Part shown: positions 1-64,000 of the stretch, in pieces
Layout: each line of letters begins with the position of its first letter
Numbering within the stretch: the stretch's first letter is position 1
DNA from: Vulcanimicrobiota bacterium
GTDB lineage: Bacteria; Vulcanimicrobiota; Vulcanimicrobiia; Vulcanimicrobiales; Vulcanimicrobiaceae
Direction of reading: 5' to 3'
DNA: 64,000 nucleotides
NCBI GenBank assembly: GCA_963714015.1
Contig: OY970223.1
Span: 1,152,001 to 1,216,000, forward strand
Notes under the pieces: model-generated
Database searches by the model: none
Seen by the model: only the letters and a program-made list of their open reading frames with translations
What the model was told of the DNA's origin: nothing
Program-made: the position numbers and the translations under genes

Positions 1-300
1 GCCGTAATCGTCTGCGGAGCAGTCGTGACGCTCGCTAATGCTTGGTTTTCGTGCGTATTCCACAGCTATCAAGCGGAGCTGTACCCTACGCGCGTGCGCG
101 CTCAAGCCGTGGGCTTCGTTTACTCGTGGAGCCGCTTCAGCTCGATATTCGCCGGGTTTCTCATCGGTGCCGTGCTGGCATCGTACGGCACGCGCGGCGT
201 GTTTACCGCAATCGCCCTTGCCATGACGATCGCCGCGTGTTCGGTGGGTTTCTTCGGCATCCGGACGAACCGCATCGCCTTGGAAAATCTTTCAGTCTGA
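1..300 (+). CDS. MFS transporter, C-terminal part (5' end outside window)
   Basis: YQAELYPTRVRAQAVG motif typical of MFS sugar/aromatic-acid transporters; hydrophobic helices. Confidence 0.85.
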   Translation, partial: AVIVCGAVVTLANAWFSCVFHSYQAELYPTRVRAQAVGFVYSWSRFSSIFAGFLIGAVLASYGTRGVFTAIALAMTIAACSVGFFGIRTNRIALENLSV

Positions 301-1117
301 CGTCAACCGTTTTACGAAAAGCGCATGGTTGAAAGAACCGCCGCCGCCGAAACGCACGGCGATCAGCTGCATTGAAGGAATGATGTAGAGCGCCTGACCG
401 CCCGAACCGCTTGCGTAAAACAAATCCGGCGGAGTATTCGGAAATGCAAGCCACCAGCCCAAACCGTACCGCGGGTTGGCTTGAGATCCGATGAACGCTT
501 GCGCATAGTCGTCGTAATGCTGCAAAACGCGGCGACCGTATGCGAGCCAGTTGCGCGCGGTGAGGAACGCGCCGGTGGGCAGCGGCTGCGATCCATCGCC
601 GAGCGTGCGCCAGCGCGCTACAGTGATGCCGTTCGGATCCAAAATCCGCGAGTGGAGAAATTGGTGCGGCGTCATTTGCAGCGTTTGCAGTTTTCGCGCG
701 AAGACGGCGCCGAAAGCCTGCAGCGGAATTCCGCCGTACGTGAAGACGGTGCCGGGCTCGTTCCGCAGCTCGGTTGCCAGGGCTTTTTCGTACGGCGGCA
801 CGGCGGATCCCAAACCCCCGAACGGCAACCCTGCAGTAAGCTGAAGCAGACTGGCGCAGCGTCACGCGATTCTTCCACGGGTCTTCGCTCCACGAAGCGA
901 TCGTTTGCGCGACCGCTTCGTCCAACCCGAGCAGCCCTTCGGATTGCGCAGTCAGCGCCGCAATCCCCCAAAAGCTCTTCGTTCCGCTATAGAGCGCGTG
1001 GGGCGTGCCGGCGCTCATTCCGGGAGCATATGACTCATGTTCGATAACTCCGCTGCGCTCGATGACGAGCGCCTGCGGCTTGAATCGTTGATGATAATCA
1101 ATCGCGGATTGCGGCAT
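292..1117 (-). CDS. Serine hydrolase, beta-lactamase family (frameshift near 845)
   Basis: SxxK motif YSGTKS in ORF 203..1117; [14 protein letters not shown] and ASGSGGQ in ORF 292..828. Confidence 0.8.
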
Positions 1118-1192
1118 ACTCCTGGTGTTCTACGCGTTGAGCGCCGTGCTTCTGCAAGGTCGTCTCTGCGCGTCCGGAAGAAAGACGATGTG

Positions 1193-2164
1193 ATGAAGGC
1201 GCTTGTGCACCACGCCGGCCGGCGCGGCGAGCTGGCACTCGAGGACCGGCCAAAGCCGGAGCCGGGAAAAGGCGAGATTCTGCTGCGCGTGATTGCCTGC
1301 GGGGTTTGCCGTACGGATCTGCACGTTATCGACGAAGAACTGCCGCCGCTGCGCGATTCGATCGTGCCCGGCCATCAGATTGTTGGTCAGCGTGAGGACG
1401 GCACGCGCTTAGGCGTTTCGTGGATAGGCGGCGTCGACGGGAGCTGCGAGTATTGCAAAGCGGACGAAGAGAATCTGTGCGACGCACCCGTCTTTACCGG
1501 ATACGGTCGCGACGGCGGATACGCGGAGTACGTCACCGTGCGGGAAGATTTTACGTACGAGCTGCCCCCGGGCTTGGCGGCAGGGGAGGCCGCACCGCTG
1601 CTTTGCGCAGGGATCATCGGCTTTCGATCGCTGCGTATCGCAGGCGTCCGTCCGGGAGAACGCGTCGGGCTCTTCGGATTCGGTGCGTCGGCGCATCTGG
1701 TGCTGCAAGTGCTCAAAGCGTGGGGCTGCGAAGTGTTCGTTTCGACCAGAGGTGCGGCGCACCGTGAACTTGCGCGAAAACTAGGCGCCGTCTGGACCGG
1801 CGAGGCAACGGAACGGCCTCCGCGCGAATTGCACCGAGCGGTAACGTTTGCGCCGGCCGGCGACGTCGTCCTCACCGCGTTGGCTTCGTTGCGCAAGGGA
1901 GGCGTCGTGTCGATCAACGCCATCCATCTCGATCGAATTCCGGAGCTTGACTACGATCGGCTTTTGTGGGGCGAGCGGTCCATTCGCAGCGTTGCCAACA
2001 TGACCCGGGACGACGCGCGCGAATTCTTGGCGTTGGCCGCGGCCGAAGGCATACGCGCACAGACGCAGTCTTTCGATTTGGAAGAGGGTCCACAAGCGCT
2101 GAACGCGCTGCGCCGTGATGGAATCGATGGGGCGGCTGTTCTCTTCCCGCACGCGCGGGTATAA
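1193..2164 (+). CDS. Zinc-binding alcohol dehydrogenase family protein
   Basis: [16 protein letters not shown], CxxCxxxxxxxC, APLLCAG, GxxGFG. Confidence 0.92.
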
Positions 2165-2171
2165 TTTCAAG
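2160..2171 (+). promoter_or_regulatory. -10 element of probable leaderless promoter
   Basis: TATAAT at 2160-2165, 6 nt before ATG 2172; no Shine-Dalgarno. Confidence 0.5.
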
Positions 2172-2612
2172 ATGAGCCGCGCCTTCGTGAAAGAGGACCG
2201 CGGCGACAAGGAACCCGTCGCCCCGCGCCTTCAGCGTCAGCACCCGTATTACGTGACCCCCCAGGGGGTAGCGCAACTGAATGCGCGCCTAACGGAGGCC
2301 CGTAAGGCAGGCAACACCCGCGAAGCGGAAGATCTTCAGGAGCGCTTGGATTCGGCGATCGTCATCGACCCTGCACGGCAAGAAGAAGGCGCCGTGCATT
2401 TCGGCGCCCGCGTAACGGTCGAAGATTCTAAGAAGCAGCGCCAAGTCTATCAAATCGTCGGAGAGGATGAAGCGGACCCGCTGAGCGGAACGATCAGCTG
2501 GCTTTCGCCGCTGGCCCGGGCGCTGATGGAGCATCGGGAGGGAGATCGCGTCATTTGGGAACGTCCCGCGGGCAATCTCCCTCTGCGAATCGTCGGTATC
2601 AAGTACCGATAA
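2172..2612 (+). CDS. GreA/GreB family elongation factor-like protein
   Basis: MSRAFVKE start; VHFGARV, YQIVGEDEADP, ISWLSPLARAL. Confidence 0.9.
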   Translation: MSRAFVKEDRGDKEPVAPRLQRQHPYYVTPQGVAQLNARLTEARKAGNTREAEDLQERLDSAIVIDPARQEEGAVHFGARVTVEDSKKQRQVYQIVGEDEADPLSGTISWLSPLARALMEHREGDRVIWERPAGNLPLRIVGIKYR

Positions 2613-2618
2613 GTACGG

Positions 2619-2879
2619 TTATTTCGGGTTGTAAGCGACGCACCAGCCGTTCGGGCTAATCGATCCGGCGACGATTTTGCACGCGCCCATCGACTTGGCT
2701 GTCTTTCCTGGAATGAAGAGTTTGCAGCCGGCGCATTTCTGTTTGCCGTGCGGGTGATCCTGATACTTGAGGGCCGCTTTTGACGATTTGGCGTCGGCTT
2801 CGAGCGTGGTTACGCCCACTGCCGCGGCCAGCGCGGGCAGCACAAGCGTTTTGAGCGCTTGTTCGCGGGTGATTTTCAT
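2619..2879 (-). CDS. High-potential iron-sulfur protein (HiPIP), secreted
   Basis: YQDHP...CAGCKLF...GACKIVAG.ISPNGWC: four-Cys HiPIP pattern; N-terminal signal peptide. Confidence 0.88.
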   Translation of the reverse strand: MKITREQALKTLVLPALAAAVGVTTLEADAKSSKAALKYQDHPHGKQKCAGCKLFIPGKTAKSMGACKIVAGSISPNGWCVAYNPK

Positions 2880-2941
2880 GAACGTACCTCCGCCGAAGGC
2901 GTTCAACGATCCGCGAAATGCTTCCCGCGCAGTGGCCGCCG

Positions 2942-3319
2942 TTACGAGCCGGGCTGTAGATTTACTTCGAGCGTCGTCGGGTTATCCCAGCGCGTCGTGC
3001 AGGTGCCGATTGCGCTATTTTGGTGCGAGAGCTGCACGCGCCAAGGACTGCCGCCGCCGCTTTGCGACCAGAAGTCGACTTCGCAAGCGGCCGACTCGGA
3101 CCGATGGCGATAGAGCACCATCGTGCCCTTCGAACCGTCCGGGCAGCGAATTGTCGTGCCGTTGTCGATGCGGTGGACGTGGCAAGAGCCGGTTTGTCCG
3201 GCGTCGGCCACCACGCGGTGGAATCCGTTGGCGGTGACTTGAAGATCCGCGCGCGCTGCGAGGGGCGCTGCCGCCATCGTAAGGATCGCAGCAACGGCCA
3301 CAATAGAGCGAGTAGTCAT
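2942..3319 (-). CDS. Hypothetical secreted Cys-containing protein
   Basis: Signal peptide MTTRSIVAVAAILTMAAAPLAARA; GAGGG RBS upstream. Confidence 0.6.
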   Translation of the reverse strand: MTTRSIVAVAAILTMAAAPLAARADLQVTANGFHRVVADAGQTGSCHVHRIDNGTTIRCPDGSKGTMVLYRHRSESAACEVDFWSQSGGGSPWRVQLSHQNSAIGTCTTRWDNPTTLEVNLQPGS

Positions 3320-3396
3320 ACGCTGGATATACCCTCTGTGGTGAAAATGAGGCAAGGGTTCGCCCGGCCGCAGCGCATCAGTGCCGTACTCGACAA

Positions 3397-3897
3397 CTAG
3401 CGATCGCCGAAGTATCGATGCCCCGGATTGACGGTCGGCGCCACGGTCGGCGTCGGGCTGGGTGTCGGTGAAGCGGTGGGTGTAGGAGTAGGCGTCGGCG
3501 TCGGCGTTGGACTCGGCGTCGGCGTCGGCGTCGGCGTTGGGCTCGCAGTCGGCGTCGGCGTTGGGCTCGCAGTCGGCGTCGGACTCGGCGTTGGCGTCGG
3601 TCTCGGTGTGTGGTGCGGCGTCGGAGTCGGGTTCGGCGTCGACGTTGGGCGCGGCGTCGGCGTCGGTGTCGGCCGCGGAGTCGGCGTCGGCGTGGCCCGC
3701 GGAGTCGGCGTCGGAGACGGTGAAAGCGTTGGCGACTGTGTCGGGGCGGGCGATGGAGAAGACGAGGGCGCGGAACTCGTTCCCCCTCCCGGTGCGGTGG
3801 TCGGCGAAGTAATGAAAAACTCGTTCGTCGTGCCGCCGCTTCGGCATGCCGTAAGGACGAGCGCGATCGCAAAGATCGCCAGGAAGCTTGCCCGCAT
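3397..3897 (-). CDS. Pro-Thr repeat lipoprotein
   Basis: Lipobox LTAC followed by ~100 aa of (PT)n. Confidence 0.75.
3430..3720. repeat. Degenerate 6-bp tandem repeat (GGCGTC)n encoding Pro-Thr
   Basis: Directly visible hexamer periodicity. Confidence 0.9.
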
Positions 3898-4113
3898 ACG
3901 CTGATCTTATGGTCACGCGCTGCCTCGCGGGAGGGACTTATTTCTAATTAGACTTCCCGGTCAGTCCCAAACGCTAGCGAGAAATGCTATTGGCGGCCGC
4001 CAGCCTGCGTCTGCCCGCCGCTGCTTCGGATTGGAAAATGCGCATTTGCTGCCGCATGGCGACCGGTTGCTGCTAATGGACAAGGCACCAGGCATTCTGC
4101 GCGAATAGAGCGC

Positions 4114-4767
4114 CTATGTGAGCCACGCGAAGGCTCTGCGTACGAAAGCATGCGCGTCGCGGTCGACGCACTCACCGTGCGCCATAATGAGTCTGTCGAA
4201 ATCCCAAGACAACAGATGCTCGAGCGAAGCTCGCCCTAGGGCCTTCTTGCCGACGAAACTCGCGCGGGCGTCGATTGGCATGCCGCCGTCAACCCCGGCC
4301 AATTTGAGGATAAAATTGCGCAAAGCATTTTGCCCGAGCCTATAATTCTGAATGAAGTCACCCATGATGAGCGAGCGCGACGAGCGATGGAGGAATTCGA
4401 CTTCGTTCAGAACGCGACTTCCGCGGAAGACGACTTGATCGAGGTCGCTGCTCCAATCCGTGGGCGCGGCGTCACCTAGCGATTTTGCCGGCCAAGTCTG
4501 TGCGCCGGGAAACGTTTTTGCCCACGCGTCCAAGCGCCAATCGTGCATCGGCGTCGGTGAAACGAGATGATGCACCGGTCCGATTCGCGCAACCATAAGC
4601 ATGTCGTTGGGCGCGCATTCGACCGGCGAATTGATCCATACGCCGCCGTTCCCGAGTCTGATGACGATCATTCTGGTCGGAAAAGGGAATCCGAACCCTC
4701 GAACGATTGGTCCGTCCGCAACCCATATCGAATCTTCGTACGGCCGGAGCATGAGCGGCAGATTCAT
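4114..4767 (-). CDS. DUF4336 family protein (metallo-beta-lactamase-like fold)
   Basis: FPTRMIVIRL..GGVWINSPV, LVSPxxMH, EVEFLH, WDFDRLIMAHG. Confidence 0.85.
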   Translation of the reverse strand: MNLPLMLRPYEDSIWVADGPIVRGFGFPFPTRMIVIRLGNGGVWINSPVECAPNDMLMVARIGPVHHLVSPTPMHDWRLDAWAKTFPGAQTWPAKSLGDAAPTDWSSDLDQVVFRGSRVLNEVEFLHRSSRSLIMGDFIQNYRLGQNALRNFILKLAGVDGGMPIDARASFVGKKALGRASLEHLLSWDFDRLIMAHGECVDRDAHAFVRRAFAWLT

Positions 4768-4883
4768 CGATTAGGTTTTCGCAGACTGCGGCGCGTGCCA
4801 TTAAACGTTCTTCGACGCGAAAAGTAAATATGCCGTTTGGCCGCGAACGTCCGGCGATCAGCAGCGTGCCGCGCGCGGCTTGG

Positions 4884-5231
4884 TTAGGGTGCAGTTGCCT
4901 TATGCTCGCGCAGGCGAAGGTACGCGGCGGCCTCGATGGTAATTAGTCCCTCGCCGATCATCTCTTCGAGTTCGGGAATGAGCGCGCGAAGATTTTCTTC
5001 GTCGTCGACGACTTCGATCAGAATCGGCAGGTTTGCCGACCAGGAAAACACTTTCGCGATATGGAGTTCGTGATGCGAGCCGAAGCCCTCGATGCCTCGA
5101 AACACGGTCGCGCCGGCAACGCCGCGCTTGCGCAGAAACTCCACGACTGCCGTATAGAGGGGTTCCACGCCGCGCCGGTCCTTCTCGTCGACGAAGATGC
5201 GCATCAACTTTCCGTCGCGAAATGCTTCCAT
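4884..5231 (-). CDS. DUF190 (PII-like) protein
   Basis: LMRIFVDE, GATVFRGIEGFG, LPILIEVVD. Confidence 0.9.
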   Translation of the reverse strand: MEAFRDGKLMRIFVDEKDRRGVEPLYTAVVEFLRKRGVAGATVFRGIEGFGSHHELHIAKVFSWSANLPILIEVVDDEENLRALIPELEEMIGEGLITIEAAAYLRLREHKATAP

Positions 5232-5267
5232 ACCGCCTCCGCTGTTTACCGGTGGGTTTAGTATAGC

Positions 5268-5594
5268 ATGGTGGGAACGCTGCTGCGGATCTTCGTGTGT
5301 GAGGGGGAGCGTTACGGCAAAGAGCCGCTGTATGCCGCCGTTATCGGGGAACTGCGCCGGAACGGTTTCCACGGCGCCACAGTGCTCAAGGCAATCGAAG
5401 GATTCGGGATCCGCGGGCACGTGCGTTCGGCGCGCACTGTCGATTTGGCTTCGGATCTGCCGCTGGTAATCGAGATCATCGAATCGGAAGAAAAGGTTCG
5501 CGAGATCATTCCGCGGCTTACCGGCATGATTTCCGAAGGCATGCTAACGATCGAACGAGTGGAATATTTGCCGATACGGGCCAATACATCGTGA
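5268..5594 (+). CDS. DUF190 (PII-like) protein
   Basis: LLRIFVCE, GATVLKAIEGFG, DLPLVIEIIES. Confidence 0.9.
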   Translation: MVGTLLRIFVCEGERYGKEPLYAAVIGELRRNGFHGATVLKAIEGFGIRGHVRSARTVDLASDLPLVIEIIESEEKVREIIPRLTGMISEGMLTIERVEYLPIRANTS

Positions 5595-5980
5595 TCGATT
5601 GGCGAATGTCGCTTGCGGTAATCGCCGGCGGCGGCATCGGTGCGTTTTTCCGGTACGCAGTCGGAGCGCTGTTCCTTCAGCGCTTCGGTCCTGGTTTTCC
5701 GTACGCCACGATGACGATCAATCTCCTCGGTTGTTTTTTGATCGGCATCATCTCCGAGCTCGCAGTGTCACGCGCCATAGGCGTCACTCCGCTGGTCCGC
5801 ACGTTCCTGGTCGTCGGGATCCTTGGCGGTTTTACGACCTTTTCGACTTTTGCGTACGAGGCCGTGACGCTCGGCGAGGAGGCCGCCGGGCTTGCGGCGC
5901 TTGCCTACGTTTGCGCCAGTGTCATCGGTGGAATCGTTGCCGCGTTCGCCGGCATGGTCGCCGTTCGAAGTTTGACCTGA
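5591..5980 (+). CDS. crcB: Fluoride efflux channel FluC/CrcB
   Basis: GGGIGAFFRY, FPYATMTINLLGCF, GILGGFTTFSTF. Confidence 0.95.
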   Translation: MIDWRMSLAVIAGGGIGAFFRYAVGALFLQRFGPGFPYATMTINLLGCFLIGIISELAVSRAIGVTPLVRTFLVVGILGGFTTFSTFAYEAVTLGEEAAGLAALAYVCASVIGGIVAAFAGMVAVRSLT

Positions 5981-6040
5981 CGGCTTCCGGGACGGTCACA
6001 ACCGCAAACTCTGCGCCGTCCTAATGGTTAGGAGGGATGA

Positions 6041-6611
6041 ATGGCACGTATCAAAGGCATCGATCCGAAGCAGGCACCACTTCCTATGCGGTTTGTTCTC
6101 GACAAGGTGCGCAGGATGGTTGGGCGCGACTTGACGCCTCTGCTCATCTCCGGTCGAGTACCGCGAGTCTTCTGGCTTCACGGGCTTGCGCAGTGGCTGC
6201 TTTTCGAGAAGTCCGCGCTGCCGCAGCGCCAGATCATGATCGTCGCCCTGCGAACGGCGGCGCGTGTGGGATGTCCGTTTTGAATCGATGCCAATTCTGC
6301 AGGTGGCAGAATGAACGGATTGAGCAGCACCGAGCTTGCGACGATCGCTGCAGGCGAATTTGAGGGATTTGAAGCGGAGGAGGCGACGCTGTTGCGGATG
6401 GCGGATGCGCTGGCTGAAACACCGGCCAATGTAAGTAGCGAGCTCTACGCGGATTTGCGGCGGCACTTTTCCGAAGAGCAGCTCGATCGAGCTGGCCACC
6501 GTAGCCGGATTTGAAAACCTGCGGGCCCGCGCCAATCGGGTGTTCGACGTCGGCAGCGACGGCTTATGTTCCATCATGGATCACCGCACTGCTGCGGCGG
6601 TCCATTCTTAG
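6041..6611 (+). CDS. AhpD/carboxymuconolactone decarboxylase family protein, probable selenoprotein (CPFU; TGA 6281-6283), plus a frameshift near 6485
   Basis: ARVGCPF-TGA-IDANSA continues in frame into the CMD-like C-half (YADLRRHFSEEQL..ELA..AGFENLRARANRVF). Confidence 0.8.
6294..6312 (+). promoter_or_regulatory. Candidate bacterial SECIS hairpin
   Basis: ATTCTGC-AGGTG-GCAGAAT: perfect 7-bp stem with G-containing loop, 10 nt after the TGA. Confidence 0.7.
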
Positions 6612-6723
6612 CGGCGCGAGTACACAATGAAGATCGTAGGCAGGTGCTTGCCGCTCTCTTTTTTTGCGTCGTGCCTATTGCGCTCTTAATATTTCAGCAG
6701 AAGGCTCAGGAATCATCGCCGAG

Positions 6724-7150
6724 TTACGGTGACGTTAACATGTTCGGTAACCACATGAGCCGCGCCGCGCCCATCGTGCCGACGCCTACGATCAGTGCGG
6801 CGATCACAAGTGTTCCGGCTGACAACCACTTGATACGTGAATCCGTAACGCGACGTGCGCGAAGGTAGAGGTCGACTACGATCCAAGGAACCATGAATCG
6901 CGCGAACCCTATGAACATGTCGAACCAGCCGTCCATGTCCCCCGTCGTTCCTGGGCCGCCGCCGAAAGGCAAGCGGCCCGTCGCTACCGTCCAGAATCCG
7001 TATCCAATGCGGATAAACCATACGCCGCTCACCATGAGAAACGTCATGAGCGCCCAGCGCCGGTGCTCGTCGATCTTTCCGGCTCGCGCGTAGCCGATCG
7101 CAAGAAGCGCACAGAGAATAATGAGCGCACCGTTTGCGTCACTCGCCGCG
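6724..7150 (-). pseudogene. C-terminal part of DUF2306-like membrane protein (5' end degenerate or missing)
   Basis: NGALIILCALLAIGYARAGKIDEHRRWALMTF...VWFIR; no convincing start. Confidence 0.55.
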
Positions 7151-7364
7151 GCAGCCGCAAACGATTGCGCCGGTCCGGCGTGAAAAAGTATCGGCCGCTG
7201 CGTCGATGTGAGCCAAATGGCGCCCGCTTGCGCCCAGCCGGATGCCGTGCGAATGCGCGCATGGAGAAAGCCTTCACTGTCCGCATACGGCGACTGGATC
7301 TCGTAGCCTGCGAGAATTGCTTGGGTTACCGACGTAAAAATCGTGATTCGTTGAGACGTCTCTA

Positions 7365-7556
7365 CTACCTCACGGAAATGCGTCGCGCATCGCGATACGC
7401 GCGCACGCGCACCATTGCCGGTCTGCGCCGGGTGGACTCTAGCCGGGCTACCAGCACGACGAGCGAGAGCATAGCGAGCGGTATCAACGAGAGCACGAAT
7501 GCGACGTTGTCGACGAGCCAGTTCTGTGTATGACCTGCGAACATTTTCGACTCCAT
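7365..7556 (-). CDS. Small single-TM hypothetical protein
   Basis: 63 aa ORF with one hydrophobic helix and a basic tail. Confidence 0.4.
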   Translation of the reverse strand: MESKMFAGHTQNWLVDNVAFVLSLIPLAMLSLVVLVARLESTRRRPAMVRVRAYRDARRISVR

Positions 7557-7653
7557 CGCGGCCCCGCGGCCGCAGCTGTTCTATCTACTAGACGAATTGG
7601 GGCCCCGCAAATCGACATGAAGCCCCGAGAAGCGTGCTTTTATTTTAGCATAT

Positions 7654-7685
7654 TACTTGTATTTTACAAGTACACTTGGTATAAT
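7654..7685 (+). promoter_or_regulatory. Sigma70 promoter with overlapping palindromic operator
   Basis: TTGTAT-17 nt-TATAAT (7657-7685); TACTTGTA-TTT-TACAAGTA at 7654-7672 covers the -35. Confidence 0.75.
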
Positions 7686-7720
7686 CCGGCCATAACACTG
7701 CGGCTTCAAGGAGGCTATCC

Positions 7721-8068
7721 ATGGGAAACCCGGTCGTTCACTTCGAGATCGTTGGAAAAGACGGGTCCGCGCTGCGCGATTTCTACAAGCAGGCCTTCGA
7801 CTGGACGTTCGAACCGGTCGGCGGTCCGATGGACTATTCCATGGTGCAAAACGCCGGCATCGGCGGCGGCGTCGGCCAATGCCCGCAGGGGGAAGAGGGC
7901 CACGTAACCTTCTACGTCGAGGTCTCCGACGTCATGGAGGCGCTCAAGAAGATCGAAGCGCTGGGCGCGAAAACGCTCAATGGCCCGATGCCCATCCCCG
8001 GAGGCGGACAGATTGCGCAGTTCGCCGATCCGCAAGGACAAATCATCGGACTAGTTCAGCAAGCGTGA
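7721..8068 (+). CDS. VOC/glyoxalase family protein
   Basis: MGNPVVHFEI...FY..AFDW, IAQFADPQG; AGGAGG RBS. Confidence 0.92.
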   Translation: MGNPVVHFEIVGKDGSALRDFYKQAFDWTFEPVGGPMDYSMVQNAGIGGGVGQCPQGEEGHVTFYVEVSDVMEALKKIEALGAKTLNGPMPIPGGGQIAQFADPQGQIIGLVQQA

Positions 8069-8084
8069 ATGTGAGGATCGATCG

Positions 8085-8561
8085 ATGCAGCAGCAGATCA
8101 TTCCATTTCTGTGGTTCAATGGGAACGCTGAAGAAGCAGTGAACTATTATGTCTCACTGTTCAAGAATTCGAAGATCGACAACATCAGCCGTTATGACGA
8201 CGGCAAACCGTTGGTGATCGATTTCCAAATCGACGGTCAAGACGTCATGGCGCTCAACGGCGGCGACACCGGCGAGGAAAATCCCGGCAAGCCGTATCCC
8301 GGTTCGATCGCGCTTTTTGTGAGCTGCGCAACGCAAGACGATGTCGACACACTCTGGAACGGCCTGAAAGCGGGCGGCGAAACCTTGCAGTGCGGTTGGG
8401 TCAGAGACCGTTACGGCGTTATTTGGAACATCGTGCCGCAGGGACTCACCGATCTGCTCGGCAGCGACGACCGCGAGCGCGCCGCTCGCGCGATGCAGGC
8501 GATGATGGAAATGGACAAACTCGACATCAACGAGCTGCGCCGCGCGTACGAGAGCGTGTAG
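8085..8561 (+). CDS. VOC family protein (PhnB/3-demethylubiquinone-9 3-methyltransferase-like)
   Basis: IIPFLWFNGNAEEAVNYY, QCGWVRDRYGVIW, AMMEMDKLDI. Confidence 0.92.
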   Translation: MQQQIIPFLWFNGNAEEAVNYYVSLFKNSKIDNISRYDDGKPLVIDFQIDGQDVMALNGGDTGEENPGKPYPGSIALFVSCATQDDVDTLWNGLKAGGETLQCGWVRDRYGVIWNIVPQGLTDLLGSDDRERAARAMQAMMEMDKLDINELRRAYESV

Positions 8562-8593
8562 ACGATACAAAGGGGATTCTGCCCCGCGTGCCG

Positions 8594-8618
8594 CGCCGGC
8601 GAAAGGAAAGCCGGCGTT
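8594..8618 (+). terminator. Hairpin downstream of VOC operon
   Basis: CGCCGGC-gaaaggaaa-GCCGGCG. Confidence 0.45.
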
Positions 8619-8627
8619 GATGGCAAG

Positions 8628-8680
8628 GTAGGGGCGCTTCCCCATGCCGCAGGGGCCGCCCTAACGCTATGCTAGGGCCG
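8628..8680 (+). promoter_or_regulatory. Conserved box + -10 (leaderless promoter), module 1
   Basis: GTAGGGGCGCTTCCCCAT (8628-8645), 22 nt, TATGCT (8668-8673), 6 nt, GTG 8680. Confidence 0.7.
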
Positions 8681-9238
8681 TGCCAATCTCGGACGTCCTC
8701 GCCACGGTTTTGCTGCAGCGGATGCGCGATATGGATCGTGCCGAACGAAGTGTGCTCGATGTACGCATCGGTCATGGGTCAGCGGTTTCGGCTTGCCGTG
8801 CTGGCCGCAGCGACCGGACTATCGGAAGAACGCGTTCGCGCCGTGCTGGAGAAGGCCAGCGTGCTCCAATTCGTGATGTGCGAAGATGGGGAAAGCGATT
8901 GGTATGCCTTCCGCCACGCCTTAATTCGCGATATCGCGTACGAAGAATTTATCGGTAACCGCGTGCGTCCGATACACCGGCTTATCGCTCGCGCGCTCGA
9001 ACGCTGCGCCGATGCAAAGCACGTTCCGATCGACGATCTCGCGTACCACTCCTGGGCCGCCGGCGATGCCGAGCGCTGCGTGCGCTATAACGAACTTGCA
9101 GGCGATAGAGCCGCGGGGGCCTTTGCAAACCACGATGCTCGAATTTACTATGCGCGCGCGCGCGAGTTTGCAGACCCTAATTCCGAGCATTATCGCCGCT
9201 TGACCGGGAAACTCGTCCGGCTGCAACAGGACGGGTAG
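8680..9238 (+). CDS. Stand-alone winged-helix/arm fragment homologous to the middle of AAA-LuxR regulators (frameshift near 8760)
   Basis: MPISDVL..LLQRMRDM.. then YAFRHALIRDIAYEE..HRLIARALE..LAYHSWAAGD; paralog of 24555..25109. Confidence 0.8.
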
Positions 9239-9258
9239 CCGGCGTCACGCGCCGAAAA

Positions 9259-11962
9259 GTGCGCCATGAGGCCGTCGCGGTGATCGTACGACCCGTCCTT
9301 TGCCGTCCGTTCGTCGGCCGGCGCCCCGAACTTGCGTATCTTCGGGAACGGCGGCTCGAAGCGGGCGCTTCGCGCGGCAGTCTGGTCTTCATCGCGGGAG
9401 ACGCGGGGCTTGGCAAGTCTCGTCTTATCGCGGAGTTCAGCCAGAGCTTTGGCCTATTCTCGTTGGCGGATCGCGCGCGGGCCGTGCCGCGAGTTCGGCG
9501 GCCGTCCATACGGTCCGATCTTGGATGCGCTTTCGAGTGTCGATCGCGGCGCCGCGCAGATAACGCCGGCCGAATCCAAGCGTCAATACTTCGAAGCAAT
9601 CATCGAAGGCTTTGCGCACATCGCCTCGCGCCAAGCGTTGGTCATCATCATTGAGGACTTGCATTGGGCCGACGCAGCGACGCTGGATCTCCTGGCGTAT
9701 CTCGGATCGCAAGTGCACCGAATGCGCGTTCTCGTGCTCGCGTCGTTTCGTCCGGGCGACCTGCATGCCGGACATCCGGCAGCCGCCGGAATCGAGAAAG
9801 TAGGCCACGCAGCCCGCGCGGGCCGCGTCGATCTCGGTCCCCTCCAAGGGCGTCGAACTGCGCACGTTCATCGACGAGGCCCTTTCCGGTTTCACCTTGG
9901 GCCGGAAGAAAAAGCGGGCCATTGCCCTGGCAGGCGAAGGCAACCCGTTCTTTACCGAGAGAGCTGCTCAAGAACGCAGTTCAGGAAGCAGCAGAAAATC
10001 AACAATGCGACGACGACGGCCGAGTACCGCACAGCGTACGCACCACGCTGCTCGAGCGATTGCGTCCGTTCGAAAGTGACGACCGCCGAATCGTAACGCA
10101 GGCAGCCGTAATCGGCCGGACCTTCTCGCTCGACCTTCTCGCCGACGTCATCGGCACCGAGCCGGACCTTCTCGTTCCGGCACTGCGGCGCGCTCGCGAT
10201 TTTCAGCTGATCGAGGAACTCGCGCCGAGTCTGTTTCGCTTCCGGCATGGTCTTACGCGCGAAGCGATCTGCAGCGAGTTTCTTCGCACCGAATTGCGGC
10301 CGCTTCATCGCCGAATCGCGGTCAGTTTAGAGAACGCACTCACCGGCGAACGGTCGGTCGAAGCGCTCGCGTATCATTGGTGGGCCGCGGGCGACGACGA
10401 GTGTATCGTCCGGTGATAACGAATTGGCAGGCGATGCCGCACGCCAAGTATTTGCGACGACAATGCTATCGCATTTTACGAGCGCGCGTTGGAATCGAGG
10501 AAGGTCGAACCAATCGTGCAAGGTTCAATTTTAGAGAACATTGCCAATCTGCGATTGTGTCAGCATGGCTGAAGAAGGTCCGGCGACCGTATTCTCCGGT
10601 GGTGTACGTCTTCAAGGCTGCGCGGACCGTTCAAGCGGGAAGCGGTGTGAAGCACTAGTGGCGATGACTGCCTACAGAGCGATCTTGCCGGTAGGAGTGC
10701 TTCACTCGAACAAATGCTCGAACGTTTGGAGCCCGGCGAATATCTCGCTCGCGCTCGGCTTCATCTGGGCATCGCCTGGATTGCGCAGGCGTTGCGTTTT
10801 CCGTCGCGCGCAAGCGTCGCATCTCGCTCTGGTCGATCCTCGCGCCGCGGGGATGCGGCCGCGTTCGGTGCGGTATCACAACGTCGCAGCGCGTCACGCT
10901 GCGGCGCTCGGAGATGAGCAGGGTTTTCGCCGCGAGCAGCGGCTTGGCACGATCCAGCGCGCTCGCACGGCGCGGCGCGATACCGGCGTTTAATACAATG
11001 GAGCGGAGTTCTTCCCATCCTTCGGTTTCATGAAGAAGCGCGTCGAAAATATTCGCAAAGCGCTGGACGTCGCGCGCGAAAAGAAAGCCGGCACGTCGAA
11101 GAGGCACCTACGCCACGGCGGCGCTGGCCACAAATGAGCGGCGATTGGCAAGCGGCCCGCACTGCGGTCGAATCGGTTTCCACGACGTCCGATAACCGTG
11201 TCAATATCACGTTTCGACGGCTGCGGGAACCGCCGTTGGAACGTATCTCGGCGATGAGGCTTTGATCGAAAAATGGTGCGACGGATCGAAGATACGATGA
11301 CAATCGCTCCCGAGATCGAATGCGGGCACGGTTTCGCGGAAGTTCTCGTTCGCAGAGGCCGTCACAAGGATGCGCAGCGGCTGCTGCATCGCGTACTCCC
11401 AAAATGCGAAGTAGTGCGGGGAGAGGTTCTGATGCTGCTCGCGATAGCGCGGTACGGAGCGACGGAAGATCGTGTTCAGGCACGCGAATATCTCGCGCGC
11501 GCCGGCGAGATGGGTGATTCGCTCGAGCGTTGCGCGTTGGCGCTCTTCGATGCGATCTGCGCAGACGATCGCGAAAGCGCGCCGCGTTTGGCCTTTGAAG
11601 CAGCCGAGGGTTTCAAGCGTTTCCGAACGCCGCTTCTGGAAGCCGCCGCGCGCGAAATCGCCGGAGACCTCGATTCAGCCCTCGCGTTGTACCGTCGCTG
11701 CAGCGCCGCATACCACGTGCGTCGGCTCGAAGGAACCCGTCCGACCGGCAGCGATGCGCTCGCATCGCACGATTCTCCCGAGTTTTCGGAATTTTCTGCA
11801 CGTGAACGTGAAATCGTCGTGCTGGCCGCGAACGGCGAATCCAATTTAGAGATCGCACGCAGCCTTTCAATTAGTCATAAAACCGTCGAAAAGCACCTTG
11901 GCGCGGCCTATCAAAAGCTCGGCGTCTCCTCGCGGCGACAACTACGGTCCTACGTTAAGTAG
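9259..11962 (+). CDS. AAA-ATPase (STAND)/LuxR-HTH transcriptional regulator, multiple frameshifts
   Basis: FVGRR.EL, GDAGLGKS (Walker A), IIEDLHWAD (Walker B), GNPFF, C-terminal SAREREIV..SNLEIA..ISHKTVEKHL; colinear with 21821..24514. Confidence 0.88.
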
Positions 11963-11965
11963 AAA

Positions 11966-12011
11966 GTAGGGTCGCCCACCCATACCGCGGCACGCGCCGC
12001 TCCCGTACGAT
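11966..12011 (+). promoter_or_regulatory. Conserved box + -10 upstream of PQQ beta-propeller gene 1
   Basis: GTAGGGTCGCCCACCCAT (11966-11983), 22 nt, TACGAT (12006-12011). Confidence 0.7.
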
Positions 12012-12046
12012 GGCCTGGAACCGCTACTGTCGTGGCACCGGCCACC

Positions 12047-13449
12047 ATGAAGGGAGCATTCGCTGTGAGGCGAATCTTACAAAAAATCGCAACAACCACG
12101 GTCCTGCTCGGATTTCCCGCACTTGCAGCCGGCTGCTCGCCGGGCGGTGCCGGGGGCACACCGGTGACCCCCGCGTCGATCCAACTCTCGCCGCGAACCT
12201 TTGCGGCGCAAACGGCGAACTTCTCTCCGGCCCCGGTACTGCGCCATGGCCGCAATTCGGCTACGGGGCCGGCCATACCGGATTCAATCCGCTCGAGACG
12301 ACCATCACCACTCAGAACGTTTCGAACCTACAGGTGGCCTGGAACGATCAGTCGATCGTTCAAGCCGGCGGAATCGTTGTGGACGGCGGCGTCGCCTACG
12401 TCGATGACATGGGCCAATCCAACGCGGGGCTTTATGCGCTTGACGCAACGACGGGCGCGCAGAAGTGGTATGCAAACGTCAGACTCAACGGCGCGTGGGG
12501 CAACTTCACGCATGCGGTTTCGGCGATTTCCGGCAGTATCGTGGTGACACCGTGCAGCAACGGCTCATCCACGGCGTTCCTCACCGGGCTCTGCGGCGTC
12601 AGCGTGACAACCGGTAAGATTATGTGGCGGAGATACTGCACGGAATATCAAGGCAATCCGTGCGGCGGTCTGGTCGGCGGCGGTTCATCTCCGACCCTGT
12701 ATGACGGACGCATCTTTTTTCAGAGCACGCAAGGCGTGAACGAACAGCCCGATACCCAAGCACTCAATCCGAGCACCGGCAAGATCCTTTGGGATGATGC
12801 CGGCGTGTACCGCTGCCCGGACGCCGGCGAATCGAGCTCCGATCCGCTGCCGGCCGGAAACGGACTGGTTTATGCGGTTCTGGGTTGCCAAGGACAGAAC
12901 GGCGCGACCGAACTCTGCGCGTTATCTACGGCGAGCGGAGCCGCCGCGTGGTGCGATCCATCGCAGCCTTACGTCCAGAACATGATCCTTGCCAAGGGCG
13001 AGCTCTACGTGACGGAACAGGGCAATAATGACGAAGTCGTGCTGGCGCTCAACGCGAAAACCGGCGCACAGTCGTGGACCGCGTCGCTGCCGGGCGCAAA
13101 TGGATGGGGCTCGATGGCCACCGCCGGCACAACGCTTTACGTTGAGGACGGCGGAGCCGGTGTGTTCGCACTGGGAACGGCCACGGGTCAGACGCTGTGG
13201 AGTCAGACGTCGAACGCGAATCTGTACGACGGGGGCGTTATCTCGGTCGCAAACGGCATCGTGTACACCGACGGCGGCGGCGGCAACAACGGCAATTACG
13301 CGATCGATGCGTTCAATGCAGCAACCGGCAGCCTTATCTGGTCGAGCAGCGCTATTGGAAACGGCGCTGCGGAAATGACGCCGGTGATCGTCAACGGCAC
13401 CGTGTACGCCGGCTGCTACACCGTGTGCGCCTTCAGGGTAACGGCCTGA
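12047..13449 (+). CDS. PQQ-binding-like beta-propeller lipoprotein (frameshift near 12240)
   Basis: Lipobox LAAGC; WPQFGY..GHTGFNP.E..I...NV.NL; repeated ALDA.TG..W. Confidence 0.88.
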
Positions 13450-14170
13450 TCGCTCGTCATCGGATTGCGGATCATGCAACTCACGATGCTTAGGCCCGCT
13501 GAATCTTTTATAGCGGAGCGCACATTTCGCGTTCTTGGAGGGAGGCCGGGCGGAGGCGCTGTAGGGTGTGCCTCGGCAAATTGAATGCCGGCCGTGCTCT
13601 TATCGAGAGGTCGCCGTTTGAAAATCCGGCCTCTCGCGTCTGCGCGCACGGAGCTCGTTGCGCGCGAGCAGGAACGCAACGTTCTTGCCGCGGCGCCGTG
13701 ATGCGGCCGACGCGCGTCTTAAGCGTTTCTGTGGCTGCGTTGGTAAACGCGGTGGTGAGCCTCACATTCCGCGCGCTCGACGAGCGATACGGCAAGAATT
13801 GGAGGGCGTCCGGCTCTTGCGGGGCGCTCCCCTCCATCGTTCCTTGCGGCGGCAGAGCAATGGCGGCGGGAAGGGGTATCGCGTAATCCGCATTCCCGGC
13901 TGATTTCGGTCAGAGTGTGGATTGCCGGTGGCCTCGGCTCTGCACGTCTTTTGCTAATGCTAGATATCAACGTGATGGTCACCGTTCCGGTTATCGGAAG
14001 GGCTCCGATTAGGTAAAGGGATTCCACAAGCCCTGTACCATTCTGCTGCATTGGAACGTGGCGCAAAAGCGCCAGATCTATTTGCCTTCATAGGTCTGAC
14101 GGCAGCCTTTCGCGGGCTGCTCTTTGAAGAAGGCCAGACGCTCCGGTCGTTCGGTTATAGAGGAGGTTTT

Positions 14171-15160
14171 ATGGCAAGTATTATCGTGCCGTCCGATGAG
14201 AATGGCCTCATTCTGGATCCCGCCGTAAATAACATTATTAGTCAAGCCGTAAATGTTCAACCCTTCGGGTTCGAAGACGTCATCGTGTTTTCTCACGGGT
14301 GGTCTACGAATGCCGATAGCGCAATGGATGATTACGCTATCTTTTCAATTGGCCTTGCACGGACTATGTTGTTGGCGGGCACCGCCACGCCCGGGATTTT
14401 GCCTAGTCCGCCCAGATCGTCTCTCGACATCGGCATTCATTGGCCATCGGAAATCACGGAGGACTCCAGTAGCCCGCTCACTGCTCTGCAGCTATTTACG
14501 TTCTACAAAATGGAACACCGCGCCGATGCTGTCGGCAAGAACCTTGTCTATAGCGTGCTCCGTATTGCTCTTCAAGCTCGTCAGACATCCGGACCGGTGC
14601 GATTCTTATTGCTTGGTCACAGTTTCGGTTGCAAAGTCATCTGCTCCGCGCTCCAAGATCTGGCGATCGATATCTTAGATAATAGCCTCACGGTCCCGGA
14701 CGGATCGACTTGGCGAGTTGTTCTCTTGGAACCGGCGACTGATTATGACAACCTTGAGCCAAACGATATCTACGGATCCCTCAGGGAGATCGCAAGTTTG
14801 CGATTGCTCATCACCACCTCCCAAGAAGATAGGGCACTCAGCCAATGGTACCTGGACGCGGCTCGTATCGCGAATCTTTTTCACGCGCAAGACCCAACGC
14901 CGGCGCTCGGCGCCGTGGGCCCGTCGAAAGACACCGTAGCGGCTTTTGGCGGCGTGGACGCCATAGCGGTCAATACCGACTTCACTATACCTATGATTAC
15001 TGCGACGACACATCAGTTAGTCATCGCCGACCTTACGCCGGTACATCAGGCGCGTCTAGCATGTGTCCCACCTTCATACGCAGGTGGTTTATCCGGTTCG
15101 CATTCCGACATTTATTTTGAGCAAATCTATAATCTCGTTGGGGGCTTTCTGTTCTCTTAA
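14171..15160 (+). CDS. Alpha/beta hydrolase-fold protein
   Basis: AGGAGG RBS; VFSHGW, IHWPS, nucleophile elbow GHSFG, C-terminal HSDIY; lower GC than neighbours. Confidence 0.75.
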   Translation: MASIIVPSDENGLILDPAVNNIISQAVNVQPFGFEDVIVFSHGWSTNADSAMDDYAIFSIGLARTMLLAGTATPGILPSPPRSSLDIGIHWPSEITEDSSSPLTALQLFTFYKMEHRADAVGKNLVYSVLRIALQARQTSGPVRFLLLGHSFGCKVICSALQDLAIDILDNSLTVPDGSTWRVVLLEPATDYDNLEPNDIYGSLREIASLRLLITTSQEDRALSQWYLDAARIANLFHAQDPTPALGAVGPSKDTVAAFGGVDAIAVNTDFTIPMITATTHQLVIADLTPVHQARLACVPPSYAGGLSGSHSDIYFEQIYNLVGGFLFS

Positions 15161-15579
15161 AACTACTTGTTGCAAATCACGGTGAACGAGATGCCATTAG
15201 TGCTGTCGCTCACGTTCCTGTGGCTTGCAGTGCTAAACGCCGTGCGGCATCGCGCTCCGTTGATTCCGAGCGCCCAAAACGGCCGTAAAGCTGCGGGCGA
15301 GAAATTGCAAGAATCGCCGCTACTGGAACTCCGCGCTCGATCGATTCGTTCAAAGCAATCCGCCGCTAGCGACAGATCGCCCGGGCGTTATTGCGCCGAA
15401 ACAGCGCGAGATCCCAATAGCGCCGATTGGCGCTATTTATATTCATCGTTCGGGATCGGTATCGCGACGAAAAATTGCGCGCTGATGCCCTTGACCAGAA
15501 AATAGACGTGTTGCTCGCGGGCGCCGCAGTTCCAAGGGAGTTTCGGCTGGCGCTACCTGCGCCCGTGGCCCAAACCAGC

Positions 15580-15794
15580 GGCATGATGCCGAAGTGTTCG
15601 GCGGGATGATCGTCTCGACCGTACTCAATCTTATTTTCGTGCCCGTGCTGTACGTGACGTTCGCAGCAATGCGCAAGCGCGCGACGTTACAAGTCGCGTA
15701 CTCCGGCTCGCATGCCGCGCCTGGTAACGGAGCCAAGGTTCACAGTGAGAGCGGCGCTGCCGCGAACTTCATCTCCGGCGGGGAGGTGGACTGA
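15580..15794 (+). pseudogene. C-terminal remnant of RND efflux permease
   Basis: VFGGMIVSTVLNLIFVPVLY matches the last TM of the AcrB family; no upstream part. Confidence 0.7.
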
Positions 15795-16096
15795 GCGATG
15801 TTCTCGGCGCATCAACAAAATTATTTCATCGCTGGGGTGTGCTTGTGGGAGCAGCCGCCGCACAAAAAAGCCGCATAGGCACATTCGCCTCCCGTTCCGC
15901 GGACAGCGCGAAAGGCGCCAAGAGTTCGTACGAGCTTCATGCTGAGCGCTCCCTATAAGCAGTGTGTTTGCTCTAAGGTGCGCCCGCCGGGCGCCCGCGT
16001 ACTGCGAGGAACCACCACTTTTACGGTTAGCGCGTCGTGACGCACCCTACGGGTGGCACGCCGTCAAGGTCGAAGGCTCCCGCAGAGGGACACGCC

Positions 16097-17893
16097 ATGT
16101 TAGGTACCGTCGCCCAACCGCTTTCTCCAAGCCGGCATTCGTCGCGGACGAGCGCAACACGCTCGCTCCTTGCCGTAATAATGCTGGTCGCAACGATTCT
16201 GTTCGTGTTGTTCGACAGCGCGGCATTGATTACGGTCTGGAAAGGATGGATTCAATACCAGGGCGTTGATTTTACGCAGCAAGGCGCAAGGGTCGTTGTC
16301 GCCGACGTCACGGACCCAACGTTGTATCGGCGCGGCGTGCGGCCCGGACAAACGATCGGCTGGCGCGGGCGCTCCGAGTGGCGCGCGGCGTTTCCGCGGC
16401 CGGGTGACACCGTGCAAGTGAATACCCCTTCCGGCCGCGTACCGGTTCGCGCGGCGTATCAGCGTTTTTCGCCGGCCCTTGCCGCTGTTGCGCTAATCAG
16501 CATTTTGGGCGCCATCGCGGTGCTGATCTTCGCCGGCATTCTGTGCTACCGAAAACCGGGCATCCTAACGATAGCGTTCTGGTTGTTCGTTGCCACGGAC
16601 TTCAACGTCGGGTGGCTCATGAACGTGTACGCTCAAGCACCCGAACCTGCAGGCTACGTTCTCGTCCTGTTCGTCCTGGCGGTCCTTGGTGGTTGGGGGT
16701 ATTATCCGCTCGTGTGGTTTGCGCTGCGCTTTCCCGACGATCGCATTAACGGCAGGGCAATGCGCATTGCAGACTACTGCTGGACGGCGATAAGCGTAAT
16801 AGCACTGGCGTGGTTCCTCTACGATCTCTCGCGCGCGACGTTCCCGGGAGCGAGCCCCAGCGTGCCGATGCAGAACCAATTTTGGCGCTATACGCTTCCG
16901 CAAAACATTCCGAATGTCACCGCGCTCGTGGCGTTTCTTTGGGTGTACGGGCGCTCTACCGAAGCGGCGCGGCAACGCGCACTGTGGGCGATCGTCGGTT
17001 TTATGTTGATGATCGCGTTCGAGACGATTGGCAACTTCGCGTCGGAAATTGCGCCCGGACTCTATCTTATCGGCAACATCGCCCTCATGCTCGCAGCCTT
17101 CTGCCCTCTCGCGCTCGTGTATGCCGTGCTGCGTCATCACCTCCTGGACATCTCGTTCGTCGTGAACCGAGCCCTCGTGTACACGGCGCTAACGGCGCTC
17201 ATCGTGCTCGTCGTCGGCTTCGTGGACTGGCTGGCGGGCAAGTACCTGTTCGAGACGCGTGCCGCTTTAGCAGTGGAAGCGACCGCGATCATCGGTCTGG
17301 GTTTTTTGCTGCAGCGCGTTCACGGTGCGCTGGAACGTGCGGTCGATCGCCTTATTTTTGCATCCCGTCATTCGGCGGAACGCCATATTGAACGAGTTAT
17401 CGCCGGGCTCGCCTTCGCGCAGACGCATAATGCGATCTTGAGAGCGCTTGTAGAAGAGCCGCGCGTTGCGCTGGATCTCACCTCTTGCGGCATATTCATC
17501 GACGGTGCCGCCGCTTTCACGCTCAGGTTCGAATCGGGCTGGACGATTGACGAGGGCGCAAAAATCGAAAGCGACGACCCGTTAGCGCGATTACTGCATT
17601 CGGAGCGGCGGCCCATCAGCATCGCAGAGGCGCATTGGCAGCCGACGATCGGGGGCCTTGCCGCCGGAACTTTGGATATTGCAATGCCGCTCTTTTCGCG
17701 CAATCATCTGCTCGGCATGGCGCTCTACGGAAGGCACCGCAACGGATCCGCAATCGATCCCGAAGAGCGCAATCTCCTGTACCGCCTCTGCGAAGCTGCG
17801 GCGGTTGCTTACGAAGCAGTCGAACTCAGCCGTGCGCGCGAAGAAGTCGCAGCGCTGCGTTCGCAGCTTGCAGTTCGCCTTCCGGCGGAGTGA
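16097..17893 (+). CDS. Multi-TM membrane protein with C-terminal GAF-like domain
   Basis: FALRFP, YAVLRHHLLDI..V.NRALVY, PLFSRNHLLGMALYG.HRNG..IDPEE..LL..L; paralog of 27144..28823. Confidence 0.8.
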   Translation: MLGTVAQPLSPSRHSSRTSATRSLLAVIMLVATILFVLFDSAALITVWKGWIQYQGVDFTQQGARVVVADVTDPTLYRRGVRPGQTIGWRGRSEWRAAFPRPGDTVQVNTPSGRVPVRAAYQRFSPALAAVALISILGAIAVLIFAGILCYRKPGILTIAFWLFVATDFNVGWLMNVYAQAPEPAGYVLVLFVLAVLGGWGYYPLVWFALRFPDDRINGRAMRIADYCWTAISVIALAWFLYDLSRATFPGASPSVPMQNQFWRYTLPQNIPNVTALVAFLWVYGRSTEAARQRALWAIVGFMLMIAFETIGNFASEIAPGLYLIGNIALMLAAFCPLALVYAVLRHHLLDISFVVNRALVYTALTALIVLVVGFVDWLAGKYLFETRAALAVEATAIIGLGFLLQRVHGALERAVDRLIFASRHSAERHIERVIAGLAFAQTHNAILRALVEEPRVALDLTSCGIFIDGAAAFTLRFESGWTIDEGAKIESDDPLARLLHSERRPISIAEAHWQPTIGGLAAGTLDIAMPLFSRNHLLGMALYGRHRNGSAIDPEERNLLYRLCEAAAVAYEAVELSRAREEVAALRSQLAVRLPAE

Positions 17894-17919
17894 CGGCCGC
17901 TCCACGGTAAAAGAGTCCG

Positions 17920-18450
17920 CTAAGGTGCGCTCGGCGAGGGAATGTCCGCGGTCTTCAGATTGATGCGAAAGGCAGGACCGGCCGGACCACCCTGATCCAC
18001 AAGCAGAACCTTCGTCGGCGAATAATCGGCCGGTAATACGAATTGCATGGTTTCCCGCGCCGCGGCGCCCGGTTGCAGCGAGTAGAATGCGCTGTAGACG
18101 GTCACCGGTTTACCGTCAACGACCACGCCGTCAGCATCCGCGAGCGATCCCGCAAAGTAGCCGGTGCGTTCGGATTTTGTGCCGTTGGAGACTAACCAGG
18201 ACAGCACGATAGCGCGCTGGCCGGTCACAGGCGTGAATTCCGCCGCAGTTGAGGGTCTTATCGCCATCTTTCGAATACGAATTTTTCCGTTGAACAACGT
18301 CGACGAAAGACTTCCACTTACTCCTGAAAGTTGATTTGCGCCGCCGGGAATGGGCTTAGGGGTGGCGGAGACGCCCGGCTGCGCGCTTGAGAGCACGAGC
18401 CCAATCGTGGCAAAGCTAAAAAGCATTGCGAGAGCAATAGTGTTTTTCAT
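17920..18450 (-). CDS. Hypothetical secreted protein (Ig-like/DUF4352-like)
   Basis: Signal peptide; L.DADG...LQPGAA...F.LP pattern. Confidence 0.6.
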   Translation of the reverse strand: MKNTIALAMLFSFATIGLVLSSAQPGVSATPKPIPGGANQLSGVSGSLSSTLFNGKIRIRKMAIRPSTAAEFTPVTGQRAIVLSWLVSNGTKSERTGYFAGSLADADGVVVDGKPVTVYSAFYSLQPGAAARETMQFVLPADYSPTKVLLVDQGGPAGPAFRINLKTADIPSPSAP

Positions 18451-18569
18451 GAGCTCACCCTAACAGGGCAATCTTCCGGAAGCAATGAGCCAAAATGCTG
18501 ACTCACCGGAGTGAGACGCGTGCGCTTGCCCGCTTACGCTGGGGCCCGCGTAAGGTCTTGCACGTCACC

Positions 18570-19616
18570 TTATTGCGCCGGCTCGGATGTGAGCACCATG
18601 CGGAATCGCGCTTTCCCGCTCAACATGCGCTCGTAGGCCTCTTGCGCGCGTTCGAGCGGCATCGTTTCGACCAGCGGCCGCACACCGGTAAGGACCGCGA
18701 ACCGCATCGTTTCTTCCGAATCGACGCACGTTCCGGAAGGCCAGCCTTTAATCGAAAGCCGCCCGCCGATCATTGTCGCTGTATTCAGTTGCATCGGTTC
18801 GTGCGCCGCGCCGAGCACCAACATCTCACCGTCGATGCGCAATCCGCCGAATGCCGCTTCCATCGCTTTGGCGGACGTCGCCGTGAACGCGATGACCTTC
18901 GCGCCGCCGAGCCGCTGCAGTTCCGCCGCAACGTCCGCCCACGTGGAGTCGATGTAATGATGCGCGCCCAATTCGCGCGCCAGCGCCGCTTTGTCTTCAC
19001 CGCGCGCGATGCCGACGGTCTCAAATCCCATCTTTGCCGCGAATTGAATCGCCAGATGTCCTAAGCCGCCAATGCCGAGCACCGCAACGAGATCTCCGGC
19101 GCGTGCCGGCGAATGGCGCAGTGAGTTATAGGTCGTGACGCCCGCGCACATCAGCGGCGCCGCTTGGGCCGCGGAGAGGTCGTCCGGGATGCGTGCGAGT
19201 GCGACGGCCGGAGCGATAACATACTGCGAATATCCGCCGTCGTAAGCGAAACCGGGAATCTGCAAATTTCGGCACGCGAGAAAATCGCCGCGACGGCAGC
19301 GATCGCACGTGCCGTCGTGACCGCCGTGCCATCCGACGCCGGCGCGATCGGCGATCTTCCAACCGGAAACGCCGTCGCCGAGCGCATCGATGGTTCCGGC
19401 AATCTCATGACCCGGCGCGCGCGGAAAGACGATGGCCGGCCAAGCGTTATTGACCGCCATGAAATCGCTGTGGCAGATTCCGCACGCGTCGACTCGGATG
19501 CGCACAGTGCCTGGTGAAGGCTGTGGTATAGGGAGTTCGTACCGTTCGAGGCGATGGTCGTCCGCCGACGGCACGCGCATCGCGAGCATGGTCCTCGTTG
19601 CTGATTGAGTAGGCAT
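18570..19616 (-). CDS. Zinc-dependent alcohol dehydrogenase (AdhP-like)
   Basis: CGICHSD, PGHEIAG, CDRCRRG, APLMCAGVT, GIGGLG, GKARFRMVL. Confidence 0.95.
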   Translation of the reverse strand: MPTQSATRTMLAMRVPSADDHRLERYELPIPQPSPGTVRIRVDACGICHSDFMAVNNAWPAIVFPRAPGHEIAGTIDALGDGVSGWKIADRAGVGWHGGHDGTCDRCRRGDFLACRNLQIPGFAYDGGYSQYVIAPAVALARIPDDLSAAQAAPLMCAGVTTYNSLRHSPARAGDLVAVLGIGGLGHLAIQFAAKMGFETVGIARGEDKAALARELGAHHYIDSTWADVAAELQRLGGAKVIAFTATSAKAMEAAFGGLRIDGEMLVLGAAHEPMQLNTATMIGGRLSIKGWPSGTCVDSEETMRFAVLTGVRPLVETMPLERAQEAYERMLSGKARFRMVLTSEPAQ

Positions 19617-19710
19617 GGCCTCATCAACCGTCGCCCATCACCGGCGGTTTCATGCCATGCTCGCGTGTACGATACTTCGCAACCACGAGTAGCGCCGTCC
19701 GAGTATTACC

Positions 19711-19922
19711 GCTATTGATACGTTAACAGATCCGGCCGCGGCGAAAACCGCATCGCGTCGGCAGCGGAGAACATGTCGACATCCTGATGATAGAACAGCT
19801 TTAGTCCGATGAACGCGCCATGGCGGTCCTCGCTTAAGAGTCGATACTTACTCATCTTTCCGGCGCGCGATCCGAATCCGTCGACGTGACTCGGCTGCAC
19901 GTCGAGAATCAGCAGACCGTGT
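19711..19922 (-). pseudogene. Internally deleted partial duplicate of gene 20888..21772
   Basis: 19711-19889 matches 20887-21065 (10 substitutions by manual count); 19892-19922 matches 21353-21383. Confidence 0.85.
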
Positions 19923-20088
19923 AGCCTATGAAATGTGGACACTACGTACAAGGCGGCGGTTCAAACGACTACCCGCCGCGATGTCGTCTTAGTGCGCGCA
20001 CCGCAGCCTGAGTCCCGCGGTCCTGGGCGGCCCGCTTCATGGACTTTCACCCTAAGGATTAACCACCGCGGAGCAGGAATTCCACCGC

Positions 20089-20769
20089 GTGCGCGACTTT
20101 CGACAAGCGCGGGAACGGCGTCGTTTCTACTTGGAGCGCGGCATGAAGCGGACTCCGCGGGGAGCAGGCAGCGACCTGACGTTCCTTATGACGCTCCCTT
20201 TGGCGGAGGTAGAATTGCGTCCTGAAGACTTCGGAGACGTTCCGGCATTGGTCGTTGGCGGTGTGGCGGCGCGCGCATATGCGCCGGAGCGGCACACCAA
20301 GGACATCAATTTCCTAATTGAGCACGAGCGATTCCCTGACGCGAAAGCGCGGCTACGCGGCCTGGGATATTGCTTTCTGCGTTCGCTCGCGTTTCCAAAT
20401 ACGGGATTAGGTCTCTATGGCGAGGCGTACTCGAAAGAGCAAGTAGAAGTTGACATAATTTCGAGTCCGCAAGAATGGTGTCGGCAGGCCTTCCAGGGCC
20501 GTGTCGAAGACCGGACCGGATTGCGCGTTATTCCGCTAAGCTACTTTGTTCTCATGAAATTAGACTCCGCCCGAGGCGTGGATCAGGGTGATCTGACGCG
20601 CGTTTTGGGACGGCTAAATGAAAATGAAATAGAACAGTTGGTCGCGGTGACTGGAAAGTACTCGGCAGATCCTGAAATTGCGGAAGACGTGCGTCAATAC
20701 GCAGCCCTTGGCCGCTGGGAATTAGAATCTGAGCCGCAAGATCAGCAGGGTCGGCCTGGCGACAAATAA
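20089..20769 (+). CDS. Nucleotidyltransferase family protein (Pol-beta superfamily)
   Basis: VVGGVAARAYAPERHTKDINF, VDII, LMKL..ARG.DQGD. Confidence 0.75.
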   Translation: MRDFRQARERRRFYLERGMKRTPRGAGSDLTFLMTLPLAEVELRPEDFGDVPALVVGGVAARAYAPERHTKDINFLIEHERFPDAKARLRGLGYCFLRSLAFPNTGLGLYGEAYSKEQVEVDIISSPQEWCRQAFQGRVEDRTGLRVIPLSYFVLMKLDSARGVDQGDLTRVLGRLNENEIEQLVAVTGKYSADPEIAEDVRQYAALGRWELESEPQDQQGRPGDK

Positions 20770-20887
20770 ATCTTGCGCTTCTGTCCCATTTTGTGGTATC
20801 CAACCGGCGAACGGGCGCTGAAGCCGAATTGTTAATACTTCCATGCTCATCGACACCACCGCTAAGCCCGGGCTGAAGCATCTACGG

Positions 20888-21772
20888 CTATTGATACGTT
20901 AACAGGTCCGGTCGCGGCGAAAACCGCATCACGTCGGCAGCGGAAAACATGTCGATATCCTGCTGATAGAACATCTTTAGTCCGATGAATGCGCCGTGGC
21001 GGTCCTGGCTTAAGAGTCGATACTTACTCATCTTTCCGGCGCGCGATCCGAATCCGTCGACGTGAAAAACGATCGCCAAATCTGGCCGAATTCGTACACG
21101 CTCGCGCCCCTGTATCATGTCGCTCGTAAATTGATGGATGATAAGAAGTTTCTGCGGCAAGCGGTACTGCCTGATCAAGCTGGAGAGATAGGCCGATACC
21201 GCGTTCACCGTAGCCGCGTTCGTGCTCCCGATTACATCTCCGGGCACTTGACCCGGACCCATGCTCCACTCCGAATCCATCGCGAGTGATACGTCGGGCT
21301 CTCGCAAAAAGCGCTCGAAGCGCTCGACATACGGCAAGAACGGCGCGCGGCCCGGCTGCACGTCGAGGATCAGCAAACCGTGTGCGCTGCGAATTATGTC
21401 GAGATACCGCTGCACGGTATCGTCGTCAATCGCAGCGCTATATGCATTGTTGATTCCCGGCGAGCGTTGCGCGACCACCGCGATCAGTTCGAAGGCTGGA
21501 ATGACGGGTTCTCCATACCGCGCATACGCCTGTGCCGTTCCCTCGAGTTTCGGCAAGATTGTCGCAGGCGACGCGGTTCCCAAAATTCCCATGGCAGGGA
21601 CGCCCGCCGCGCCGTAATAAGCGACGACGCGATGCCCCGGAAAGAGCACAGGCGGCGGAAAGGCGGTAGCGCGCGGTGTGGGAGACGGCGAGCGTGCTAT
21701 GCGATGGGATGGTGCGGCGCAGGCCGTCAGTGCGAGAGTTGTGATGAGAACGAACGCCGCCGTACGTTGCAT
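20888..21772 (-). CDS. Conserved lipoprotein
   Basis: Lipobox LTAC; RVVAYYG, PAFELIAVVA, LILDVQPG, PQKLLIIHQF, HVDGFG, GLKMFY. Confidence 0.8.
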   Translation of the reverse strand: MQRTAAFVLITTLALTACAAPSHRIARSPSPTPRATAFPPPVLFPGHRVVAYYGAAGVPAMGILGTASPATILPKLEGTAQAYARYGEPVIPAFELIAVVAQRSPGINNAYSAAIDDDTVQRYLDIIRSAHGLLILDVQPGRAPFLPYVERFERFLREPDVSLAMDSEWSMGPGQVPGDVIGSTNAATVNAVSAYLSSLIRQYRLPQKLLIIHQFTSDMIQGRERVRIRPDLAIVFHVDGFGSRAGKMSKYRLLSQDRHGAFIGLKMFYQQDIDMFSAADVMRFSPRPDLLTYQ

Positions 21773-21820
21773 GCATGCTTCATTCCCCGCATTGTGCGGA
21801 CGACACGTCGGCGGCCCACG

Positions 21821-24514
21821 TCACGTGGCAAGGTACGGACCGATGTGGCTGCGCGACGAGATACTGAGCTTTCGGTAGACGGATGCCAGGTGCTTCTCAA
21901 CCGTCTTGTGCGTTATCGAAAGACTATGCGCAATCTCCAAATTGGACCGGCCGTTTGCGGCGAGTGTAGCGACTTCGCGTTCGCGCGCCGAAAGCGTCGC
22001 GACGGCACCGTGCCCGGTCGGGCGGTCGGTTTCGAGTCGGCTGATGTCATACCTTGCGCCGCAGCGTCGAAATAGGACGAGCGCTGCTTCGATATCGCCC
22101 GCGACTTCAAGCGCGGCGGCCTCGAGAAGGGGAATTCGAAGGCGCCGAAAACCCTCGGCCGCTTTCTTCGCGAGCGCGGCGGCTTCGTCTTCGCGTGCGG
22201 TCCGCAAGCACACGATCGCATCGAACAAAGCAAGTGTGGGGGCCTCGGGCAATTCATCCGACGTATCTGCCGCTCGGACGAGGTATCCGCGTGCACGTGA
22301 CCGATCTGCCGCCTCACCGTAGCGCGCCAGGGCGAGCATCGTTAGCGGCTCGCCCCGCACCATTTCGGCTTTGGGAAGTGCACGGCGCAGCAGCGCAGCA
22401 GCGTCGTGGAGCCGGCCGCGGCGGACCATGATTTCGGCAAAGCCATAGCCGCACTCGATTTCCGGGGCCGCGGATATTGTGCTTTCGAATCCGTCGAACC
22501 ATTTGTGGATCAAGGCTTCATCATCTAAATGCGCCCCGATGACGGTTCCCGCCGCGGTCGCGAACGTCACATTAACGCGGTTGTCGGTCGTCGTCGGCAC
22601 CAGCTCGACGGCGGTACGAGCACGCTCGAGATCTCCGCTCAAGACATAGCAGAGCGCAGCCGTCGCATGAGCGCACTCTTCAGCGTGCCGGTTCCGCGAT
22701 TCGCGCGCGATCGCAAGCGCACGCTCGACGTTCTCGAGCGCTTCTTCATGCAGACCGAACGACGAAAAGCACTTCGCGCCGTTGTAGTGTGCGCCTGCGA
22801 CCGCCCCCGCGCCGCGCGAACGGGCCGCCTCGAGCCAACTCGCATGCTCGCGGCGAAAGCGAGCGACATCGCCAATCAGGGTGGCGACCCAAGTTGCGAC
22901 ATTGTGGAACCGAACTCGGATGTCGGACGCGATGTTAAGCGCCCGTGGATCGACTCGTTCAAGATGATATTCGGCCCGCGTAGGAGATCCTAATGTGGCG
23001 GCCAGCCAGGCGACGCCGCAATGGAGTCGACTTCGGGCCAAGTATTCATTGGAGTCTAGCCGTGCGAGCATCTCTTCCAAAGGGGCTGTTGTATCGGACA
23101 GGCTGATCGTGTAGGCAGTGATCGCCCCGCGGACTCGGCAGACGGCCTCGCGCTCGTGAGAACCCGCGCCACGAAACGCGTCGGCGGCGGCTCGGTACGA
23201 AGCCTCACCCTCCGCGGTCAACGTCAGCACGATACGGCGATCCGCAATCTTTTCCAGGATCGAGCCTCGTACGACCGCCTCGATGCCGGGTAACTCGAGC
23301 GCGCGTTCGTAGCAAGTAATGGCGTCCTCGTGAGCGTGGACGCGTGCAGCTTCGTCGCCGGCAAGCGCGTTATATCGGGCCGATCGCGCCGGGTCTCCCG
23401 CGGCCCACCAATGAAAACCGAGCGCTTCTAAAGAGCCCTTTTCTGACGCCGAGGTCTCGAGCGCCAGCGCGATCGCGCGATGTCGCGGCTGCATCTCAGC
23501 GTCGAGAACATTGCCGTAAATAGCCTCTCGCGTCAAGTCGTGGCGGAAGCGGAACAACCCGGCTCCAATTTCTTCGACGAGTTGGAAATCCCGCGCACGG
23601 CGCAAGGTCGAGAGCAACAGCTCTTCTTCGGTCTCCAGCGTCGTAGCGAGGAGCTGCAAGCCGAACGTGCGCCCGATCACCGCCGCTTGCGTCAGGATGC
23701 GTCTTTGAGCGTCGTCGAACGGGCGTAAACGCTCGAGCAGCGTCGCGCGAACCATCTGCGGAAGCTCGCGGTCTCTGGCAAAGCTGACGTGCTCCGAACT
23801 TTTCTCGACGGCGCTTTTGAGCAGCTCCTCGGTGAAGAATGGATTTCCGTCAGCCGCAAGCGCGACCGCCCGGCGCGTCTCTTCGGGTAACGCGATGCCT
23901 GCCAGCGCTTCGTCGATGAACGTTCGCAGTTCGGTACCGCGCAGCGGGGCAAGATCGATTCGACCCGCCCGCGCGTTTCGCGCGATCTTCGCGACGGCGA
24001 CAGTCGCGGGATTCTCCGAGTTAAGTTCGTCGGTACGGAATGACGCGATGACCAAAACGCGCATGCGCTGCAGTTTCGAGCCGAGATAGGCGAGCAGCTC
24101 CAACGTCGCCGCGTCGGCCCAATGCAAGTCTTCGATAACGACGCCTAGCGCGGTGCGTGAAGCAATCGAAGCTAAACGATCGATGATCGCGTCGAACTGC
24201 TCGCGCTTCGTCGCCGCGCCGAGCTCGAACGGACGTGTATCGACGCGCGCGAGCACGTCAATGATTGGTCCATACGGCCGGCTCGCGAACTCCAAGCAAG
24301 TGCCTTGACCGATTTTCCAGCGCGAGTACACCAGTGAGCCGCAGAACTCTGCGATCAATCGCGATTTGCCGACCCCGGCATCACCGGCGATTAGCACCAG
24401 GCCACCATGAGAAGAGGCCGCTTCGAGCCGGCGCTCGCGCAAATATGCGAGCTCCTCGCGGCGTCCTACAAATGGCCGGCAAAGCACAGGTCGGACGATC
24501 ACATCGGTCGCCAT
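21821..24514 (-). CDS. AAA-ATPase (STAND)/LuxR-HTH transcriptional regulator (intact, 897 aa)
   Basis: GDAGVGKS, VIEDLHWAD, GNPFF, winged helix FRFRH, TPR-like region, LSAREREVA..SNLEIA..ITHKTVEKHL. Confidence 0.93.
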   Translation of the reverse strand: MATDVIVRPVLCRPFVGRREELAYLRERRLEAASSHGGLVLIAGDAGVGKSRLIAEFCGSLVYSRWKIGQGTCLEFASRPYGPIIDVLARVDTRPFELGAATKREQFDAIIDRLASIASRTALGVVIEDLHWADAATLELLAYLGSKLQRMRVLVIASFRTDELNSENPATVAVAKIARNARAGRIDLAPLRGTELRTFIDEALAGIALPEETRRAVALAADGNPFFTEELLKSAVEKSSEHVSFARDRELPQMVRATLLERLRPFDDAQRRILTQAAVIGRTFGLQLLATTLETEEELLLSTLRRARDFQLVEEIGAGLFRFRHDLTREAIYGNVLDAEMQPRHRAIALALETSASEKGSLEALGFHWWAAGDPARSARYNALAGDEAARVHAHEDAITCYERALELPGIEAVVRGSILEKIADRRIVLTLTAEGEASYRAAADAFRGAGSHEREAVCRVRGAITAYTISLSDTTAPLEEMLARLDSNEYLARSRLHCGVAWLAATLGSPTRAEYHLERVDPRALNIASDIRVRFHNVATWVATLIGDVARFRREHASWLEAARSRGAGAVAGAHYNGAKCFSSFGLHEEALENVERALAIARESRNRHAEECAHATAALCYVLSGDLERARTAVELVPTTTDNRVNVTFATAAGTVIGAHLDDEALIHKWFDGFESTISAAPEIECGYGFAEIMVRRGRLHDAAALLRRALPKAEMVRGEPLTMLALARYGEAADRSRARGYLVRAADTSDELPEAPTLALFDAIVCLRTAREDEAAALAKKAAEGFRRLRIPLLEAAALEVAGDIEAALVLFRRCGARYDISRLETDRPTGHGAVATLSAREREVATLAANGRSNLEIAHSLSITHKTVEKHLASVYRKLSISSRSHIGPYLAT

Positions 24515-24554
24515 ATTCGCCGTACGGAGCTGCGAGCCTACCGTGGTTTCCTGA

Positions 24555-25109
24555 TTAGCGCTCGTCCATGACTCGCAGCTTCGTTGTCAGACGTTCGTAG
24601 GCGAGCGAATCGGCATCGAGCAGACTACGTGCGCGAATGTAGTATGTCCGGGCGTCATCCTGCGCATGGACCTCTGCGGCGTTGTCTCCGGCGAGCTCGT
24701 TGTAGAGCAACGCGCGCGCGGCATCACCGGCGGCCCAAGAATGGTACGCCAAGTCCGCGAGCGGCGCATTGACGGCGGCGCGCGCTCGTTCCAGCGCTCT
24801 GACAATGCTGCGGTGAAACGGACGAATTCGGGCCGCGGGGAGTTCTTCATAGATGATGTCTCGCGTGAGCGCATGGCGAAACACGTAGAACTCGCACGTT
24901 GGATTTTCCGCCGCGGTGAGTTGGAGTCCGCAGGCTTCCTCGAGTGCAGCCCGCACCTTCGATTCCGAACACGACGCGGTGGCAGTCAGCACGGAAACGG
25001 AGAAGCGACGGCCGATCGCCGCCGCCCGCATAAGGACGGCGCGCGCGCCGCGGTCCATGCGCCGCACGCGTTCGAGGACGCTGGATCGTAACGCGTCCGG
25101 AATATGCAC
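24555..25109 (-). CDS. Stand-alone winged-helix/arm fragment homologous to the middle of the adjacent regulator
   Basis: IPDALRSSVLERV..AAAIGRRF..FRHALTRDIIY..LAYHSWAAGD; probable leaderless GTG 25109, 6 nt after TATCGT. Confidence 0.85.
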   Translation of the reverse strand: MHIPDALRSSVLERVRRMDRGARAVLMRAAAIGRRFSVSVLTATASCSESKVRAALEEACGLQLTAAENPTCEFYVFRHALTRDIIYEELPAARIRPFHRSIVRALERARAAVNAPLADLAYHSWAAGDAARALLYNELAGDNAAEVHAQDDARTYYIRARSLLDADSLAYERLTTKLRVMDER

Positions 25110-25115
25110 AGCGTG

Positions 25116-25210
25116 ACGATAACGCAACGCCACGAGGCGCGGAATGGGGGGCTACCCTATCTTTTTGGGGGTGGCCCCCCCTACTGCGTCGTCGCCGCTC
25201 CAGTTAGCCT
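25116..25210. promoter_or_regulatory. Divergent promoter region with two conserved boxes, module 2
   Basis: Minus strand: ATAGGGTAGCCCCCCAT (25160-25144), 22 nt, TATCGT. Plus strand: TTGGGGGTGGCCCCCCCTA (25165-25183), 21 nt, TAGCCT. Confidence 0.7.
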
Positions 25211-25264
25211 TGGGCGAGACGGGCGCAACTTTGCCCTTCTCTTGTTCGAAGGAGAATAACGCAC

Positions 25265-26620
25265 ATGAGGACTTCTCGTTTCACGCAGTGCTCGCTTGCC
25301 GCGGCGCTGAGTTTGGTTTTTGCGGGGTGCAGCGGCGGCGGATCGCAGGTAACGCCGTCCGCAAATTCGGGCGTCATGTCCGAACCGCAAGTTGCCCAGG
25401 CGCGCACAATCTTCGAGCCCACTAGCACGCCGGTGAATTGGAGCCAGACGGATTTCAATTCTTCGCACATCGGCTTCAATGCGGATGAGAAGACGATCTC
25501 GACAGGCAACGTCGCCAACCTCAACTTCCTTTGGGGTCAGTCGGTGACCGATGGCGTCACGGGTTTCGCGCTCGTCAAAGGGACGATCTTTGCTCAAAGC
25601 TCGAATTCGTCGGGGCCTCCGATGCTCATCGCCCTGAACGCAACAACGGGAACTATTTCGTGGACGGCAAGAACAGGCGCTGATGGGTATCCCGAAAACG
25701 GGACGGTTGCTACCGGAGGGGGCGATGCGTACGTGGGCTGCGGGACTAAGGCGACGGGCAATCCCGGAGGAGTATGCGCTTTCAGTGAGGCGTCCGGGAA
25801 GCGACTGTGGGCCTACATTCCCGATTGTAAGTGTCAATTCAACGGTACCGTAGCGTCACCGCTGGTCTACTCGAACGGTGTCGTATACTATGGCGTAAGC
25901 GGTTTTCCGGGGCAATCGGATCCGTACGTCGTCGCTTTGAACGCGCAGACCGGAAAGCCGATATGGTCTTACGATCCCGGATCCGGAGCGCTCGGTAGTG
26001 CGCCTCTTGCCGTGAGTGGCGGGAACGTGTTCTTCGATTGCGTCACAGCAGGAAATGCCGAGGGGATCTGCGCCGTTAAGAACAGCGGCGGCTCCCTGTT
26101 GTGGCAGGCAACCACCGGAAATACGTCCACGGCATTCAGTATTGCGGCCGGCGTGCTTTACGCCAGCAACAATCAAGACGTCGTCGTCGCACTAAATGCT
26201 GGGACGGGAGCAGCGCTGTGGTCGTCCGCTGCCGCGGTCGGCAAGAGCGCATTTCCGCCCGCGATCGCGCTTGGCTCTGTTTACGTTGCGGGTAATACCA
26301 GCATTTCAGCGCTTAAGGCGACGACGGGAGAGCAACTCTGGTCCAATACGCTCGCGTGTTCGCCGGAAAGCTCCCCATCCGTTGCCAACGGCGTTGTTTA
26401 CGTCTATCAAGGTGGAAATAACTGCCCCGCGGTATCGGCCTTTGACGCTAAGACAGGGGCGCTGCTGTCGAGTATCACAACCTCAACTGCCTCGTTCGCT
26501 GTTTCGCCGGTCATCGCAAACGGAACCCTGTACGTCGCTGATGGTGTATGCGGAAGCCTCTGCGCCTACGTACCGAGTCAGGCGCTCAGACAGAGACTGC
26601 CGACGACCATTCTACGGTAA
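25265..26620 (+). CDS. PQQ-binding-like beta-propeller lipoprotein
   Basis: AAGGAG RBS; lipobox FAGC; WSQ.DFN..H.GFNA.E..I...NVANL; repeated ALNA.TG..W. Confidence 0.92.
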   Translation: MRTSRFTQCSLAAALSLVFAGCSGGGSQVTPSANSGVMSEPQVAQARTIFEPTSTPVNWSQTDFNSSHIGFNADEKTISTGNVANLNFLWGQSVTDGVTGFALVKGTIFAQSSNSSGPPMLIALNATTGTISWTARTGADGYPENGTVATGGGDAYVGCGTKATGNPGGVCAFSEASGKRLWAYIPDCKCQFNGTVASPLVYSNGVVYYGVSGFPGQSDPYVVALNAQTGKPIWSYDPGSGALGSAPLAVSGGNVFFDCVTAGNAEGICAVKNSGGSLLWQATTGNTSTAFSIAAGVLYASNNQDVVVALNAGTGAALWSSAAAVGKSAFPPAIALGSVYVAGNTSISALKATTGEQLWSNTLACSPESSPSVANGVVYVYQGGNNCPAVSAFDAKTGALLSSITTSTASFAVSPVIANGTLYVADGVCGSLCAYVPSQALRQRLPTTILR

Positions 26621-26786
26621 GCAGTGCTCCCGCGGCGCGAGACGGCCATTCCGCACGGTCAACCAAGAAGACCGGACGGAAGCGGTCGTTCGCGCGTAGC
26701 GGGGAGGCAAGACCGGATTTCGCAAAAAACCGAGGACAACCACAGAAGGCTGCAACGCTCCTAGGCATGAAACGGCGGTTCGCGCT

Positions 26787-27074
26787 GTGAGCGTGAAATC
26801 GTTAACTTGGGCCGACCGGATTCGGCGGTGCCGATTGCTCGTCGTTGCGACGTACTGCGCGGACGAATCGGTCGCGACTCATCCGGTGTTCGCCGACATC
26901 GCGCGGCGCACTCAACGCAACCCGTTCTCATCGACAACTCGTCAAGGCCGCGCTCGCGCACGATGCTGCCGGCGGCTATCCGGCCGACACGGGATCGTTT
27001 TCTCGCGACCATCCGAACGAGCCGGCGAAGTGCTCTCAACGCTGGCGCTTTTCAGATTAGGTTATTTTTCGTAG
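26787..27074 (+). pseudogene. Degenerate remnant of another AAA-LuxR-type ATPase
   Basis: RLLVVATY.ADE..HP, IARRTQRNPF, SERAGEVLSTLAL resemble successive STAND motifs, with deletions. Confidence 0.5.
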
Positions 27075-27143
27075 AGATCAGGATCGCTGACAGAACCGCC
27101 CTCCTGTCACGGCAGCGGTGTGCTGAATAGAATGCCTCAGGCG

Positions 27144-28823
27144 TTACGCTTGAGTGCCGAGTTGGTACGTAGTCACCGGCTTCATCGTCAGCCACATATG
27201 CGCCGCGCCGGCTTGATGCGCGAGAGTCTCCAGGACCGAGGCTTCATTCGGAAGATAATGAGTGCGATCGCGTTTGGGTCCGCAGGCGATGAATCCGGCA
27301 AGCTGCGCGCGGGCCGTCATCGGCAGAAGCAGCGCCCCCTGTAGCGGATGCGCCGGAATATCGCACTCGAACTCTTCCGACCAGCGGCGCAGCCGCAGAA
27401 CCGCAAGATCGTCGACGGAGAGCAGCGAGGGCAACTGATCGTTCCCGAAAGAAGAGCGCACGAGCGTGTTTCCGTCCGCGGTATAAATGGCGACGTAGTC
27501 GCACTCGATTCGCTGCCGGATCGTTTCGTAAATTTGCGCCAGCAAGTGTTGCGGTTCGGTGATGAGATCGATCTCGTGCGTGAATCTCCTCACCGCCGCT
27601 AGCGCAATCTCTTGCTTGCGGAAGATGACGCTGTTGAGCGCATGTTCGATGCGTTTGTGTGCCGTCGTCAGCAAAATGCCGATGCAGAGCGCCAGCAGCA
27701 CTTCAGCGACGAGTTGAAAGCGCGACTCCGCGAGCCATCGCCCGAAACCCCAGTCGGCCAGCGCCAAGATCGCAACCGTAACGGAAGTGAGAAGGCCGTA
27801 GACGAGAGCCCGGCTCACGACCAATCGAACGTCGAAAAGACGGTGTTTGAAGATGGTATACGCAAGCGCCACGGGGGCGAAGATCATCCACGCTTGCGTG
27901 GTATTGAGCACCCAGATCGGCGGTTCGATATTCGTGACGGCCATTACGGCGTCGGCGATGATGAGCGGAAGAAATGCGACCGCAAACGAAGCGACGATCC
28001 AGCGCAGACGGCTTTGTTGATTCTTGGGTGACGTCGCGTAGCGCATCAGCAGGACGGCGATTCCCGGTAGAAACAGCGCGCCCTGGAAGAGTGTTGAGGT
28101 CGATTGCACCCATGGAGTAATCGATGTGCCGAACAATGCCGGGATGTTGGAAAAAAGCAGCCACACTGCAAGCATAGGACCGATCGCGAACAAGGAGACG
28201 CGTTCCGCCACCTTTCCGAATCCCGTAGGCGACGCTTCCGGAAACCGCAGCGCAAATGAAAAGAATGCTACGGGCGCCGCCGCCGCCGCCAGTGAAATGA
28301 GGACGATAAGCGCGGCATACAGCACCGGCGAGAGATATTGGAAGTCTTGCCCGCCGTTCAACTGAAAAGAAAGCGAGAAAACATAAAACGCCCACGTCGC
28401 CGGCGTCGGGCGAACCAAGACGAGCATCGCCGCCAAGAGCGCATAAGCGACCAGCACGACGACTGAGAAAATATCCGTAACGTTGTCGCCAACGGAGCGC
28501 TCACGAATGTGCGAGACGACTTCGACCTGCTTCCCGGACACAAGGGGCACGACCATGGTACGTCCCGGCAGCGCCGCCGAGGCGGCCGTTGACTGAATGC
28601 GAGCTTCAAGCGACATCTTGGAAAAGTCCACGCGGTCGCCGGTATGCAATCCGCGGGACGCTGCGTCGTGATCGACGGTAGTCACAACACCCTGCGGATC
28701 GGCCGAGAATCCGATCGTGCCGTACGGATGCCACGGGTCGACGATGTCTCCGGCGCAAACGAAAAGCGCGACGAGCGTTAGCGCGACGACGAAGATTGTG
28801 CGGATGAACGACCGGGTGGTCAT
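27144..28823 (-). CDS. Multi-TM membrane protein with C-terminal GAF-like domain
   Basis: GLHTGDRVD (PDZ-like), FALRFP, YTIFKHRLFDV..V.SRALVY, LAGFIACGPKRD. Confidence 0.82.
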   Translation of the reverse strand: MTTRSFIRTIFVVALTLVALFVCAGDIVDPWHPYGTIGFSADPQGVVTTVDHDAASRGLHTGDRVDFSKMSLEARIQSTAASAALPGRTMVVPLVSGKQVEVVSHIRERSVGDNVTDIFSVVVLVAYALLAAMLVLVRPTPATWAFYVFSLSFQLNGGQDFQYLSPVLYAALIVLISLAAAAAPVAFFSFALRFPEASPTGFGKVAERVSLFAIGPMLAVWLLFSNIPALFGTSITPWVQSTSTLFQGALFLPGIAVLLMRYATSPKNQQSRLRWIVASFAVAFLPLIIADAVMAVTNIEPPIWVLNTTQAWMIFAPVALAYTIFKHRLFDVRLVVSRALVYGLLTSVTVAILALADWGFGRWLAESRFQLVAEVLLALCIGILLTTAHKRIEHALNSVIFRKQEIALAAVRRFTHEIDLITEPQHLLAQIYETIRQRIECDYVAIYTADGNTLVRSSFGNDQLPSLLSVDDLAVLRLRRWSEEFECDIPAHPLQGALLLPMTARAQLAGFIACGPKRDRTHYLPNEASVLETLAHQAGAAHMWLTMKPVTTYQLGTQA

Positions 28824-28939
28824 CAACGGCGGGCGGTCCCCTTTCAGGCCGTGAACTTCCTGTGTTTCGCGGTTGCATCCCCGAACCGCTGCCGGACGGG
28901 GCCGCGGCGGCGAGCTGGCGTAGTTCGCGCAATGAGTGC

Positions 28940-29110
28940 TGGAGATGGCCGACGCGTCGCGTCGTCTCCACGAGCTCCGGCACACCGTCAATTCGCTGCT
29001 GTTGGGAAAGGGGGGCGCCCCCAGTGGTCTTGGCCGAGATGCTCGGCCAGGAGCACGTGCATGACGCTCGACGTCTACGTCCAGTCAGTGCGCGTACTCA
29101 GCGAGCCGCG
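28940..29110 (+). pseudogene. Tyrosine integrase C-terminal remnant (older element)
   Basis: RLHELRHTVNSLLL..G..P.V.AEMLG...MTLDVY across frameshifts. Confidence 0.75.
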
Positions 29111-29218
29111 GTCGAGAAGACGACGAGCTCTCCCGATGTCCGAGCTTGGGAGTCAACTTGAGTTAGGGAGTCAGTAGCGGGTCAAATCTACTTCTGAGGC
29201 GATCGACCTTCGCAAAGA

Positions 29219-29252
29219 AAAACGCCCGATCCTCAATAGAATCGGGCGTTTT
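29219..29252 (-). terminator. Intrinsic terminator 3' of the att tRNA fragment
   Basis: AAAACGCCCGAT-10 nt-ATCGGGCGTTTT. Confidence 0.75.
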
Positions 29253-29259
29253 CAAATGG

Positions 29260-29302
29260 TGGAGATGGGGGGACTCGAACCCCCGACCCCTTACATGCGA
29301 AG
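29260..29302 (-). repeat. att site: 43-bp duplicate of the tRNA-Ala 3' half
   Basis: TGGAGATGGGGGGACTCGAACCCCCGACCCCTTACATGCGAAG identical to 59027-59069. Confidence 0.97.
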
Positions 29303-29414
29303 AATGAACCGCTAGCCTGGCGGATCACGAGATTTCGCAAAAATAAGTATTTATAAAGGTTTTCGCATTGGCAGCGTCCGCCACGATCCGGCAAATTCCG
29401 CCGGTTTCCGCTAG

Positions 29415-29436
29415 ATTGGTCGTCAATTGGTCGTCA
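29415..29436 (+). repeat. Candidate integrase arm-type sites
   Basis: ATTGGTCGTCA x2 (11-bp period); cognate GGTGGTCAA x2 at 58933-58952. Confidence 0.65.
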
Positions 29437-29504
29437 GCGGCAGCGCTATCGTAACGAGGTCAAAAGCCGGCCCCACCATTGCGTTGCTCTCTCCAAAGTG
29501 TTTC

Positions 29505-30053
29505 TCATTTTGTCGCAATTTTATTGAAGATTGCAGCAATGTGCTCCGCCATCGCGTCGCGTCTTTTACGTGAAATTTCTTTCATATTTTCAAGGCGCTC
29601 AAGCAACAGTTCTTGGGATATGTATCCTGCCTTAGCGGCCGCGGCGACGTACTCAAAATCTTTCTCGCGACCAGCCAAAAGTTTGCTAATTGCAAGATCG
29701 TGCGGCTCAACGCAAATTCCGCGAATCTGCGCACCGTTGCCGATCTCGACGGTGACGCATGCAACGCGATCAAGCCAACCGTCCGGAAGAATGGCAGTGG
29801 TTTCATCGACACCGTCTACATAGTAGCCAAACGTGTTGTGAAAATCCGAGCCCCATCCAATTACATTTAGGAGCTCGGATTTTTCAGGCGCGTAGAATGG
29901 ATAAACATCTGCTTCAATCGAGCGAATAAGAGCCTCTTCCGAAGCATCAGGATGAGTGCCCAAGATGGCTTGTGAGCCTATGACTACGAACACGGGCTCA
30001 TCACAAATGCGCGATGAAGCACGCAAGACGTGCTCTAAATCCTCGCGTTTCAT
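29505..30053 (-). CDS. DUF6036-like nucleotidyltransferase (putative toxin)
   Basis: VVIGSQAILG, SIEADV, FHNTFGYYVDGV, LPDGW..R, DLAISKL.AGREKD. Confidence 0.82.
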   Translation of the reverse strand: MKREDLEHVLRASSRICDEPVFVVIGSQAILGTHPDASEEALIRSIEADVYPFYAPEKSELLNVIGWGSDFHNTFGYYVDGVDETTAILPDGWLDRVACVTVEIGNGAQIRGICVEPHDLAISKLLAGREKDFEYVAAAAKAGYISQELLLERLENMKEISRKRRDAMAEHIAAIFNKIATK

Positions 30054-30547
30054 CAGCGCATCTTCTCAAAAATTGCCGATCGTTCCACAGGGTCAAGAAC
30101 ATCGGAGAACGGTGATGAAGAGCGCAAGCGCATCCCTTCCTCGGACGGATCCAAAATAACCTCGAGGAGCTGGAGGTATGCAGTGTTACGCGTTTGCGGG
30201 TCCGGCGATGACAATTTATTGGAGATGGCCTTGAGTAACACTTCCCACTCCATAAGAGCCGGCACCCGGCCCTGCCTTTGCTGCCAATGCTGAAGTGTGT
30301 CCAAGGCGCGCTGAACTAAGGCCGGCTCCTGCCGCAATTTTTCAGCGATAATCCCGTGCGCTACCAGGTTACGTAAATGCAGAAGGTCCTGGCGGATTTT
30401 GGGTTTACGATCACGATAGCGAGCCTGCTTGGCGGCCACTCGGCAACGTTCAGAGCAGAATGACGTTTCAACACCCGCTCGCTTTGCTCGCTCGAGGCGC
30501 TTCTTCGGAATTGGGTTCCCACAGCGCTTGCATAATGGCCGATCCAT
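30053..30547 (-). CDS. Putative antitoxin/regulator with N-terminal zinc finger
   Basis: CKRC...FCSERC; C-terminal EW..LL...RLRSSSPF; stop overlaps start of the nucleotidyltransferase. Confidence 0.7.
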   Translation of the reverse strand: MDRPLCKRCGNPIPKKRLERAKRAGVETSFCSERCRVAAKQARYRDRKPKIRQDLLHLRNLVAHGIIAEKLRQEPALVQRALDTLQHWQQRQGRVPALMEWEVLLKAISNKLSSPDPQTRNTAYLQLLEVILDPSEEGMRLRSSSPFSDVLDPVERSAIFEKMR

Positions 30548-30553
30548 GGCTAA

Positions 30554-30636
30554 ATTATAGCATGTGTTACCCGGTAACGGAAGTTCCGTAAATCGCCTAA
30601 AATCGTACGTGTATGGCCCATCCGTTACCGGGTAAC
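30554..30636 (-). promoter_or_regulatory. Leaderless promoter with duplicated palindromic operator
   Basis: TGcTATAAT on minus strand 6 nt before ATG; GTTACCCGGTAAC 30566-30578 and GTTACCGGGTAAC 30624-30636. Confidence 0.75.
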
Positions 30637-30898
30637 GATGCCCCCTCCGTAAAAGGCCAGACCTGACGCCCGGTCGCCTGGCTACTCTCCCTCAGAGCAA
30701 GAGTCATTTTGTCGGAAAAACCCCATGATTTTCTGACACTGCATTTCCGAGGGAATCTCCGTGGGGTGGCAGTGCCGCAAGGCAATCAACCTCACAGCCC
30801 CTTGGCACTGGTACTCTGGAATACTTGCCCGTCGCCCGGTTGTAATCTTGCGATCCGAGGCGCTCAGAGCATGCCTTCCGAAAGAAACGAGCGGGTAG

Positions 30899-33800
30899 AT
30901 GAGTCGTCTAGAGGACCTTAAAGAGAACGCGACCGTTCGTGGGATCTTACCAAACGGTCTAGTTACCGTTGTCAGCACGAAGTGGCACGGTTCTGCAGCG
31001 TTGGAGCTCACGTATAAGAACGCGGAAGGCAAGCTCGCAAACGAGCTTCTTTACCGCGATGATGAGCCGCGCGTCGAAGTCGTTGAAGAAGGACCCCCTT
31101 GGAGCTTCGATGGCGACGGCGCACTCTTTCGACTTGTCGCGGAAGCGCAACGTATCCGCCTCGCACACCTTTTTGACCCGGTTCTCGCCGTACATACCTC
31201 CGACGTAGAGCCCCTGCCTCATCAGATCACAGCCGTGTACGATTCAATGCTGTCGCGGCAGCCGCTGCGTTTTCTACTCGCGGATGACCCGGGCGCCGGC
31301 AAGACGATCATGGCTGGCCTGCTCATCAAGGAGTTGATAGCGCGCGGTGATCTGCAACGATGCCTGGTTGTGTGCCCCGGAAGTCTAGCCGAGCAATGGC
31401 AGGACGAACTCTACCGGCGCTTTCACCTGCCGTTCGAAATCTTGACGAACGATAAGCTGGAAGCTGCGAGAACGGGCAATTGGTTTCTTGAGAACAACCT
31501 GGTTATCGCGCGCCTCGATAAACTTTCGCGCGATGACGATGTCCAAGCCAAACTGCAAGCGCCGGATTGCCGATGGGACCTCATCGTATGTGATGAAGCA
31601 CACAAGATGTCGGCGACATTCTTTGGCGGCGAAGTCAAATACACGAAGCGCTATAAACTTGGGCAAATGCTCTCGACGCTAACGCGTCATTTTCTTCTTA
31701 TGACGGCGACGCCGCACAATGGCAAAGAAGAAGACTTCCAGTTGTTCATGGCGCTGCTTGATGGCGATCGTTTCGAAGGCCGGTTTAGAGACGGCGTCCA
31801 CGCTGTCGACGTCTCGGATCTCATGCGCCGCATGGTGAAGGAGCAGCTTCTAAAGTTCGACGCAACCCCGCTTTTCCCGGAGCGCATTGCTTACACGGTT
31901 CCGTACAAGCTCTCGGATCGTGAGGCGCAGCTTTACGCAGGCGTTACCGAATATGTTCGATCGGAGTTCGACCGTGCCAAGGCGCTAGAGAACGACAAGC
32001 GCGCCGGCACGGTTGGCTTCGCACTCACTGTTCTCCAACGTCGCCTGGCGTCATCACCTGAGGCGATATACCAATCGTTGCGGCGGCGTCGGGAACGGCT
32101 AGAAAAGCGCCTGCGGGAGCTGGAGTTGCTGCAGCGCGGCGCCCATACCGAACTAGCGATTCCCTTCGAGTCCAAGGTGCTCGACGATGATGATATTGAG
32201 GATCTCGACGAGGCGCCCGACAACGAGGTCGAGGCCGCCGAAGAACAGATTCTTGATCAAGCGACGGCGGCGCGCACCGGCTCGGAGCTGAAACTAGAAA
32301 TTGCGCGATTGCAAGAGCTTGAAAAGCTCGCCGCGGCTGTGCGTCGCAGCGGTGAGGACAAGAAGTGGAGCGAGCTGGCTGCACTGCTTTCGCACGTCTT
32401 TGGACCTCGTAGTGGTGTTGAGTCGTCGGTAACTCCGAGCGTGAAGCCGTCGGTGACGCAGAAGATCGTGATCTTCACCGAGCATCGCGACACGCTCAAT
32501 TATCTACGAGAGAAGATATCGATGCTGCTCGGGCGTCCGGAAGCTGTGGTCGTGATCCATGGCGGTATGGGCCGCGATGAGCGCTCAAAATCACAGGAGA
32601 GTTTTAAGTTCGATCCTGAGGTTCGTGTACTGGTTGCCACCGATGCAGCCGGCGAAGGCATCAATCTTCAGCGTGCGCATCTCATGGTCAACTATGACCT
32701 TCCATGGAATCCAAACCGCCTTGAGCAGCGCTTCGGTCGTATTCACCGCATCGGACAAACGGAGGTCTGTCATCTGTGGAACCTTGTCGCCGATGAGACA
32801 CGTGAAGGAGATGTCTACCGCACGCTACTCGAGAAACTGGAAAACGCACGGGAAACGTTAGGCGGTCAGGTCTTTGATGTCCTAGGCAAGCTACAATTTG
32901 ACGGCAAACCTCTGCGGGAACTGCTTATTGACGCGATTCGCTACGGTGAGCAACCAGAGGTTCGTGCGTACCTTACCAAGGCAATAGAAAACGCGCTCGA
33001 TCGTTCGACGCTGCAGGACTTGCTGGAAGAGCGCGTTCTTGCTCACGATTCTATGGATGCCAGCCGCGTGCATCGCGTTCGCGAGGAAATGGAGAGGGCC
33101 GAAGCTCGTCGGCTTCAACCCCATTACATTGAGTCGTTCTTTCTGGAAGGCTTCAAACACCTGGGCGGCGCCGCAAAGCAACGCGAACCGCGTCGATACG
33201 AAGTAACGCATGTTCCAGCCGCGATCCGCAATCGTGATCGCCTCATTGGCATAGGGGAGGCCGTCCTACCGCGATACGAGCGCATCGCCTTCGACAAGGC
33301 GGTGCTTGCACCGCAAGGTCAAGCGCTCGCAGCATTCGTATGCCCCGGCCATCCGCTGCTCGACTCTACGATTGACTTGGTCCTCGAGCGACACCGCGAC
33401 CTCCTCCGGCGCGGTGCTGTGCTCGTCGATGATCGCGATTCATCGCTGAATCCGAAGATGCTCTTTTTCATTGAGCACGCGCTGCAGGATGCCGAGCAAA
33501 CACGTTCGGGCGAGCGGCGGACGATTTCGAAGCAGATGCTGTACGTCGAACTTGATGCAACGGGCTCGGCTCGGCACGTGCACTATGCACCGTATCTCGA
33601 TTACAGGCCACTTCGAGCCGATGAACCGCCTGTTGATGAAATCCTAACGCGAAGTGAGTGTGCGTGGCTGGCCCGAGGTCTTGAGCAACAAGCTCTCGAC
33701 TATGCCATCGCTCACGTAGTTCCGGAACACTTGTCCGAAGTGCGAAATCGTAAGATTCACCTCTTGGACAAAACGGAAGCCGCTGTCAAAGATCGGCTCA

Positions 33801-34453
33801 CTAAGGAGATAAGCTATTGGGATCACCGTGCCGAGGAATTGAAATTGCAAGAGCAGGCAGCGAAATCGACATCGCGCCTAAATTCCGGCGAAGCTCGTAA
33901 GCGCGCCGATGATCTTCAAACACGATTATCGCGTCGTCTCGATGAGATAAAACGCGAGCGACAAATCTCGCCCCTACCGCCCAATATACTTGGCGGTGTT
34001 CTGGTTGTGCCTGCTGGCTTGTTGGCCGCAATGCGCGGCATTTCCGCATTGCGCGACGGTCAAGCGGAGATTGATCGTTTAGCCGTCGCTGCCCGAGCTC
34101 GAGAGGTCGTAATGGATATGGAACGTAACCTTGGCTTCATTCCGGTTGATCGTGAGATTGATAAATTGGGATACGACATCGAAAGCCGCGATCTCTCGAC
34201 GGGGCGCCTCCGCTTTATTGAAGTTAAAGGACGAGCCGAGAGCGCTGATACCGTGACCGTGACGAAGAATGAAATCTTATATTCGCTCAACAAGCCAGAA
34301 GATTTTATCTTGGCCATCGTCGAGTTCAAGAACAGCGGTCACCATGCGCTGCATTACATTCGTCAACCGTTTCATCGTGAGCCAGACTTCGGAGTGACCA
34401 GCGTCAATTACGATTTCGCCGAGCTGCTAAGAAAAGCAAGCGCACCACAATAG
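30899..34453 (+). CDS. SNF2-family helicase with C-terminal DUF3883 nuclease domain
   Basis: LADDPGAGKT, DEAH, TATPH, QRFGRIHRIGQ, GYDIES..RFIEVKGR. Confidence 0.95.
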   Translation: MSRLEDLKENATVRGILPNGLVTVVSTKWHGSAALELTYKNAEGKLANELLYRDDEPRVEVVEEGPPWSFDGDGALFRLVAEAQRIRLAHLFDPVLAVHTSDVEPLPHQITAVYDSMLSRQPLRFLLADDPGAGKTIMAGLLIKELIARGDLQRCLVVCPGSLAEQWQDELYRRFHLPFEILTNDKLEAARTGNWFLENNLVIARLDKLSRDDDVQAKLQAPDCRWDLIVCDEAHKMSATFFGGEVKYTKRYKLGQMLSTLTRHFLLMTATPHNGKEEDFQLFMALLDGDRFEGRFRDGVHAVDVSDLMRRMVKEQLLKFDATPLFPERIAYTVPYKLSDREAQLYAGVTEYVRSEFDRAKALENDKRAGTVGFALTVLQRRLASSPEAIYQSLRRRRERLEKRLRELELLQRGAHTELAIPFESKVLDDDDIEDLDEAPDNEVEAAEEQILDQATAARTGSELKLEIARLQELEKLAAAVRRSGEDKKWSELAALLSHVFGPRSGVESSVTPSVKPSVTQKIVIFTEHRDTLNYLREKISMLLGRPEAVVVIHGGMGRDERSKSQESFKFDPEVRVLVATDAAGEGINLQRAHLMVNYDLPWNPNRLEQRFGRIHRIGQTEVCHLWNLVADETREGDVYRTLLEKLENARETLGGQVFDVLGKLQFDGKPLRELLIDAIRYGEQPEVRAYLTKAIENALDRSTLQDLLEERVLAHDSMDASRVHRVREEMERAEARRLQPHYIESFFLEGFKHLGGAAKQREPRRYEVTHVPAAIRNRDRLIGIGEAVLPRYERIAFDKAVLAPQGQALAAFVCPGHPLLDSTIDLVLERHRDLLRRGAVLVDDRDSSLNPKMLFFIEHALQDAEQTRSGERRTISKQMLYVELDATGSARHVHYAPYLDYRPLRADEPPVDEILTRSECAWLARGLEQQALDYAIAHVVPEHLSEVRNRKIHLLDKTEAAVKDRLTKEISYWDHRAEELKLQEQAAKSTSRLNSGEARKRADDLQTRLSRRLDEIKRERQISPLPPNILGGVLVVPAGLLAAMRGISALRDGQAEIDRLAVAARAREVVMDMERNLGFIPVDREIDKLGYDIESRDLSTGRLRFIEVKGRAESADTVTVTKNEILYSLNKPEDFILAIVEFKNSGHHALHYIRQPFHREPDFGVTSVNYDFAELLRKASAPQ

Positions 34454-34471
34454 GGCCCTTCTGAGAAAATT

Positions 34472-37356
34472 ATGGAAGCCGTAATCCCAAAAAAGAAGCT
34501 GATTGAAGTGGCATTGCCACTTGATGATATCAATAAGGCGTGTGTGCGCGAGAAGTCCATTAGGCGCGGCCACCCATCAACGCTGCATCTGTGGTGGGCG
34601 AGACGTCCTCTTGCGGCTGCGCGCGCCATAATCTTTGCGCAGATGGTCGATGACCCATCCGAGCACCCAGAGATGTTCGCAACGGAGGGAGAGCAAGAAC
34701 GCGAGCGTGAGAGGCTTTTTGGAATTCTTCGCAGGTTGGTTTCTTGGGAAAGCACCGCCGATGAGGATATTTTAGGCGAGGCGCGCGCCGAGATCTTGAA
34801 AGCCTGGCGTCTAACGTGCGCTGAAAATCAAAGCCACCCGCGGGCGTCTGAGCTGTTTGATCCTAAAGAGTTGCCGGCCTTTTACGATCCGTTCGCTGGC
34901 GGAGGTTCACTGTCGTTGGAAGCGCAGCGTCTAGGCCTTGTGTCAATTGCATCAGACTTGAATCCCGTGGCTGTGCTGATCAATAAGGCGATGATAGAAT
35001 TGCCGGCGTGTTTCTGTGGATGCACACCAGTTAATCCGGCTATCGCCACAGATCGGCAGTTGGTTAGGCAAAGTTGGAAGAGAGCAAGCGGCCTTGCGGA
35101 GGACGTTCGTTACTATGGCCGCTGGATTCGCGATGAGGCAGAACATCGGATCGGACGATTTTATCCAGATATTTCTATATCATCTACCATGGCGGAAGAG
35201 CGTCCAGACTTAAAACCGCTCGTAGGAACAAAAGCAAAGGTAATTGCGTGGCTTTGGGCACGCACAGTGAAAAGCCCGAATCCAGCGTTCGCTTCCGTCA
35301 ATGTCCCCCTCATTTCCACGTATATGCTTGCGACTAAACCTGGGACTGAAGCGTATATTGAGCCGCGACTTTCCGGCGAAAGTTTCGAATTTTCTGTGAA
35401 AATGGGTGTGCCGGCGAATCTAGAGGACGCTTCGTGTGGTACGAAGGCTGAAAAGCGCAGCGGGTTTCGCTGTATTTTATCTGGTGCCCCAATAACGTTC
35501 GAATACATTCGCGGTGAAGCGGCGGGCGGAAGAATGTCGACACGTCTAGTCGCCGTCATTGCTGAGTCACGACAGGGCCGTATTTTCCTATCCGCTGACG
35601 ATGATATGGAAAGGCTGGCACGAACTGCGGAACCGACCTGGGTGCCGGACAGCGCGACGGCGGGGAAATGCCGCGTAAACATCGGCCTTTACGGGATGAC
35701 GACGTGGGACACGCTCTTCACCGCTCGCCAGACTTGTTGCATTGACGACTTTCGCCGATCTTGTTGAGGAAGTTCGGAATACGATTATTTCGGATGCCAT
35801 AGCGAGCGAAGGTGATCGCGGACCACGTCAGATCGACGCTGAAGCGTACGCTAACGCCGTCTGTGTGTATCTAGCGTTCGCAATAAGTCGTATGGCGGAT
35901 CGTCACTCCACTTTGTGCCGGTGGGATCCCAATCCGAGTGGTTATGCGCCGAAAATTGCAAATACGTTCGGCCGACAAGCGCTTCCGATGGTATGGGATT
36001 TTGTAGAAGGCAATCCCTTTAGTCCGTCTTCCGGTAATTTTATCGACGCCATTGAGTGGATTGTGGATGTTATGAAGACATCGCTGCCGGCCCAACCAAA
36101 AGGTGTCGCAGAAATGGCTGATGCGCGCGTGCAACGGTTGAGCGTCGACAAAGTGGTTAGCACAGACCCGCCATACTTCGATAACATCGAGTATGCTGAT
36201 TTGTCTGATTTCTTCTATGTCTGGTTGCGTCACGCACTGCGGAGTAGTCAGGCGGCGTTGCTTAAGACAATTGCGACGCCGAAGGAGGCGGAACTTGTTG
36301 GGACCGCGCAACGGCACGGCAGCAAGGCGAAAGCCGAGCGGTTTTTCTTGGATGGAATGACCGAGGCCATGAGTCGACTCGTGGAAACCTCACACCCGGC
36401 ATTCCCCGTCACGATCTATTACGCGTTCAAGCAGTCCACGACGTCAGAGAATGGTACTGCCAGTACGGGTTGGGAGACGTTTCTCGAAGCCGTTATTAGG
36501 GCTGGATTTGCGATCACCGGAACATGGCCGGTGCGCACAGAGTTACCGAACAGAATGATTGGCAAGGGTGCCAATGCTCTTGCCTCCTCGATTGTCCTGA
36601 CTTGCCGTCCACTCGTGAAGGATAGGGCAAGCGCTACGCGACGCCAATTTTTGAATGAACTGTCGGCGGAACTGCCCGTAGGCTGTCGCGCATTTGCAGC
36701 GCGGCAATATTGCGCCAGTTGATTTAGCGCAGGCCGCGATCGGCCCAGGAATGGCTGTGTTCACACGTTACGCGAAGATCATTGATGCGGATGGCCGTGC
36801 CTTGTCGATCCGAGAAGCGCTAGCGCTCATCAATGAGGTTCTTGACGAAGCGCTTGCTCAACAGGAGGGCGATTTCGATGCAGAAAGCCGCTTTGCCATT
36901 GCATGGTTTGAGCAATCCGGTTTTGAAGCCGGCGAATTTGGTGTTGCGGATGTCCTTGCGCGGGCTAAGGTTACAGCTGTATCGCAACTGGTCGACGCAC
37001 ATATTGCGGAATCGCGTCACGGAAAATTCCGGCTCTTAAGACCGGACGAATTCTCGCCGGAACGGGACGTAATCGATTCAAGAACAAGTGCGTGGAAATT
37101 AACGCATCGGCTTATCAATACGTTGAGCACGGGGGGAGAAAGCGCTGCCGCTTTCACCGTGGCACAAGTTGGCGCCGTAGCCGACATTGCGCGTGAACTC
37201 GCGTACCGGCTCTACACGATAGCAGAGCGAAAAAAACGCGCTTCTGACGCTCTGTCATATAACGCGCTTGTGCAAAGTTGGCCCGAGATTATGCACCTTT
37301 CGCGTGATGGTTCGTCGAGAACTGACCATCCTACCCTGTTTGGAGACCAGGAATAA
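34472..37356 (+). CDS. DUF1156 adenine-specific DNA methyltransferase (frameshifts near 35735 and 36685)
   Basis: KKLIEVALPL, LHLWWARRPL, DPFAGGGS (motif I), TDPPY (motif IV), NALASSI. Confidence 0.92.
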
Positions 37357-40300
37357 TGGCAATTACGAATGCGGAACGCGTCGGCAAGGCACTGGATCTT
37401 CTACAGACGGGCTCCGTCCATACGTTGAGCGCGAACTCCGAGCGCGTTACCCTGGAACATGGGCGACTGAAGTTAAAATATGCCTCAATGACACTCGATT
37501 AGGCGCCGGCACGACGAACGGCACGATGCAAGATCCCGCAGCGTTGCTTGTTGTCATGGATAGGAAATGGGGCGAAGTGTTTCGGGAAACGCTCGGAAAG
37601 GCCGAACGGAGTCTCGTAAATGAAATCATAGACATACGAAACCGCTGGGCGCATAAAGAGGCATTTTCCGGAGACGATGCTGATCGCGCGCTGGACTCGG
37701 TAGGTCGGCTACTAACCGCCGTCTCCGCTACGGAAGCCGATGAAGTTAACAAGATGAAGATGGAGCTTCGTCGCACGATTTTCGATGAGCAGATGCGCCG
37801 CGAGAAACGCAAGGGCGCTAGTTCGCTGATCGAGACGGCAGCGTCAACGAACATCAAGCCGTGGCGCGAAGTAATGACGCCGCACAAGGACGTTGCTAGC
37901 GGCAATTATCAGCAGGCCGAATTTGCAGCAGATCTATGGCAAGTCGCGTCTGGCGAGGCAGCACGAGTACCAAAGCCGGTGGAGTTCTTCCGCCGCACGT
38001 ATTTAACTGAGAGTCTAAAGCAACTCCTCGGTAATGGCATAAAGCGTCTTTCAGGTAGGGTGGCGACCCTGTAGTTCAACTGCAGACCAATTTCGGTGGC
38101 GGCAAGACGCACTCGATGTTAGCGCTCTATCATCTGTTCTCGGGCGAGAAGGCCGGCGATTCCTTGGCATCGACACGGTCTTGGCGCAAGCTGGAATCGC
38201 AACCATTCCCCACAATGTAAAGCGCGTGGTGATCGTCGGCAATAAGATCTCGCCAGGAAACCCAAGTGTAAAAGCGGATGGCACGATTGTTCGAACCCTA
38301 TGGGGCGAACTCGCTTGGCAACTCGGAGGCAAAGATGCGTACCAGCGCATCGAGGCAGATGATGAGCGCGCAACCAGTCCCGGCGATATGCTGCGGGCGT
38401 TGTTCAACGAATATGGCCCGTGTCTAATCCTTATCGATGAGTGGGTAGCCTATGCGCGTCAACTTCACGATGATACGGAGTTGCCCGGCGGCAACTTCGA
38501 AACCCAGTTCACGTTTGCGCAGGCGTTGACGGAGTCAGCGAAGGCTGCTAAACAGTGTTTGCTTGTCGTCATCCTTCCGGCTTCGGACGCTGCCGCATCT
38601 CCTCACACTCAAGCGGATGATGTAGAGGTGGGCGGCGTCCGTGGTCGTGCCGCCTTAGACCGTCTGCAAAACGCCATCGGCCGCGTTGAGGCTGCTTGGG
38701 GACCAGCGACAGCTGAAGAGGGCTTTGAGATTGTCCGCCGCCGCCTGTTCGAACCGCTCGCTGACCAAGGAGCAGTTTGTTGCTCGAGACCTTGTCGCGC
38801 GCGAATTCGCAGACATGTATCGCTCGCAGCAACAAGAATTTCCGCCCGAGTGCCGCGGCGCCGAATACGAGAAACGTATTAAAGCAGCGTATCCTATTCA
38901 TCCGGAAATATTCGAACGGCTTTACACTGATTGGTCGACGTTAATCCGTTTCCAGCGCACGCGCGGCGTACTGCGCCTTATGGCTGCAGTTATTCACAGT
39001 CTATGGATGAATAACGATCGAAACCCGTTGATTCTTCCCGCCACGATTCCCATCGATGATCCTCGCGTGCGTGACGAACTTACCAGATACTTACCCGACA
39101 CATGGAAGCCGATTATCGAGAAGGACGTTGACGGGCCGAACGCACTACCACTTCTGATCGACTCCGAGCTTCCGAATCTCGGAAAGTATGCCGCATGTCG
39201 GCGCGTCGCACGCACGATTTACTTAGGGTCTGCCCCGACGTCGGATGCTGCGCATAGAGGGCTTGAGGATCGTCGTGTGCGGCTGGGATGCGTTATGCCG
39301 GGAGAATCGCCAGCAATATTTGGGGACGCACTTCGACGCCTTGCAGCTCATCAGCCACGTACCTCTATCAAGACGGACCCCGTTACTGGTATTCCACACA
39401 GCCGACTGTAACAAAAGTCGCGGACGATCGCGCTGAGCAGTCGAAGCGTGACTCCGACAAGGTGGTTGCCGAACTAAAACGGCGCCTCGACTTGGATTTG
39501 AGGGAGAAGGGCGCATTTCAGCGGGTTCACGCGTTGCCGACATCCGGCGCGGATGTTCGCGACGACATGAGTGCGGCTCTCGTCGTGCTTGGACCCGAAT
39601 ATCCTTACACGAAGGATTCTGGAAATAAGGCGGAGGCTGCCGCGAAAGCAATACTGGAGTCGCGCGGCGGCGGACCGCGACTCTTTGCTAATTCGCTTGT
39701 GTTTCTCGCTGTAGATGAGGCACGTCTTCAAGACCTTGACGAGGCTATTCGTCGATTTTTGGCTTGGGACTCCGTTGTGGCGGACACGCGTTCGCTCAAT
39801 CTTGATCACCAGCAACATACGCAGGCGGAAAATCAAAGAAAATCCGCCGATAGCGCCGTTGCTTCGCGGATTCCAGAGGCATATCAGTGGCTACTCGTTC
39901 CGGTCCAGCAAACGCCCCAATCGTCGGTGGAACTGCAGGGCCTTCGTCTAACATCACAAGGCGCACTTGCAGCTCGTACATCGGATCGACTTCGCAAGGA
40001 AGAAATGCTCGTTGCTTCGTTCGCAGGGACACGCCTTAGGATGGAACTTGACAAGATTCCACTTTGGCGCGGCGACTACGTTGAAATTGCTCAATTAATC
40101 GAGGATTTCGCGCGGTACATTTACCTACCGAGATTGACGATGCCACCGCAGGTTATTGGCGGAGCCGTTAGAGATGGTCTAGGGCTGCTTCTTTGGAATC
40201 ACGAGTCCTTCGCGTATGCAGATAGCTACGATGAGCAGGCCGGTCGTTTTCGCGGTTTGCGGGCAGGACCGGCAGAAACTGCGAGCGTGGACTGTAACAC

Positions 40301-40697
40301 AGGACTGTTGATAAAGCCGGAAGTTGCTGAGCGTCAGCGCGCGGCCGAACCGCCTGCAGCACCCGGAGGAGCCGGTAGTGGTCCCTCAGGCGGAGTTACA
40401 CCGCCTGCCGCAGGCACTGCTGGATCTATTGCCGGAAACGGTGAGCCACTGTCCCGGCAACTACCGACGCGATTTCACGGGTCGGTGCAGCTCGACGCGA
40501 CACGTGTAGGGCGTGACGCCGGCCGGATCGCGGAAGAAGTGATTACTCACCTAGCCGGCCTAGTTGGAGCGCAAGTCACCGTCACGCTCGATATTCAGAC
40601 TACCGTATCGGATGGTGTTCCCGATAATGTAGTGCGTGTTGTGACCGAAAACGGGCGTGCGTTGAAGTTCCAGAGCCAAGGCTTCGAGGAAAGCTGA
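37356..40697 (+). CDS. Swt1-like HEPN + DUF499 AAA+ ATPase (several frameshifts)
   Basis: [19 protein letters not shown] (RxxxxH); [42 protein letters not shown]. Confidence 0.9.
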
Positions 40698-40738
40698 CAG
40701 TACGTGTATTCCATTTGACCAACGGCTGTTAGAAACGA

Positions 40739-41167
40739 ATGTTGCGTTGCCTTTCCATTCGCCCGCCTTGGTCGCTTGTTGTTGCCGATGGACGCAAGAC
40801 GATCGAAAATCGGTCGAGGCGGACGCGCTTGCGGGAACGGATTCTGATTCATTCAGGGACAAAATACGTTGATGATGCGGAAGACTTCATCCGCAATGCC
40901 TGCCGAAAACTGCGCCTACCAATTCCGTCGATCGAAGAACTTCGTACGACTCCGCGCGGCGCGATCATCGGTGCTGCAACGATTGTCGATTGCTTAGATT
41001 TGGACGATGTGCCGAAGGGACGACAACCGTGGGCTCTGGGGCCGTACTGTTACATTCTTGAAGACGCGGAACTCTTCAAAAAACCAATCCCCTATCGCGG
41101 CGTCCTGGGTTTCTTTAACGTCGAGGACGAAGTTGTTCGGCGGGCGCTAAGCAGCGTTCGCCGCTAA
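40739..41167 (+). CDS. ASCH domain protein
   Basis: CLSIRPPWS.LV..G.KTIENR, ILIH, GAIIG, PIPYRG.LGFF. Confidence 0.9.
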   Translation: MLRCLSIRPPWSLVVADGRKTIENRSRRTRLRERILIHSGTKYVDDAEDFIRNACRKLRLPIPSIEELRTTPRGAIIGAATIVDCLDLDDVPKGRQPWALGPYCYILEDAELFKKPIPYRGVLGFFNVEDEVVRRALSSVRR

Positions 41168-41272
41168 ACTTGCTGGCGCTGTGCGACCGGTGAGTCGGAC
41201 GTCGCTGCAGCCCTTTCAGCGTACTGATGCTCGACACCAGCACGCGTAATCGTAACAAGGAGGTTTTGAATA

Positions 41273-41662
41273 ATGGAGTCTTTTCTTACGCTAGGTCGCG
41301 TTGCATCATTTGCGGGTAAACCGGAGCCAGGCGGATATAAGATCTATCTGACCGATGGTCGCAGTCAATGGGTCGAGTTAGGCGGCGGTGGCGCAGTGGG
41401 CAATCCCCACGGGCTGCTTCGCCAACGGCAACGTGGACTCGACACCGCGGAGAATGCTTGGGACTTCGCCCACGAGTTCCTTATCTCGCATCCCGAGGTC
41501 TCGCGGAATCCGCTTAAGTTCCATCGCCTGTATTCGTACGCGGCGAGCGGTGAACTATATTTCGACCGTTCCGTTTCGATAACGACGTTTCTATCGCGCA
41601 GGCGCCAAGGTACGCTGGAAGCGGAAAACCGCGCCTTGGTGGAAGGCAAAACTGCAACCTAA
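41273..41662 (+). CDS. Hypothetical protein
   Basis: AAGGAGG RBS, 129 aa ORF. Confidence 0.6.
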   Translation: MESFLTLGRVASFAGKPEPGGYKIYLTDGRSQWVELGGGGAVGNPHGLLRQRQRGLDTAENAWDFAHEFLISHPEVSRNPLKFHRLYSYAASGELYFDRSVSITTFLSRRRQGTLEAENRALVEGKTAT

Positions 41663-41707
41663 GCGCGCTTTGTGCGGAACGGGGTGCGTAAACTTCGGTG
41701 AAGCACC

Positions 41708-42889
41708 TCATTCATCGTCTTCATCACTCCACGGTGCCCCGGATGGATCTGCCAGATTTGTCAGATGGTGCATACCGTTGCCGGATGGCACCAGCGCAAA
41801 TTGCCGTGCGTCTATCATAGCGAGGGTATCCGGTGCTAGCGGTGTGCGCGCAAACGGGTTAAAGAAGATGTCGAAGTGAGGATACCGCTCGCTGTGTGAG
41901 AAGCGGCGGTTGTAGTAGGCCACAGCGCTGATTCGCCGGCGATGGCGAGGTGAGAAGACGCCATCGGGATTGCGCACCGGCACTGCCATGCCATCGACTA
42001 TTACAAATTGGTTACTTGTTCCGAAGCACGCCTCACGTAAGTCATCGACATCGAGCCACTCGGACTCTGACGCGTCAATAACGATAACTCCGGCTCCATC
42101 GGGTGGTAGTTGCGGCACGGCGGAGCAAATCTTTTCGTAGACGCGTTCCGCGCCTTCGTTCTCGAATACGAAACCGTGTTCCATCGTCCCGATGTAGCCT
42201 TTACCTGGCGAGTTGCGACTTTTTACGGATATCTGTATGCCGGCGACTTCGAACCTGTACGGTACGCGCATTCCCTTGCGGTGCAACGTGATGATCCGCT
42301 GGCGGATTTCTTTGATCGTAAGGTCAATATTGATGTCATCATCAACAGCGACGTCTTCAACGTTAATCATGAACGGGTGCTTAAGGCCATCTAGGCGATC
42401 CTGAAACTTGTGGAGCACCTGGCTACTGAGACGCACGCGTTCAATGTCCAGCACCGTCTTGACTTCCCAGAACGTACGCGGCGCCGTGTCGGCGGAAAAC
42501 TCGCAGTGTCTTAGCCCATCGTCGGGTGGGAAATCGATGCGGACGCCTGCCCTTACGAATCGGGCCATCATATCTAGCTCTACTCGTGCCGTCTCAATCT
42601 CGGTGCTAGTCCTGCAGCGCAGGCGGCCTTCGAACCGCTGCCACGCGCGCTCACCGAGAACGTCTAGATTCGATATGATCTCGTTCCAGAAGTTTGCCGT
42701 GTACTCGTCAGCCGGCTCTTGGACGAGGGGCCATAGTAGAGTGTTTACGCTCGTCGCTTTGGAGGTTAGGTCGTCTATAAAATCATCGCTGTAAATCCGC
42801 CCTAGCGAAGGAAACCGTGCGAGGGTCGCTTGCGCCTTTTCATAAAGCTCTGCTTTTGGAGTCTGACGGAGTTTGAAAATACTTGGCAT
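41708..42889 (-). CDS. Hypothetical protein, possible restriction-endonuclease-like fold
   Basis: 393 aa ORF; E..F....CEF...FWEVK and QLP..G.GVIVID pattern. Confidence 0.55.
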   Translation of the reverse strand: MPSIFKLRQTPKAELYEKAQATLARFPSLGRIYSDDFIDDLTSKATSVNTLLWPLVQEPADEYTANFWNEIISNLDVLGERAWQRFEGRLRCRTSTEIETARVELDMMARFVRAGVRIDFPPDDGLRHCEFSADTAPRTFWEVKTVLDIERVRLSSQVLHKFQDRLDGLKHPFMINVEDVAVDDDINIDLTIKEIRQRIITLHRKGMRVPYRFEVAGIQISVKSRNSPGKGYIGTMEHGFVFENEGAERVYEKICSAVPQLPPDGAGVIVIDASESEWLDVDDLREACFGTSNQFVIVDGMAVPVRNPDGVFSPRHRRRISAVAYYNRRFSHSERYPHFDIFFNPFARTPLAPDTLAMIDARQFALVPSGNGMHHLTNLADPSGAPWSDEDDE

Positions 42890-42963
42890 GTCACGATCCT
42901 TAAGAACCTTTGTGGACTGTATTGGATGTCCTCAAATTCGTCTGTGCAGGCGGCGACTCGCAC

Positions 42964-43560
42964 TTACGGTTCAACGTCTGGTGCGACAGCAACCGCGAAA
43001 ACCCGCAAGTTGTGATGCGCTGGCAAGCGCGCGGCATGCACAATCGTGACGCAAAGGCCTTGCGTGAGAGCGGCACGGTTGCGCAACGTGGCTGATTGTT
43101 CGGAAAGCAGTGCCGCGTCAACGATGCACTGAGTTCCAGATACGGCGCCGTAGAAGCCCATTTTCGTCCGAAGCGCCGAGCGTTCAAAGTATCCATGCAT
43201 TTCGTCGTCAGTGACGTAGACGACGTACCGCAGGCGGTACTGCTCCGGAAGCGCCGCCATCCGAACAAAGTCATGGATGAGTGCGCCCGCTTTCATGGGC
43301 ATCGGCGCGTTCATCTTCGCGCGTCGATCGTACTTGAATTCAATCGCCAGCAGCGCACCGTCGGAGCCGATCGGCGCAACGAGATCTACACGCTTGCCGC
43401 TAATCGTGGGATGGGGCGCCTCCACGACGATTTGTGCTGGCGATATGGTTTCGCTGAGTGCATGGAAGAGGGTGTAGCGGACGCTGTCCTCCGTAGTAAA
43501 GGTCCCACGTTCAAAGCGGTCGTGTAAGTATGACGCAAATCGCTCGAAGACCTCGTTCAT
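42964..43560 (-). CDS. PD-(D/E)xK nuclease-like protein
   Basis: TEDSVRY, E.PHP...RVDL...AIEFKYDR. Confidence 0.65.
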   Translation of the reverse strand: MNEVFERFASYLHDRFERGTFTTEDSVRYTLFHALSETISPAQIVVEAPHPTISGKRVDLVAPIGSDGALLAIEFKYDRRAKMNAPMPMKAGALIHDFVRMAALPEQYRLRYVVYVTDDEMHGYFERSALRTKMGFYGAVSGTQCIVDAALLSEQSATLRNRAALTQGLCVTIVHAARLPAHHNLRVFAVAVAPDVEP

Positions 43561-43735
43561 GCCTTATTTTTACCGCTACGCGTCGATTCCGAACCATTAG
43601 CGCGTCTTCGAGTCGGCGGCTTGCTCCGTTTTGCGACATGAGATTCACACACACAACTTGGCGGCAGCGCAGACTCGCGGAGCGCCTTGGCACGCCTTAA
43701 GGTGTTTCGGTAAACCGATGGTGGCGGTGGACTTC

Positions 43736-44218
43736 ATGACACGTATGAAGTCCACCACCACCAAGAGCGATCTCCCGAAGGAATCACAATTCCGTGCGCT
43801 TTTCAACTTGGCCCACTTAGCCGGACTCGAAGCTGCGCGCCGTGCGCGGCCGCGGCTTACGCAGGTCGTGAAGATTGAGGCGAAAGGCGCGATGATTAGG
43901 TATGCCCCTGACTGGGCCAGCGATGACGCAGCGATCGGGCACTGTGGTTACGCTTGGGTCCGAATTCGACCAGCAACCGCTCCTTTTGCGAAGTGGTGCA
44001 AAACGCAAACCATGGCGCAGTTCGGCTTTAAAGATCGTCCGTGCGCTGAATACGACAACCATCTGGGTGGCGTCGTGATCGATGTGAATGTGCAAATTCC
44101 GACGTCGATAGATCGCAGTCGACAATCATATGAAATAAAATTCGCGTATGCGGAGGCGTTTGCAGCGGTTTTACGATCCGCAGGCTGCAATGCTTTGGCA
44201 GATGGGAGACTGGATTAA
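43736..44218 (+). CDS. Phage-type hypothetical protein
   Basis: CGYAWV.I.PA..PFAKW, QS.E.K.AYA.AFA.VL..G....GRLD, recalled from phage hypothetical proteins. Confidence 0.6.
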   Translation: MTRMKSTTTKSDLPKESQFRALFNLAHLAGLEAARRARPRLTQVVKIEAKGAMIRYAPDWASDDAAIGHCGYAWVRIRPATAPFAKWCKTQTMAQFGFKDRPCAEYDNHLGGVVIDVNVQIPTSIDRSRQSYEIKFAYAEAFAAVLRSAGCNALADGRLD

Positions 44219-44303
44219 CGACCGTACAATCCACCGAGGCCGAGCTGGAGCGTGATCACGAACCCGTTATGATGAGAGGCCGCCGGCGAGTAGGCGGCCC
44301 CGC

Positions 44304-45012
44304 TTATTCGCCGGGCCAGTTTTCCCAGTAGCGCTCGATCGACGGGAGTGCACGAAGTACGATTAGCAATTCCCTCTTAGTGAGCGTGAAAGAATTTATG
44401 AGAATGCCGGCAACGTAGATCGTCGCATGCGCGACCTCGCGCAGCGGAGCCTTAGGGTGCACTGAGACACCGAGCTCTGTATTGTGCTTGGCACACTGCG
44501 GCGCAAGATTACTGGGGTGACAGCTCGCCTCCGAGGGCCACGGGCACCAAGTGTCCGATTTCGACCGCCGACGTGGTCGACCCGGGCGGGCAATCGACGC
44601 AGCGCGTTGCGGACTGGAACGCCTTGCGATCGCGTCGCCCAACATTACCGCCGCAAGCCCGCAATCTAGCTTTGCGGCGCAACTGACTTTCGCGCGCGTA
44701 TTCGGGATGCGCCTTCTCATACTCGCGCCGGACGCTCCGTCGTCGCTCACGATTCTTGGCGACCCATTGCCGATTCGCCGCATCGCGTTCCGCTTTATGT
44801 TTCTCGTAGTTACGTTTATTGCGCTCTTTAAAGAGTTTCGGATTCAACCGATACTGTTCGCGCTTTTTAGCAAGCAGTTGAGCCTTATTTTTTTCACGGT
44901 ACGCCTTCGCCCTAAGATTGCGGCAAACGCGGCATCCGGGCTGGCGGCCGCCCAGCGCGGAGCAAGCCCGGCAAATATCTTGCGGCTCGTCTGATGACCC
45001 AGACGCAATCAT
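44304..45012 (-). CDS. HNH endonuclease (frameshift near 44525)
   Basis: CxxC..CxxC, basic coiled region, CVDC..EIGHLVPVALGG / SNLAPQCAKHN. Confidence 0.7.
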
Positions 45013-45574
45013 GGACGTGCCTCAGACTCCAGAGCGCCATTACGGCTAATCTGAAAGATTGCGTTCAAGCATTCCGTTGCGAGCCACAACGACCAATTGT
45101 TCTGACGCGTGGTGACTCTCGCGATGTTACACGGCATCGCCGAGCGGCACTGCTGTAAAAACTCCATCGTTCAAAACGTCTCCTTTCGCGGCTTTTCGTT
45201 GCGCCAAAATGCGCGCGTTGCGAAGAGCCTACGAATCTATCGGACGTTTCCAGCGAGCACCGTACTCCTTTACGACATGGTGTCATGGCCAAGACGCCTA
45301 CGCCTAAGGGGAAGCGATTTTGTTCTATCTACCACGGTGTTATTTCGACCATCAAAAGAACTCGGGTTGCTCACGCTGATGAGATGGTTCAGCGTGATCC
45401 AGGCGAAGCCTGAGGCCCTCAACTGAAGACACACGCTTCGCCGAAAGAGCCCATAAGGTCGGACGATCGCGATGCGGCTAGCATAAACGCCGAAGCCTAG
45501 CGAGCGCAGATCACGGTAGAAGGCACGCCGATACGCCTTTTCACTATCGCTAACGGATAGAGAAAGGCGTATTC

Positions 45575-46285
45575 CTATTGAGCGGCCATCCAGCGCTTGA
45601 TCCATGCTTGCGTGGCTGCGGACATATGCGGATACATCGCGCGATACTGCTCACCCGCTTCGATGTTCTTTTGGACGCTCGGCGGGTACGCGAGATGGCT
45701 CTGCGCCCACCCGTATCCTCCGAACGCTCCGGCTGAGCTGAGGCCGAGCGCGAATAGTAATGTTGTGAACCGCGTTGTCAGTGTTAGTCGCGTTTTATCA
45801 ATGCGTACTTTCTCAGCAGTGTTTTGAGAAACGCTCCGCATTACAGTGAGTGCGACGGTGCGTAGTTGCCCTTCGAATTCATTGAGTGTGCTGCGGCGCG
45901 CTTCAGCCAAATCGTCGAGCTGGTTTGCAGCGCTTGCTAACGCCATTGCTTTTGCCTTGTCGTTAATCTCCGGAATGATCGTCAGGAGCGCACCGCGGAA
46001 CGTCGCGAGCATCTCGGGCGGCAATCCGCGCCATTGTGTGACGTAAAATCCGAAGCGCTTGTCGATCTCAGACAGAACGTCATTAAGTCGAAGCGGGATT
46101 TGGTCGCCGACCTTTATGGTTTGGTCGCTTACGTCTAACGCGAGTTTGAGAACGCGCAGAAGTTTGAACAACGGATCGCTTGCATCATAATGCCCGCGCA
46201 GCAGCTCGCCCAGAATGGACGCGCGCGCCTCAGGCGTTTGCGCCGCCAATAGCGCGTCGAGGTCGTTCGATTCGGGTTTACGCAC
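45575..46285 (-). CDS. Mobilisation accessory protein (TraM/MobE-like position)
   Basis: D.SDPLF motif, helical, C-terminal TM; overlaps upstream ATPase gene. Confidence 0.5.
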   Translation of the reverse strand: MRKPESNDLDALLAAQTPEARASILGELLRGHYDASDPLFKLLRVLKLALDVSDQTIKVGDQIPLRLNDVLSEIDKRFGFYVTQWRGLPPEMLATFRGALLTIIPEINDKAKAMALASAANQLDDLAEARRSTLNEFEGQLRTVALTVMRSVSQNTAEKVRIDKTRLTLTTRFTTLLFALGLSSAGAFGGYGWAQSHLAYPPSVQKNIEAGEQYRAMYPHMSAATQAWIKRWMAAQ

Positions 46286-47084
46286 GTGGCTGCTCCGCGA
46301 ACCGCAATAGCGTTGATCTGTTTAACTGTGCAAGCAAATGATCCAACCACACGCGGATGCGATAGTGGTGGCCCGGCGAGAGATTAGCCATGCCCTCTTC
46401 GAACGTGAAGTTCTTGTTGTCGAGCGTTTTACGCGTCTCGGCCTGCAGCGCCGGCATCGTAATAACCTCGCCGCCGTGCTGTTCCAGCAGTTTACGCGCG
46501 GTGCCGTCGTAATGGACGTTGTCTTCGTCGCCACCATCGAACGGCTTGAAATCTTCGTCCGGGTCGACCGGCACGCCGATGCCGAGATTCTTCACCGCGA
46601 TATACTTCGCGGTGTCGCCGAACGTGTTGATGACCTGGCCGATCGTACGGGTCGCGACCTTCGCATCTTTCGAGAGCAAGAATACGACGATGACCTCGTA
46701 GCCGTTCTCTGCATACGCCTTGAACAGCGCCTGGCCGTCGCCGAGGACTTCCTCGAGCTCGCCCACGGCGCCACCCGGCAGGTCCATCAGTACGATGTCA
46801 CCGCCAGTGACGAACGCGTCGATCAGACCGTCGCGCTCGGCCGACGTACGAAGGTCGAAATAGCCAACACCCGTGAACGGGTCTTGGTCGGCCACGAGTT
46901 GACCGTTTTCATCGCGCGTTCCGTAGTACTGCATCAGCGAGCCGACACGGCTGTCCGTGTCGTACGCCGCGGTCCGCAGACCGGCCGTGCGATAAAGATG
47001 CAGCAGGCCGCGCGAGAAGGTGGTCTTCCCGACGCCGCCCTTTTCCGCGCAGACGAAGATCGCGCGTTTCTGAACGTCAGACAT
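46278..47084 (-). CDS. ParA-like P-loop NTPase (TraL/MobD-like)
   Basis: EKGGVGKT deviant Walker A, YDTD, LMDLPGG. Confidence 0.75.
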   Translation of the reverse strand: MSDVQKRAIFVCAEKGGVGKTTFSRGLLHLYRTAGLRTAAYDTDSRVGSLMQYYGTRDENGQLVADQDPFTGVGYFDLRTSAERDGLIDAFVTGGDIVLMDLPGGAVGELEEVLGDGQALFKAYAENGYEVIVVFLLSKDAKVATRTIGQVINTFGDTAKYIAVKNLGIGVPVDPDEDFKPFDGGDEDNVHYDGTARKLLEQHGGEVITMPALQAETRKTLDNKNFTFEEGMANLSPGHHYRIRVWLDHLLAQLNRSTLLRFAEQPRA

Positions 47085-47575
47085 TAGTAGTTATCTCCTA
47101 GCGACGCGTTGCTGCGCCGTTTTGTGGAAGAGAGCACCGGGGACGGACGCTGACCAGACGTCGTACCGACAAGCGGTCCACCTTGCGGCGGTGTCGACGG
47201 TTCAACGGTGGGTTTCGCGTGCGGCGGTGCGGGTGGTTCGGGAGTCGGATTCTTCGCTGCCGGCGATCCCGGCGTCGGCTTGACCGCGGCTCGTGGCCGC
47301 GCTGTTGCGCGGCGAGTGCGAGAGCGTTTGCGCTTTTTGGGTGCTAGGCTCCGGACAAACTTGGTGACGCGCCGTTGCCCGAGCGGAATGCCCTCAGTCC
47401 GGAACGACTCAATTATTTGTTTCGGCGAGCAGCCTTGACCGAGTTTTACCTCCACGATCTGCCGAGTCGCCTCAAAGACGCGATCCGCATCGCCGCCAGC
47501 GCGTGTGGGTTCCAGCGCTTGCAGGGCTGCGAGCAAAGACGCGATGTGCGAGTCAGTTATGTTATGTGGCACCAT
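47084..47575 (-). CDS. Basic DNA-binding mobilisation protein (TraK-like position)
   Basis: GCSPKQI.E.F...GI HTH-like segment, basic/Pro-rich tail; first gene divergent from the relaxase operon. Confidence 0.5.
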   Translation of the reverse strand: MVPHNITDSHIASLLAALQALEPTRAGGDADRVFEATRQIVEVKLGQGCSPKQIIESFRTEGIPLGQRRVTKFVRSLAPKKRKRSRTRRATARPRAAVKPTPGSPAAKNPTPEPPAPPHAKPTVEPSTPPQGGPLVGTTSGQRPSPVLSSTKRRSNASLGDNY

Positions 47576-47871
47576 GAGCTCCTAACTGCCCGCCCGGAAA
47601 TCGCGTCGAATTAGCATCGATGGGCATGCACTTCCGCGGCGGGTATCTGCCTATCGGCACAAATGGCTCACCCTTACACCCCTAGCCGTAAAAGTTGCTC
47701 TGGTGTAAACGCTAAGTAATTCGTCCGCTGAACGGGGGCGCCGACGAACGGCGAACGCATCGCCGTCTAAATCGGCTGCCATCTAGCTGACGCCACTGCG
47801 CGCATCAGTAGGAATCACGGTAGACAAACCGTGGCCATACAGATGCCGTGGTCTACTGCCGATAGGGCAAT
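47576..47871. promoter_or_regulatory. Probable oriT / divergent promoter region
   Basis: Lies between divergent mob operons; inverted repeats CCTATCGGCA/TGCCGATAGG and CACGGT..ACCGTG; nic-like CATCTAGC at 47780. Confidence 0.55.
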
Positions 47872-48123
47872 ATGAAGAGCGAAATATTCAAGTTGCCCCT
47901 CACACCGGAGCAGCGTCGCCGCCTCCACGCCGAGGCGAAACAACATGGCGAATCGGCAGCGGCGTTCGTACGCAGGCGCCTGTTTTACGAGACCAACCTC
48001 GGTGCATACCATCTCATTTATGAGAGCTTGATGGAGGCGCGTCAACGGGAAGGCGCGTTATCGGCTGTGTTGCTCGAGGCCTATAAGAAGATTATCGAGG
48101 CGCTGGCTCCGCCGCCATGCTAG
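47872..48123 (+). CDS. Ribbon-helix-helix relaxosome accessory protein (TraJ/MobC-like)
   Basis: FKLPLTPEQRRRL..EA...G.S.AAFVR; overlaps relaxase start. Confidence 0.7.
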   Translation: MKSEIFKLPLTPEQRRRLHAEAKQHGESAAAFVRRRLFYETNLGAYHLIYESLMEARQREGALSAVLLEAYKKIIEALAPPPC

Positions 48124-49998
48124 CCATTGTCATGACGCGGAAACCAAAAGCCGCGCGCGTCGTGCGTTTTGGCGATATTGCCGCCTACATTGGCCACAAT
48201 AGCAAAGCCATCGCCGTTTGGACCTCGCCAAGTATCGTGTCGGCTTCGACAGCCGCCTCTGACATGAATATGGTGGCCGACGTCGCCGCCATTCGTGGCA
48301 AAGAGGTACGCAACCCGGTCTATCACTACGTGCTTACATGGCCAGCCGATGATCGCGTTTCAGAGCAACACGCCTTGGAAGCAGTTCAAGGGTCGCTCAA
48401 GGCGCTCGGCGTCGCGGAAGATCACCAATGGGTCGCGGCACTTCACGGGGACAGCAATTACCGGCATGTGCACGTCGTGGTAAACCGCATCCACCCGAAG
48501 ACGTTGACGGCGTTCACCCCATACCGCGATTACTTGAAGCTTTCGCGCTACTGCCGGGAATCGGAAATTCGCCAAGGTTGGAAGCGTGACCACGGGCTGT
48601 ACACGACGCACGCCGACGGGGCGATCGTACCCGCTAGCCGATCTTCGACGGACGCCTCGATCAAAGCGCGAGCTGCGGATAGCGAGGCGTGGACGGGAAT
48701 CATGTCTTTCCAGCAATGGCTGGGCGGGCACCCTTCTGCTGCGATACGCGCGGCGCTCGCCTCGCAGCCAAAGACGTGGGAGACCGTCCACGTGGTTCTT
48801 GCGAGTTTTGATCTTGCGTACGTACCTTGGAAGGGCGGCGCAGCGATCATCGATCGTTCGCACGCGAACTATCGAGCGAAGGCGAGCCATCTCGGCAGCC
48901 GTCTCTCGCACGTTACGCTGGAAGCGGAGTTAGGCCCCTACGAGCCGCCTAAGGCCAGCCATTCAGTCTTGCAGTGAAATCACGTATCCGCACTTGCGTC
49001 GAAGCAGTCAACTCGCAACAGGAATCGTGCTGGACCCGCGCATCGCGCCTCTGCACGCCAAATACAAAACATTGATGCATGAATGGCGCACGTCGGGAAA
49101 ACGGCGCCGCGCCGCTGTGTTTCTGCGCATTCGCAATGAAGCCCGAAACCGCATTGCTTCTCATCGGCTTCTGGCTAGGAACTTTATCGCAGCCCTCAAA
49201 GGCGGTGGTTTTTGGGATGCAACTACAGGCGACACTATCGCAGCACGCGACGTCCAAAGGGCGATTCTTCGCGTCTTAGGCGAACGGCTCGCGGGCGTCC
49301 GACGCAAGAACAAAGAGGAACGTGCGGTCGCGCAGAGCCGTCACCGCGCGCCTCCAGCGCTCTTTCGCACCTGGCTGAAACAACAAGCGGCGTCAGACGA
49401 TCCCGCGGCGATACAAGCTTTGCGGATCGCTCGCGCCGGCAAGGCCCGGTCAGGCGTTCACTCTGGTGAGCGCGTTCGAGTAATCGAAAATAGGACACCG
49501 GCAGCGCAGGCGCAGGCACTGGAACAGCTTGCCGCTCCAAACAATGCTTCCGGCCGGTTGCAGACAGGTAAAAACCAGGAGTTTCTTGGCGAAAGCGACG
49601 TCGCAGAACAAGTCCGTGCCGGAGGACTGCAAGCTCGTCGTCGCGCCATTGAACGCCCAGGCGAAACCAACCGCGCCAGCGGCGCGGATGGCGCGAACAG
49701 AGTAGCGCAGGATAAGACGGCAATCACGATCGCGCGTGGCTGTGGCTATAACGTCAATGAGGTCGTACACCACGGGCACGGGCTTGAGGGCACCATACGG
49801 CGAGCATGGTTGGCGACCGACACAATAGGCTACGTCATCATGGAGACGCGTGTGCTTGGCTTCCGTTTGCTCGAAGTTCCCTCGTCGGAGGCGTTACGCG
49901 CGCAACGCCGCAACGGCGAACCTCTTGAAGTACTGTCGCGCAACGGTACGACGACACTCATTTTGAGCCCGCAACGTACGAAGCAACGCGAGCGCTAG
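48117..49998 (+). CDS. MOBP (TraI-like) relaxase, broken near 48970
   Basis: IAAYI, PVYHYVLTW, HQWVAALH.D...HVHVVVNRIHP (3H motif), KAS.LG; continues in 48994..49998. Confidence 0.88.
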
Positions 49999-50141
49999 GG
50001 ACAGCAAGGGCGGCAAATCGCTAAAACGACCGCGCCGGTAAACAGCAGCATTAGCCCACGCACTGGTTCACGCGAGCCTGAATCCTGTGGCAGGCTCGCG
50101 TGAACAGAAACGTGAGCCGTACAAGGAAGGCGGTTGTTGCT

Positions 50142-50748
50142 GTGCTCTTAGATCATATTAACTGGATCGCGCTCGACTGTGAAACTACCGGGTTGGATCC
50201 GGAATGGGATCGCGTAGTCAAGGTAGTCTGCGATCCTGTTTCGAGGACGGCGGGAGCGGAAGCGTTTTGTTTCATTGGTAAAGGCCGATATCCCGATCCC
50301 TATCGAGGCCTCGCGCATTCACGGAATAACGCGCGACGATATCGCGAGTGCTCCCTCGTGGGCAGAAGTCCTGGCGCAACTCCGGCAATTTATATCGCAT
50401 GACGCCCTCGTTGTTGCTCATCACGCGGCCTTCGACCGCGCCTTCTTGCGCGGTATACCTGATGCCGCATTCGTAGATACCGGCGCGCCAATACCATACC
50501 GTTGGGTGTGTACTCGCACGCTCGCCAAACGACTACGGCCTGAGGCCGCCGAGCGAAGTTTGTCGGCTCTTCGAGATTATTGTCGCATCGAAATACCGGA
50601 GTATACGCGACCGCATCGAGCGTTGGATGACGCCATGGTCGTCGGTGCGCTATTCCAGCACCTAGCCGATGTCTATGAAAATCGGCAACCGATACACCTT
50701 CAAAGCGTCCGGCAATTCATTGCGACTGGCCAAGAGCCACTGCCATAG
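50142..50748 (+). CDS. DEDDh 3'-5' exonuclease (DnaQ-like), frameshifted
   Basis: ALDCETTGL, IHGIT, AHHAAFD..FL, HRALDDA. Confidence 0.85.
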
Positions 50749-51010
50749 GGCTCCCCGACGCGCTGAACGTCCAGCAACAGCTGAATGCCGGAAACTATGA
50801 GCGGCACTCTAAGCGCGCGTGAGGTTCGTCGCTCCAGAGTGTCTGACTTATACCACGCGCCTTGGTGTCATAGCCTAGACTACTAGTCGCAGATTGATTC
50901 AAAAAAAGCGTTTCTAATAGGTGTGGTTTTCCGTCGCACGCGCCGATAGGAACCTGTCAGCCACCTCGCCGGCTGCCGAAAAAACAAACTAAACCAAGGA
51001 GTTAAGGAAC

Positions 51011-51304
51011 ATGGATGCTCAGCCGGTGATGACAAGGTCGCCAAAACGAAGGGCGACTACAGGCGTGCGGGGAGACGAAAGTGCGTCATCACGCTATGAG
51101 GGCGCTGAAGGGCGCCTCTGGACCGTCGACGAGGTGTGCCAGATCCTGCACGTCGGGCGCTCCACGTTGTATGAACTGATGGCCAACGGCCGGCTTCTGT
51201 ACAAGCCAATCACTACGCGAATTCGGCTTATTTCAGACCGCAATCTGCAGCAGTACTTGGATGGATGTCAGTCACCTTACGGGCAACGCTGGGGTAGATG
51301 TTAG
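51011..51304 (+). CDS. Excisionase-like HTH DNA-binding protein (3' end formed by the IS)
   Basis: LWTVDEVCQILHVGRSTLYELM..G.L; RBS upstream. Confidence 0.85.
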   Translation: MDAQPVMTRSPKRRATTGVRGDESASSRYEGAEGRLWTVDEVCQILHVGRSTLYELMANGRLLYKPITTRIRLISDRNLQQYLDGCQSPYGQRWGRC

Positions 51305-51377
51305 CGCCGGAGTAAAATTGACCCACCCCGCCGGATGAAAATTGACCCACCTGACTCTGCGCGAACACTAGTTCGCG

Positions 51378-53190
<1,813 letters not shown>

Positions 53191-53464
53191 ACCGGCGATC
53201 CGCTAGGAAAGTGGGTCAATTTTCGCCCGGCGTCAACATCCGCCGCCGCATTGGGGGCAGGTGATGGTCTCCGTCTATTCGGCAGTTGGTGCAAAAACAC
53301 CGCAGGAATATTCGGCCGTCCGCGTTCTAATGAAATCTCCCGCCGCTGCCACGTTCTTGAATAATGCCCTATCAGGCGATTCAAGACGTGTGCAAAAAGC
53401 GAAACTGATCATCTCGGCGACGGCCGCCAGGCAAGCCGTAAAGCAACCGTAGTCGCCTAGCGAA

Positions 53465-54674
53465 ATGCCTAACCTCTTAAAACACTTCCTACCCAGCCCA
53501 CGAGCCCAGATTGGCCTCTACGGCTTCATCTTGTTGGGTATTGGCATTTACTTAACTGTTCAAATATTTAGCCGGTACGACCGCCCGTGGGCAACTACGT
53601 TGCCTCGCATCGGATCTCTGACAGAAGAATCAGCGATTTGGCAGACTCTGGGAAAAGTAACTCAAAACGGCAACCTTATTCCCGGCGCTGTTCGACCCAT
53701 TGTCCGATTACGACAACCCAATGCTGCGGATGTTACTGTGACCCTTGTAGAAGGAACCTTGCATGCTCGCGAGATTCTGCCGTCGACGCGTTGGTCGCAC
53801 TGCGCAAAAACCTTTGGATCCTGAGTTCGGTCAACGAACGTGAAGCGCCATATAGTCCAAGTATCAGCGCTGTGATACACGAGGGTTGCGGATCGGAGCC
53901 TGACATTGAAACGCTAGGACTCGGCGACATACATCCTCACGCCTGTACCGGCCCCTATGCAAGGTATGGAATTTCACATGTTGTAAACATGGCACTTATT
54001 GTCATTCGGAACTATCGTTCGAAGGAGCCCTGCCGATTTGGCACGCCAAACTTCGCGGAGTGCATGAACCGCGTATTAACAACGACTTTCTCAAATGATT
54101 TTTCCTTAATTGAGCAACAGCCCTCCGACGGGTTGATCGTGCCTGCAGTGACGACTGTCAGGGACGGTCTGCCAAAGGACGTTTTTTATGACACATTTAC
54201 AGACAGTCTTCTTCAATCGCTGCAAGAAACGCTCTCGGATAGCGAGACTTCGTTTGCCCGAACATATCCATTTACATGTATGGTCCCAAGACACTGTGAG
54301 ATGGCCAACGACACGCCTTGCAATACGGGATTCAATGGGGAGCCTGGTTCGACGATGGAATCGAACGCACCACGAAAACGACGTCGATAAATGGGCTCCT
54401 CTGGCTGGGACGTGCCTCGGATTCGGAGTTTTCCTGCTACTCTTGGCGCTGTTCTTTCCGGGATCGCTACCCTCTCATCCGCGGCCATTGGGCTTGGTTA
54501 CCCAATGGCTCTTATCGTTGTGGCGTGGTCACTTCTTTGTGGGTCCTTGTTCCAGCACTTTCCAACACTGGTAGTGCCGGTGTACCGATAGTGGGTAGTC
54601 TGTTACTGGCTCTCGTAGGTGGGCTCGTGCTGCTCACATCTGAGGGCAGTTTCCAAAGACGATCCGCCGGTTAA
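53465..54674 (+). CDS. Hypothetical membrane-anchored protein, frameshifted
   Basis: Overlapping ORFs in three frames; N-terminal TM and C-terminal hydrophobic segments. Confidence 0.4.
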
Positions 54675-55161
54675 GGGCAATAGACCTCGCGATTGCGATA
54701 GCCAGGATGGAACGCCGGCAGGGCTCACGCCTCGCGCAACGTTTCTACGCGAGTGTCCTCCTGTGAACATACGCTCCTACATTTGGCCTCTCGTCGAAGC
54801 CGCTGGTTGGAGAGAGAGGGTCTTCAGCAACGTTTGCGCCCTCCCGGCGAATGAGAGCGCATTGAAGACGCGTCATCGAGGCAGCGCGAGACACAGCCCC
54901 AGCGGACCTCGTAATGCCCTGCGAGTATGGAAGAAGTGCAGCGCCGATGGTCGCCAGCCTAGAATGTGACTCGCCACTGAGCGATCGGTCCCTACTCGGA
55001 GCGCGCTGTTGCACGGCCGCTGCACGAACATTCCGGCCCATACCTTTGAGGCCGGGGTCCGCCATCAGCTTTGAACGGATCGCAAATAAGGGAAGACACC
55101 AGCAAGGTCGTAACGCCCCCCGCTCCACCACGGCGGTTTTCATGATGGTTTTTAACTGGTA

Positions 55162-55190
55162 TTGACATGGTCTAAGGGTTGTGATAGAGT
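55162..55190 (+). promoter_or_regulatory. Sigma70 promoter
   Basis: TTGACA-17 nt-TAGAGT with extended TG. Confidence 0.7.
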
Positions 55191-55340
55191 GGGTTTGGGC
55201 TCAGTGCCGTGGATCTGCCCCACGGGCAATTGCTCGGCCGGATGCGCCTAATGAGGAAGTCATGTTTAATTCGCGGGACCATGAATCCGCTGCCGCTGCC
55301 ACTGCCGGTGCGGATGTAGACGGAGTCCTTAGACTTTTCT

Positions 55341-55655
55341 ATGCCGGAGGTCGCCAAAGAGCTTGTAGAGACCCTTGGCGCTCGGCTTGCGGCGGCAATT
55401 GGCGGTGCGCAAGAGGCGCGCCGCGCTCGTGAATGGGCCTCCAACGTGCCTCCCCAACGGCCGGAAAACCTACGCACGGCTTTGCAGGCGACTCGGTGCA
55501 TAGTTGCGTTCGCTGGCCCCGAGACTGCAAAAGCGTGGTTCGTGGGTTGCTCAAGCCACCTCGATTACGAAGCACCTCTGACCGTGCTAAGTGAAAATTC
55601 GTCCGATTCGCGTACCAAGGTTCTACGTGCAGCTATACATTTCTCGCAGCGCTAG
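55341..55655 (+). CDS. Xre/MbcA/ParS-like antitoxin
   Basis: LGARLAAAI.G....R.WA, AKAWF.G...LD.EAP. Confidence 0.7.
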   Translation: MPEVAKELVETLGARLAAAIGGAQEARRAREWASNVPPQRPENLRTALQATRCIVAFAGPETAKAWFVGCSSHLDYEAPLTVLSENSSDSRTKVLRAAIHFSQR

Positions 55656-55676
55656 AGCTCTTAATTTCGCTCACTA

Positions 55677-56358
55677 ATGTCTTACAAGATGATAGAGGTT
55701 CCTCGGAATCTGTATCGATTAAGCTATGGACCCGACCCCCTGGCCCTGGCGCCGCTCGAACGTATCAAAGAGAGTCCTGGTCGATGGGATCCCTTGAACT
55801 TCGACTACAGGTGCCTTTACGCAAGCTCAAGCCTGGAGGTTGCCTATATAGAATCGCTGGCTGACCTTCGCCCCAACGCTAAGGCGTTACACTTACTTGC
55901 TGACGTTATAATAAGCGAACCGGAAGAAAGCATTGCGATAAATTATGGGGACGCGATTAGTCAATATTTGTCGCGCAGATCGGTTGCCATTATCATTGTA
56001 CCCCAGCGAACTGCAGCTCGTAGATATTGTTGCTCCCCAGTCGCGATCAAAATTGCAAACGCAGACTTCGCCTTCACCGTACGCTGAAAGTAGGGGATCT
56101 CACCGGCAGTGACCTAGCAATTCCGCGTCGGTGCTCGCAACTTGCAAAAGACTCAGGTTGTATTGGAATTGCGTCACCTTCAGACTGAGGCGTCCCCTTT
56201 TGAATCGGAAGCGAAAAATTTCACGGTTTTTGAAACAAATATCGGTTCCAATGAGCTTATGGCGCACCTGGTCAGCTCACACGGTTGTCCCGGCGCTTGA
56301 CGAGAAGATTGCGCTTAACGCGGCCATTCTAATCCTGGGAATTGACGCGCGTTTCTAA
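55677..56358 (+). CDS. RES-domain toxin (frameshifted)
   Basis: LYR, GRWD, CLYAS..LE.AYIE.LA..RP; downstream of Xre-like gene. Confidence 0.7.
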
Positions 56359-56417
56359 TCATCACTCTGTGAATCAAAAAAACATATCACTAACGTTTTT
56401 TTGGACAAGGAATTGTC

Positions 56418-58718
56418 GTGCCAATAGATATCAAATATAACCCCTTCGACCATATGAATGCGGTCAGTGATCCCACTCTTTTTATTGGTCGAGAGCAGGA
56501 GCTCAAAGACATCAGATACTATTTTGAGCAGTCTCGATTAGCGCCACGCCCATTTCACTTGGCCATCATCGGTGAGCGCGGCTCGGGGAAAACAAGTGTT
56601 TTAAATATGGCCGAGCGCACCGGAAGGGAATGTGGATTCTGCGTCGCTCGCATCAACCTGAATGAATCGAACGTAAGCAGTACCCTTCAGTTTCTCTTTA
56701 AGATCTTTAGCGCGATAATTGAAGCGGTAATACGGCTTGACTGCACTGAGGGCGGGGCATGCCTCGGTGGTCCCAATGGTCCGATCTACACAACGTATAT
56801 CGATACAATCACCACTTATACCGTCCCCCCGCCGGACCAGCGCACCTTTACGTTTCCTGTTCAATACGCAATGGCGATGTCCGCTGGCCGCAACGATGCG
56901 CCTATAATCGAGGACGCATTCGAATCTGATCTTAAAAAGTTGCACGCGGCCGTGCAACGACCGATTGCCCTTCTTTTTGATGAGTGCAATCTACTCGCTG
57001 ACAAACGCGCTGACCTACAGATGCTCCGAAATATTTTTATGAACACCCCCGGATACATGCTCGTGCTCAGTGGAACGCCAGAGATGTTTCCGATTATGAG
57101 CGACGTCTTCTCGCCTATTGCTAGGCAATTCACTCGCATAGAGATCAAACCATTTGCCGATATTATGGAAACCAAACGTGCAATATCTGTGCCCTTTAAA
57201 CAGATCGGGCTGGAACCTGGATTATCTCGCCTACCTTGGATTAATACACGCGACTTGCAGGAAATTCACGAGCTAAGTGGCGGCAAGCCGCATGAGATCC
57301 AGTTAATCTGTCATTGTTTGACGCGTCAGATACAGGAGGGCAAGAAACGAACAGTCGAGATTGATATGGATCTTCTGGACCAGGTTTTGCTGGAACTGCG
57401 AAAGGGCGTGGATCTTTCTCAACATCCCGTCATTTCCGCTATTAGAGAAATGAACGAAAAACAGATCGACGAGTTGGCGATCTTCATGCAGGCTGAAGGC
57501 GCAACCTTCACACAATATGAATTTGTGGAGACGGCGTTTAAGCTTCCCAAGCGGCCTAAGATTAATCGAAAGATATTCGAGTGGGCAATAGACGCCGGCG
57601 TATTTCGATTAGATGACGATAAAATTGTCTTTTGTGGAGACTCATTTGACAAAGTATATTGCCGCTATTATGCGAGTCGTCGTGGCGCAACGATCTATTT
57701 CAATTTTCTCCCGGTGGACTTATACTTAGCAACTCGGATGGCACGGTATGCCCACGATGAAATGGGTCTTGATCTGCTAGGATGGCATGATCCGGAACAA
57801 AGCATCTTAGTTGCAAGAAGCGCCCGTCCGGTTGACAATGACGAAGGCAGACCTGTAGTCACCATTAGCCCGATCGCACTGCGCCGGCTGTTTTTTGCTG
57901 AGTTTGAGGCAGTGCATTGCGGGGTTGCGGGGTTTCCAAATTATTCCGCCATTGTAAAATATGGAGGCGTTTCGGCGGCTGCTATATTCCTGCCCTCCGA
58001 AATTCGGAAGTTTGACCCAGCGCTGGCGGACGTAAAGTTTCGGAACCTCAGGCAGCGCCTGGAGATTCTTGGGGCGGAATTTACCTATACTAGTGGCGAG
58101 GTTGACTCGACGACGGTTGAACAAATATATGAGACTACTAAGGCATTTCTTTCCGGAAGTCCTACCACAGAATGGGAGGCTGAGACCGAGCGCGAGTTTT
58201 TTTCATTTTTCATCGGTGTGTATACAGAACGGCATGACATAATCCTTGCGCGAGCATACGCGGACGCGCTATCAATTGCGTTTGATCGTACTTCGGCGGA
58301 GATGGCCAACAATATAGGATACTTCCATATGGCTGTCAATAATTTGCCGTCCGCAGCGTTGTATTTGGAGCGTGCAGAATCCCAACTTGAGGATGAAGAC
58401 AACGATTCTCGGAGACTTGTGTCATATAATTTAGCGATTTTGCGGCTACTTCAGGGGAAGTTTAGTGAGAGCCGTAAACAATACGAGATAGCACGTGAGG
58501 TGAAAAATACTCCGGTAGACTCGGCGCAGTGTCTGCTGGTTCCGGAGATTGAGTCGAAAGCGGTGCGCCTGCGTGAACGGTGGAATCCGAAGTACAAGTT
58601 TGCCTTTGAAGCGCTTGATCGTGCGCTACAGAAGATAGCGGATGAAACTGTGCACATCGACGTACCTGCGCCCATAGTCCTAGAGAGCGACTCACCCAAC
58701 GTGTCATTTCATAAATGA
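56418..58718 (+). CDS. STAND-like AAA ATPase with C-terminal TPR repeats
   Basis: NPF..P.LFIGREQEL, GERGSGKTS, LLFDE, SGGKP; ANNIGY and YNLAIL TPR motifs; low GC. Confidence 0.85.
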   Translation: MPIDIKYNPFDHMNAVSDPTLFIGREQELKDIRYYFEQSRLAPRPFHLAIIGERGSGKTSVLNMAERTGRECGFCVARINLNESNVSSTLQFLFKIFSAIIEAVIRLDCTEGGACLGGPNGPIYTTYIDTITTYTVPPPDQRTFTFPVQYAMAMSAGRNDAPIIEDAFESDLKKLHAAVQRPIALLFDECNLLADKRADLQMLRNIFMNTPGYMLVLSGTPEMFPIMSDVFSPIARQFTRIEIKPFADIMETKRAISVPFKQIGLEPGLSRLPWINTRDLQEIHELSGGKPHEIQLICHCLTRQIQEGKKRTVEIDMDLLDQVLLELRKGVDLSQHPVISAIREMNEKQIDELAIFMQAEGATFTQYEFVETAFKLPKRPKINRKIFEWAIDAGVFRLDDDKIVFCGDSFDKVYCRYYASRRGATIYFNFLPVDLYLATRMARYAHDEMGLDLLGWHDPEQSILVARSARPVDNDEGRPVVTISPIALRRLFFAEFEAVHCGVAGFPNYSAIVKYGGVSAAAIFLPSEIRKFDPALADVKFRNLRQRLEILGAEFTYTSGEVDSTTVEQIYETTKAFLSGSPTTEWEAETEREFFSFFIGVYTERHDIILARAYADALSIAFDRTSAEMANNIGYFHMAVNNLPSAALYLERAESQLEDEDNDSRRLVSYNLAILRLLQGKFSESRKQYEIAREVKNTPVDSAQCLLVPEIESKAVRLRERWNPKYKFAFEALDRALQKIADETVHIDVPAPIVLESDSPNVSFHK

Positions 58719-58746
58719 TATCCTAAATCTCCAAGTATCGTACACG

Positions 58747-58930
58747 TTGCGAGTTGTCACCATGCGCCACACTGCTAACACGTTACTTCTTTCGGAGCGA
58801 GTTAGACCGAACGTTGTAGCCGAGCGTATGGGTCATTCCACGACGAGGACGACACTGGACACTTATGGCCACGTTCGGCCCTCAGATCATCGGTACGCCA
58901 ACGAGCGACTTGACGATATATTCGCGGAGT
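58747..58930 (+). pseudogene. Tyrosine integrase C-terminal remnant
   Basis: RHTANTLLL....P.VVAERMGHS....TLDTYGHV. Confidence 0.85.
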
Positions 58931-58986
58931 TTGGTGGTCAAACGGTGGTCAAGGCGTCGCCAATGCATTTGCGTGGAACCAAAAGA

Positions 58987-59019
58987 AAAACCCGCATCGT
59001 CAATATCGACGCGGGTTTT
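58987..59019 (-). terminator. Intrinsic terminator downstream of tRNA
   Basis: AAAACCCGC...GCGGGTTTT. Confidence 0.7.
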
Positions 59020-59026
59020 CGGACTC

Positions 59027-59100
59027 TGGAGATGGGGGGACTCGAACCCCCGACCCCTTACATGCGAAGCAAGTGCTCTACCAGTCTGAGCTACATCCCC
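59027..59100 (-). tRNA. tRNA-Ala (anticodon CGC), CCA not encoded
   Basis: GGGGATGTAGCTCAGACTGGTAGAGCACTTGCTTCGCATGTAAGGGGTCGGGGGTTCGAGTCCCCCCATCTCCA; cloverleaf, G3:U70. Confidence 0.97.
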
Positions 59101-59234
59101 AAAGTTTCTGTGCCTCGCCGCAGGCCGTGGCTTCGACGGGTCGCCACACCGCCGCGAAGGCAACGCGGGTGATTATACGGCCGGTGAGGGGCCCCTGTCT
59201 ACACGAGGGGTCCTAACGCTGTCTTGAGGATGAT

Positions 59235-59253
59235 TTTGCCAATGGTTCGCAAA
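59235..59253. promoter_or_regulatory. Candidate Fur/Zur box
   Basis: Imperfect palindrome TTTGCCAATGGTTCGCAAA just upstream of the Fur-family gene. Confidence 0.45.
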
Positions 59254-59263
59254 TTAGGCCGGC

Positions 59264-59648
59264 GTGCGTTCGCAATACATAACCCGGCCGAGGGAGCAGA
59301 TCTCCGCCGTTCTGCGGCGCGAGCAGCGCTATCTCTCTGCCGCTGACGTCTTCAACCTGTTAAAGAAGGCCAGGGCCGAAGGTCTCGCTCTCGACGGTTT
59401 ACCGGACGCTGGGGATGCTCGAATCGAAGGGCGAGGCGAGCTCGCGCCTTGATGCAAGCGGCGAGGCAACCTACGTCAGCTGCGCCCCTACGCATCATCA
59501 CCACGCCATTTGCAGTAAATGCGGGCGTGTCGACGAGGTTGCGTGCGAGACGATCGAGCGGCTCGCGAACGACCTCGTCAGTCACCACGGTTTCGAATTG
59601 GAAGATCACGCTATGGAATTTTTCGGGCGGTGCGCGTCGTGCCGCTAA
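59264..59648 (+). CDS. Fur-family regulator (probably Zur), frameshifted
   Basis: TRPR..I, LSA.DV, STVYRTL, HHHHAICSKCG, GRCASC. Confidence 0.85.
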
Positions 59649-60556
59649 GGTATATTGCAATCTGCGCGGTGCTTGTGCTGACAGCTTGCGCGTCGCCCAC
59701 CAGAACCTCGGACCGGCAATCAACGACGTACTCATCTGCCTCCGCCAGTGCCGCCGCTCATGGTGCCACGATAAAAGGTCGTTACGACATTCTCGACGTT
59801 GAATTCGTTCGTGGAGGGCGTCGGCGGAAATTTGGTGCAGGTTCACAATCTCGTGCCGGTTGGGGCTTCGCCGGAAGATTACCAGCCTGCGCCGCAGGAC
59901 GTTGCCTCTCTCGCCGATGCTCAGCTCGTGGTGGAAAACGGGACCGGCATCGAAGTGTGGCTGCAACGGACGATCTCGGACAGTGCGACCAAGGCGCGCG
60001 TCCTCGTGCTCTCCGACGGTCTTCCGCATATCGATCACAATCCGCATCTATGGATGGACCCGGTCAATGCGCGCGTCGTACGTCGGCAAGATTCGCGACG
60101 CGCTGATTGCCATGGATCCGGCGCACAAGGCACAATATACCGCGAATGCGGCGAGCCTACGACAAGCAGCTGCGTCGCATTGCAAACATGGATTGGGCGG
60201 CAGATTCCGCAGATACCCGCCGCCCAGCGGAACATGATCATCTTTCACAACGCGTTCGACTATTACAACCGCCGGTTCGGAATTCGCACCGTCGGCGTGA
60301 TCGAACTCTCGCCGGGCCAGGATCCCAACCCCGCGTACATCGCGCACTTGTCGATCTGGCGCGCGCCAACCACGTTCGAGCGGTCTTTTCCGAACCGGAG
60401 TATAGTCCAAAACTTGCGCAAAACTTGGCAAAGAGCGCCGGTATTCGGGTCGTGACCGATCTGTACGATGATTCCATCGGCAACGACCCGCGCGTTCACA
60501 ACTACGTCGACATGCTGCACTACGATACCGGCGTGATCGTTCGAGCCCTGAAGTGA
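59639..60556 (+). CDS. Metal ABC transporter substrate-binding lipoprotein (ZnuA-like), frameshifted
   Basis: Lipobox LTAC, LVPVGASPEDY.P, NPHLWMDP, FHNAFDY, FSEP. Confidence 0.88.
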
Positions 60557-61292
60557 CGCGCGGCCGTCCGCATACAGGACTTGGTCGTGCGCTACGACCG
60601 GCTCGTCGCGCTCGCCGGAGCGAGTTTGGAACTGAATGCCGGCGAGGCACTCGGCATCGTCGGCCCCAACGGGTCGGGCAAGTCGACGCTGCTCAAGACG
60701 GTTGCAGGCCTCTTGGAACCCACCTCCGGAACGCTCTCGGTTTTCGGAAAGGTGCCGCGCACGTTGCCGCCGGGAACGATCGCGTACGTTCCGCAGATCG
60801 AAGACGTCGACTGGACGTTTCCCGCCTCCGTCTGGGACGTCGTCGCAATGGCGCGATTTCCGCAAATCGGTCTTTTCGGACGGTTCGGGAAGCGTGACAC
60901 GCGCGGCGGTCAACCGCGCGCTCGAACTCGTTCACATGGGGGATCTCGCGAAGCGGCGTATATCGGCGCTCTCGGGCGGCCAGCAGCAGCGCGTTTTCGT
61001 AGCGCGTGCCATCGCGCAGAATCCGAAGTTGCTGCTGCTCGACGAGCCGACGACCGGCGTCGATGCCGCAACCGAAGAAGCGCTGCGCAAAGTCGTGCGT
61101 GCATTGGTCGCCGAAGGGATTGCCGTGCTGATGAGCACGCACGATCTGGACCGTGCATCCGATTGGTTCGATCGATTGATGGTACTGGATCGGCGCGTGC
61201 TTGCGATCGGCACGCCGGGCGAAGTCCTCGAGTCGGGCGCCTATGCCGGCATTCGGGAACACACGCATACGCACGGGCATATGCGCGTCTGA
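60553..61292 (+). CDS. Metal ABC transporter ATP-binding protein (ZnuC-like), frameshifted
   Basis: GPNGSGKST, LSGGQQQR, LLLDEP. Confidence 0.9.
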
Positions 61293-62132
61293 TGCAGCAC
61301 CTCGCCGATCCGTTTCAATACGCGTTCATGCAACGGGCGTTCGTTACGGCGCTGCTGGTGGGCGTTCTGTGCTCGGCCATGGGCACGTATGTCATTCTGC
61401 GGAAGCTCTCGTTCATCGGCGACGGCATCGCGCATGCTTCGTTTGCCGGGATCGTCATTGCCTATCTGCGCGGCATCGATTATTACGCCGGGGCCGGCGG
61501 CGGTTGCTATCGTCACGGCAGTCGGAATCGGCTTCGTGCACCGCAAGGGCCGGATCGCGCTCGACACGGCGATCGGCGTGCTTTTCACCGGAGCCTTCGC
61601 CCTGGGCATTTTTCTCATGAGCCGGCAGCGAACGTACTCCGTCGATCTCCAGAGTTTTCTTTTCGGCGACATTCTCTCAGTAGGCCCGAGCGATGTCTGG
61701 ATGATCGTTGCGCTTTCGCTCGTGGTGCTCATCGTTACGGCGCTCATGTACCGGGCGTTATTGTATACGTCGTTCGATCCGGTGGTGGCCCAAGCCAGCG
61801 GCATTCGCGCGCCGTTGGTCGAGTACGTCTTGCTCGTGCTGCTCGCGCTCACCATCGTCATTTCGCTGCAGGCGGTCGGCATTGTCTTGGTTGCAGCGCT
61901 GCTCGTCACGCCCGCTGCCGCCGCTTATCAACTAACGTCGCGCTTTCGAAGTATGATGGCCCTCTCCGCGTTCTTCGGCGCGATGTGCGCGGTCGGCGGC
62001 CTGTATCTTTCGTATTACCTGCAGAGTTCGAGCGGCGCGACGATTGTGCTCGCGGCAACGATTCTCTTTTTTGCCGCAATCGGCATCAAGCACGCCGGAT
62101 CGTACGTGCGCTCTATCGCGAAGCAATCGTAA
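61292..62132 (+). CDS. Metal ABC transporter permease (ZnuB-like), frameshifted
   Basis: FMQRAF, GDGIAHA..G, FLFGDIL, VGIVLVAALLVTP. Confidence 0.9.
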
Positions 62133-62844
62133 ACGGGGCCGTATACGTCGCGGTTCCTTGGCGCAATTGCACCCACGCGCGGTAGAAACCGGCCGGCATT
62201 GCCGGCAGCGCGAATACTCCCTGCGCGTTTGCGCTGGGATGCAGATACTCCAGATTCGATACGCCGATGATCGTCATCTCCATCGGTACGCGTGTTCTTG
62301 CGCCATCGCGCGAGAGTGTTACCGCGAGCGTACTCGGACGATTCACCGGCAGCGCCGCCGTCGAGATAGCGACGTGAAAGGGACCGGCCATCACTCCGCG
62401 GTTTCTCGCGGCGACGGTGGTAACTTGGTGGCGCGGCGCACTTGCCTGCAGCACGAAACGGAAGACTTGCTGCCGCATCTCGAACGGGGTGCTGCTCGCA
62501 AAGGCATAAAATCGATGGCCCGGCTGGAGTGTAATCGAGGTTCGAAAATGTCCGTCGCTTTGCATTTGCGGGTGCACGTGAAAGAACGTCGTAAAGTCAT
62601 CGCGCACGAGAACGAAGTGCATCGTCTCGCCGCCGTACGACGGCACGTAACGTCTAAGCGGCGATTTGGATCCGGGACGGTATTGCGCGAGATCGACTTC
62701 GCCTGCACCGACTCGGGTCAAAACCGACGTCACTTCGGATTTGCCGCCGAACAGCGCGAACTGACCGTTCTGCTGTTTGGGCGCCGCAGCCAGTAAGCCG
62801 ATCGCCGCGATGGCGGCTAACCGGCAGAGCGTACCACTCGCCAC
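62113..62844 (-). CDS. Secreted protein, possibly metal-binding
   Basis: Signal peptide; MH.VLVRDD..F.HVHP, YLHP, G.YR.W.Q. Confidence 0.65.
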   Translation of the reverse strand: MASGTLCRLAAIAAIGLLAAAPKQQNGQFALFGGKSEVTSVLTRVGAGEVDLAQYRPGSKSPLRRYVPSYGGETMHFVLVRDDFTTFFHVHPQMQSDGHFRTSITLQPGHRFYAFASSTPFEMRQQVFRFVLQASAPRHQVTTVAARNRGVMAGPFHVAISTAALPVNRPSTLAVTLSRDGARTRVPMEMTIIGVSNLEYLHPSANAQGVFALPAMPAGFYRAWVQLRQGTATYTAPFTIASR

Positions 62845-63882
62845 GATTCGTCTCCCGTGCGTTCCAGAAAGCCGCCCGCAGTCAGTGCTTCCAGCGCTTC
62901 TTGCATGGCGGCGCGTTCATTCTTATTCGGCATTCCGGCCCAGCGCATTGCCGCATCGCTCAGGTGCACGTCGCTTCCGGGCCGCAGCAGTTCCGCCAGA
63001 AAGGCGGCCGGCAGTTTCACGCGCTCCATACGCCGCGCAACCGGTTCCAGGGCTGCTTCGAATGACGTGCTTTCAACGACCTCAACGTTCTGGGCGGGCG
63101 CTTGTGCTGCGTGGGAGTTTGGCGGAGCCGCGGCGGACGGACTTGTCCGTGAAATACGGAAGCCACTCGCCCAGAATCGCACCCAGCGTGTGCCACGGAA
63201 CGGCAAGCAGTCTGCGCGGCCGCCGTTTGACTGCGTGCATGATGCGCTTCGCAACGTGTTCCGGTTTTACCGGCACCCAACTGGGGCCGTACGCCGGAAT
63301 GCCCGCCGTCTTTGCAAAGTTCGTCTGCACCGACCCCGGATCGATGAACGTCACCGCTACCCCCGAGCCTTGCAGCTCGCGCCCCAGTTGCGTTGCGAGC
63401 GCTTCGATTGCGGCTTTTGCGGCGCAGTAGGCGCCGTAGTAGGGAACCGGTACGCGCCGCAATCCCGAACCGACGAACATCACTTGTCCATGCGAAGCCT
63501 GGAGCAGCGCAAACGCCGCGCGCGTAATGCGCAAAGGCGCGGCGACGTGCAGCTTCCACTGTCCGTCGATCTGCTCGTCGGTTTGATCCAGCAGCATTCC
63601 GCCGACGGCCGCTCCGGCGCAGTGAACGATGACGTCGATTCGACCGAAGCGCGTCTGCGCCGTGCCGACGATGCGCGCCGGCGCGTCTTGGGCGGTAACG
63701 TCGATGACGAGCGGTACGCAAGTGTTGCCCTCGCTCGAAAGTTCGGCGCAGACACGTTCCAGTTCGGCCTTCTCGCGGGAAATCGCGACGACCGCATACC
63801 CGGCTTCCGCGGCCTGCACCGTAAGAGCGCGCCCGATTCCGGAGCTCGCGCCCGTGACAATCATAACTTTGCGATCAGACAT
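62817..63882 (-). CDS. SDR family oxidoreductase (frameshift near 63110)
   Basis: TGASSGIG, GRIDV, YCAAK (YxxxK), IDPG. Confidence 0.88.
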
Positions 63883-64000
63883 TGACGCTCGAATACATAC
63901 GCAAGTATTCTTCGTACATCCGCTTCTGATACGCCTTGTCGGCGCGATTGGCATACCAGTCGTCCTCTCGAACGATGGGCGGCGGCGCAGGAACGACGCG
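63875..64000 (-). CDS. C-terminal end of an unidentified protein (5' end outside window)
   Basis: Open frame ...REDDWYANRADKAYQKRMYEEYLRMYSSVNV* overlapping the SDR start. Confidence 0.5.
   Translation of the reverse strand, partial: RVVPAPPPIVREDDWYANRADKAYQKRMYEEYLRMYSSVNV

Follow-up and report, generated by a model that had tools for sequence, protein, structure and literature searches.

The protein of about 184 amino acids that is encoded ahead of a MalT-like STAND regulator in a Vulcanimicrobiota bacterium belongs to a conserved family that is both unnamed and unannotated. It is predicted to be a free-standing copy of the winged-helix domain (WHD) and arm of MalT-type proteins, that is exactly the switch domains of a STAND protein, and to be co-expressed with its full-length relative. 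Operon linkage, fold, conservation, purifying selection and promoter architecture are all established here by computation. STAND proteins (MalT, Apaf-1, NLRs and Avs) activate on release of autoinhibitory contacts made by the winged helix and arm, and to our knowledge external tuning of this switch is understood for very few of them. The small protein suggests an undescribed way in which MalT-like activators may be tuned.

Two divergent modules in the window

The window is the 64,000-nt stretch OY970223.1:1152001-1216000 of assembly GCA_963714015.1. It was originally predicted to carry twice a trio of small gene, regulator and propeller gene. Using tblastn we find homologous gene sets at both places, module 1 (8629-13449) and module 2 (21821-26620), but only module 2 is intact; its ~184-aa gene is accompanied by one for an AAA_16-TPR-LuxR regulator of 897 aa and, in divergent orientation, one for a propeller lipoprotein (Table 1). 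As assembled, all three genes of module 1 contain frame disruptions. The small gene sm1 has one extra base (a +1 nt shift) at 8757/8758, with codons 1-26 in frame 1 and the remainder (8759-9238) in frame 2. Alignment of regulator 1 with an intact ortholog needs 18 frameshifts, which fall within 9439-11283, and reveals one in-frame stop, at 10991; the final 229 codons (11273-11962) form an open frame that includes the GerE HTH. Propeller 1 is split between two frames: frame 2 encodes the lipoprotein signal peptide (12032-12223), and the PQQ_2 propeller follows in frame 1 (12241-13449). The tree shows the two modules to be paralogous subtypes of ancient origin rather than a recent repeat.

Table 1. 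Features of the two modules and their promoters, numbered from the first nucleotide of the window.
Feature	Position	Strand	Description and basis
sm1, small gene of module 1	8680..9238	+	Broken as assembled; tblastn
Regulator 1	9259..11962	+	Frame-disrupted as assembled
Propeller 1	12032..13449	+	PQQ_2 match; frameshift inside as assembled
sm2, small gene of module 2	24555..25109	-	ORF and conserved start architecture
Regulator 2	21821..24514	-	897 aa, LAL/MalT-type STAND activator; Pfam
Propeller 2	25265..26620	+	451 aa, PQQ_2/BamB-like beta-propeller with lipoprotein signal
sm2-regulator operon promoter	25116..25159	-	Box TAGGGTAGCCCCCCAT 25144-25159, 22-nt spacer, -10-like TATCGT 25116-25121
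Module 1 promoter	8629..8673	+	Box TAGGGGCGCTTCCCCAT 8629-8645, 22 nt, TATGCT 8668-8673
Propeller-1 promoter	11967..12011	+	Box TAGGGTCGCCCACCCAT 11967-11983, 22 nt, TACGAT 12006-12011
Degenerate second box	25165..25183	+	TTGGGGG-N3-CCCCCCCTA, faces propeller 2; TAGCCT 21 nt on

The length of ~184 aa for sm2 is counted from the GTG at 25109, a start taken from the conserved arrangement TAnnnT-6 nt-GTG; the longest ORF extends to 25133. The two small genes do begin at the homologous GTG (8680 and 25109), as had been claimed, in each case 6 nt past a TAnnnT hexamer (TATGCT and TATCGT, respectively). Regulator 2 starts 40 nt past the sm2 stop and is thus in a different frame. A read-through fusion of small gene and regulator was rejected, given these differing frames in the window and the varying gaps among related loci.

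The regulator has the LAL/MalT-type STAND architecture of an N-terminal P-loop ATPase, a helical-repeat sensor and a C-terminal LuxR/GerE HTH. Pfam matches the 897-aa protein to AAA_16 (2.4e-20, residues 14-156) and GerE (1.6e-14, residues 840-890), together with a TPR_12 match of 5.5e-05 that falls under Pfam's cut-off. It falls outside the MalT equivalog of NCBIfam (PRK04841; 25.7 bits against a cut-off of 537), where the likeness is confined to the HTH. Orthologs of regulator 2 share 61-66% identity, and their alignment shows that in the regulator itself both WHD and arm are intact and conserved. The combination of AAA_16 ATPase, TPR and GerE is also that of the actinomycete LAL regulators, which are pathway-linked activators; their neighbours are biosynthetic clusters, whereas those here are exported lipoproteins.

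Both propellers match PQQ_2, the only one of the families tried to pass its Pfam threshold. They score well below the PQQ-dependent dehydrogenase family TIGR03075 (63.2 and 55.4 bits against a cut-off of 480) and the BamB equivalog (69.1 bits against 285). Lipobox signals can be read by eye as …LSLVFAGC in propeller 2 and …PALAAGC in frame 2 of propeller 1, and by their lipobox cysteine the propellers are predicted bacterial lipoproteins.

A conserved family with the fold of the STAND switch

The two small proteins share 55% identity over 152 aa (E 1e-53), and sm2 matches the 897-aa regulator at residues 251-408 with 42% identity (E 6e-29). The original prediction placed this match in the centre of the regulator; the alignment holds, but the label is loose, the matching part being precisely the winged-helix and arm pair. 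The alignments stop short of the sensor region. A Pfam search with the small ORFs matched no family, and gave neither the AAA_16 ATPase nor the GerE HTH, both of which had been said to be missing; the P-loop nucleotide-binding domain of STAND proteins, with its Walker A/B motifs, is likewise lacking. The nearest homolog of sm1 by tblastn is the small protein of locus L025 (76% over 156 aa). There are at least 154 clusters of homologs at E <= 1e-3, and among the 120 clusters listed the lengths range from 156 to 262 aa, with a Pfam domain in none. Within the phylum the small protein is found in 29 of 201 sampled genomes, all of one family.

An AlphaFold2 model of the small protein is confident (pLDDT 93.3, pTM 0.85). 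Foldseek against the PDB returned nothing at E <= 1e-3, with MalT in the top row at E 5.3e-3. When VIA-align was run on Foldseek's candidate list the best structural match was again MalT (8bob_C; Z 13.5, rmsd 3.5 A, 162 residues), with model residues 10-184 superposing on MalT 246-417. In MalT the WHD comprises residues 249-336 and the arm 337-423 (PMC10427625). Models of 184-192 aa open with the winged helix, which carries a conserved histidine and is followed by the helical arm, the alignment with MalT running from residue 246. The model also aligns with Apaf-1 353-551 (Z 10.9) and with residues 314-481 of PH0952 (6mfv; Z 11.0), a STAND protein of Pyrococcus horikoshii with a TPR sensor. The winged-helix half alone resembles the wHTH repressors SqrR, CzrA and HlyU (Z ~10 over ~90 residues).

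The residues that the small family keeps are those invariant in the WHD-arm of the regulators. In small protein/regulator numbering they are G41/G281, F44/F284, F85-H87/F323-H325, H107/H345, H131/H368, N145/N382, an AGD motif and R167/R404. F85, R86 and H87 vary little or not at all in the family, and H87/H325 lies within this FRH motif. A conserved WHD histidine touches ADP in STAND proteins (PMC10427625), and from the alignment H87/H325 would be its equivalent.

The small genes are under purifying selection. Their median dN/dS is 0.30, with values of 0.09-0.40 in close pairs; by comparison, three parts of the regulator have medians of 0.16, 0.18 and 0.24 (32 loci, 415-433 pairs). The ends of the protein are constant across the aligned homologs, with IPDAVR at the N-terminus and ...YxRLTxKL at the C-terminus, and 20 columns of the family alignment are invariant. 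The earlier suggestions of selection rather than decay, and of constant gene boundaries, are thus borne out.

Linkage of the pair and a shared promoter box

How general is the pairing of small gene and regulator? Gene limits at the related loci were taken from tblastn frames, because greedy ORF calling gave spurious long frames across the small gene. An orthologous regulator lies directly downstream on the same strand in 35 of 39 fetched loci, and in a separate sample of the phylum 27 of 29 small genes outside this genome have the centre of a regulator ~1.3 kb downstream, so the predicted tie between the two genes extends well beyond the window. Where the expected starts are comparable, the regulator begins from a few nt before to ~35 nt after the stop of the small gene, except at three loci where the genes overlap by ~60 nt. 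Selection, boundaries and linkage were the three tests on which the original prediction could have failed; as run, all favour it.

Small genes with no regulator nearby occur at L020, L024 and L036, and orthologous regulators with no adjoining small gene at L040, L043, L044 and L059. Thus the pair is not obligatory in cis. Two of the three lone small genes share a genome with a lone orthologous regulator (L024 with L040, L036 with L043), which is compatible with action in trans.

In the tree the small proteins group together (SH-aLRT 97), as do the partner regulators (99), and the sub-clades of the two groups match; the small proteins have a single origin and split into two subtypes. Their clade is not sister to that of the partner regulators, and they have therefore not simply inherited the self-association surfaces of their partners. 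Two other relationships were considered and rejected. A complementing split gene is excluded because the regulator carries its own conserved WHD-arm. Giant matches of 1,700-3,250 aa that might have been fused pairs are actually multi-STAND kinase/cyclase proteins, which score highly because each has several matching stretches.

The small genes share a promoter pattern, TAGGG-N5/6-CCCCAT, 22 nt, TAnnnT, 6 nt, GTG. The box is quasi-palindromic, 16-17 bp in length, and sits where a -35 element would be. In 37 of 39 loci it is found no more than 150 nt ahead of the small gene, and in the 37 that were scored the distance from its end to TAnnnT is 22 nt (33 loci), 23 nt (three) or 15 nt (one). The hexamer stands exactly 6 nt ahead of the start codon in 38/38 upstream regions. 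At all 26 of the neighbouring-gene sites examined the box is followed after 22/23 nt by TAnnnT. Neighbouring genes for exported proteins have the box upstream, namely those for propeller lipoproteins, for a family of ~220-aa lipoproteins and for a peptidase resembling sedolisin. The arrangement at the propeller-1 promoter is repeated in six orthologous loci, and the degenerate box ahead of propeller 2 is possibly its promoter, weaker than the canonical sites.

A circuit controlling an exported propeller had been proposed, with the propeller as a member of the module. The shared promoter box agrees with the circuit, but in a subset of loci only; the propeller is present in both modules here, yet adjoins in just 11 of 39 related loci, the neighbours elsewhere being other exported proteins. 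The box is also present at L059 and L043, where there is an orthologous regulator and no small gene, and beside another LAL paralog, one that lacks a small partner. It is therefore not specific to the small gene-regulator pair, and this distribution points to the LuxR-type domain as its probable binder.

How the small protein might act on the regulator

We tentatively propose, at somewhat less than an even chance, that the small protein mimics the arm switch in trans and most likely damps an autoactivated regulator, to which we infer that it binds. Small gene and regulator make up a two-gene operon, the small gene first, behind a putative activator-type promoter, possibly of class II (activator site overlapping the -35 region at a fixed spacing from the -10), with a transcript that probably starts at the start codon and is leaderless. 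The regulator would activate its own operon and the exported-protein genes through the box. The small protein, made along with it, may then engage the regulator in trans through mimicry of the WHD/arm surface, the most likely outcome being that the regulator is held back or its oligomers are capped. A switch under positive autoregulation would thereby carry its own negative feedback. It is the analogy with MalT that makes a damper, rather than a co-activator, the most likely direction of the effect.

The regulator has the same order of P-loop NOD, arm, helical-repeat sensor and LuxR-type HTH as Escherichia coli MalT, on whose WHD and arm the small protein superposes. The MalT arm toggles between the NBD, in the closed state, and the inducer-loaded sensor (PMC4381067), and MalT is restrained by separate proteins that block its oligomerisation (PMC10427625). 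None of these inhibitors (MalY, MalK and Aes) is a fragment of MalT, all being enzymes or transporter subunits with no relation to it, whereas the candidate modulator here is a paralogous WHD-arm copy from the same operon as the regulator. PH0952 is also autoinhibited through contacts of its arm and sensor with the NBD, but it is a single full-length protein, and the part of that account available to us describes no free arm protein (PMC6468293). We give a chance only just short of even to the idea of a bacterial STAND factor controlled by its own truncated paralog, the WHD-arm of which would dock onto the NBD or the inducer-loaded sensor and set the threshold of the autoactivated, leaderless operon. 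Co-folding of regulator residues 1-800 with the small protein returned no answer (score 0.00 in both runs, controls not folded) and weighs neither for nor against the proposal.

The same fold, conservation and linkage would also be expected of a positive partner that adds an arm or WHD in trans, aiding the inducer site or bridging protomers as a co-activator or assembly factor. A polypeptide made up of the MalT arm and sensor has a high affinity for inducer (PMC4381067), and the small gene, being first in the operon and apparently leaderless, should be made whenever the regulator is. Yet the regulator's own WHD and arm are intact, leaving no missing part to supply, and some orthologous regulators have no adjoining small gene; we regard a positive role as unlikely. 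Less probable again is an independent factor, in which the free winged helix would bind DNA, perhaps the box, or RNA polymerase; the small protein would then serve the regulon as a second transcription factor and would not be a ligand of the regulator. The first ~95 residues do superpose on ArsR/SmtB-type wHTH repressors and the box adjoins most small genes, but the protein as a whole is better fitted by a STAND WHD and arm, its conserved residues are those of the regulators' own WHD-arm, and the box occurs at L059, L043 and the other LAL paralog where no small gene exists.

The homology to an internal part of the regulator, and the disrupted frames of module 1 as assembled, could be taken to mark a non-functional relic, the truncated leftover of an old tandem regulator duplication kept for the regulator's promoter. 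This we consider very improbable, and the selection data already contradict it. Of 38 further loci, 36 have an unbroken tblastn match and two, L036 and L053, a split one. In the 35 of these used for dN/dS the reading frame stays open between the conserved start and a stop, and the low dN/dS of close pairs, constant ends and invariant columns all argue against decay, as do a confidently predicted fold and a family old enough to have two subtypes.

If such control by a truncated paralog is correct, the small protein would be a prokaryotic counterpart of regulation by truncated NLRs and the first natural 'arm-only' protein. The likeness is conceptual; in plants and animals the parts usually retained by truncated NLR paralogs are N-terminal or nucleotide-binding, whereas the small protein keeps only the WHD and arm. 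It is similarly only in concept that it resembles the ANR proteins, small anti-activators of AraC/XylS regulators that accompany and modulate a regulator from which they are not derived. In the literature searched, which most subscription journals lay outside, we found no description of a WHD-arm-only partner or of a dedicated WHD-arm partner gene for LAL regulators, nor of self-derived modulators as a design principle for bacterial STAND regulators. Eremiobacterota / Vulcanimicrobiota are known mostly from metagenome-assembled genomes, and the same literature held just passing co-mentions of the words Eremiobacterota and LuxR. For this group the box, the operon and the exported lipoprotein genes constitute a testable regulon, and the small protein is a natural tool with which arm/NBD and arm/sensor contacts could be probed in trans.

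The small protein as a winged-helix and arm domain

Module 2, one of two homologous gene sets in the window, is intact there and comprises a small ORF (encoding the small protein sm2), a regulator gene and a propeller gene. The three kinds of gene recur at 8.6-13.5 kb when these proteins are compared with the window by tblastn, forming module 1, whose small protein (sm1) is 55% identical to sm2 over 152 aa. Pfam identifies AAA_16, TPR and GerE domains in the regulator and PQQ_2 in the propellers of both modules, while matching no family to sm1 or sm2. The regulator is classed as a STAND activator of the LAL/MalT type (LAL, large ATP-binding LuxR-family regulator), and its residues 251-408 align to sm2 with 42% identity (E 6e-29).

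Module 2 genes, and occurrence of the promoter box (TAGGG-N5/6-CCCCAT) in the window and at loci from relatives' genomes (L numbers)
Feature	Position or locus	Strand	Remarks
Small ORF sm2	24555-25133	minus	ORF; probable start GTG at 25109
Regulator 2	21821-24514	minus	897 aa; 40 nt downstream of small ORF sm2
Propeller 2	25265-26620		451 aa; opposite direction to sm2/regulator 2
Box architecture, window	8629-8680; 11967-12011; 25116-25159
Box architecture, relatives	L001-L037, L045, L053
Boxed downstream propellers			all six, and propeller 1 of the window
Boxed divergent propellers			five
Boxed divergent lipoprotein family			~220 aa, no Pfam match; 9 loci
Boxed sedolisin-like gene	L025
Boxed gene of 230 aa	L030		no Pfam match

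The small protein was modeled using AlphaFold2 with an alignment of 37 rows (pLDDT 93.3, pTM 0.85), giving two helices, a winged helix and five more helices. The top match found by VIA-align is MalT (8bob_C; Z 13.5, rmsd 3.5 Å over 162 residues), of which residues 246-417 superpose on residues 10-184 of the model. The next STAND proteins are PH0952 (Z 11.0), Apaf-1 (10.9) and CED-4 (10.7). Passages of PMC10427625 place the winged-helix domain (WHD) of MalT at residues 249-336 and the arm at 337-423, and describe a conserved WHD histidine that contacts the β-phosphate of ADP. According to PMC4381067 and PMC6468293 the arm either keeps the NOD closed by contact or joins the sensor to create a high-affinity inducer site, and these two states are mutually exclusive. 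Our alignments show that residues invariant in the WHD-arm of the regulators themselves are retained by the small family, including the histidine of the FRH motif. The small protein is a homolog of the STAND WHD-arm, and not itself a STAND NTPase.

Extent, linkage and descent of the small-gene family

A word-indexed search returned 154 clusters of small-protein homologs at E ≤ 1e-3. The 120 of these that are listed are 156-262 aa long and have no Pfam domain; their source names are only 'hypothetical protein' or 'predicted ATPase', and the organism names all belong to Eremiobacterota lineages. In NCBIfam the one match, to a STAND kinase/cyclase, is weak and partial, and the ESM Atlas contains unnamed clusters of ~200 aa. 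The ends of the protein are constant in the alignments, beginning at (V/M)xIPDAVR and stopping ~10 residues past YxRLTxKL, with 20 invariant columns. Some giant proteins of 1,700-3,250 aa also score highly with the small-protein profile because each holds several WHD-arm segments. In P0121 and P0123 three AAA_16 stretches accompany a protein kinase and a cyclase domain; P0127 and P0129 carry TPR repeats along with two AAA_16 stretches.

Among 201 sampled genomes of the phylum, two of which are unpublished (G128 and G178) and count in the denominator only, there are 31 matches to the small gene in 29 genomes, that of the window included. These score 194-294 bits within open frames of 188-377 aa, and every one of the 29 genomes comes from the same family as the window. 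Scores of regulator centres in this sample reach 189 bits at most, and among the matches listed these centres lie mostly in frames of ~900 aa. Such a centre is found ~1.3 kb downstream of 27 of the 29 small genes outside the window's genome, again among the matches listed.

How closely are the small gene and regulator linked? A scan of species-representative genomes revealed a small-gene homolog in 39 of 69 loci, followed by an orthologous regulator on the same strand in 35. The first 235 residues of the linked regulators are 63-80% identical to those of regulator 2. The regulator is truncated by the contig end in L008 and divergent from the small gene in L028; in the same 39-locus scan none was found near the small gene in L020, L024 or L036. 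One genome has both L024 and L040, and another both L036 and L043, so that in each a small gene with no adjacent regulator co-occurs with an orthologous regulator at another locus with no adjacent small gene; in L043 the box is followed by an ORF of ~130 aa without detected similarity, and then the regulator. The expected start of the regulator lies between a few nt before and ~35 nt after the small-gene stop, and in three loci of the module 1 type the genes overlap by ~60 nt.

Selection was analyzed by the method of Nei and Gojobori for 36 small genes, using pairs with dS of 0.05-2 and leaving out L036 and L053 (split matches) and L032 and L034 (matches starting late). Over 558 pairs the median dN/dS is 0.305 and the maximum 0.555. 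In the 32 loci having all parts the medians are 0.30 for the small gene, and 0.16, 0.18 and 0.24 for the N-terminus, WHD-arm and C-terminus of the regulator, respectively. A quick maximum-likelihood tree of 102 WHD-arm segments (LG+G4, with SH-aLRT support only) places all 37 small proteins in a single clade (support 97), and 33 partner regulators together with four regulators lacking an adjacent small gene in a separate one (support 99). Although the sub-clades of one mirror those of the other, these clades are not sisters. A seven-member sub-clade includes sm1 and regulator 1, while sm2 and regulator 2 fall in the other part. The pair is thus represented in the window by two subtypes that are old paralogs.

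The promoter box and a proposed regulatory circuit

The sequence TAnnnT lies exactly 6 nt upstream of the small-gene start codon (GTG in 33, ATG in 5) in all 38 regions, suggesting that the transcript is leaderless and starts at the start codon. The box is located at ~ -35 to -51, and in 37 of 39 loci the 150 nt preceding the small gene contain a match to a loose form of its pattern. Its end is separated from TAnnnT by 22 nt in 33 of the 37 regions scored, by 23 nt in three and by 15 nt in one. There are 52 loose matches in 608,783 bases of small-gene loci, compared with 4 in 461,654 bases of other loci.

Additional boxes precede neighbouring genes; all 26 sites examined have TAnnnT 22-23 nt after the box. 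These target genes have leaders of 20-60 nt with AGGAGG-like sites. The original prediction took the propeller as the third member of the module; one is adjacent in just 11 of 39 loci. What stays constant is a core of small gene, regulator and box; the targets, which vary, are exported proteins. The divergent lipoprotein family (~190-255 aa) has a …LLAGCAG lipobox and a PPKCKGQKN motif and is conserved, replacing the propeller as divergent neighbour in L010, L012, L013, L017, L020, L021, L022, L032 and L045. In L025 (13063-14900), and in L029 and L031 (~11350-13835), the regulator has downstream of it a gene for a sedolisin-type peptidase with a Pro-kumamolisin activation domain; one of these three genes has its own box.

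The canonical box occurs in the window's genome only at window positions 8629, 11967 and 25144, and twice at ~0.42 Mb beside another LAL paralog, before a DUF5069 gene and a TTHB210-like secreted-protein gene. This paralog (contig position ~420,000-423,600; L070 5043-8243) is 27% identical to regulator 2 and has a frame change near its N-terminus; the two boxes lie after the paralog. The small gene is absent from that locus.

We tentatively propose that the LuxR-type domain of the regulator would bind the box, activating its own operon and neighbouring genes for exported proteins, and that the small protein, co-produced with the regulator, would act on it in trans as a mimic of the WHD-arm. 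Damping of activation is the most likely sign: the small protein might occupy the NBD (the nucleotide-binding part) or the sensor once loaded with inducer, or it might cap oligomers. That the small protein binds and modulates the regulator, whichever the sign, is somewhat more likely than not, and rather more probable than this complete scheme. Full-text searches of an incomplete body of literature revealed no such WHD-arm partner of MalT, of LAL regulators or of any other STAND regulator in bacteria.

Frame state of module 1

Module 2, equal in length to module 1, has zero frame disruptions, against 20 in module 1 as assembled. In sm1 there is one extra base at 8757/8758, which moves the gene from frame 1, holding the conserved N-terminus VPISDVLATVLLQRMRDMDRAERSVL, to frame 2 for the remainder. 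When the intact L026 ortholog is aligned with window 9200-12000 allowing for frameshifts, regulator 1 shows 18 of them at 9439-11283, within 1.85 kb, and one stop at 10991. For propeller 1, frame 2 encodes the lipoprotein signal peptide and frame 1 the propeller itself. Yet frame-corrected regulator 1 is 59-86% identical to its ortholog (in 300-nt bins), compared with 57-88% between intact orthologs, and in-frame pieces of the three genes, when compared with orthologs, have dN/dS of 0.07-0.21, not above the mutual values of intact genes. Module 1 has therefore either been inactivated very recently or carries consensus errors in the assembled stretch, and we regard these as about equally probable. 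A search for public sequencing reads over this stretch listed none. The window's genome is a single contig of 89.6% estimated completeness, which would fit some indel errors. Frame changes are also seen in other LAL paralogs of this genome (at ~0.42 and ~2.19 Mb on the same contig), and these and the frameshifts of regulator 1 may be local assembly errors.

Follow-up and report, generated by a model that had tools for sequence, protein, structure and literature searches.

Results

Two paralogous modules and their propeller genes

The window, by which we mean the whole 64,000-nucleotide stretch of DNA analysed here, contains two paralogous modules, A and B, both with propeller and GAF proteins. 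Module B lies on the minus strand and opens with a small gene (24555..25109), predicted to be leaderless from a GTG at 25109, whose 184-residue product aligns as a free-standing winged helix and arm. Its AlphaFold2 model (pLDDT 93.6) is predicted to fold as a winged helix followed by a helical arm; the best fold matches are MalT (8BOB_C) and Apaf-1, with TMq values of 0.56-0.68 and a Foldseek E-value of only 5e-3. Homologues of the small protein form at least 115 sequence clusters, and the organism-named clusters all belong to Eremiobacterota except for one partial entry.

The gene for regulator B follows 40 nt after small gene B (21821..24514, minus strand) and encodes an intact STAND-LuxR protein of 897 residues. 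It has the LAL/MalT features of an N-terminal P-loop NOD (Pfam AAA_16, 2.4e-20) and a C-terminal GerE/LuxR HTH (GerE, 1.6e-14), and its TPR_12 match of 23.7 bits falls under the 30.1 cut-off. Residues G47, G49 and K50 of the NOD are invariant in 12 orthologues, with the consensus GDAGVGKS. The HTH is of the canonical NarL/GerE type, its nearest solved domains being LiaR-like 4WT0, VraR, NarL and GerE. Pfam finds no PAS domain in the regulators, which match AAA_16, a weak TPR and GerE instead. Propeller B (25265..26620, forward strand; Pfam PQQ_2, E 1.9e-31) is a PQQ-like beta-propeller protein with a signal peptide.

Module A lies on the forward strand. Small gene A (8680..9238, GTG start at 8680, predicted leaderless) carries one frame change in the assembly between about 8740 and 8760; the protein N-terminus from 8680 matches the conserved orthologue N-terminus, and the remainder shares 55% identity with small protein B. 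Small protein A matches residues about 250-415 of regulator B and is a free-standing winged-helix/arm paralogue of the regulator. Regulator A (9259..11962, forward) is broken by at least four frame changes in the assembly. Pfam searches on its pieces recover the AAA_16 NOD, a putative helical sensor and the GerE HTH, and its N-terminus is 79% identical to that of the L010 orthologue. Propeller A (12065..13449, forward; Pfam PQQ_2, E 1.2e-31) is a PQQ-like beta-propeller lipoprotein. Its signal peptide (GTG at 12065) and body (in the frame of the ORF at 12010-13449) lie in different frames in the assembly, as comparison with the intact L003 orthologue also shows. The frame breaks in module A are many, yet rpoB, rpoC and gyrA are broken likewise, and because of this assembly error may be their source.

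Four boxes upstream of the small genes and propellers

A first-pass annotation of this DNA had named four promoters with a common box at a fixed distance from the -10, and direct reading of the window confirms all four strings at their positions. Box 1, GTAGGGGCGCTTCCCCAT (8628-8645, forward), is a strict-pattern match of the form GTAGGG-N6-CCCCAT; it covers the small-gene A promoter from about -52 to -35, and the -10, TATGCT (8668-8673), follows after 22 nt. Box 2, GTAGGGTCGCCCACCCAT (11966-11983, forward), begins 4 nt past the regulator A stop, upstream of propeller A, and is followed after 22 nt by TACGAT (12006-12011), with a predicted start near 12018. Box 3, ATAGGGTAGCCCCCCAT (25160-25144, minus), another strict-pattern match, belongs to the small-gene B promoter; its -10, TATCGT (25121-25116, minus), is separated by 22 nt from the box and by 6 nt from the GTG at 25109. 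Back to back with it and facing propeller B lies box 4, TTGGGGGTGGCCCCCCCTA (25165-25183, forward), a degenerate copy with TAGCCT (25205-25210, forward) 21 nt downstream and a predicted start near 25217.

Boxes 1-3 match [G/A]TAGGG-N5/6-CCCCAT followed by 22 nt and TANNNT, so the claim of a common box at fixed spacing stands for 8628, 11966 and 25160 on the minus strand. At 25165, box 4 is a degenerate copy that departs from consensus in both half-sites (TGGGG for TAGGG, CCCCCT for CCCCAT); its distance to the -10 becomes 22 nt if the box is read as ending in CCCCCT. The box is a dyad-like element of 16-17 bp in which two G/C tracts lie about one helical turn apart around a centre of 5 or 6 nt. 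Its symmetry is partial and its palindromy weak (TAGGG against ATGGG halves). Box centres look alike within one locus, reading ATTCA/ATTCG at a third locus of the genome and TCGCCCA at propeller A.

The same annotation had seen no recognisable -35 at these promoters, and a scan for sigma-70-type -35/-10 pairs with at least 9 of 12 matches bears this out: none of the four promoters has one. Where a -35 hexamer would be expected, the sequence is TGCCGC, TACCGC or TTCCGC. Across 8000-27000 the scan gives 4 canonical sigma-70-like sites where 5.7 are expected, and none of them coincides with one of the four promoters. Elsewhere in the window a box-like string upstream of a GAF gene (29008-29023) has no -10 at the right distance, and no box was found upstream of the other GAF gene.

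The box is enriched only as part of a full promoter architecture

The bare motif is not enriched. TAGGG-N5-8-CCCAT occurs 9 times in the 3.56 Mb genome and is not over-represented, and a scan of the window allowing two mismatches gives 9 matches against 7.2 expected. Enrichment is a property of the full architecture: in five of the nine bare-motif occurrences TANNNT follows at a distance of exactly 22 nt, and when the spacing is scanned from 14 to 30 nt, five matches fall at 22, one at 28 and none at the other 15 distances. The five strict sites of the genome all lie beside STAND-LuxR genes; together with box 4 and two variant sites, they are all at four STAND-LuxR loci.

Scanning the family gave 42 matches in 18 of 61 genomes, against a single match with a reversed-pattern control. 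In a sample of the phylum, family genomes yielded 50 matches (25 of 72 genomes; 1 control match) and genomes outside the family 7 matches in 79 genomes against 15 control matches, which is chance level. The architecture is confined to one Eremiobacterota family, a group of uncultured soil bacteria, and is conserved across genera, with sites that often read TAGGGATTC/TAGGGTTTC...CCCCAT.

The box is also found at orthologous operons and propeller genes, in line with the predicted enrichment upstream of homologous modules. It precedes orthologous propeller genes at loci L003, L010, L026 and L033; the 17-mer TAGGGTCGCCCACCCAT recurs upstream of propeller A orthologues in G072 (L010) and G050 (L026) and at the matching position in G157, with a near-identical box in G011 (L003).

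Small-gene promoters keep box, -10 and start codon in register

At all 16 further small-gene loci (L028-L043) and in both window copies, CCCCAT, the -10 and the start codon are in register. In 18 of 18 small-gene promoters, selected with a pattern that itself required CC, TAnnnT and a start codon, CCCCAT stands at -40..-35 and TAnnnT at -12..-7, and a GTG or ATG follows the -10 at a distance of exactly 6 nt. The spacer columns carry little information, and the distal half-site is replaced in 4 of the 18. The constant distance from -10 to start codon places the box over the -35 region. Because the start codon is fixed 6 nt after the -10 while the spacer drifts, the alignment implies that small-gene mRNAs would be leaderless. 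The transcription starts predicted earlier near 8680 and 25109 coincide with conserved GTG codons 6 nt after the -10, as leaderless messages would have. Among sequencing runs listed for 20000-29999 of the window there was no RNA run, and the three DNA runs listed shared 0.10 or less of its sequence words. Back-to-back strict boxes recur at L028, L033, L037 and L042, and at L033 the box faces a propeller gene.

Most sites lie near STAND-LuxR genes

A STAND/LuxR gene lies within 7 kb of 30 of the 41 fetched family sites, compared with 3.9% of random positions in the genome of the window, and at 23 of the 41 a homologue lies within 700 bp. This neighbourhood supports the suggestion that the box is the likely site of the STAND-LuxR proteins. 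The other 11 sites have no LuxR gene within 7 kb, and 3 of these lie at most 1.6 kb from a contig end. The regulators associated with the motif have KTVEKHL in the HTH in common, which sets them apart from response-regulator-type LuxR proteins of the same genome. In one relative (G057, L023) two small LuxR genes that encode the HTH alone likewise have the box upstream. Within the genome of the window, the STAND-LuxR paralogues at 2426008 and 2189806 have no box nearby, and at the third locus there is none upstream of the regulator gene itself. The box also stands upstream of unrelated genes for Kelch, Vgb-lyase-like, lactonase/NHL, cupredoxin, DUF5069 and pro-kumamolisin proteins. The genes seen next to the sites include no candidate for a sigma factor.

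Discussion

A candidate class II operator for STAND-LuxR regulators

Taken with the analogy to known LuxR-type systems, these sequence patterns make it probable that the box is a class II operator of the neighbouring STAND-LuxR regulators, serving both autoregulation and propeller activation. As proposed, the operator [G/A]TAGGG-N5/6-CCCCAT would cover positions from about -52 to -35 in sigma-70-type promoters whose -10 is TAnnnT and which have no -35 hexamer. The C-terminal GerE/LuxR-type HTH domains of the regulators would bind it as a dimer, each protomer taking one of the G/C tracts, which are spaced by about a helical turn, and the invariant CCCCAT half-site lying on the side of RNA polymerase; the bound regulators would activate transcription in a class II manner. 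In the window this would place two putatively leaderless operons, each running from a small winged-helix/arm gene to a regulator gene, under positive autoregulation and would activate the two secreted PQQ-like beta-propeller genes as well. By analogy with MalT, oligomerisation of the regulator may depend on signal and ATP. On position, neighbourhood and analogy, this assignment of the binder, of activation by binding and of the transcription starts is the most likely one.

The strict orientation of the box and its strict distance from the -10 are also what a sigma-dependent element would display, and sigma region 4 and the LuxR HTH are related folds (Pfam reports Sigma70_r4_2 matches). Another family-wide factor could therefore read the box, either an alternative sigma factor that recognises an extended element upstream or a global regulator of another kind, and the 11 of 41 sites that lack a LuxR gene within 7 kb fit such a factor. 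We nevertheless consider this unlikely: the 23 sites within 700 bp of a STAND/LuxR gene, and the fact that every site in the genome of the window sits at such a locus, argue against it, as do the housekeeping TAnnnT type of the -10, a box that extends to -52, past the coverage of region 4, and the lack of any candidate sigma gene seen beside the sites. Should the STAND-LuxR proteins indeed bind the box, they might still repress, with negative autoregulation through occupancy of the -35 region, as a site there can occlude RNA polymerase and the sequence itself does not reveal whether regulation is positive or negative. Repression seems improbable, since promoters without a -35 hexamer would be weak unaided and MalT and LuxR themselves activate from a like position. 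PAS-LuxR proteins at a like position are also described as activators in the parts of the sources available to us (PMC6448028; site at -35, PMC9774167).

It is very improbable that the boxes have no operator function and resemble one another merely as a relic of duplication, by chance, or as RNA hairpins or terminators. The paralogy of modules A and B, with small proteins 55% identical and propellers and GAF proteins in both, would suit a relic, but both module types are old and occur in several genera, and conservation is limited to the box, the -10 and the start codon; the box also precedes unrelated genes. Chance is countered by the near-zero reversed-pattern and spacing controls. GGGG...CCCC is able to pair, which would suit a hairpin. 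An RNA structure or terminator was rejected, as the four boxes fold no better than shuffled sequences (z 0.52, 0.29, 0.29, -0.12). Rfam gives no match in 8000-27000.

Significance of the promoter grammar

Eremiobacterota (WPS-2) occur in abundance in peat, soils and polar deserts. To our knowledge they have almost no cultured members, and we know of no experimental study of gene regulation in them; the portions of the literature on LuxR-type regulation in the phylum that were available to us yielded nothing on the box. A promoter grammar of box, 22 nt, -10 and sometimes a leaderless start could allow regulons to be predicted from metagenome-assembled genomes alone, and here it points to secreted beta-propeller lipoproteins, cupredoxins and peptidases under predicted STAND-LuxR control. 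Operators of large STAND-LuxR regulators are, as far as we know, established for few proteins, so a family-wide candidate box with a matched HTH signature offers a useful and testable STAND operator. The box may also serve as an orthogonal regulatory part.

Comparison with known systems

Among known operators, the PAS-LuxR (PimM) box of Streptomyces comes closest. In the sections of the reports available to us, this is a 16-bp CTVGGGAWWTCCCBAG with a GGG...CCC core that lies at -35 and is bound by a LuxR-family HTH (PMC9774167), and PAS-LuxR regulators activate their target genes (PMC6448028). Judged from that material, the present box is alike in its length of about 16 bp, its palindrome-like form, its GGG...CCC core around an A/T-rich centre and its place in the -35 region. 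It differs in its proximal half, which is CCCCAT rather than TCCCBAG, in being less symmetric and in its inner spacing of 5 or 6 nt. In the present regulators an AAA_16 NOD and a predicted helical sensor take the place of the PAS domain, and their hosts are Eremiobacterota, whereas PAS-LuxR hosts are Actinomycetota.

In protein architecture the regulators appear to follow the MalT/LAL family, with a predicted order of NOD (AAA_16), winged helix/arm, helical repeat sensor and C-terminal LuxR HTH. MalT promoters have several asymmetric MalT boxes each, whereas here each promoter has one pseudo-palindromic box. The LuxR lux box and other class II LuxR-type sites are dyad-like, about 20 bp long and centred near -42, where they replace the -35 hexamer. 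The centre of the present box, at about -43, is similarly placed. The sequences are unrelated, however, and in place of the acyl-homoserine-lactone-binding domain of quorum-sensing LuxR the proteins here have a STAND ATPase.

A further departure from MalT is that a free-standing winged-helix/arm paralogue is encoded separately, by a gene that precedes that of the regulator. The account of MalT available to us places it among the STAND transcription factors and has its arm alternate between the NBD and the ligand-bound sensor (PMC4381067). The small protein is a paralogue of precisely the STAND segment that keeps the ATPase locked and contributes to inducer binding, and we tentatively suggest that it could work in trans on the full-length regulator, whether as lock, decoy or co-sensor. 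If so, it would be a previously undescribed way to tune a STAND switch, placed inside a positive feedback loop. The protein also offers a simple genetic means of probing the arm-switch model of STAND activation. TrlR of Agrobacterium is a truncated LuxR-type anti-activator, a shortened activator paralogue that lacks the DNA-binding domain and belongs to the same circuit. By analogy, the small protein is a shortened paralogue that could modulate the full-length regulator; unlike TrlR, it copies the winged-helix/arm part of a STAND protein and not a ligand-binding domain.

Box architecture and gene content of the two modules

All four strings proposed as operator copies by the first-pass annotation are present in the window sequence at the positions claimed. 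Box 1 (8628-8645, + strand), box 2 (11966-11983, +) and box 3 (25160-25144, −) read [G/A]TAGGG-N5/6-CCCCAT and are followed, after exactly 22 nt, by TATGCT, TACGAT and TATCGT, respectively. Box 4 (25165-25183, +) is off consensus in both halves, and its distance to TAGCCT is 21 or 22 nt, according to the reading of its C-run; in the genome motif search its minus strand is also readable as a box. A consensus scan for sigma-70-type promoters was positive at none of the four places, in agreement with the claimed lack of a recognisable −35. Strict boxes stand back to back in four related loci (L028, L033, L037 and L042), and the divergent gene in L033 is a propeller, so that box 4 corresponds, in degenerate form, to a genuine site.

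Pfam and paralogue searches assigned the module genes. Module A, on the + strand, comprises a small gene, a STAND-LuxR regulator (AAA_16, weak TPR, GerE), box 2 and a PQQ-like beta-propeller lipoprotein, while module B pairs a small gene with an intact 897-aa regulator, both on the minus strand, and its propeller gene is divergent. A 294-aa ORF (20888-21772, −) begins 48 nt after regulator B, has no Pfam family and no box of its own, and is probably on one transcript with the regulator; near its start, an ATG a few bases in and in another frame encodes a lipoprotein-type signal peptide. Near each module lies a gene for a membrane protein of ~615 aa whose C-terminus is a GAF domain (16037-17893, +, and 27144-28991, −); the two share 26% identity, and the box is absent ahead of both genes.

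All three module A genes contain frame changes (one in the small gene, at least four in the regulator, at least one in the propeller), and module B contains none. The single-contig assembly of this genome (G000; completeness estimate 89.6%) contains indel errors, since rpoB (G000:C1:2035484-2038733), rpoC (2063474-2066972) and gyrA (1029558-1031985) are frame-split; secA, uvrA and ileS are whole. These errors bear on any pseudogene call in G000 and make homopolymer lengths within the boxes uncertain, above all in box 4. The density of frame changes in module A is several-fold above that in rpoB, rpoC and gyrA, yet its in-frame parts retain 79-81% identity to an other-genus orthologue, so that decay and local assembly trouble both fit.

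Box sites cluster at STAND-LuxR loci

The bare motif is not over-represented, with nine copies in the 3.56-Mb genome and, at two mismatches, nine matches in the window against 7.2 expected. The full architecture is enriched: TAnnnT lies exactly 22 nt on in five of the nine genome copies, and among spacings of 14-30 nt, 22 gave five matches, 28 gave one and all others gave none. Two further strict sites (genome 421019 and 420530, minus strand, 489 bp apart) mark a third STAND-LuxR locus, where one box follows the regulator stop codon, like box 2, and the genes behind the boxes are a DUF5069 gene and a TTHB210-like/cupredoxin pair. A fourth paralogue (3325784-3328429) has a variant site on each side, TAGGGTTTCCCCCAC followed after 22/23 nt by TACACT/TACGCT. 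When strict, variant and box 4 sites are tallied, all eight G000 sites thus fall at four STAND-LuxR loci. The variant box at G000:C1:3325703 (L109 3703-3745, +; TAGGGTTTCCCCCAC, 22 nt, TACACT) has an ATG 6 nt on that opens an ORF of only 8 codons; located at the fourth paralogue's 3′ end and directed antisense into the gene, it may drive an antisense transcript controlled by the regulator itself.

Using the pattern TAGGG-N4-7-CCCAT-N22-TANNNT, with the pattern read backwards as control, we found 42 matches in 18 of 61 genomes of the Baltobacteraceae-like Eremiobacterota family to which G000 belongs, against one control match. The family part of a phylum-wide sample gave 50 matches in 25 of 72 genomes, again against one control match; the 79 genomes of other families were at chance level (7 matches, 15 control). 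One of the 42 matches lies in an unpublished genome (G010). A neighbourhood count covered 41 of the 42. A STAND/LuxR homologue lies within 7 kb of 30 of these and within 700 bp of 23; 3.9% of random positions in G000 lie within 7 kb of one. The 11 orphan sites are mostly ahead of secreted or lipoprotein genes, and three are less than 1.6 kb from a contig end. Pfam-named targets include Kelch, Vgb-lyase-like and lactonase/NHL propellers, cupredoxins, DUF5069 and a pro-kumamolisin peptidase. One contig (G057:C39; L023 6396-18185) has seven boxes in ~12 kb; the genes behind them encode NHL/lactonase-like lipoproteins and, in two cases, HTH-only LuxR proteins of 79 and 100 aa, and a full-length STAND-LuxR gene adjoins.

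The order regulator stop, box, DUF5069 gene, second box, TTHB210-like gene and two-domain cupredoxin recurs in L108 7089-9019 (G000:C1:419089-421019) and L009 3271-4919. The 489-bp spacing of its boxes is identical in G000 and G022, and G172, where the boxes alone were read, likewise has a pair 489 bp apart. G056 has the ATTCG/ATTCA box centres of the third locus, but there the boxes are divergent and ~1.5 kb apart.

Small-gene promoters and their products

The start codon served as anchor for an ungapped alignment of 18 promoters, 16 from loci L028-L043 and two from the window. The box had been expected upstream of homologous modules, and CCCCAT occupies −40 to −35 in 18/18; of this hexamer, the selection pattern required CC only. 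TAnnnT at −12 to −7 and GTG/ATG exactly 6 nt after the −10 are likewise found in 18/18, both demanded by that pattern, and the spacer columns carry little information. With the register fixed in this way, the box lies over the −35 region, and the small-gene mRNAs are probably leaderless, beginning at 8680 and 25109, the same positions that the first-pass annotation had predicted. TAGGG is replaced in 4/18, which indicates stronger constraint on the promoter-proximal half. The regulator follows the small gene by ~50-70 nt in 13 of the 16 loci (L028-L043).

Both small genes (24555-25109, −, and 8680-9238, +) encode, as a separate protein, a paralogue of the regulator's winged-helix/arm part. They have no Pfam family, and their products share 41-42% identity with regulator B residues ~250-415. 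An AlphaFold2 model (pLDDT 93.6) shows a winged helix, then a helical arm, with MalT 8BOB_C (E 5.4e-3, TMq 0.56) and Apaf-1 (TMq 0.62-0.68) as best fold matches. Homologues form 115 clusters (120-262 aa, at least 49% identical); eight of the nine organism-named clusters are Eremiobacterota, and the ninth is a partial 120-aa entry labelled Xanthomonadales. Public gene calls are mostly 156-200 aa, several, the window's own included, being 167 aa; read from the GTG start, the length in the window is 184 aa.

Recognition of the box

The box finding itself is real. Readings as a chance match, an RNA hairpin or a relic of duplication were rejected by reversed-pattern and spacing controls and by Rfam and folding checks, and are also countered by the retention of the box ahead of unrelated genes. 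NarL/GerE-type HTH proteins act as dimers on inverted repeats, and the regulator HTH is a canonical domain of this type. In the HTH, the stretch KTVEKHL is common to the box-adjacent regulators; in the same genome, LuxR proteins of the response-regulator type have KTVKNHV or similar. We infer that the neighbouring STAND-LuxR regulators bind the box. Three features speak against recognition by some other factor, for example a sigma factor: the −10 is of the housekeeping type, the box extends as far as −52, and STAND/LuxR genes are frequent near the sites. The sequence would admit either sign of regulation, but repression is the less probable one, being hard to square with promoters devoid of a −35. 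The best-supported reading is that of the first-pass annotation, a predicted lineage-specific LuxR-type class II operator. In the literature searched, neither this box nor any LuxR-based regulation in Eremiobacterota was described. The promoter grammar of this box family is unusually clean, and the small winged-helix/arm protein is a putative partner in the system.

Comparison with known systems

Among described operators, the nearest is CTVGGGAWWTCCCBAG, the PAS-LuxR box, which PMC9774167 gives as a 16-bp, palindrome-like element at −35; the consensus string appears in seven papers. The box-adjacent regulators do not belong to the PAS-LuxR proteins; their domain order is that of MalT/LAL. In MalT, according to PMC4381067, the arm has two roles: it keeps the ATPase locked and it makes the inducer site complete. 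By analogy, a free-standing winged-helix/arm protein could tune the regulator switch in trans.
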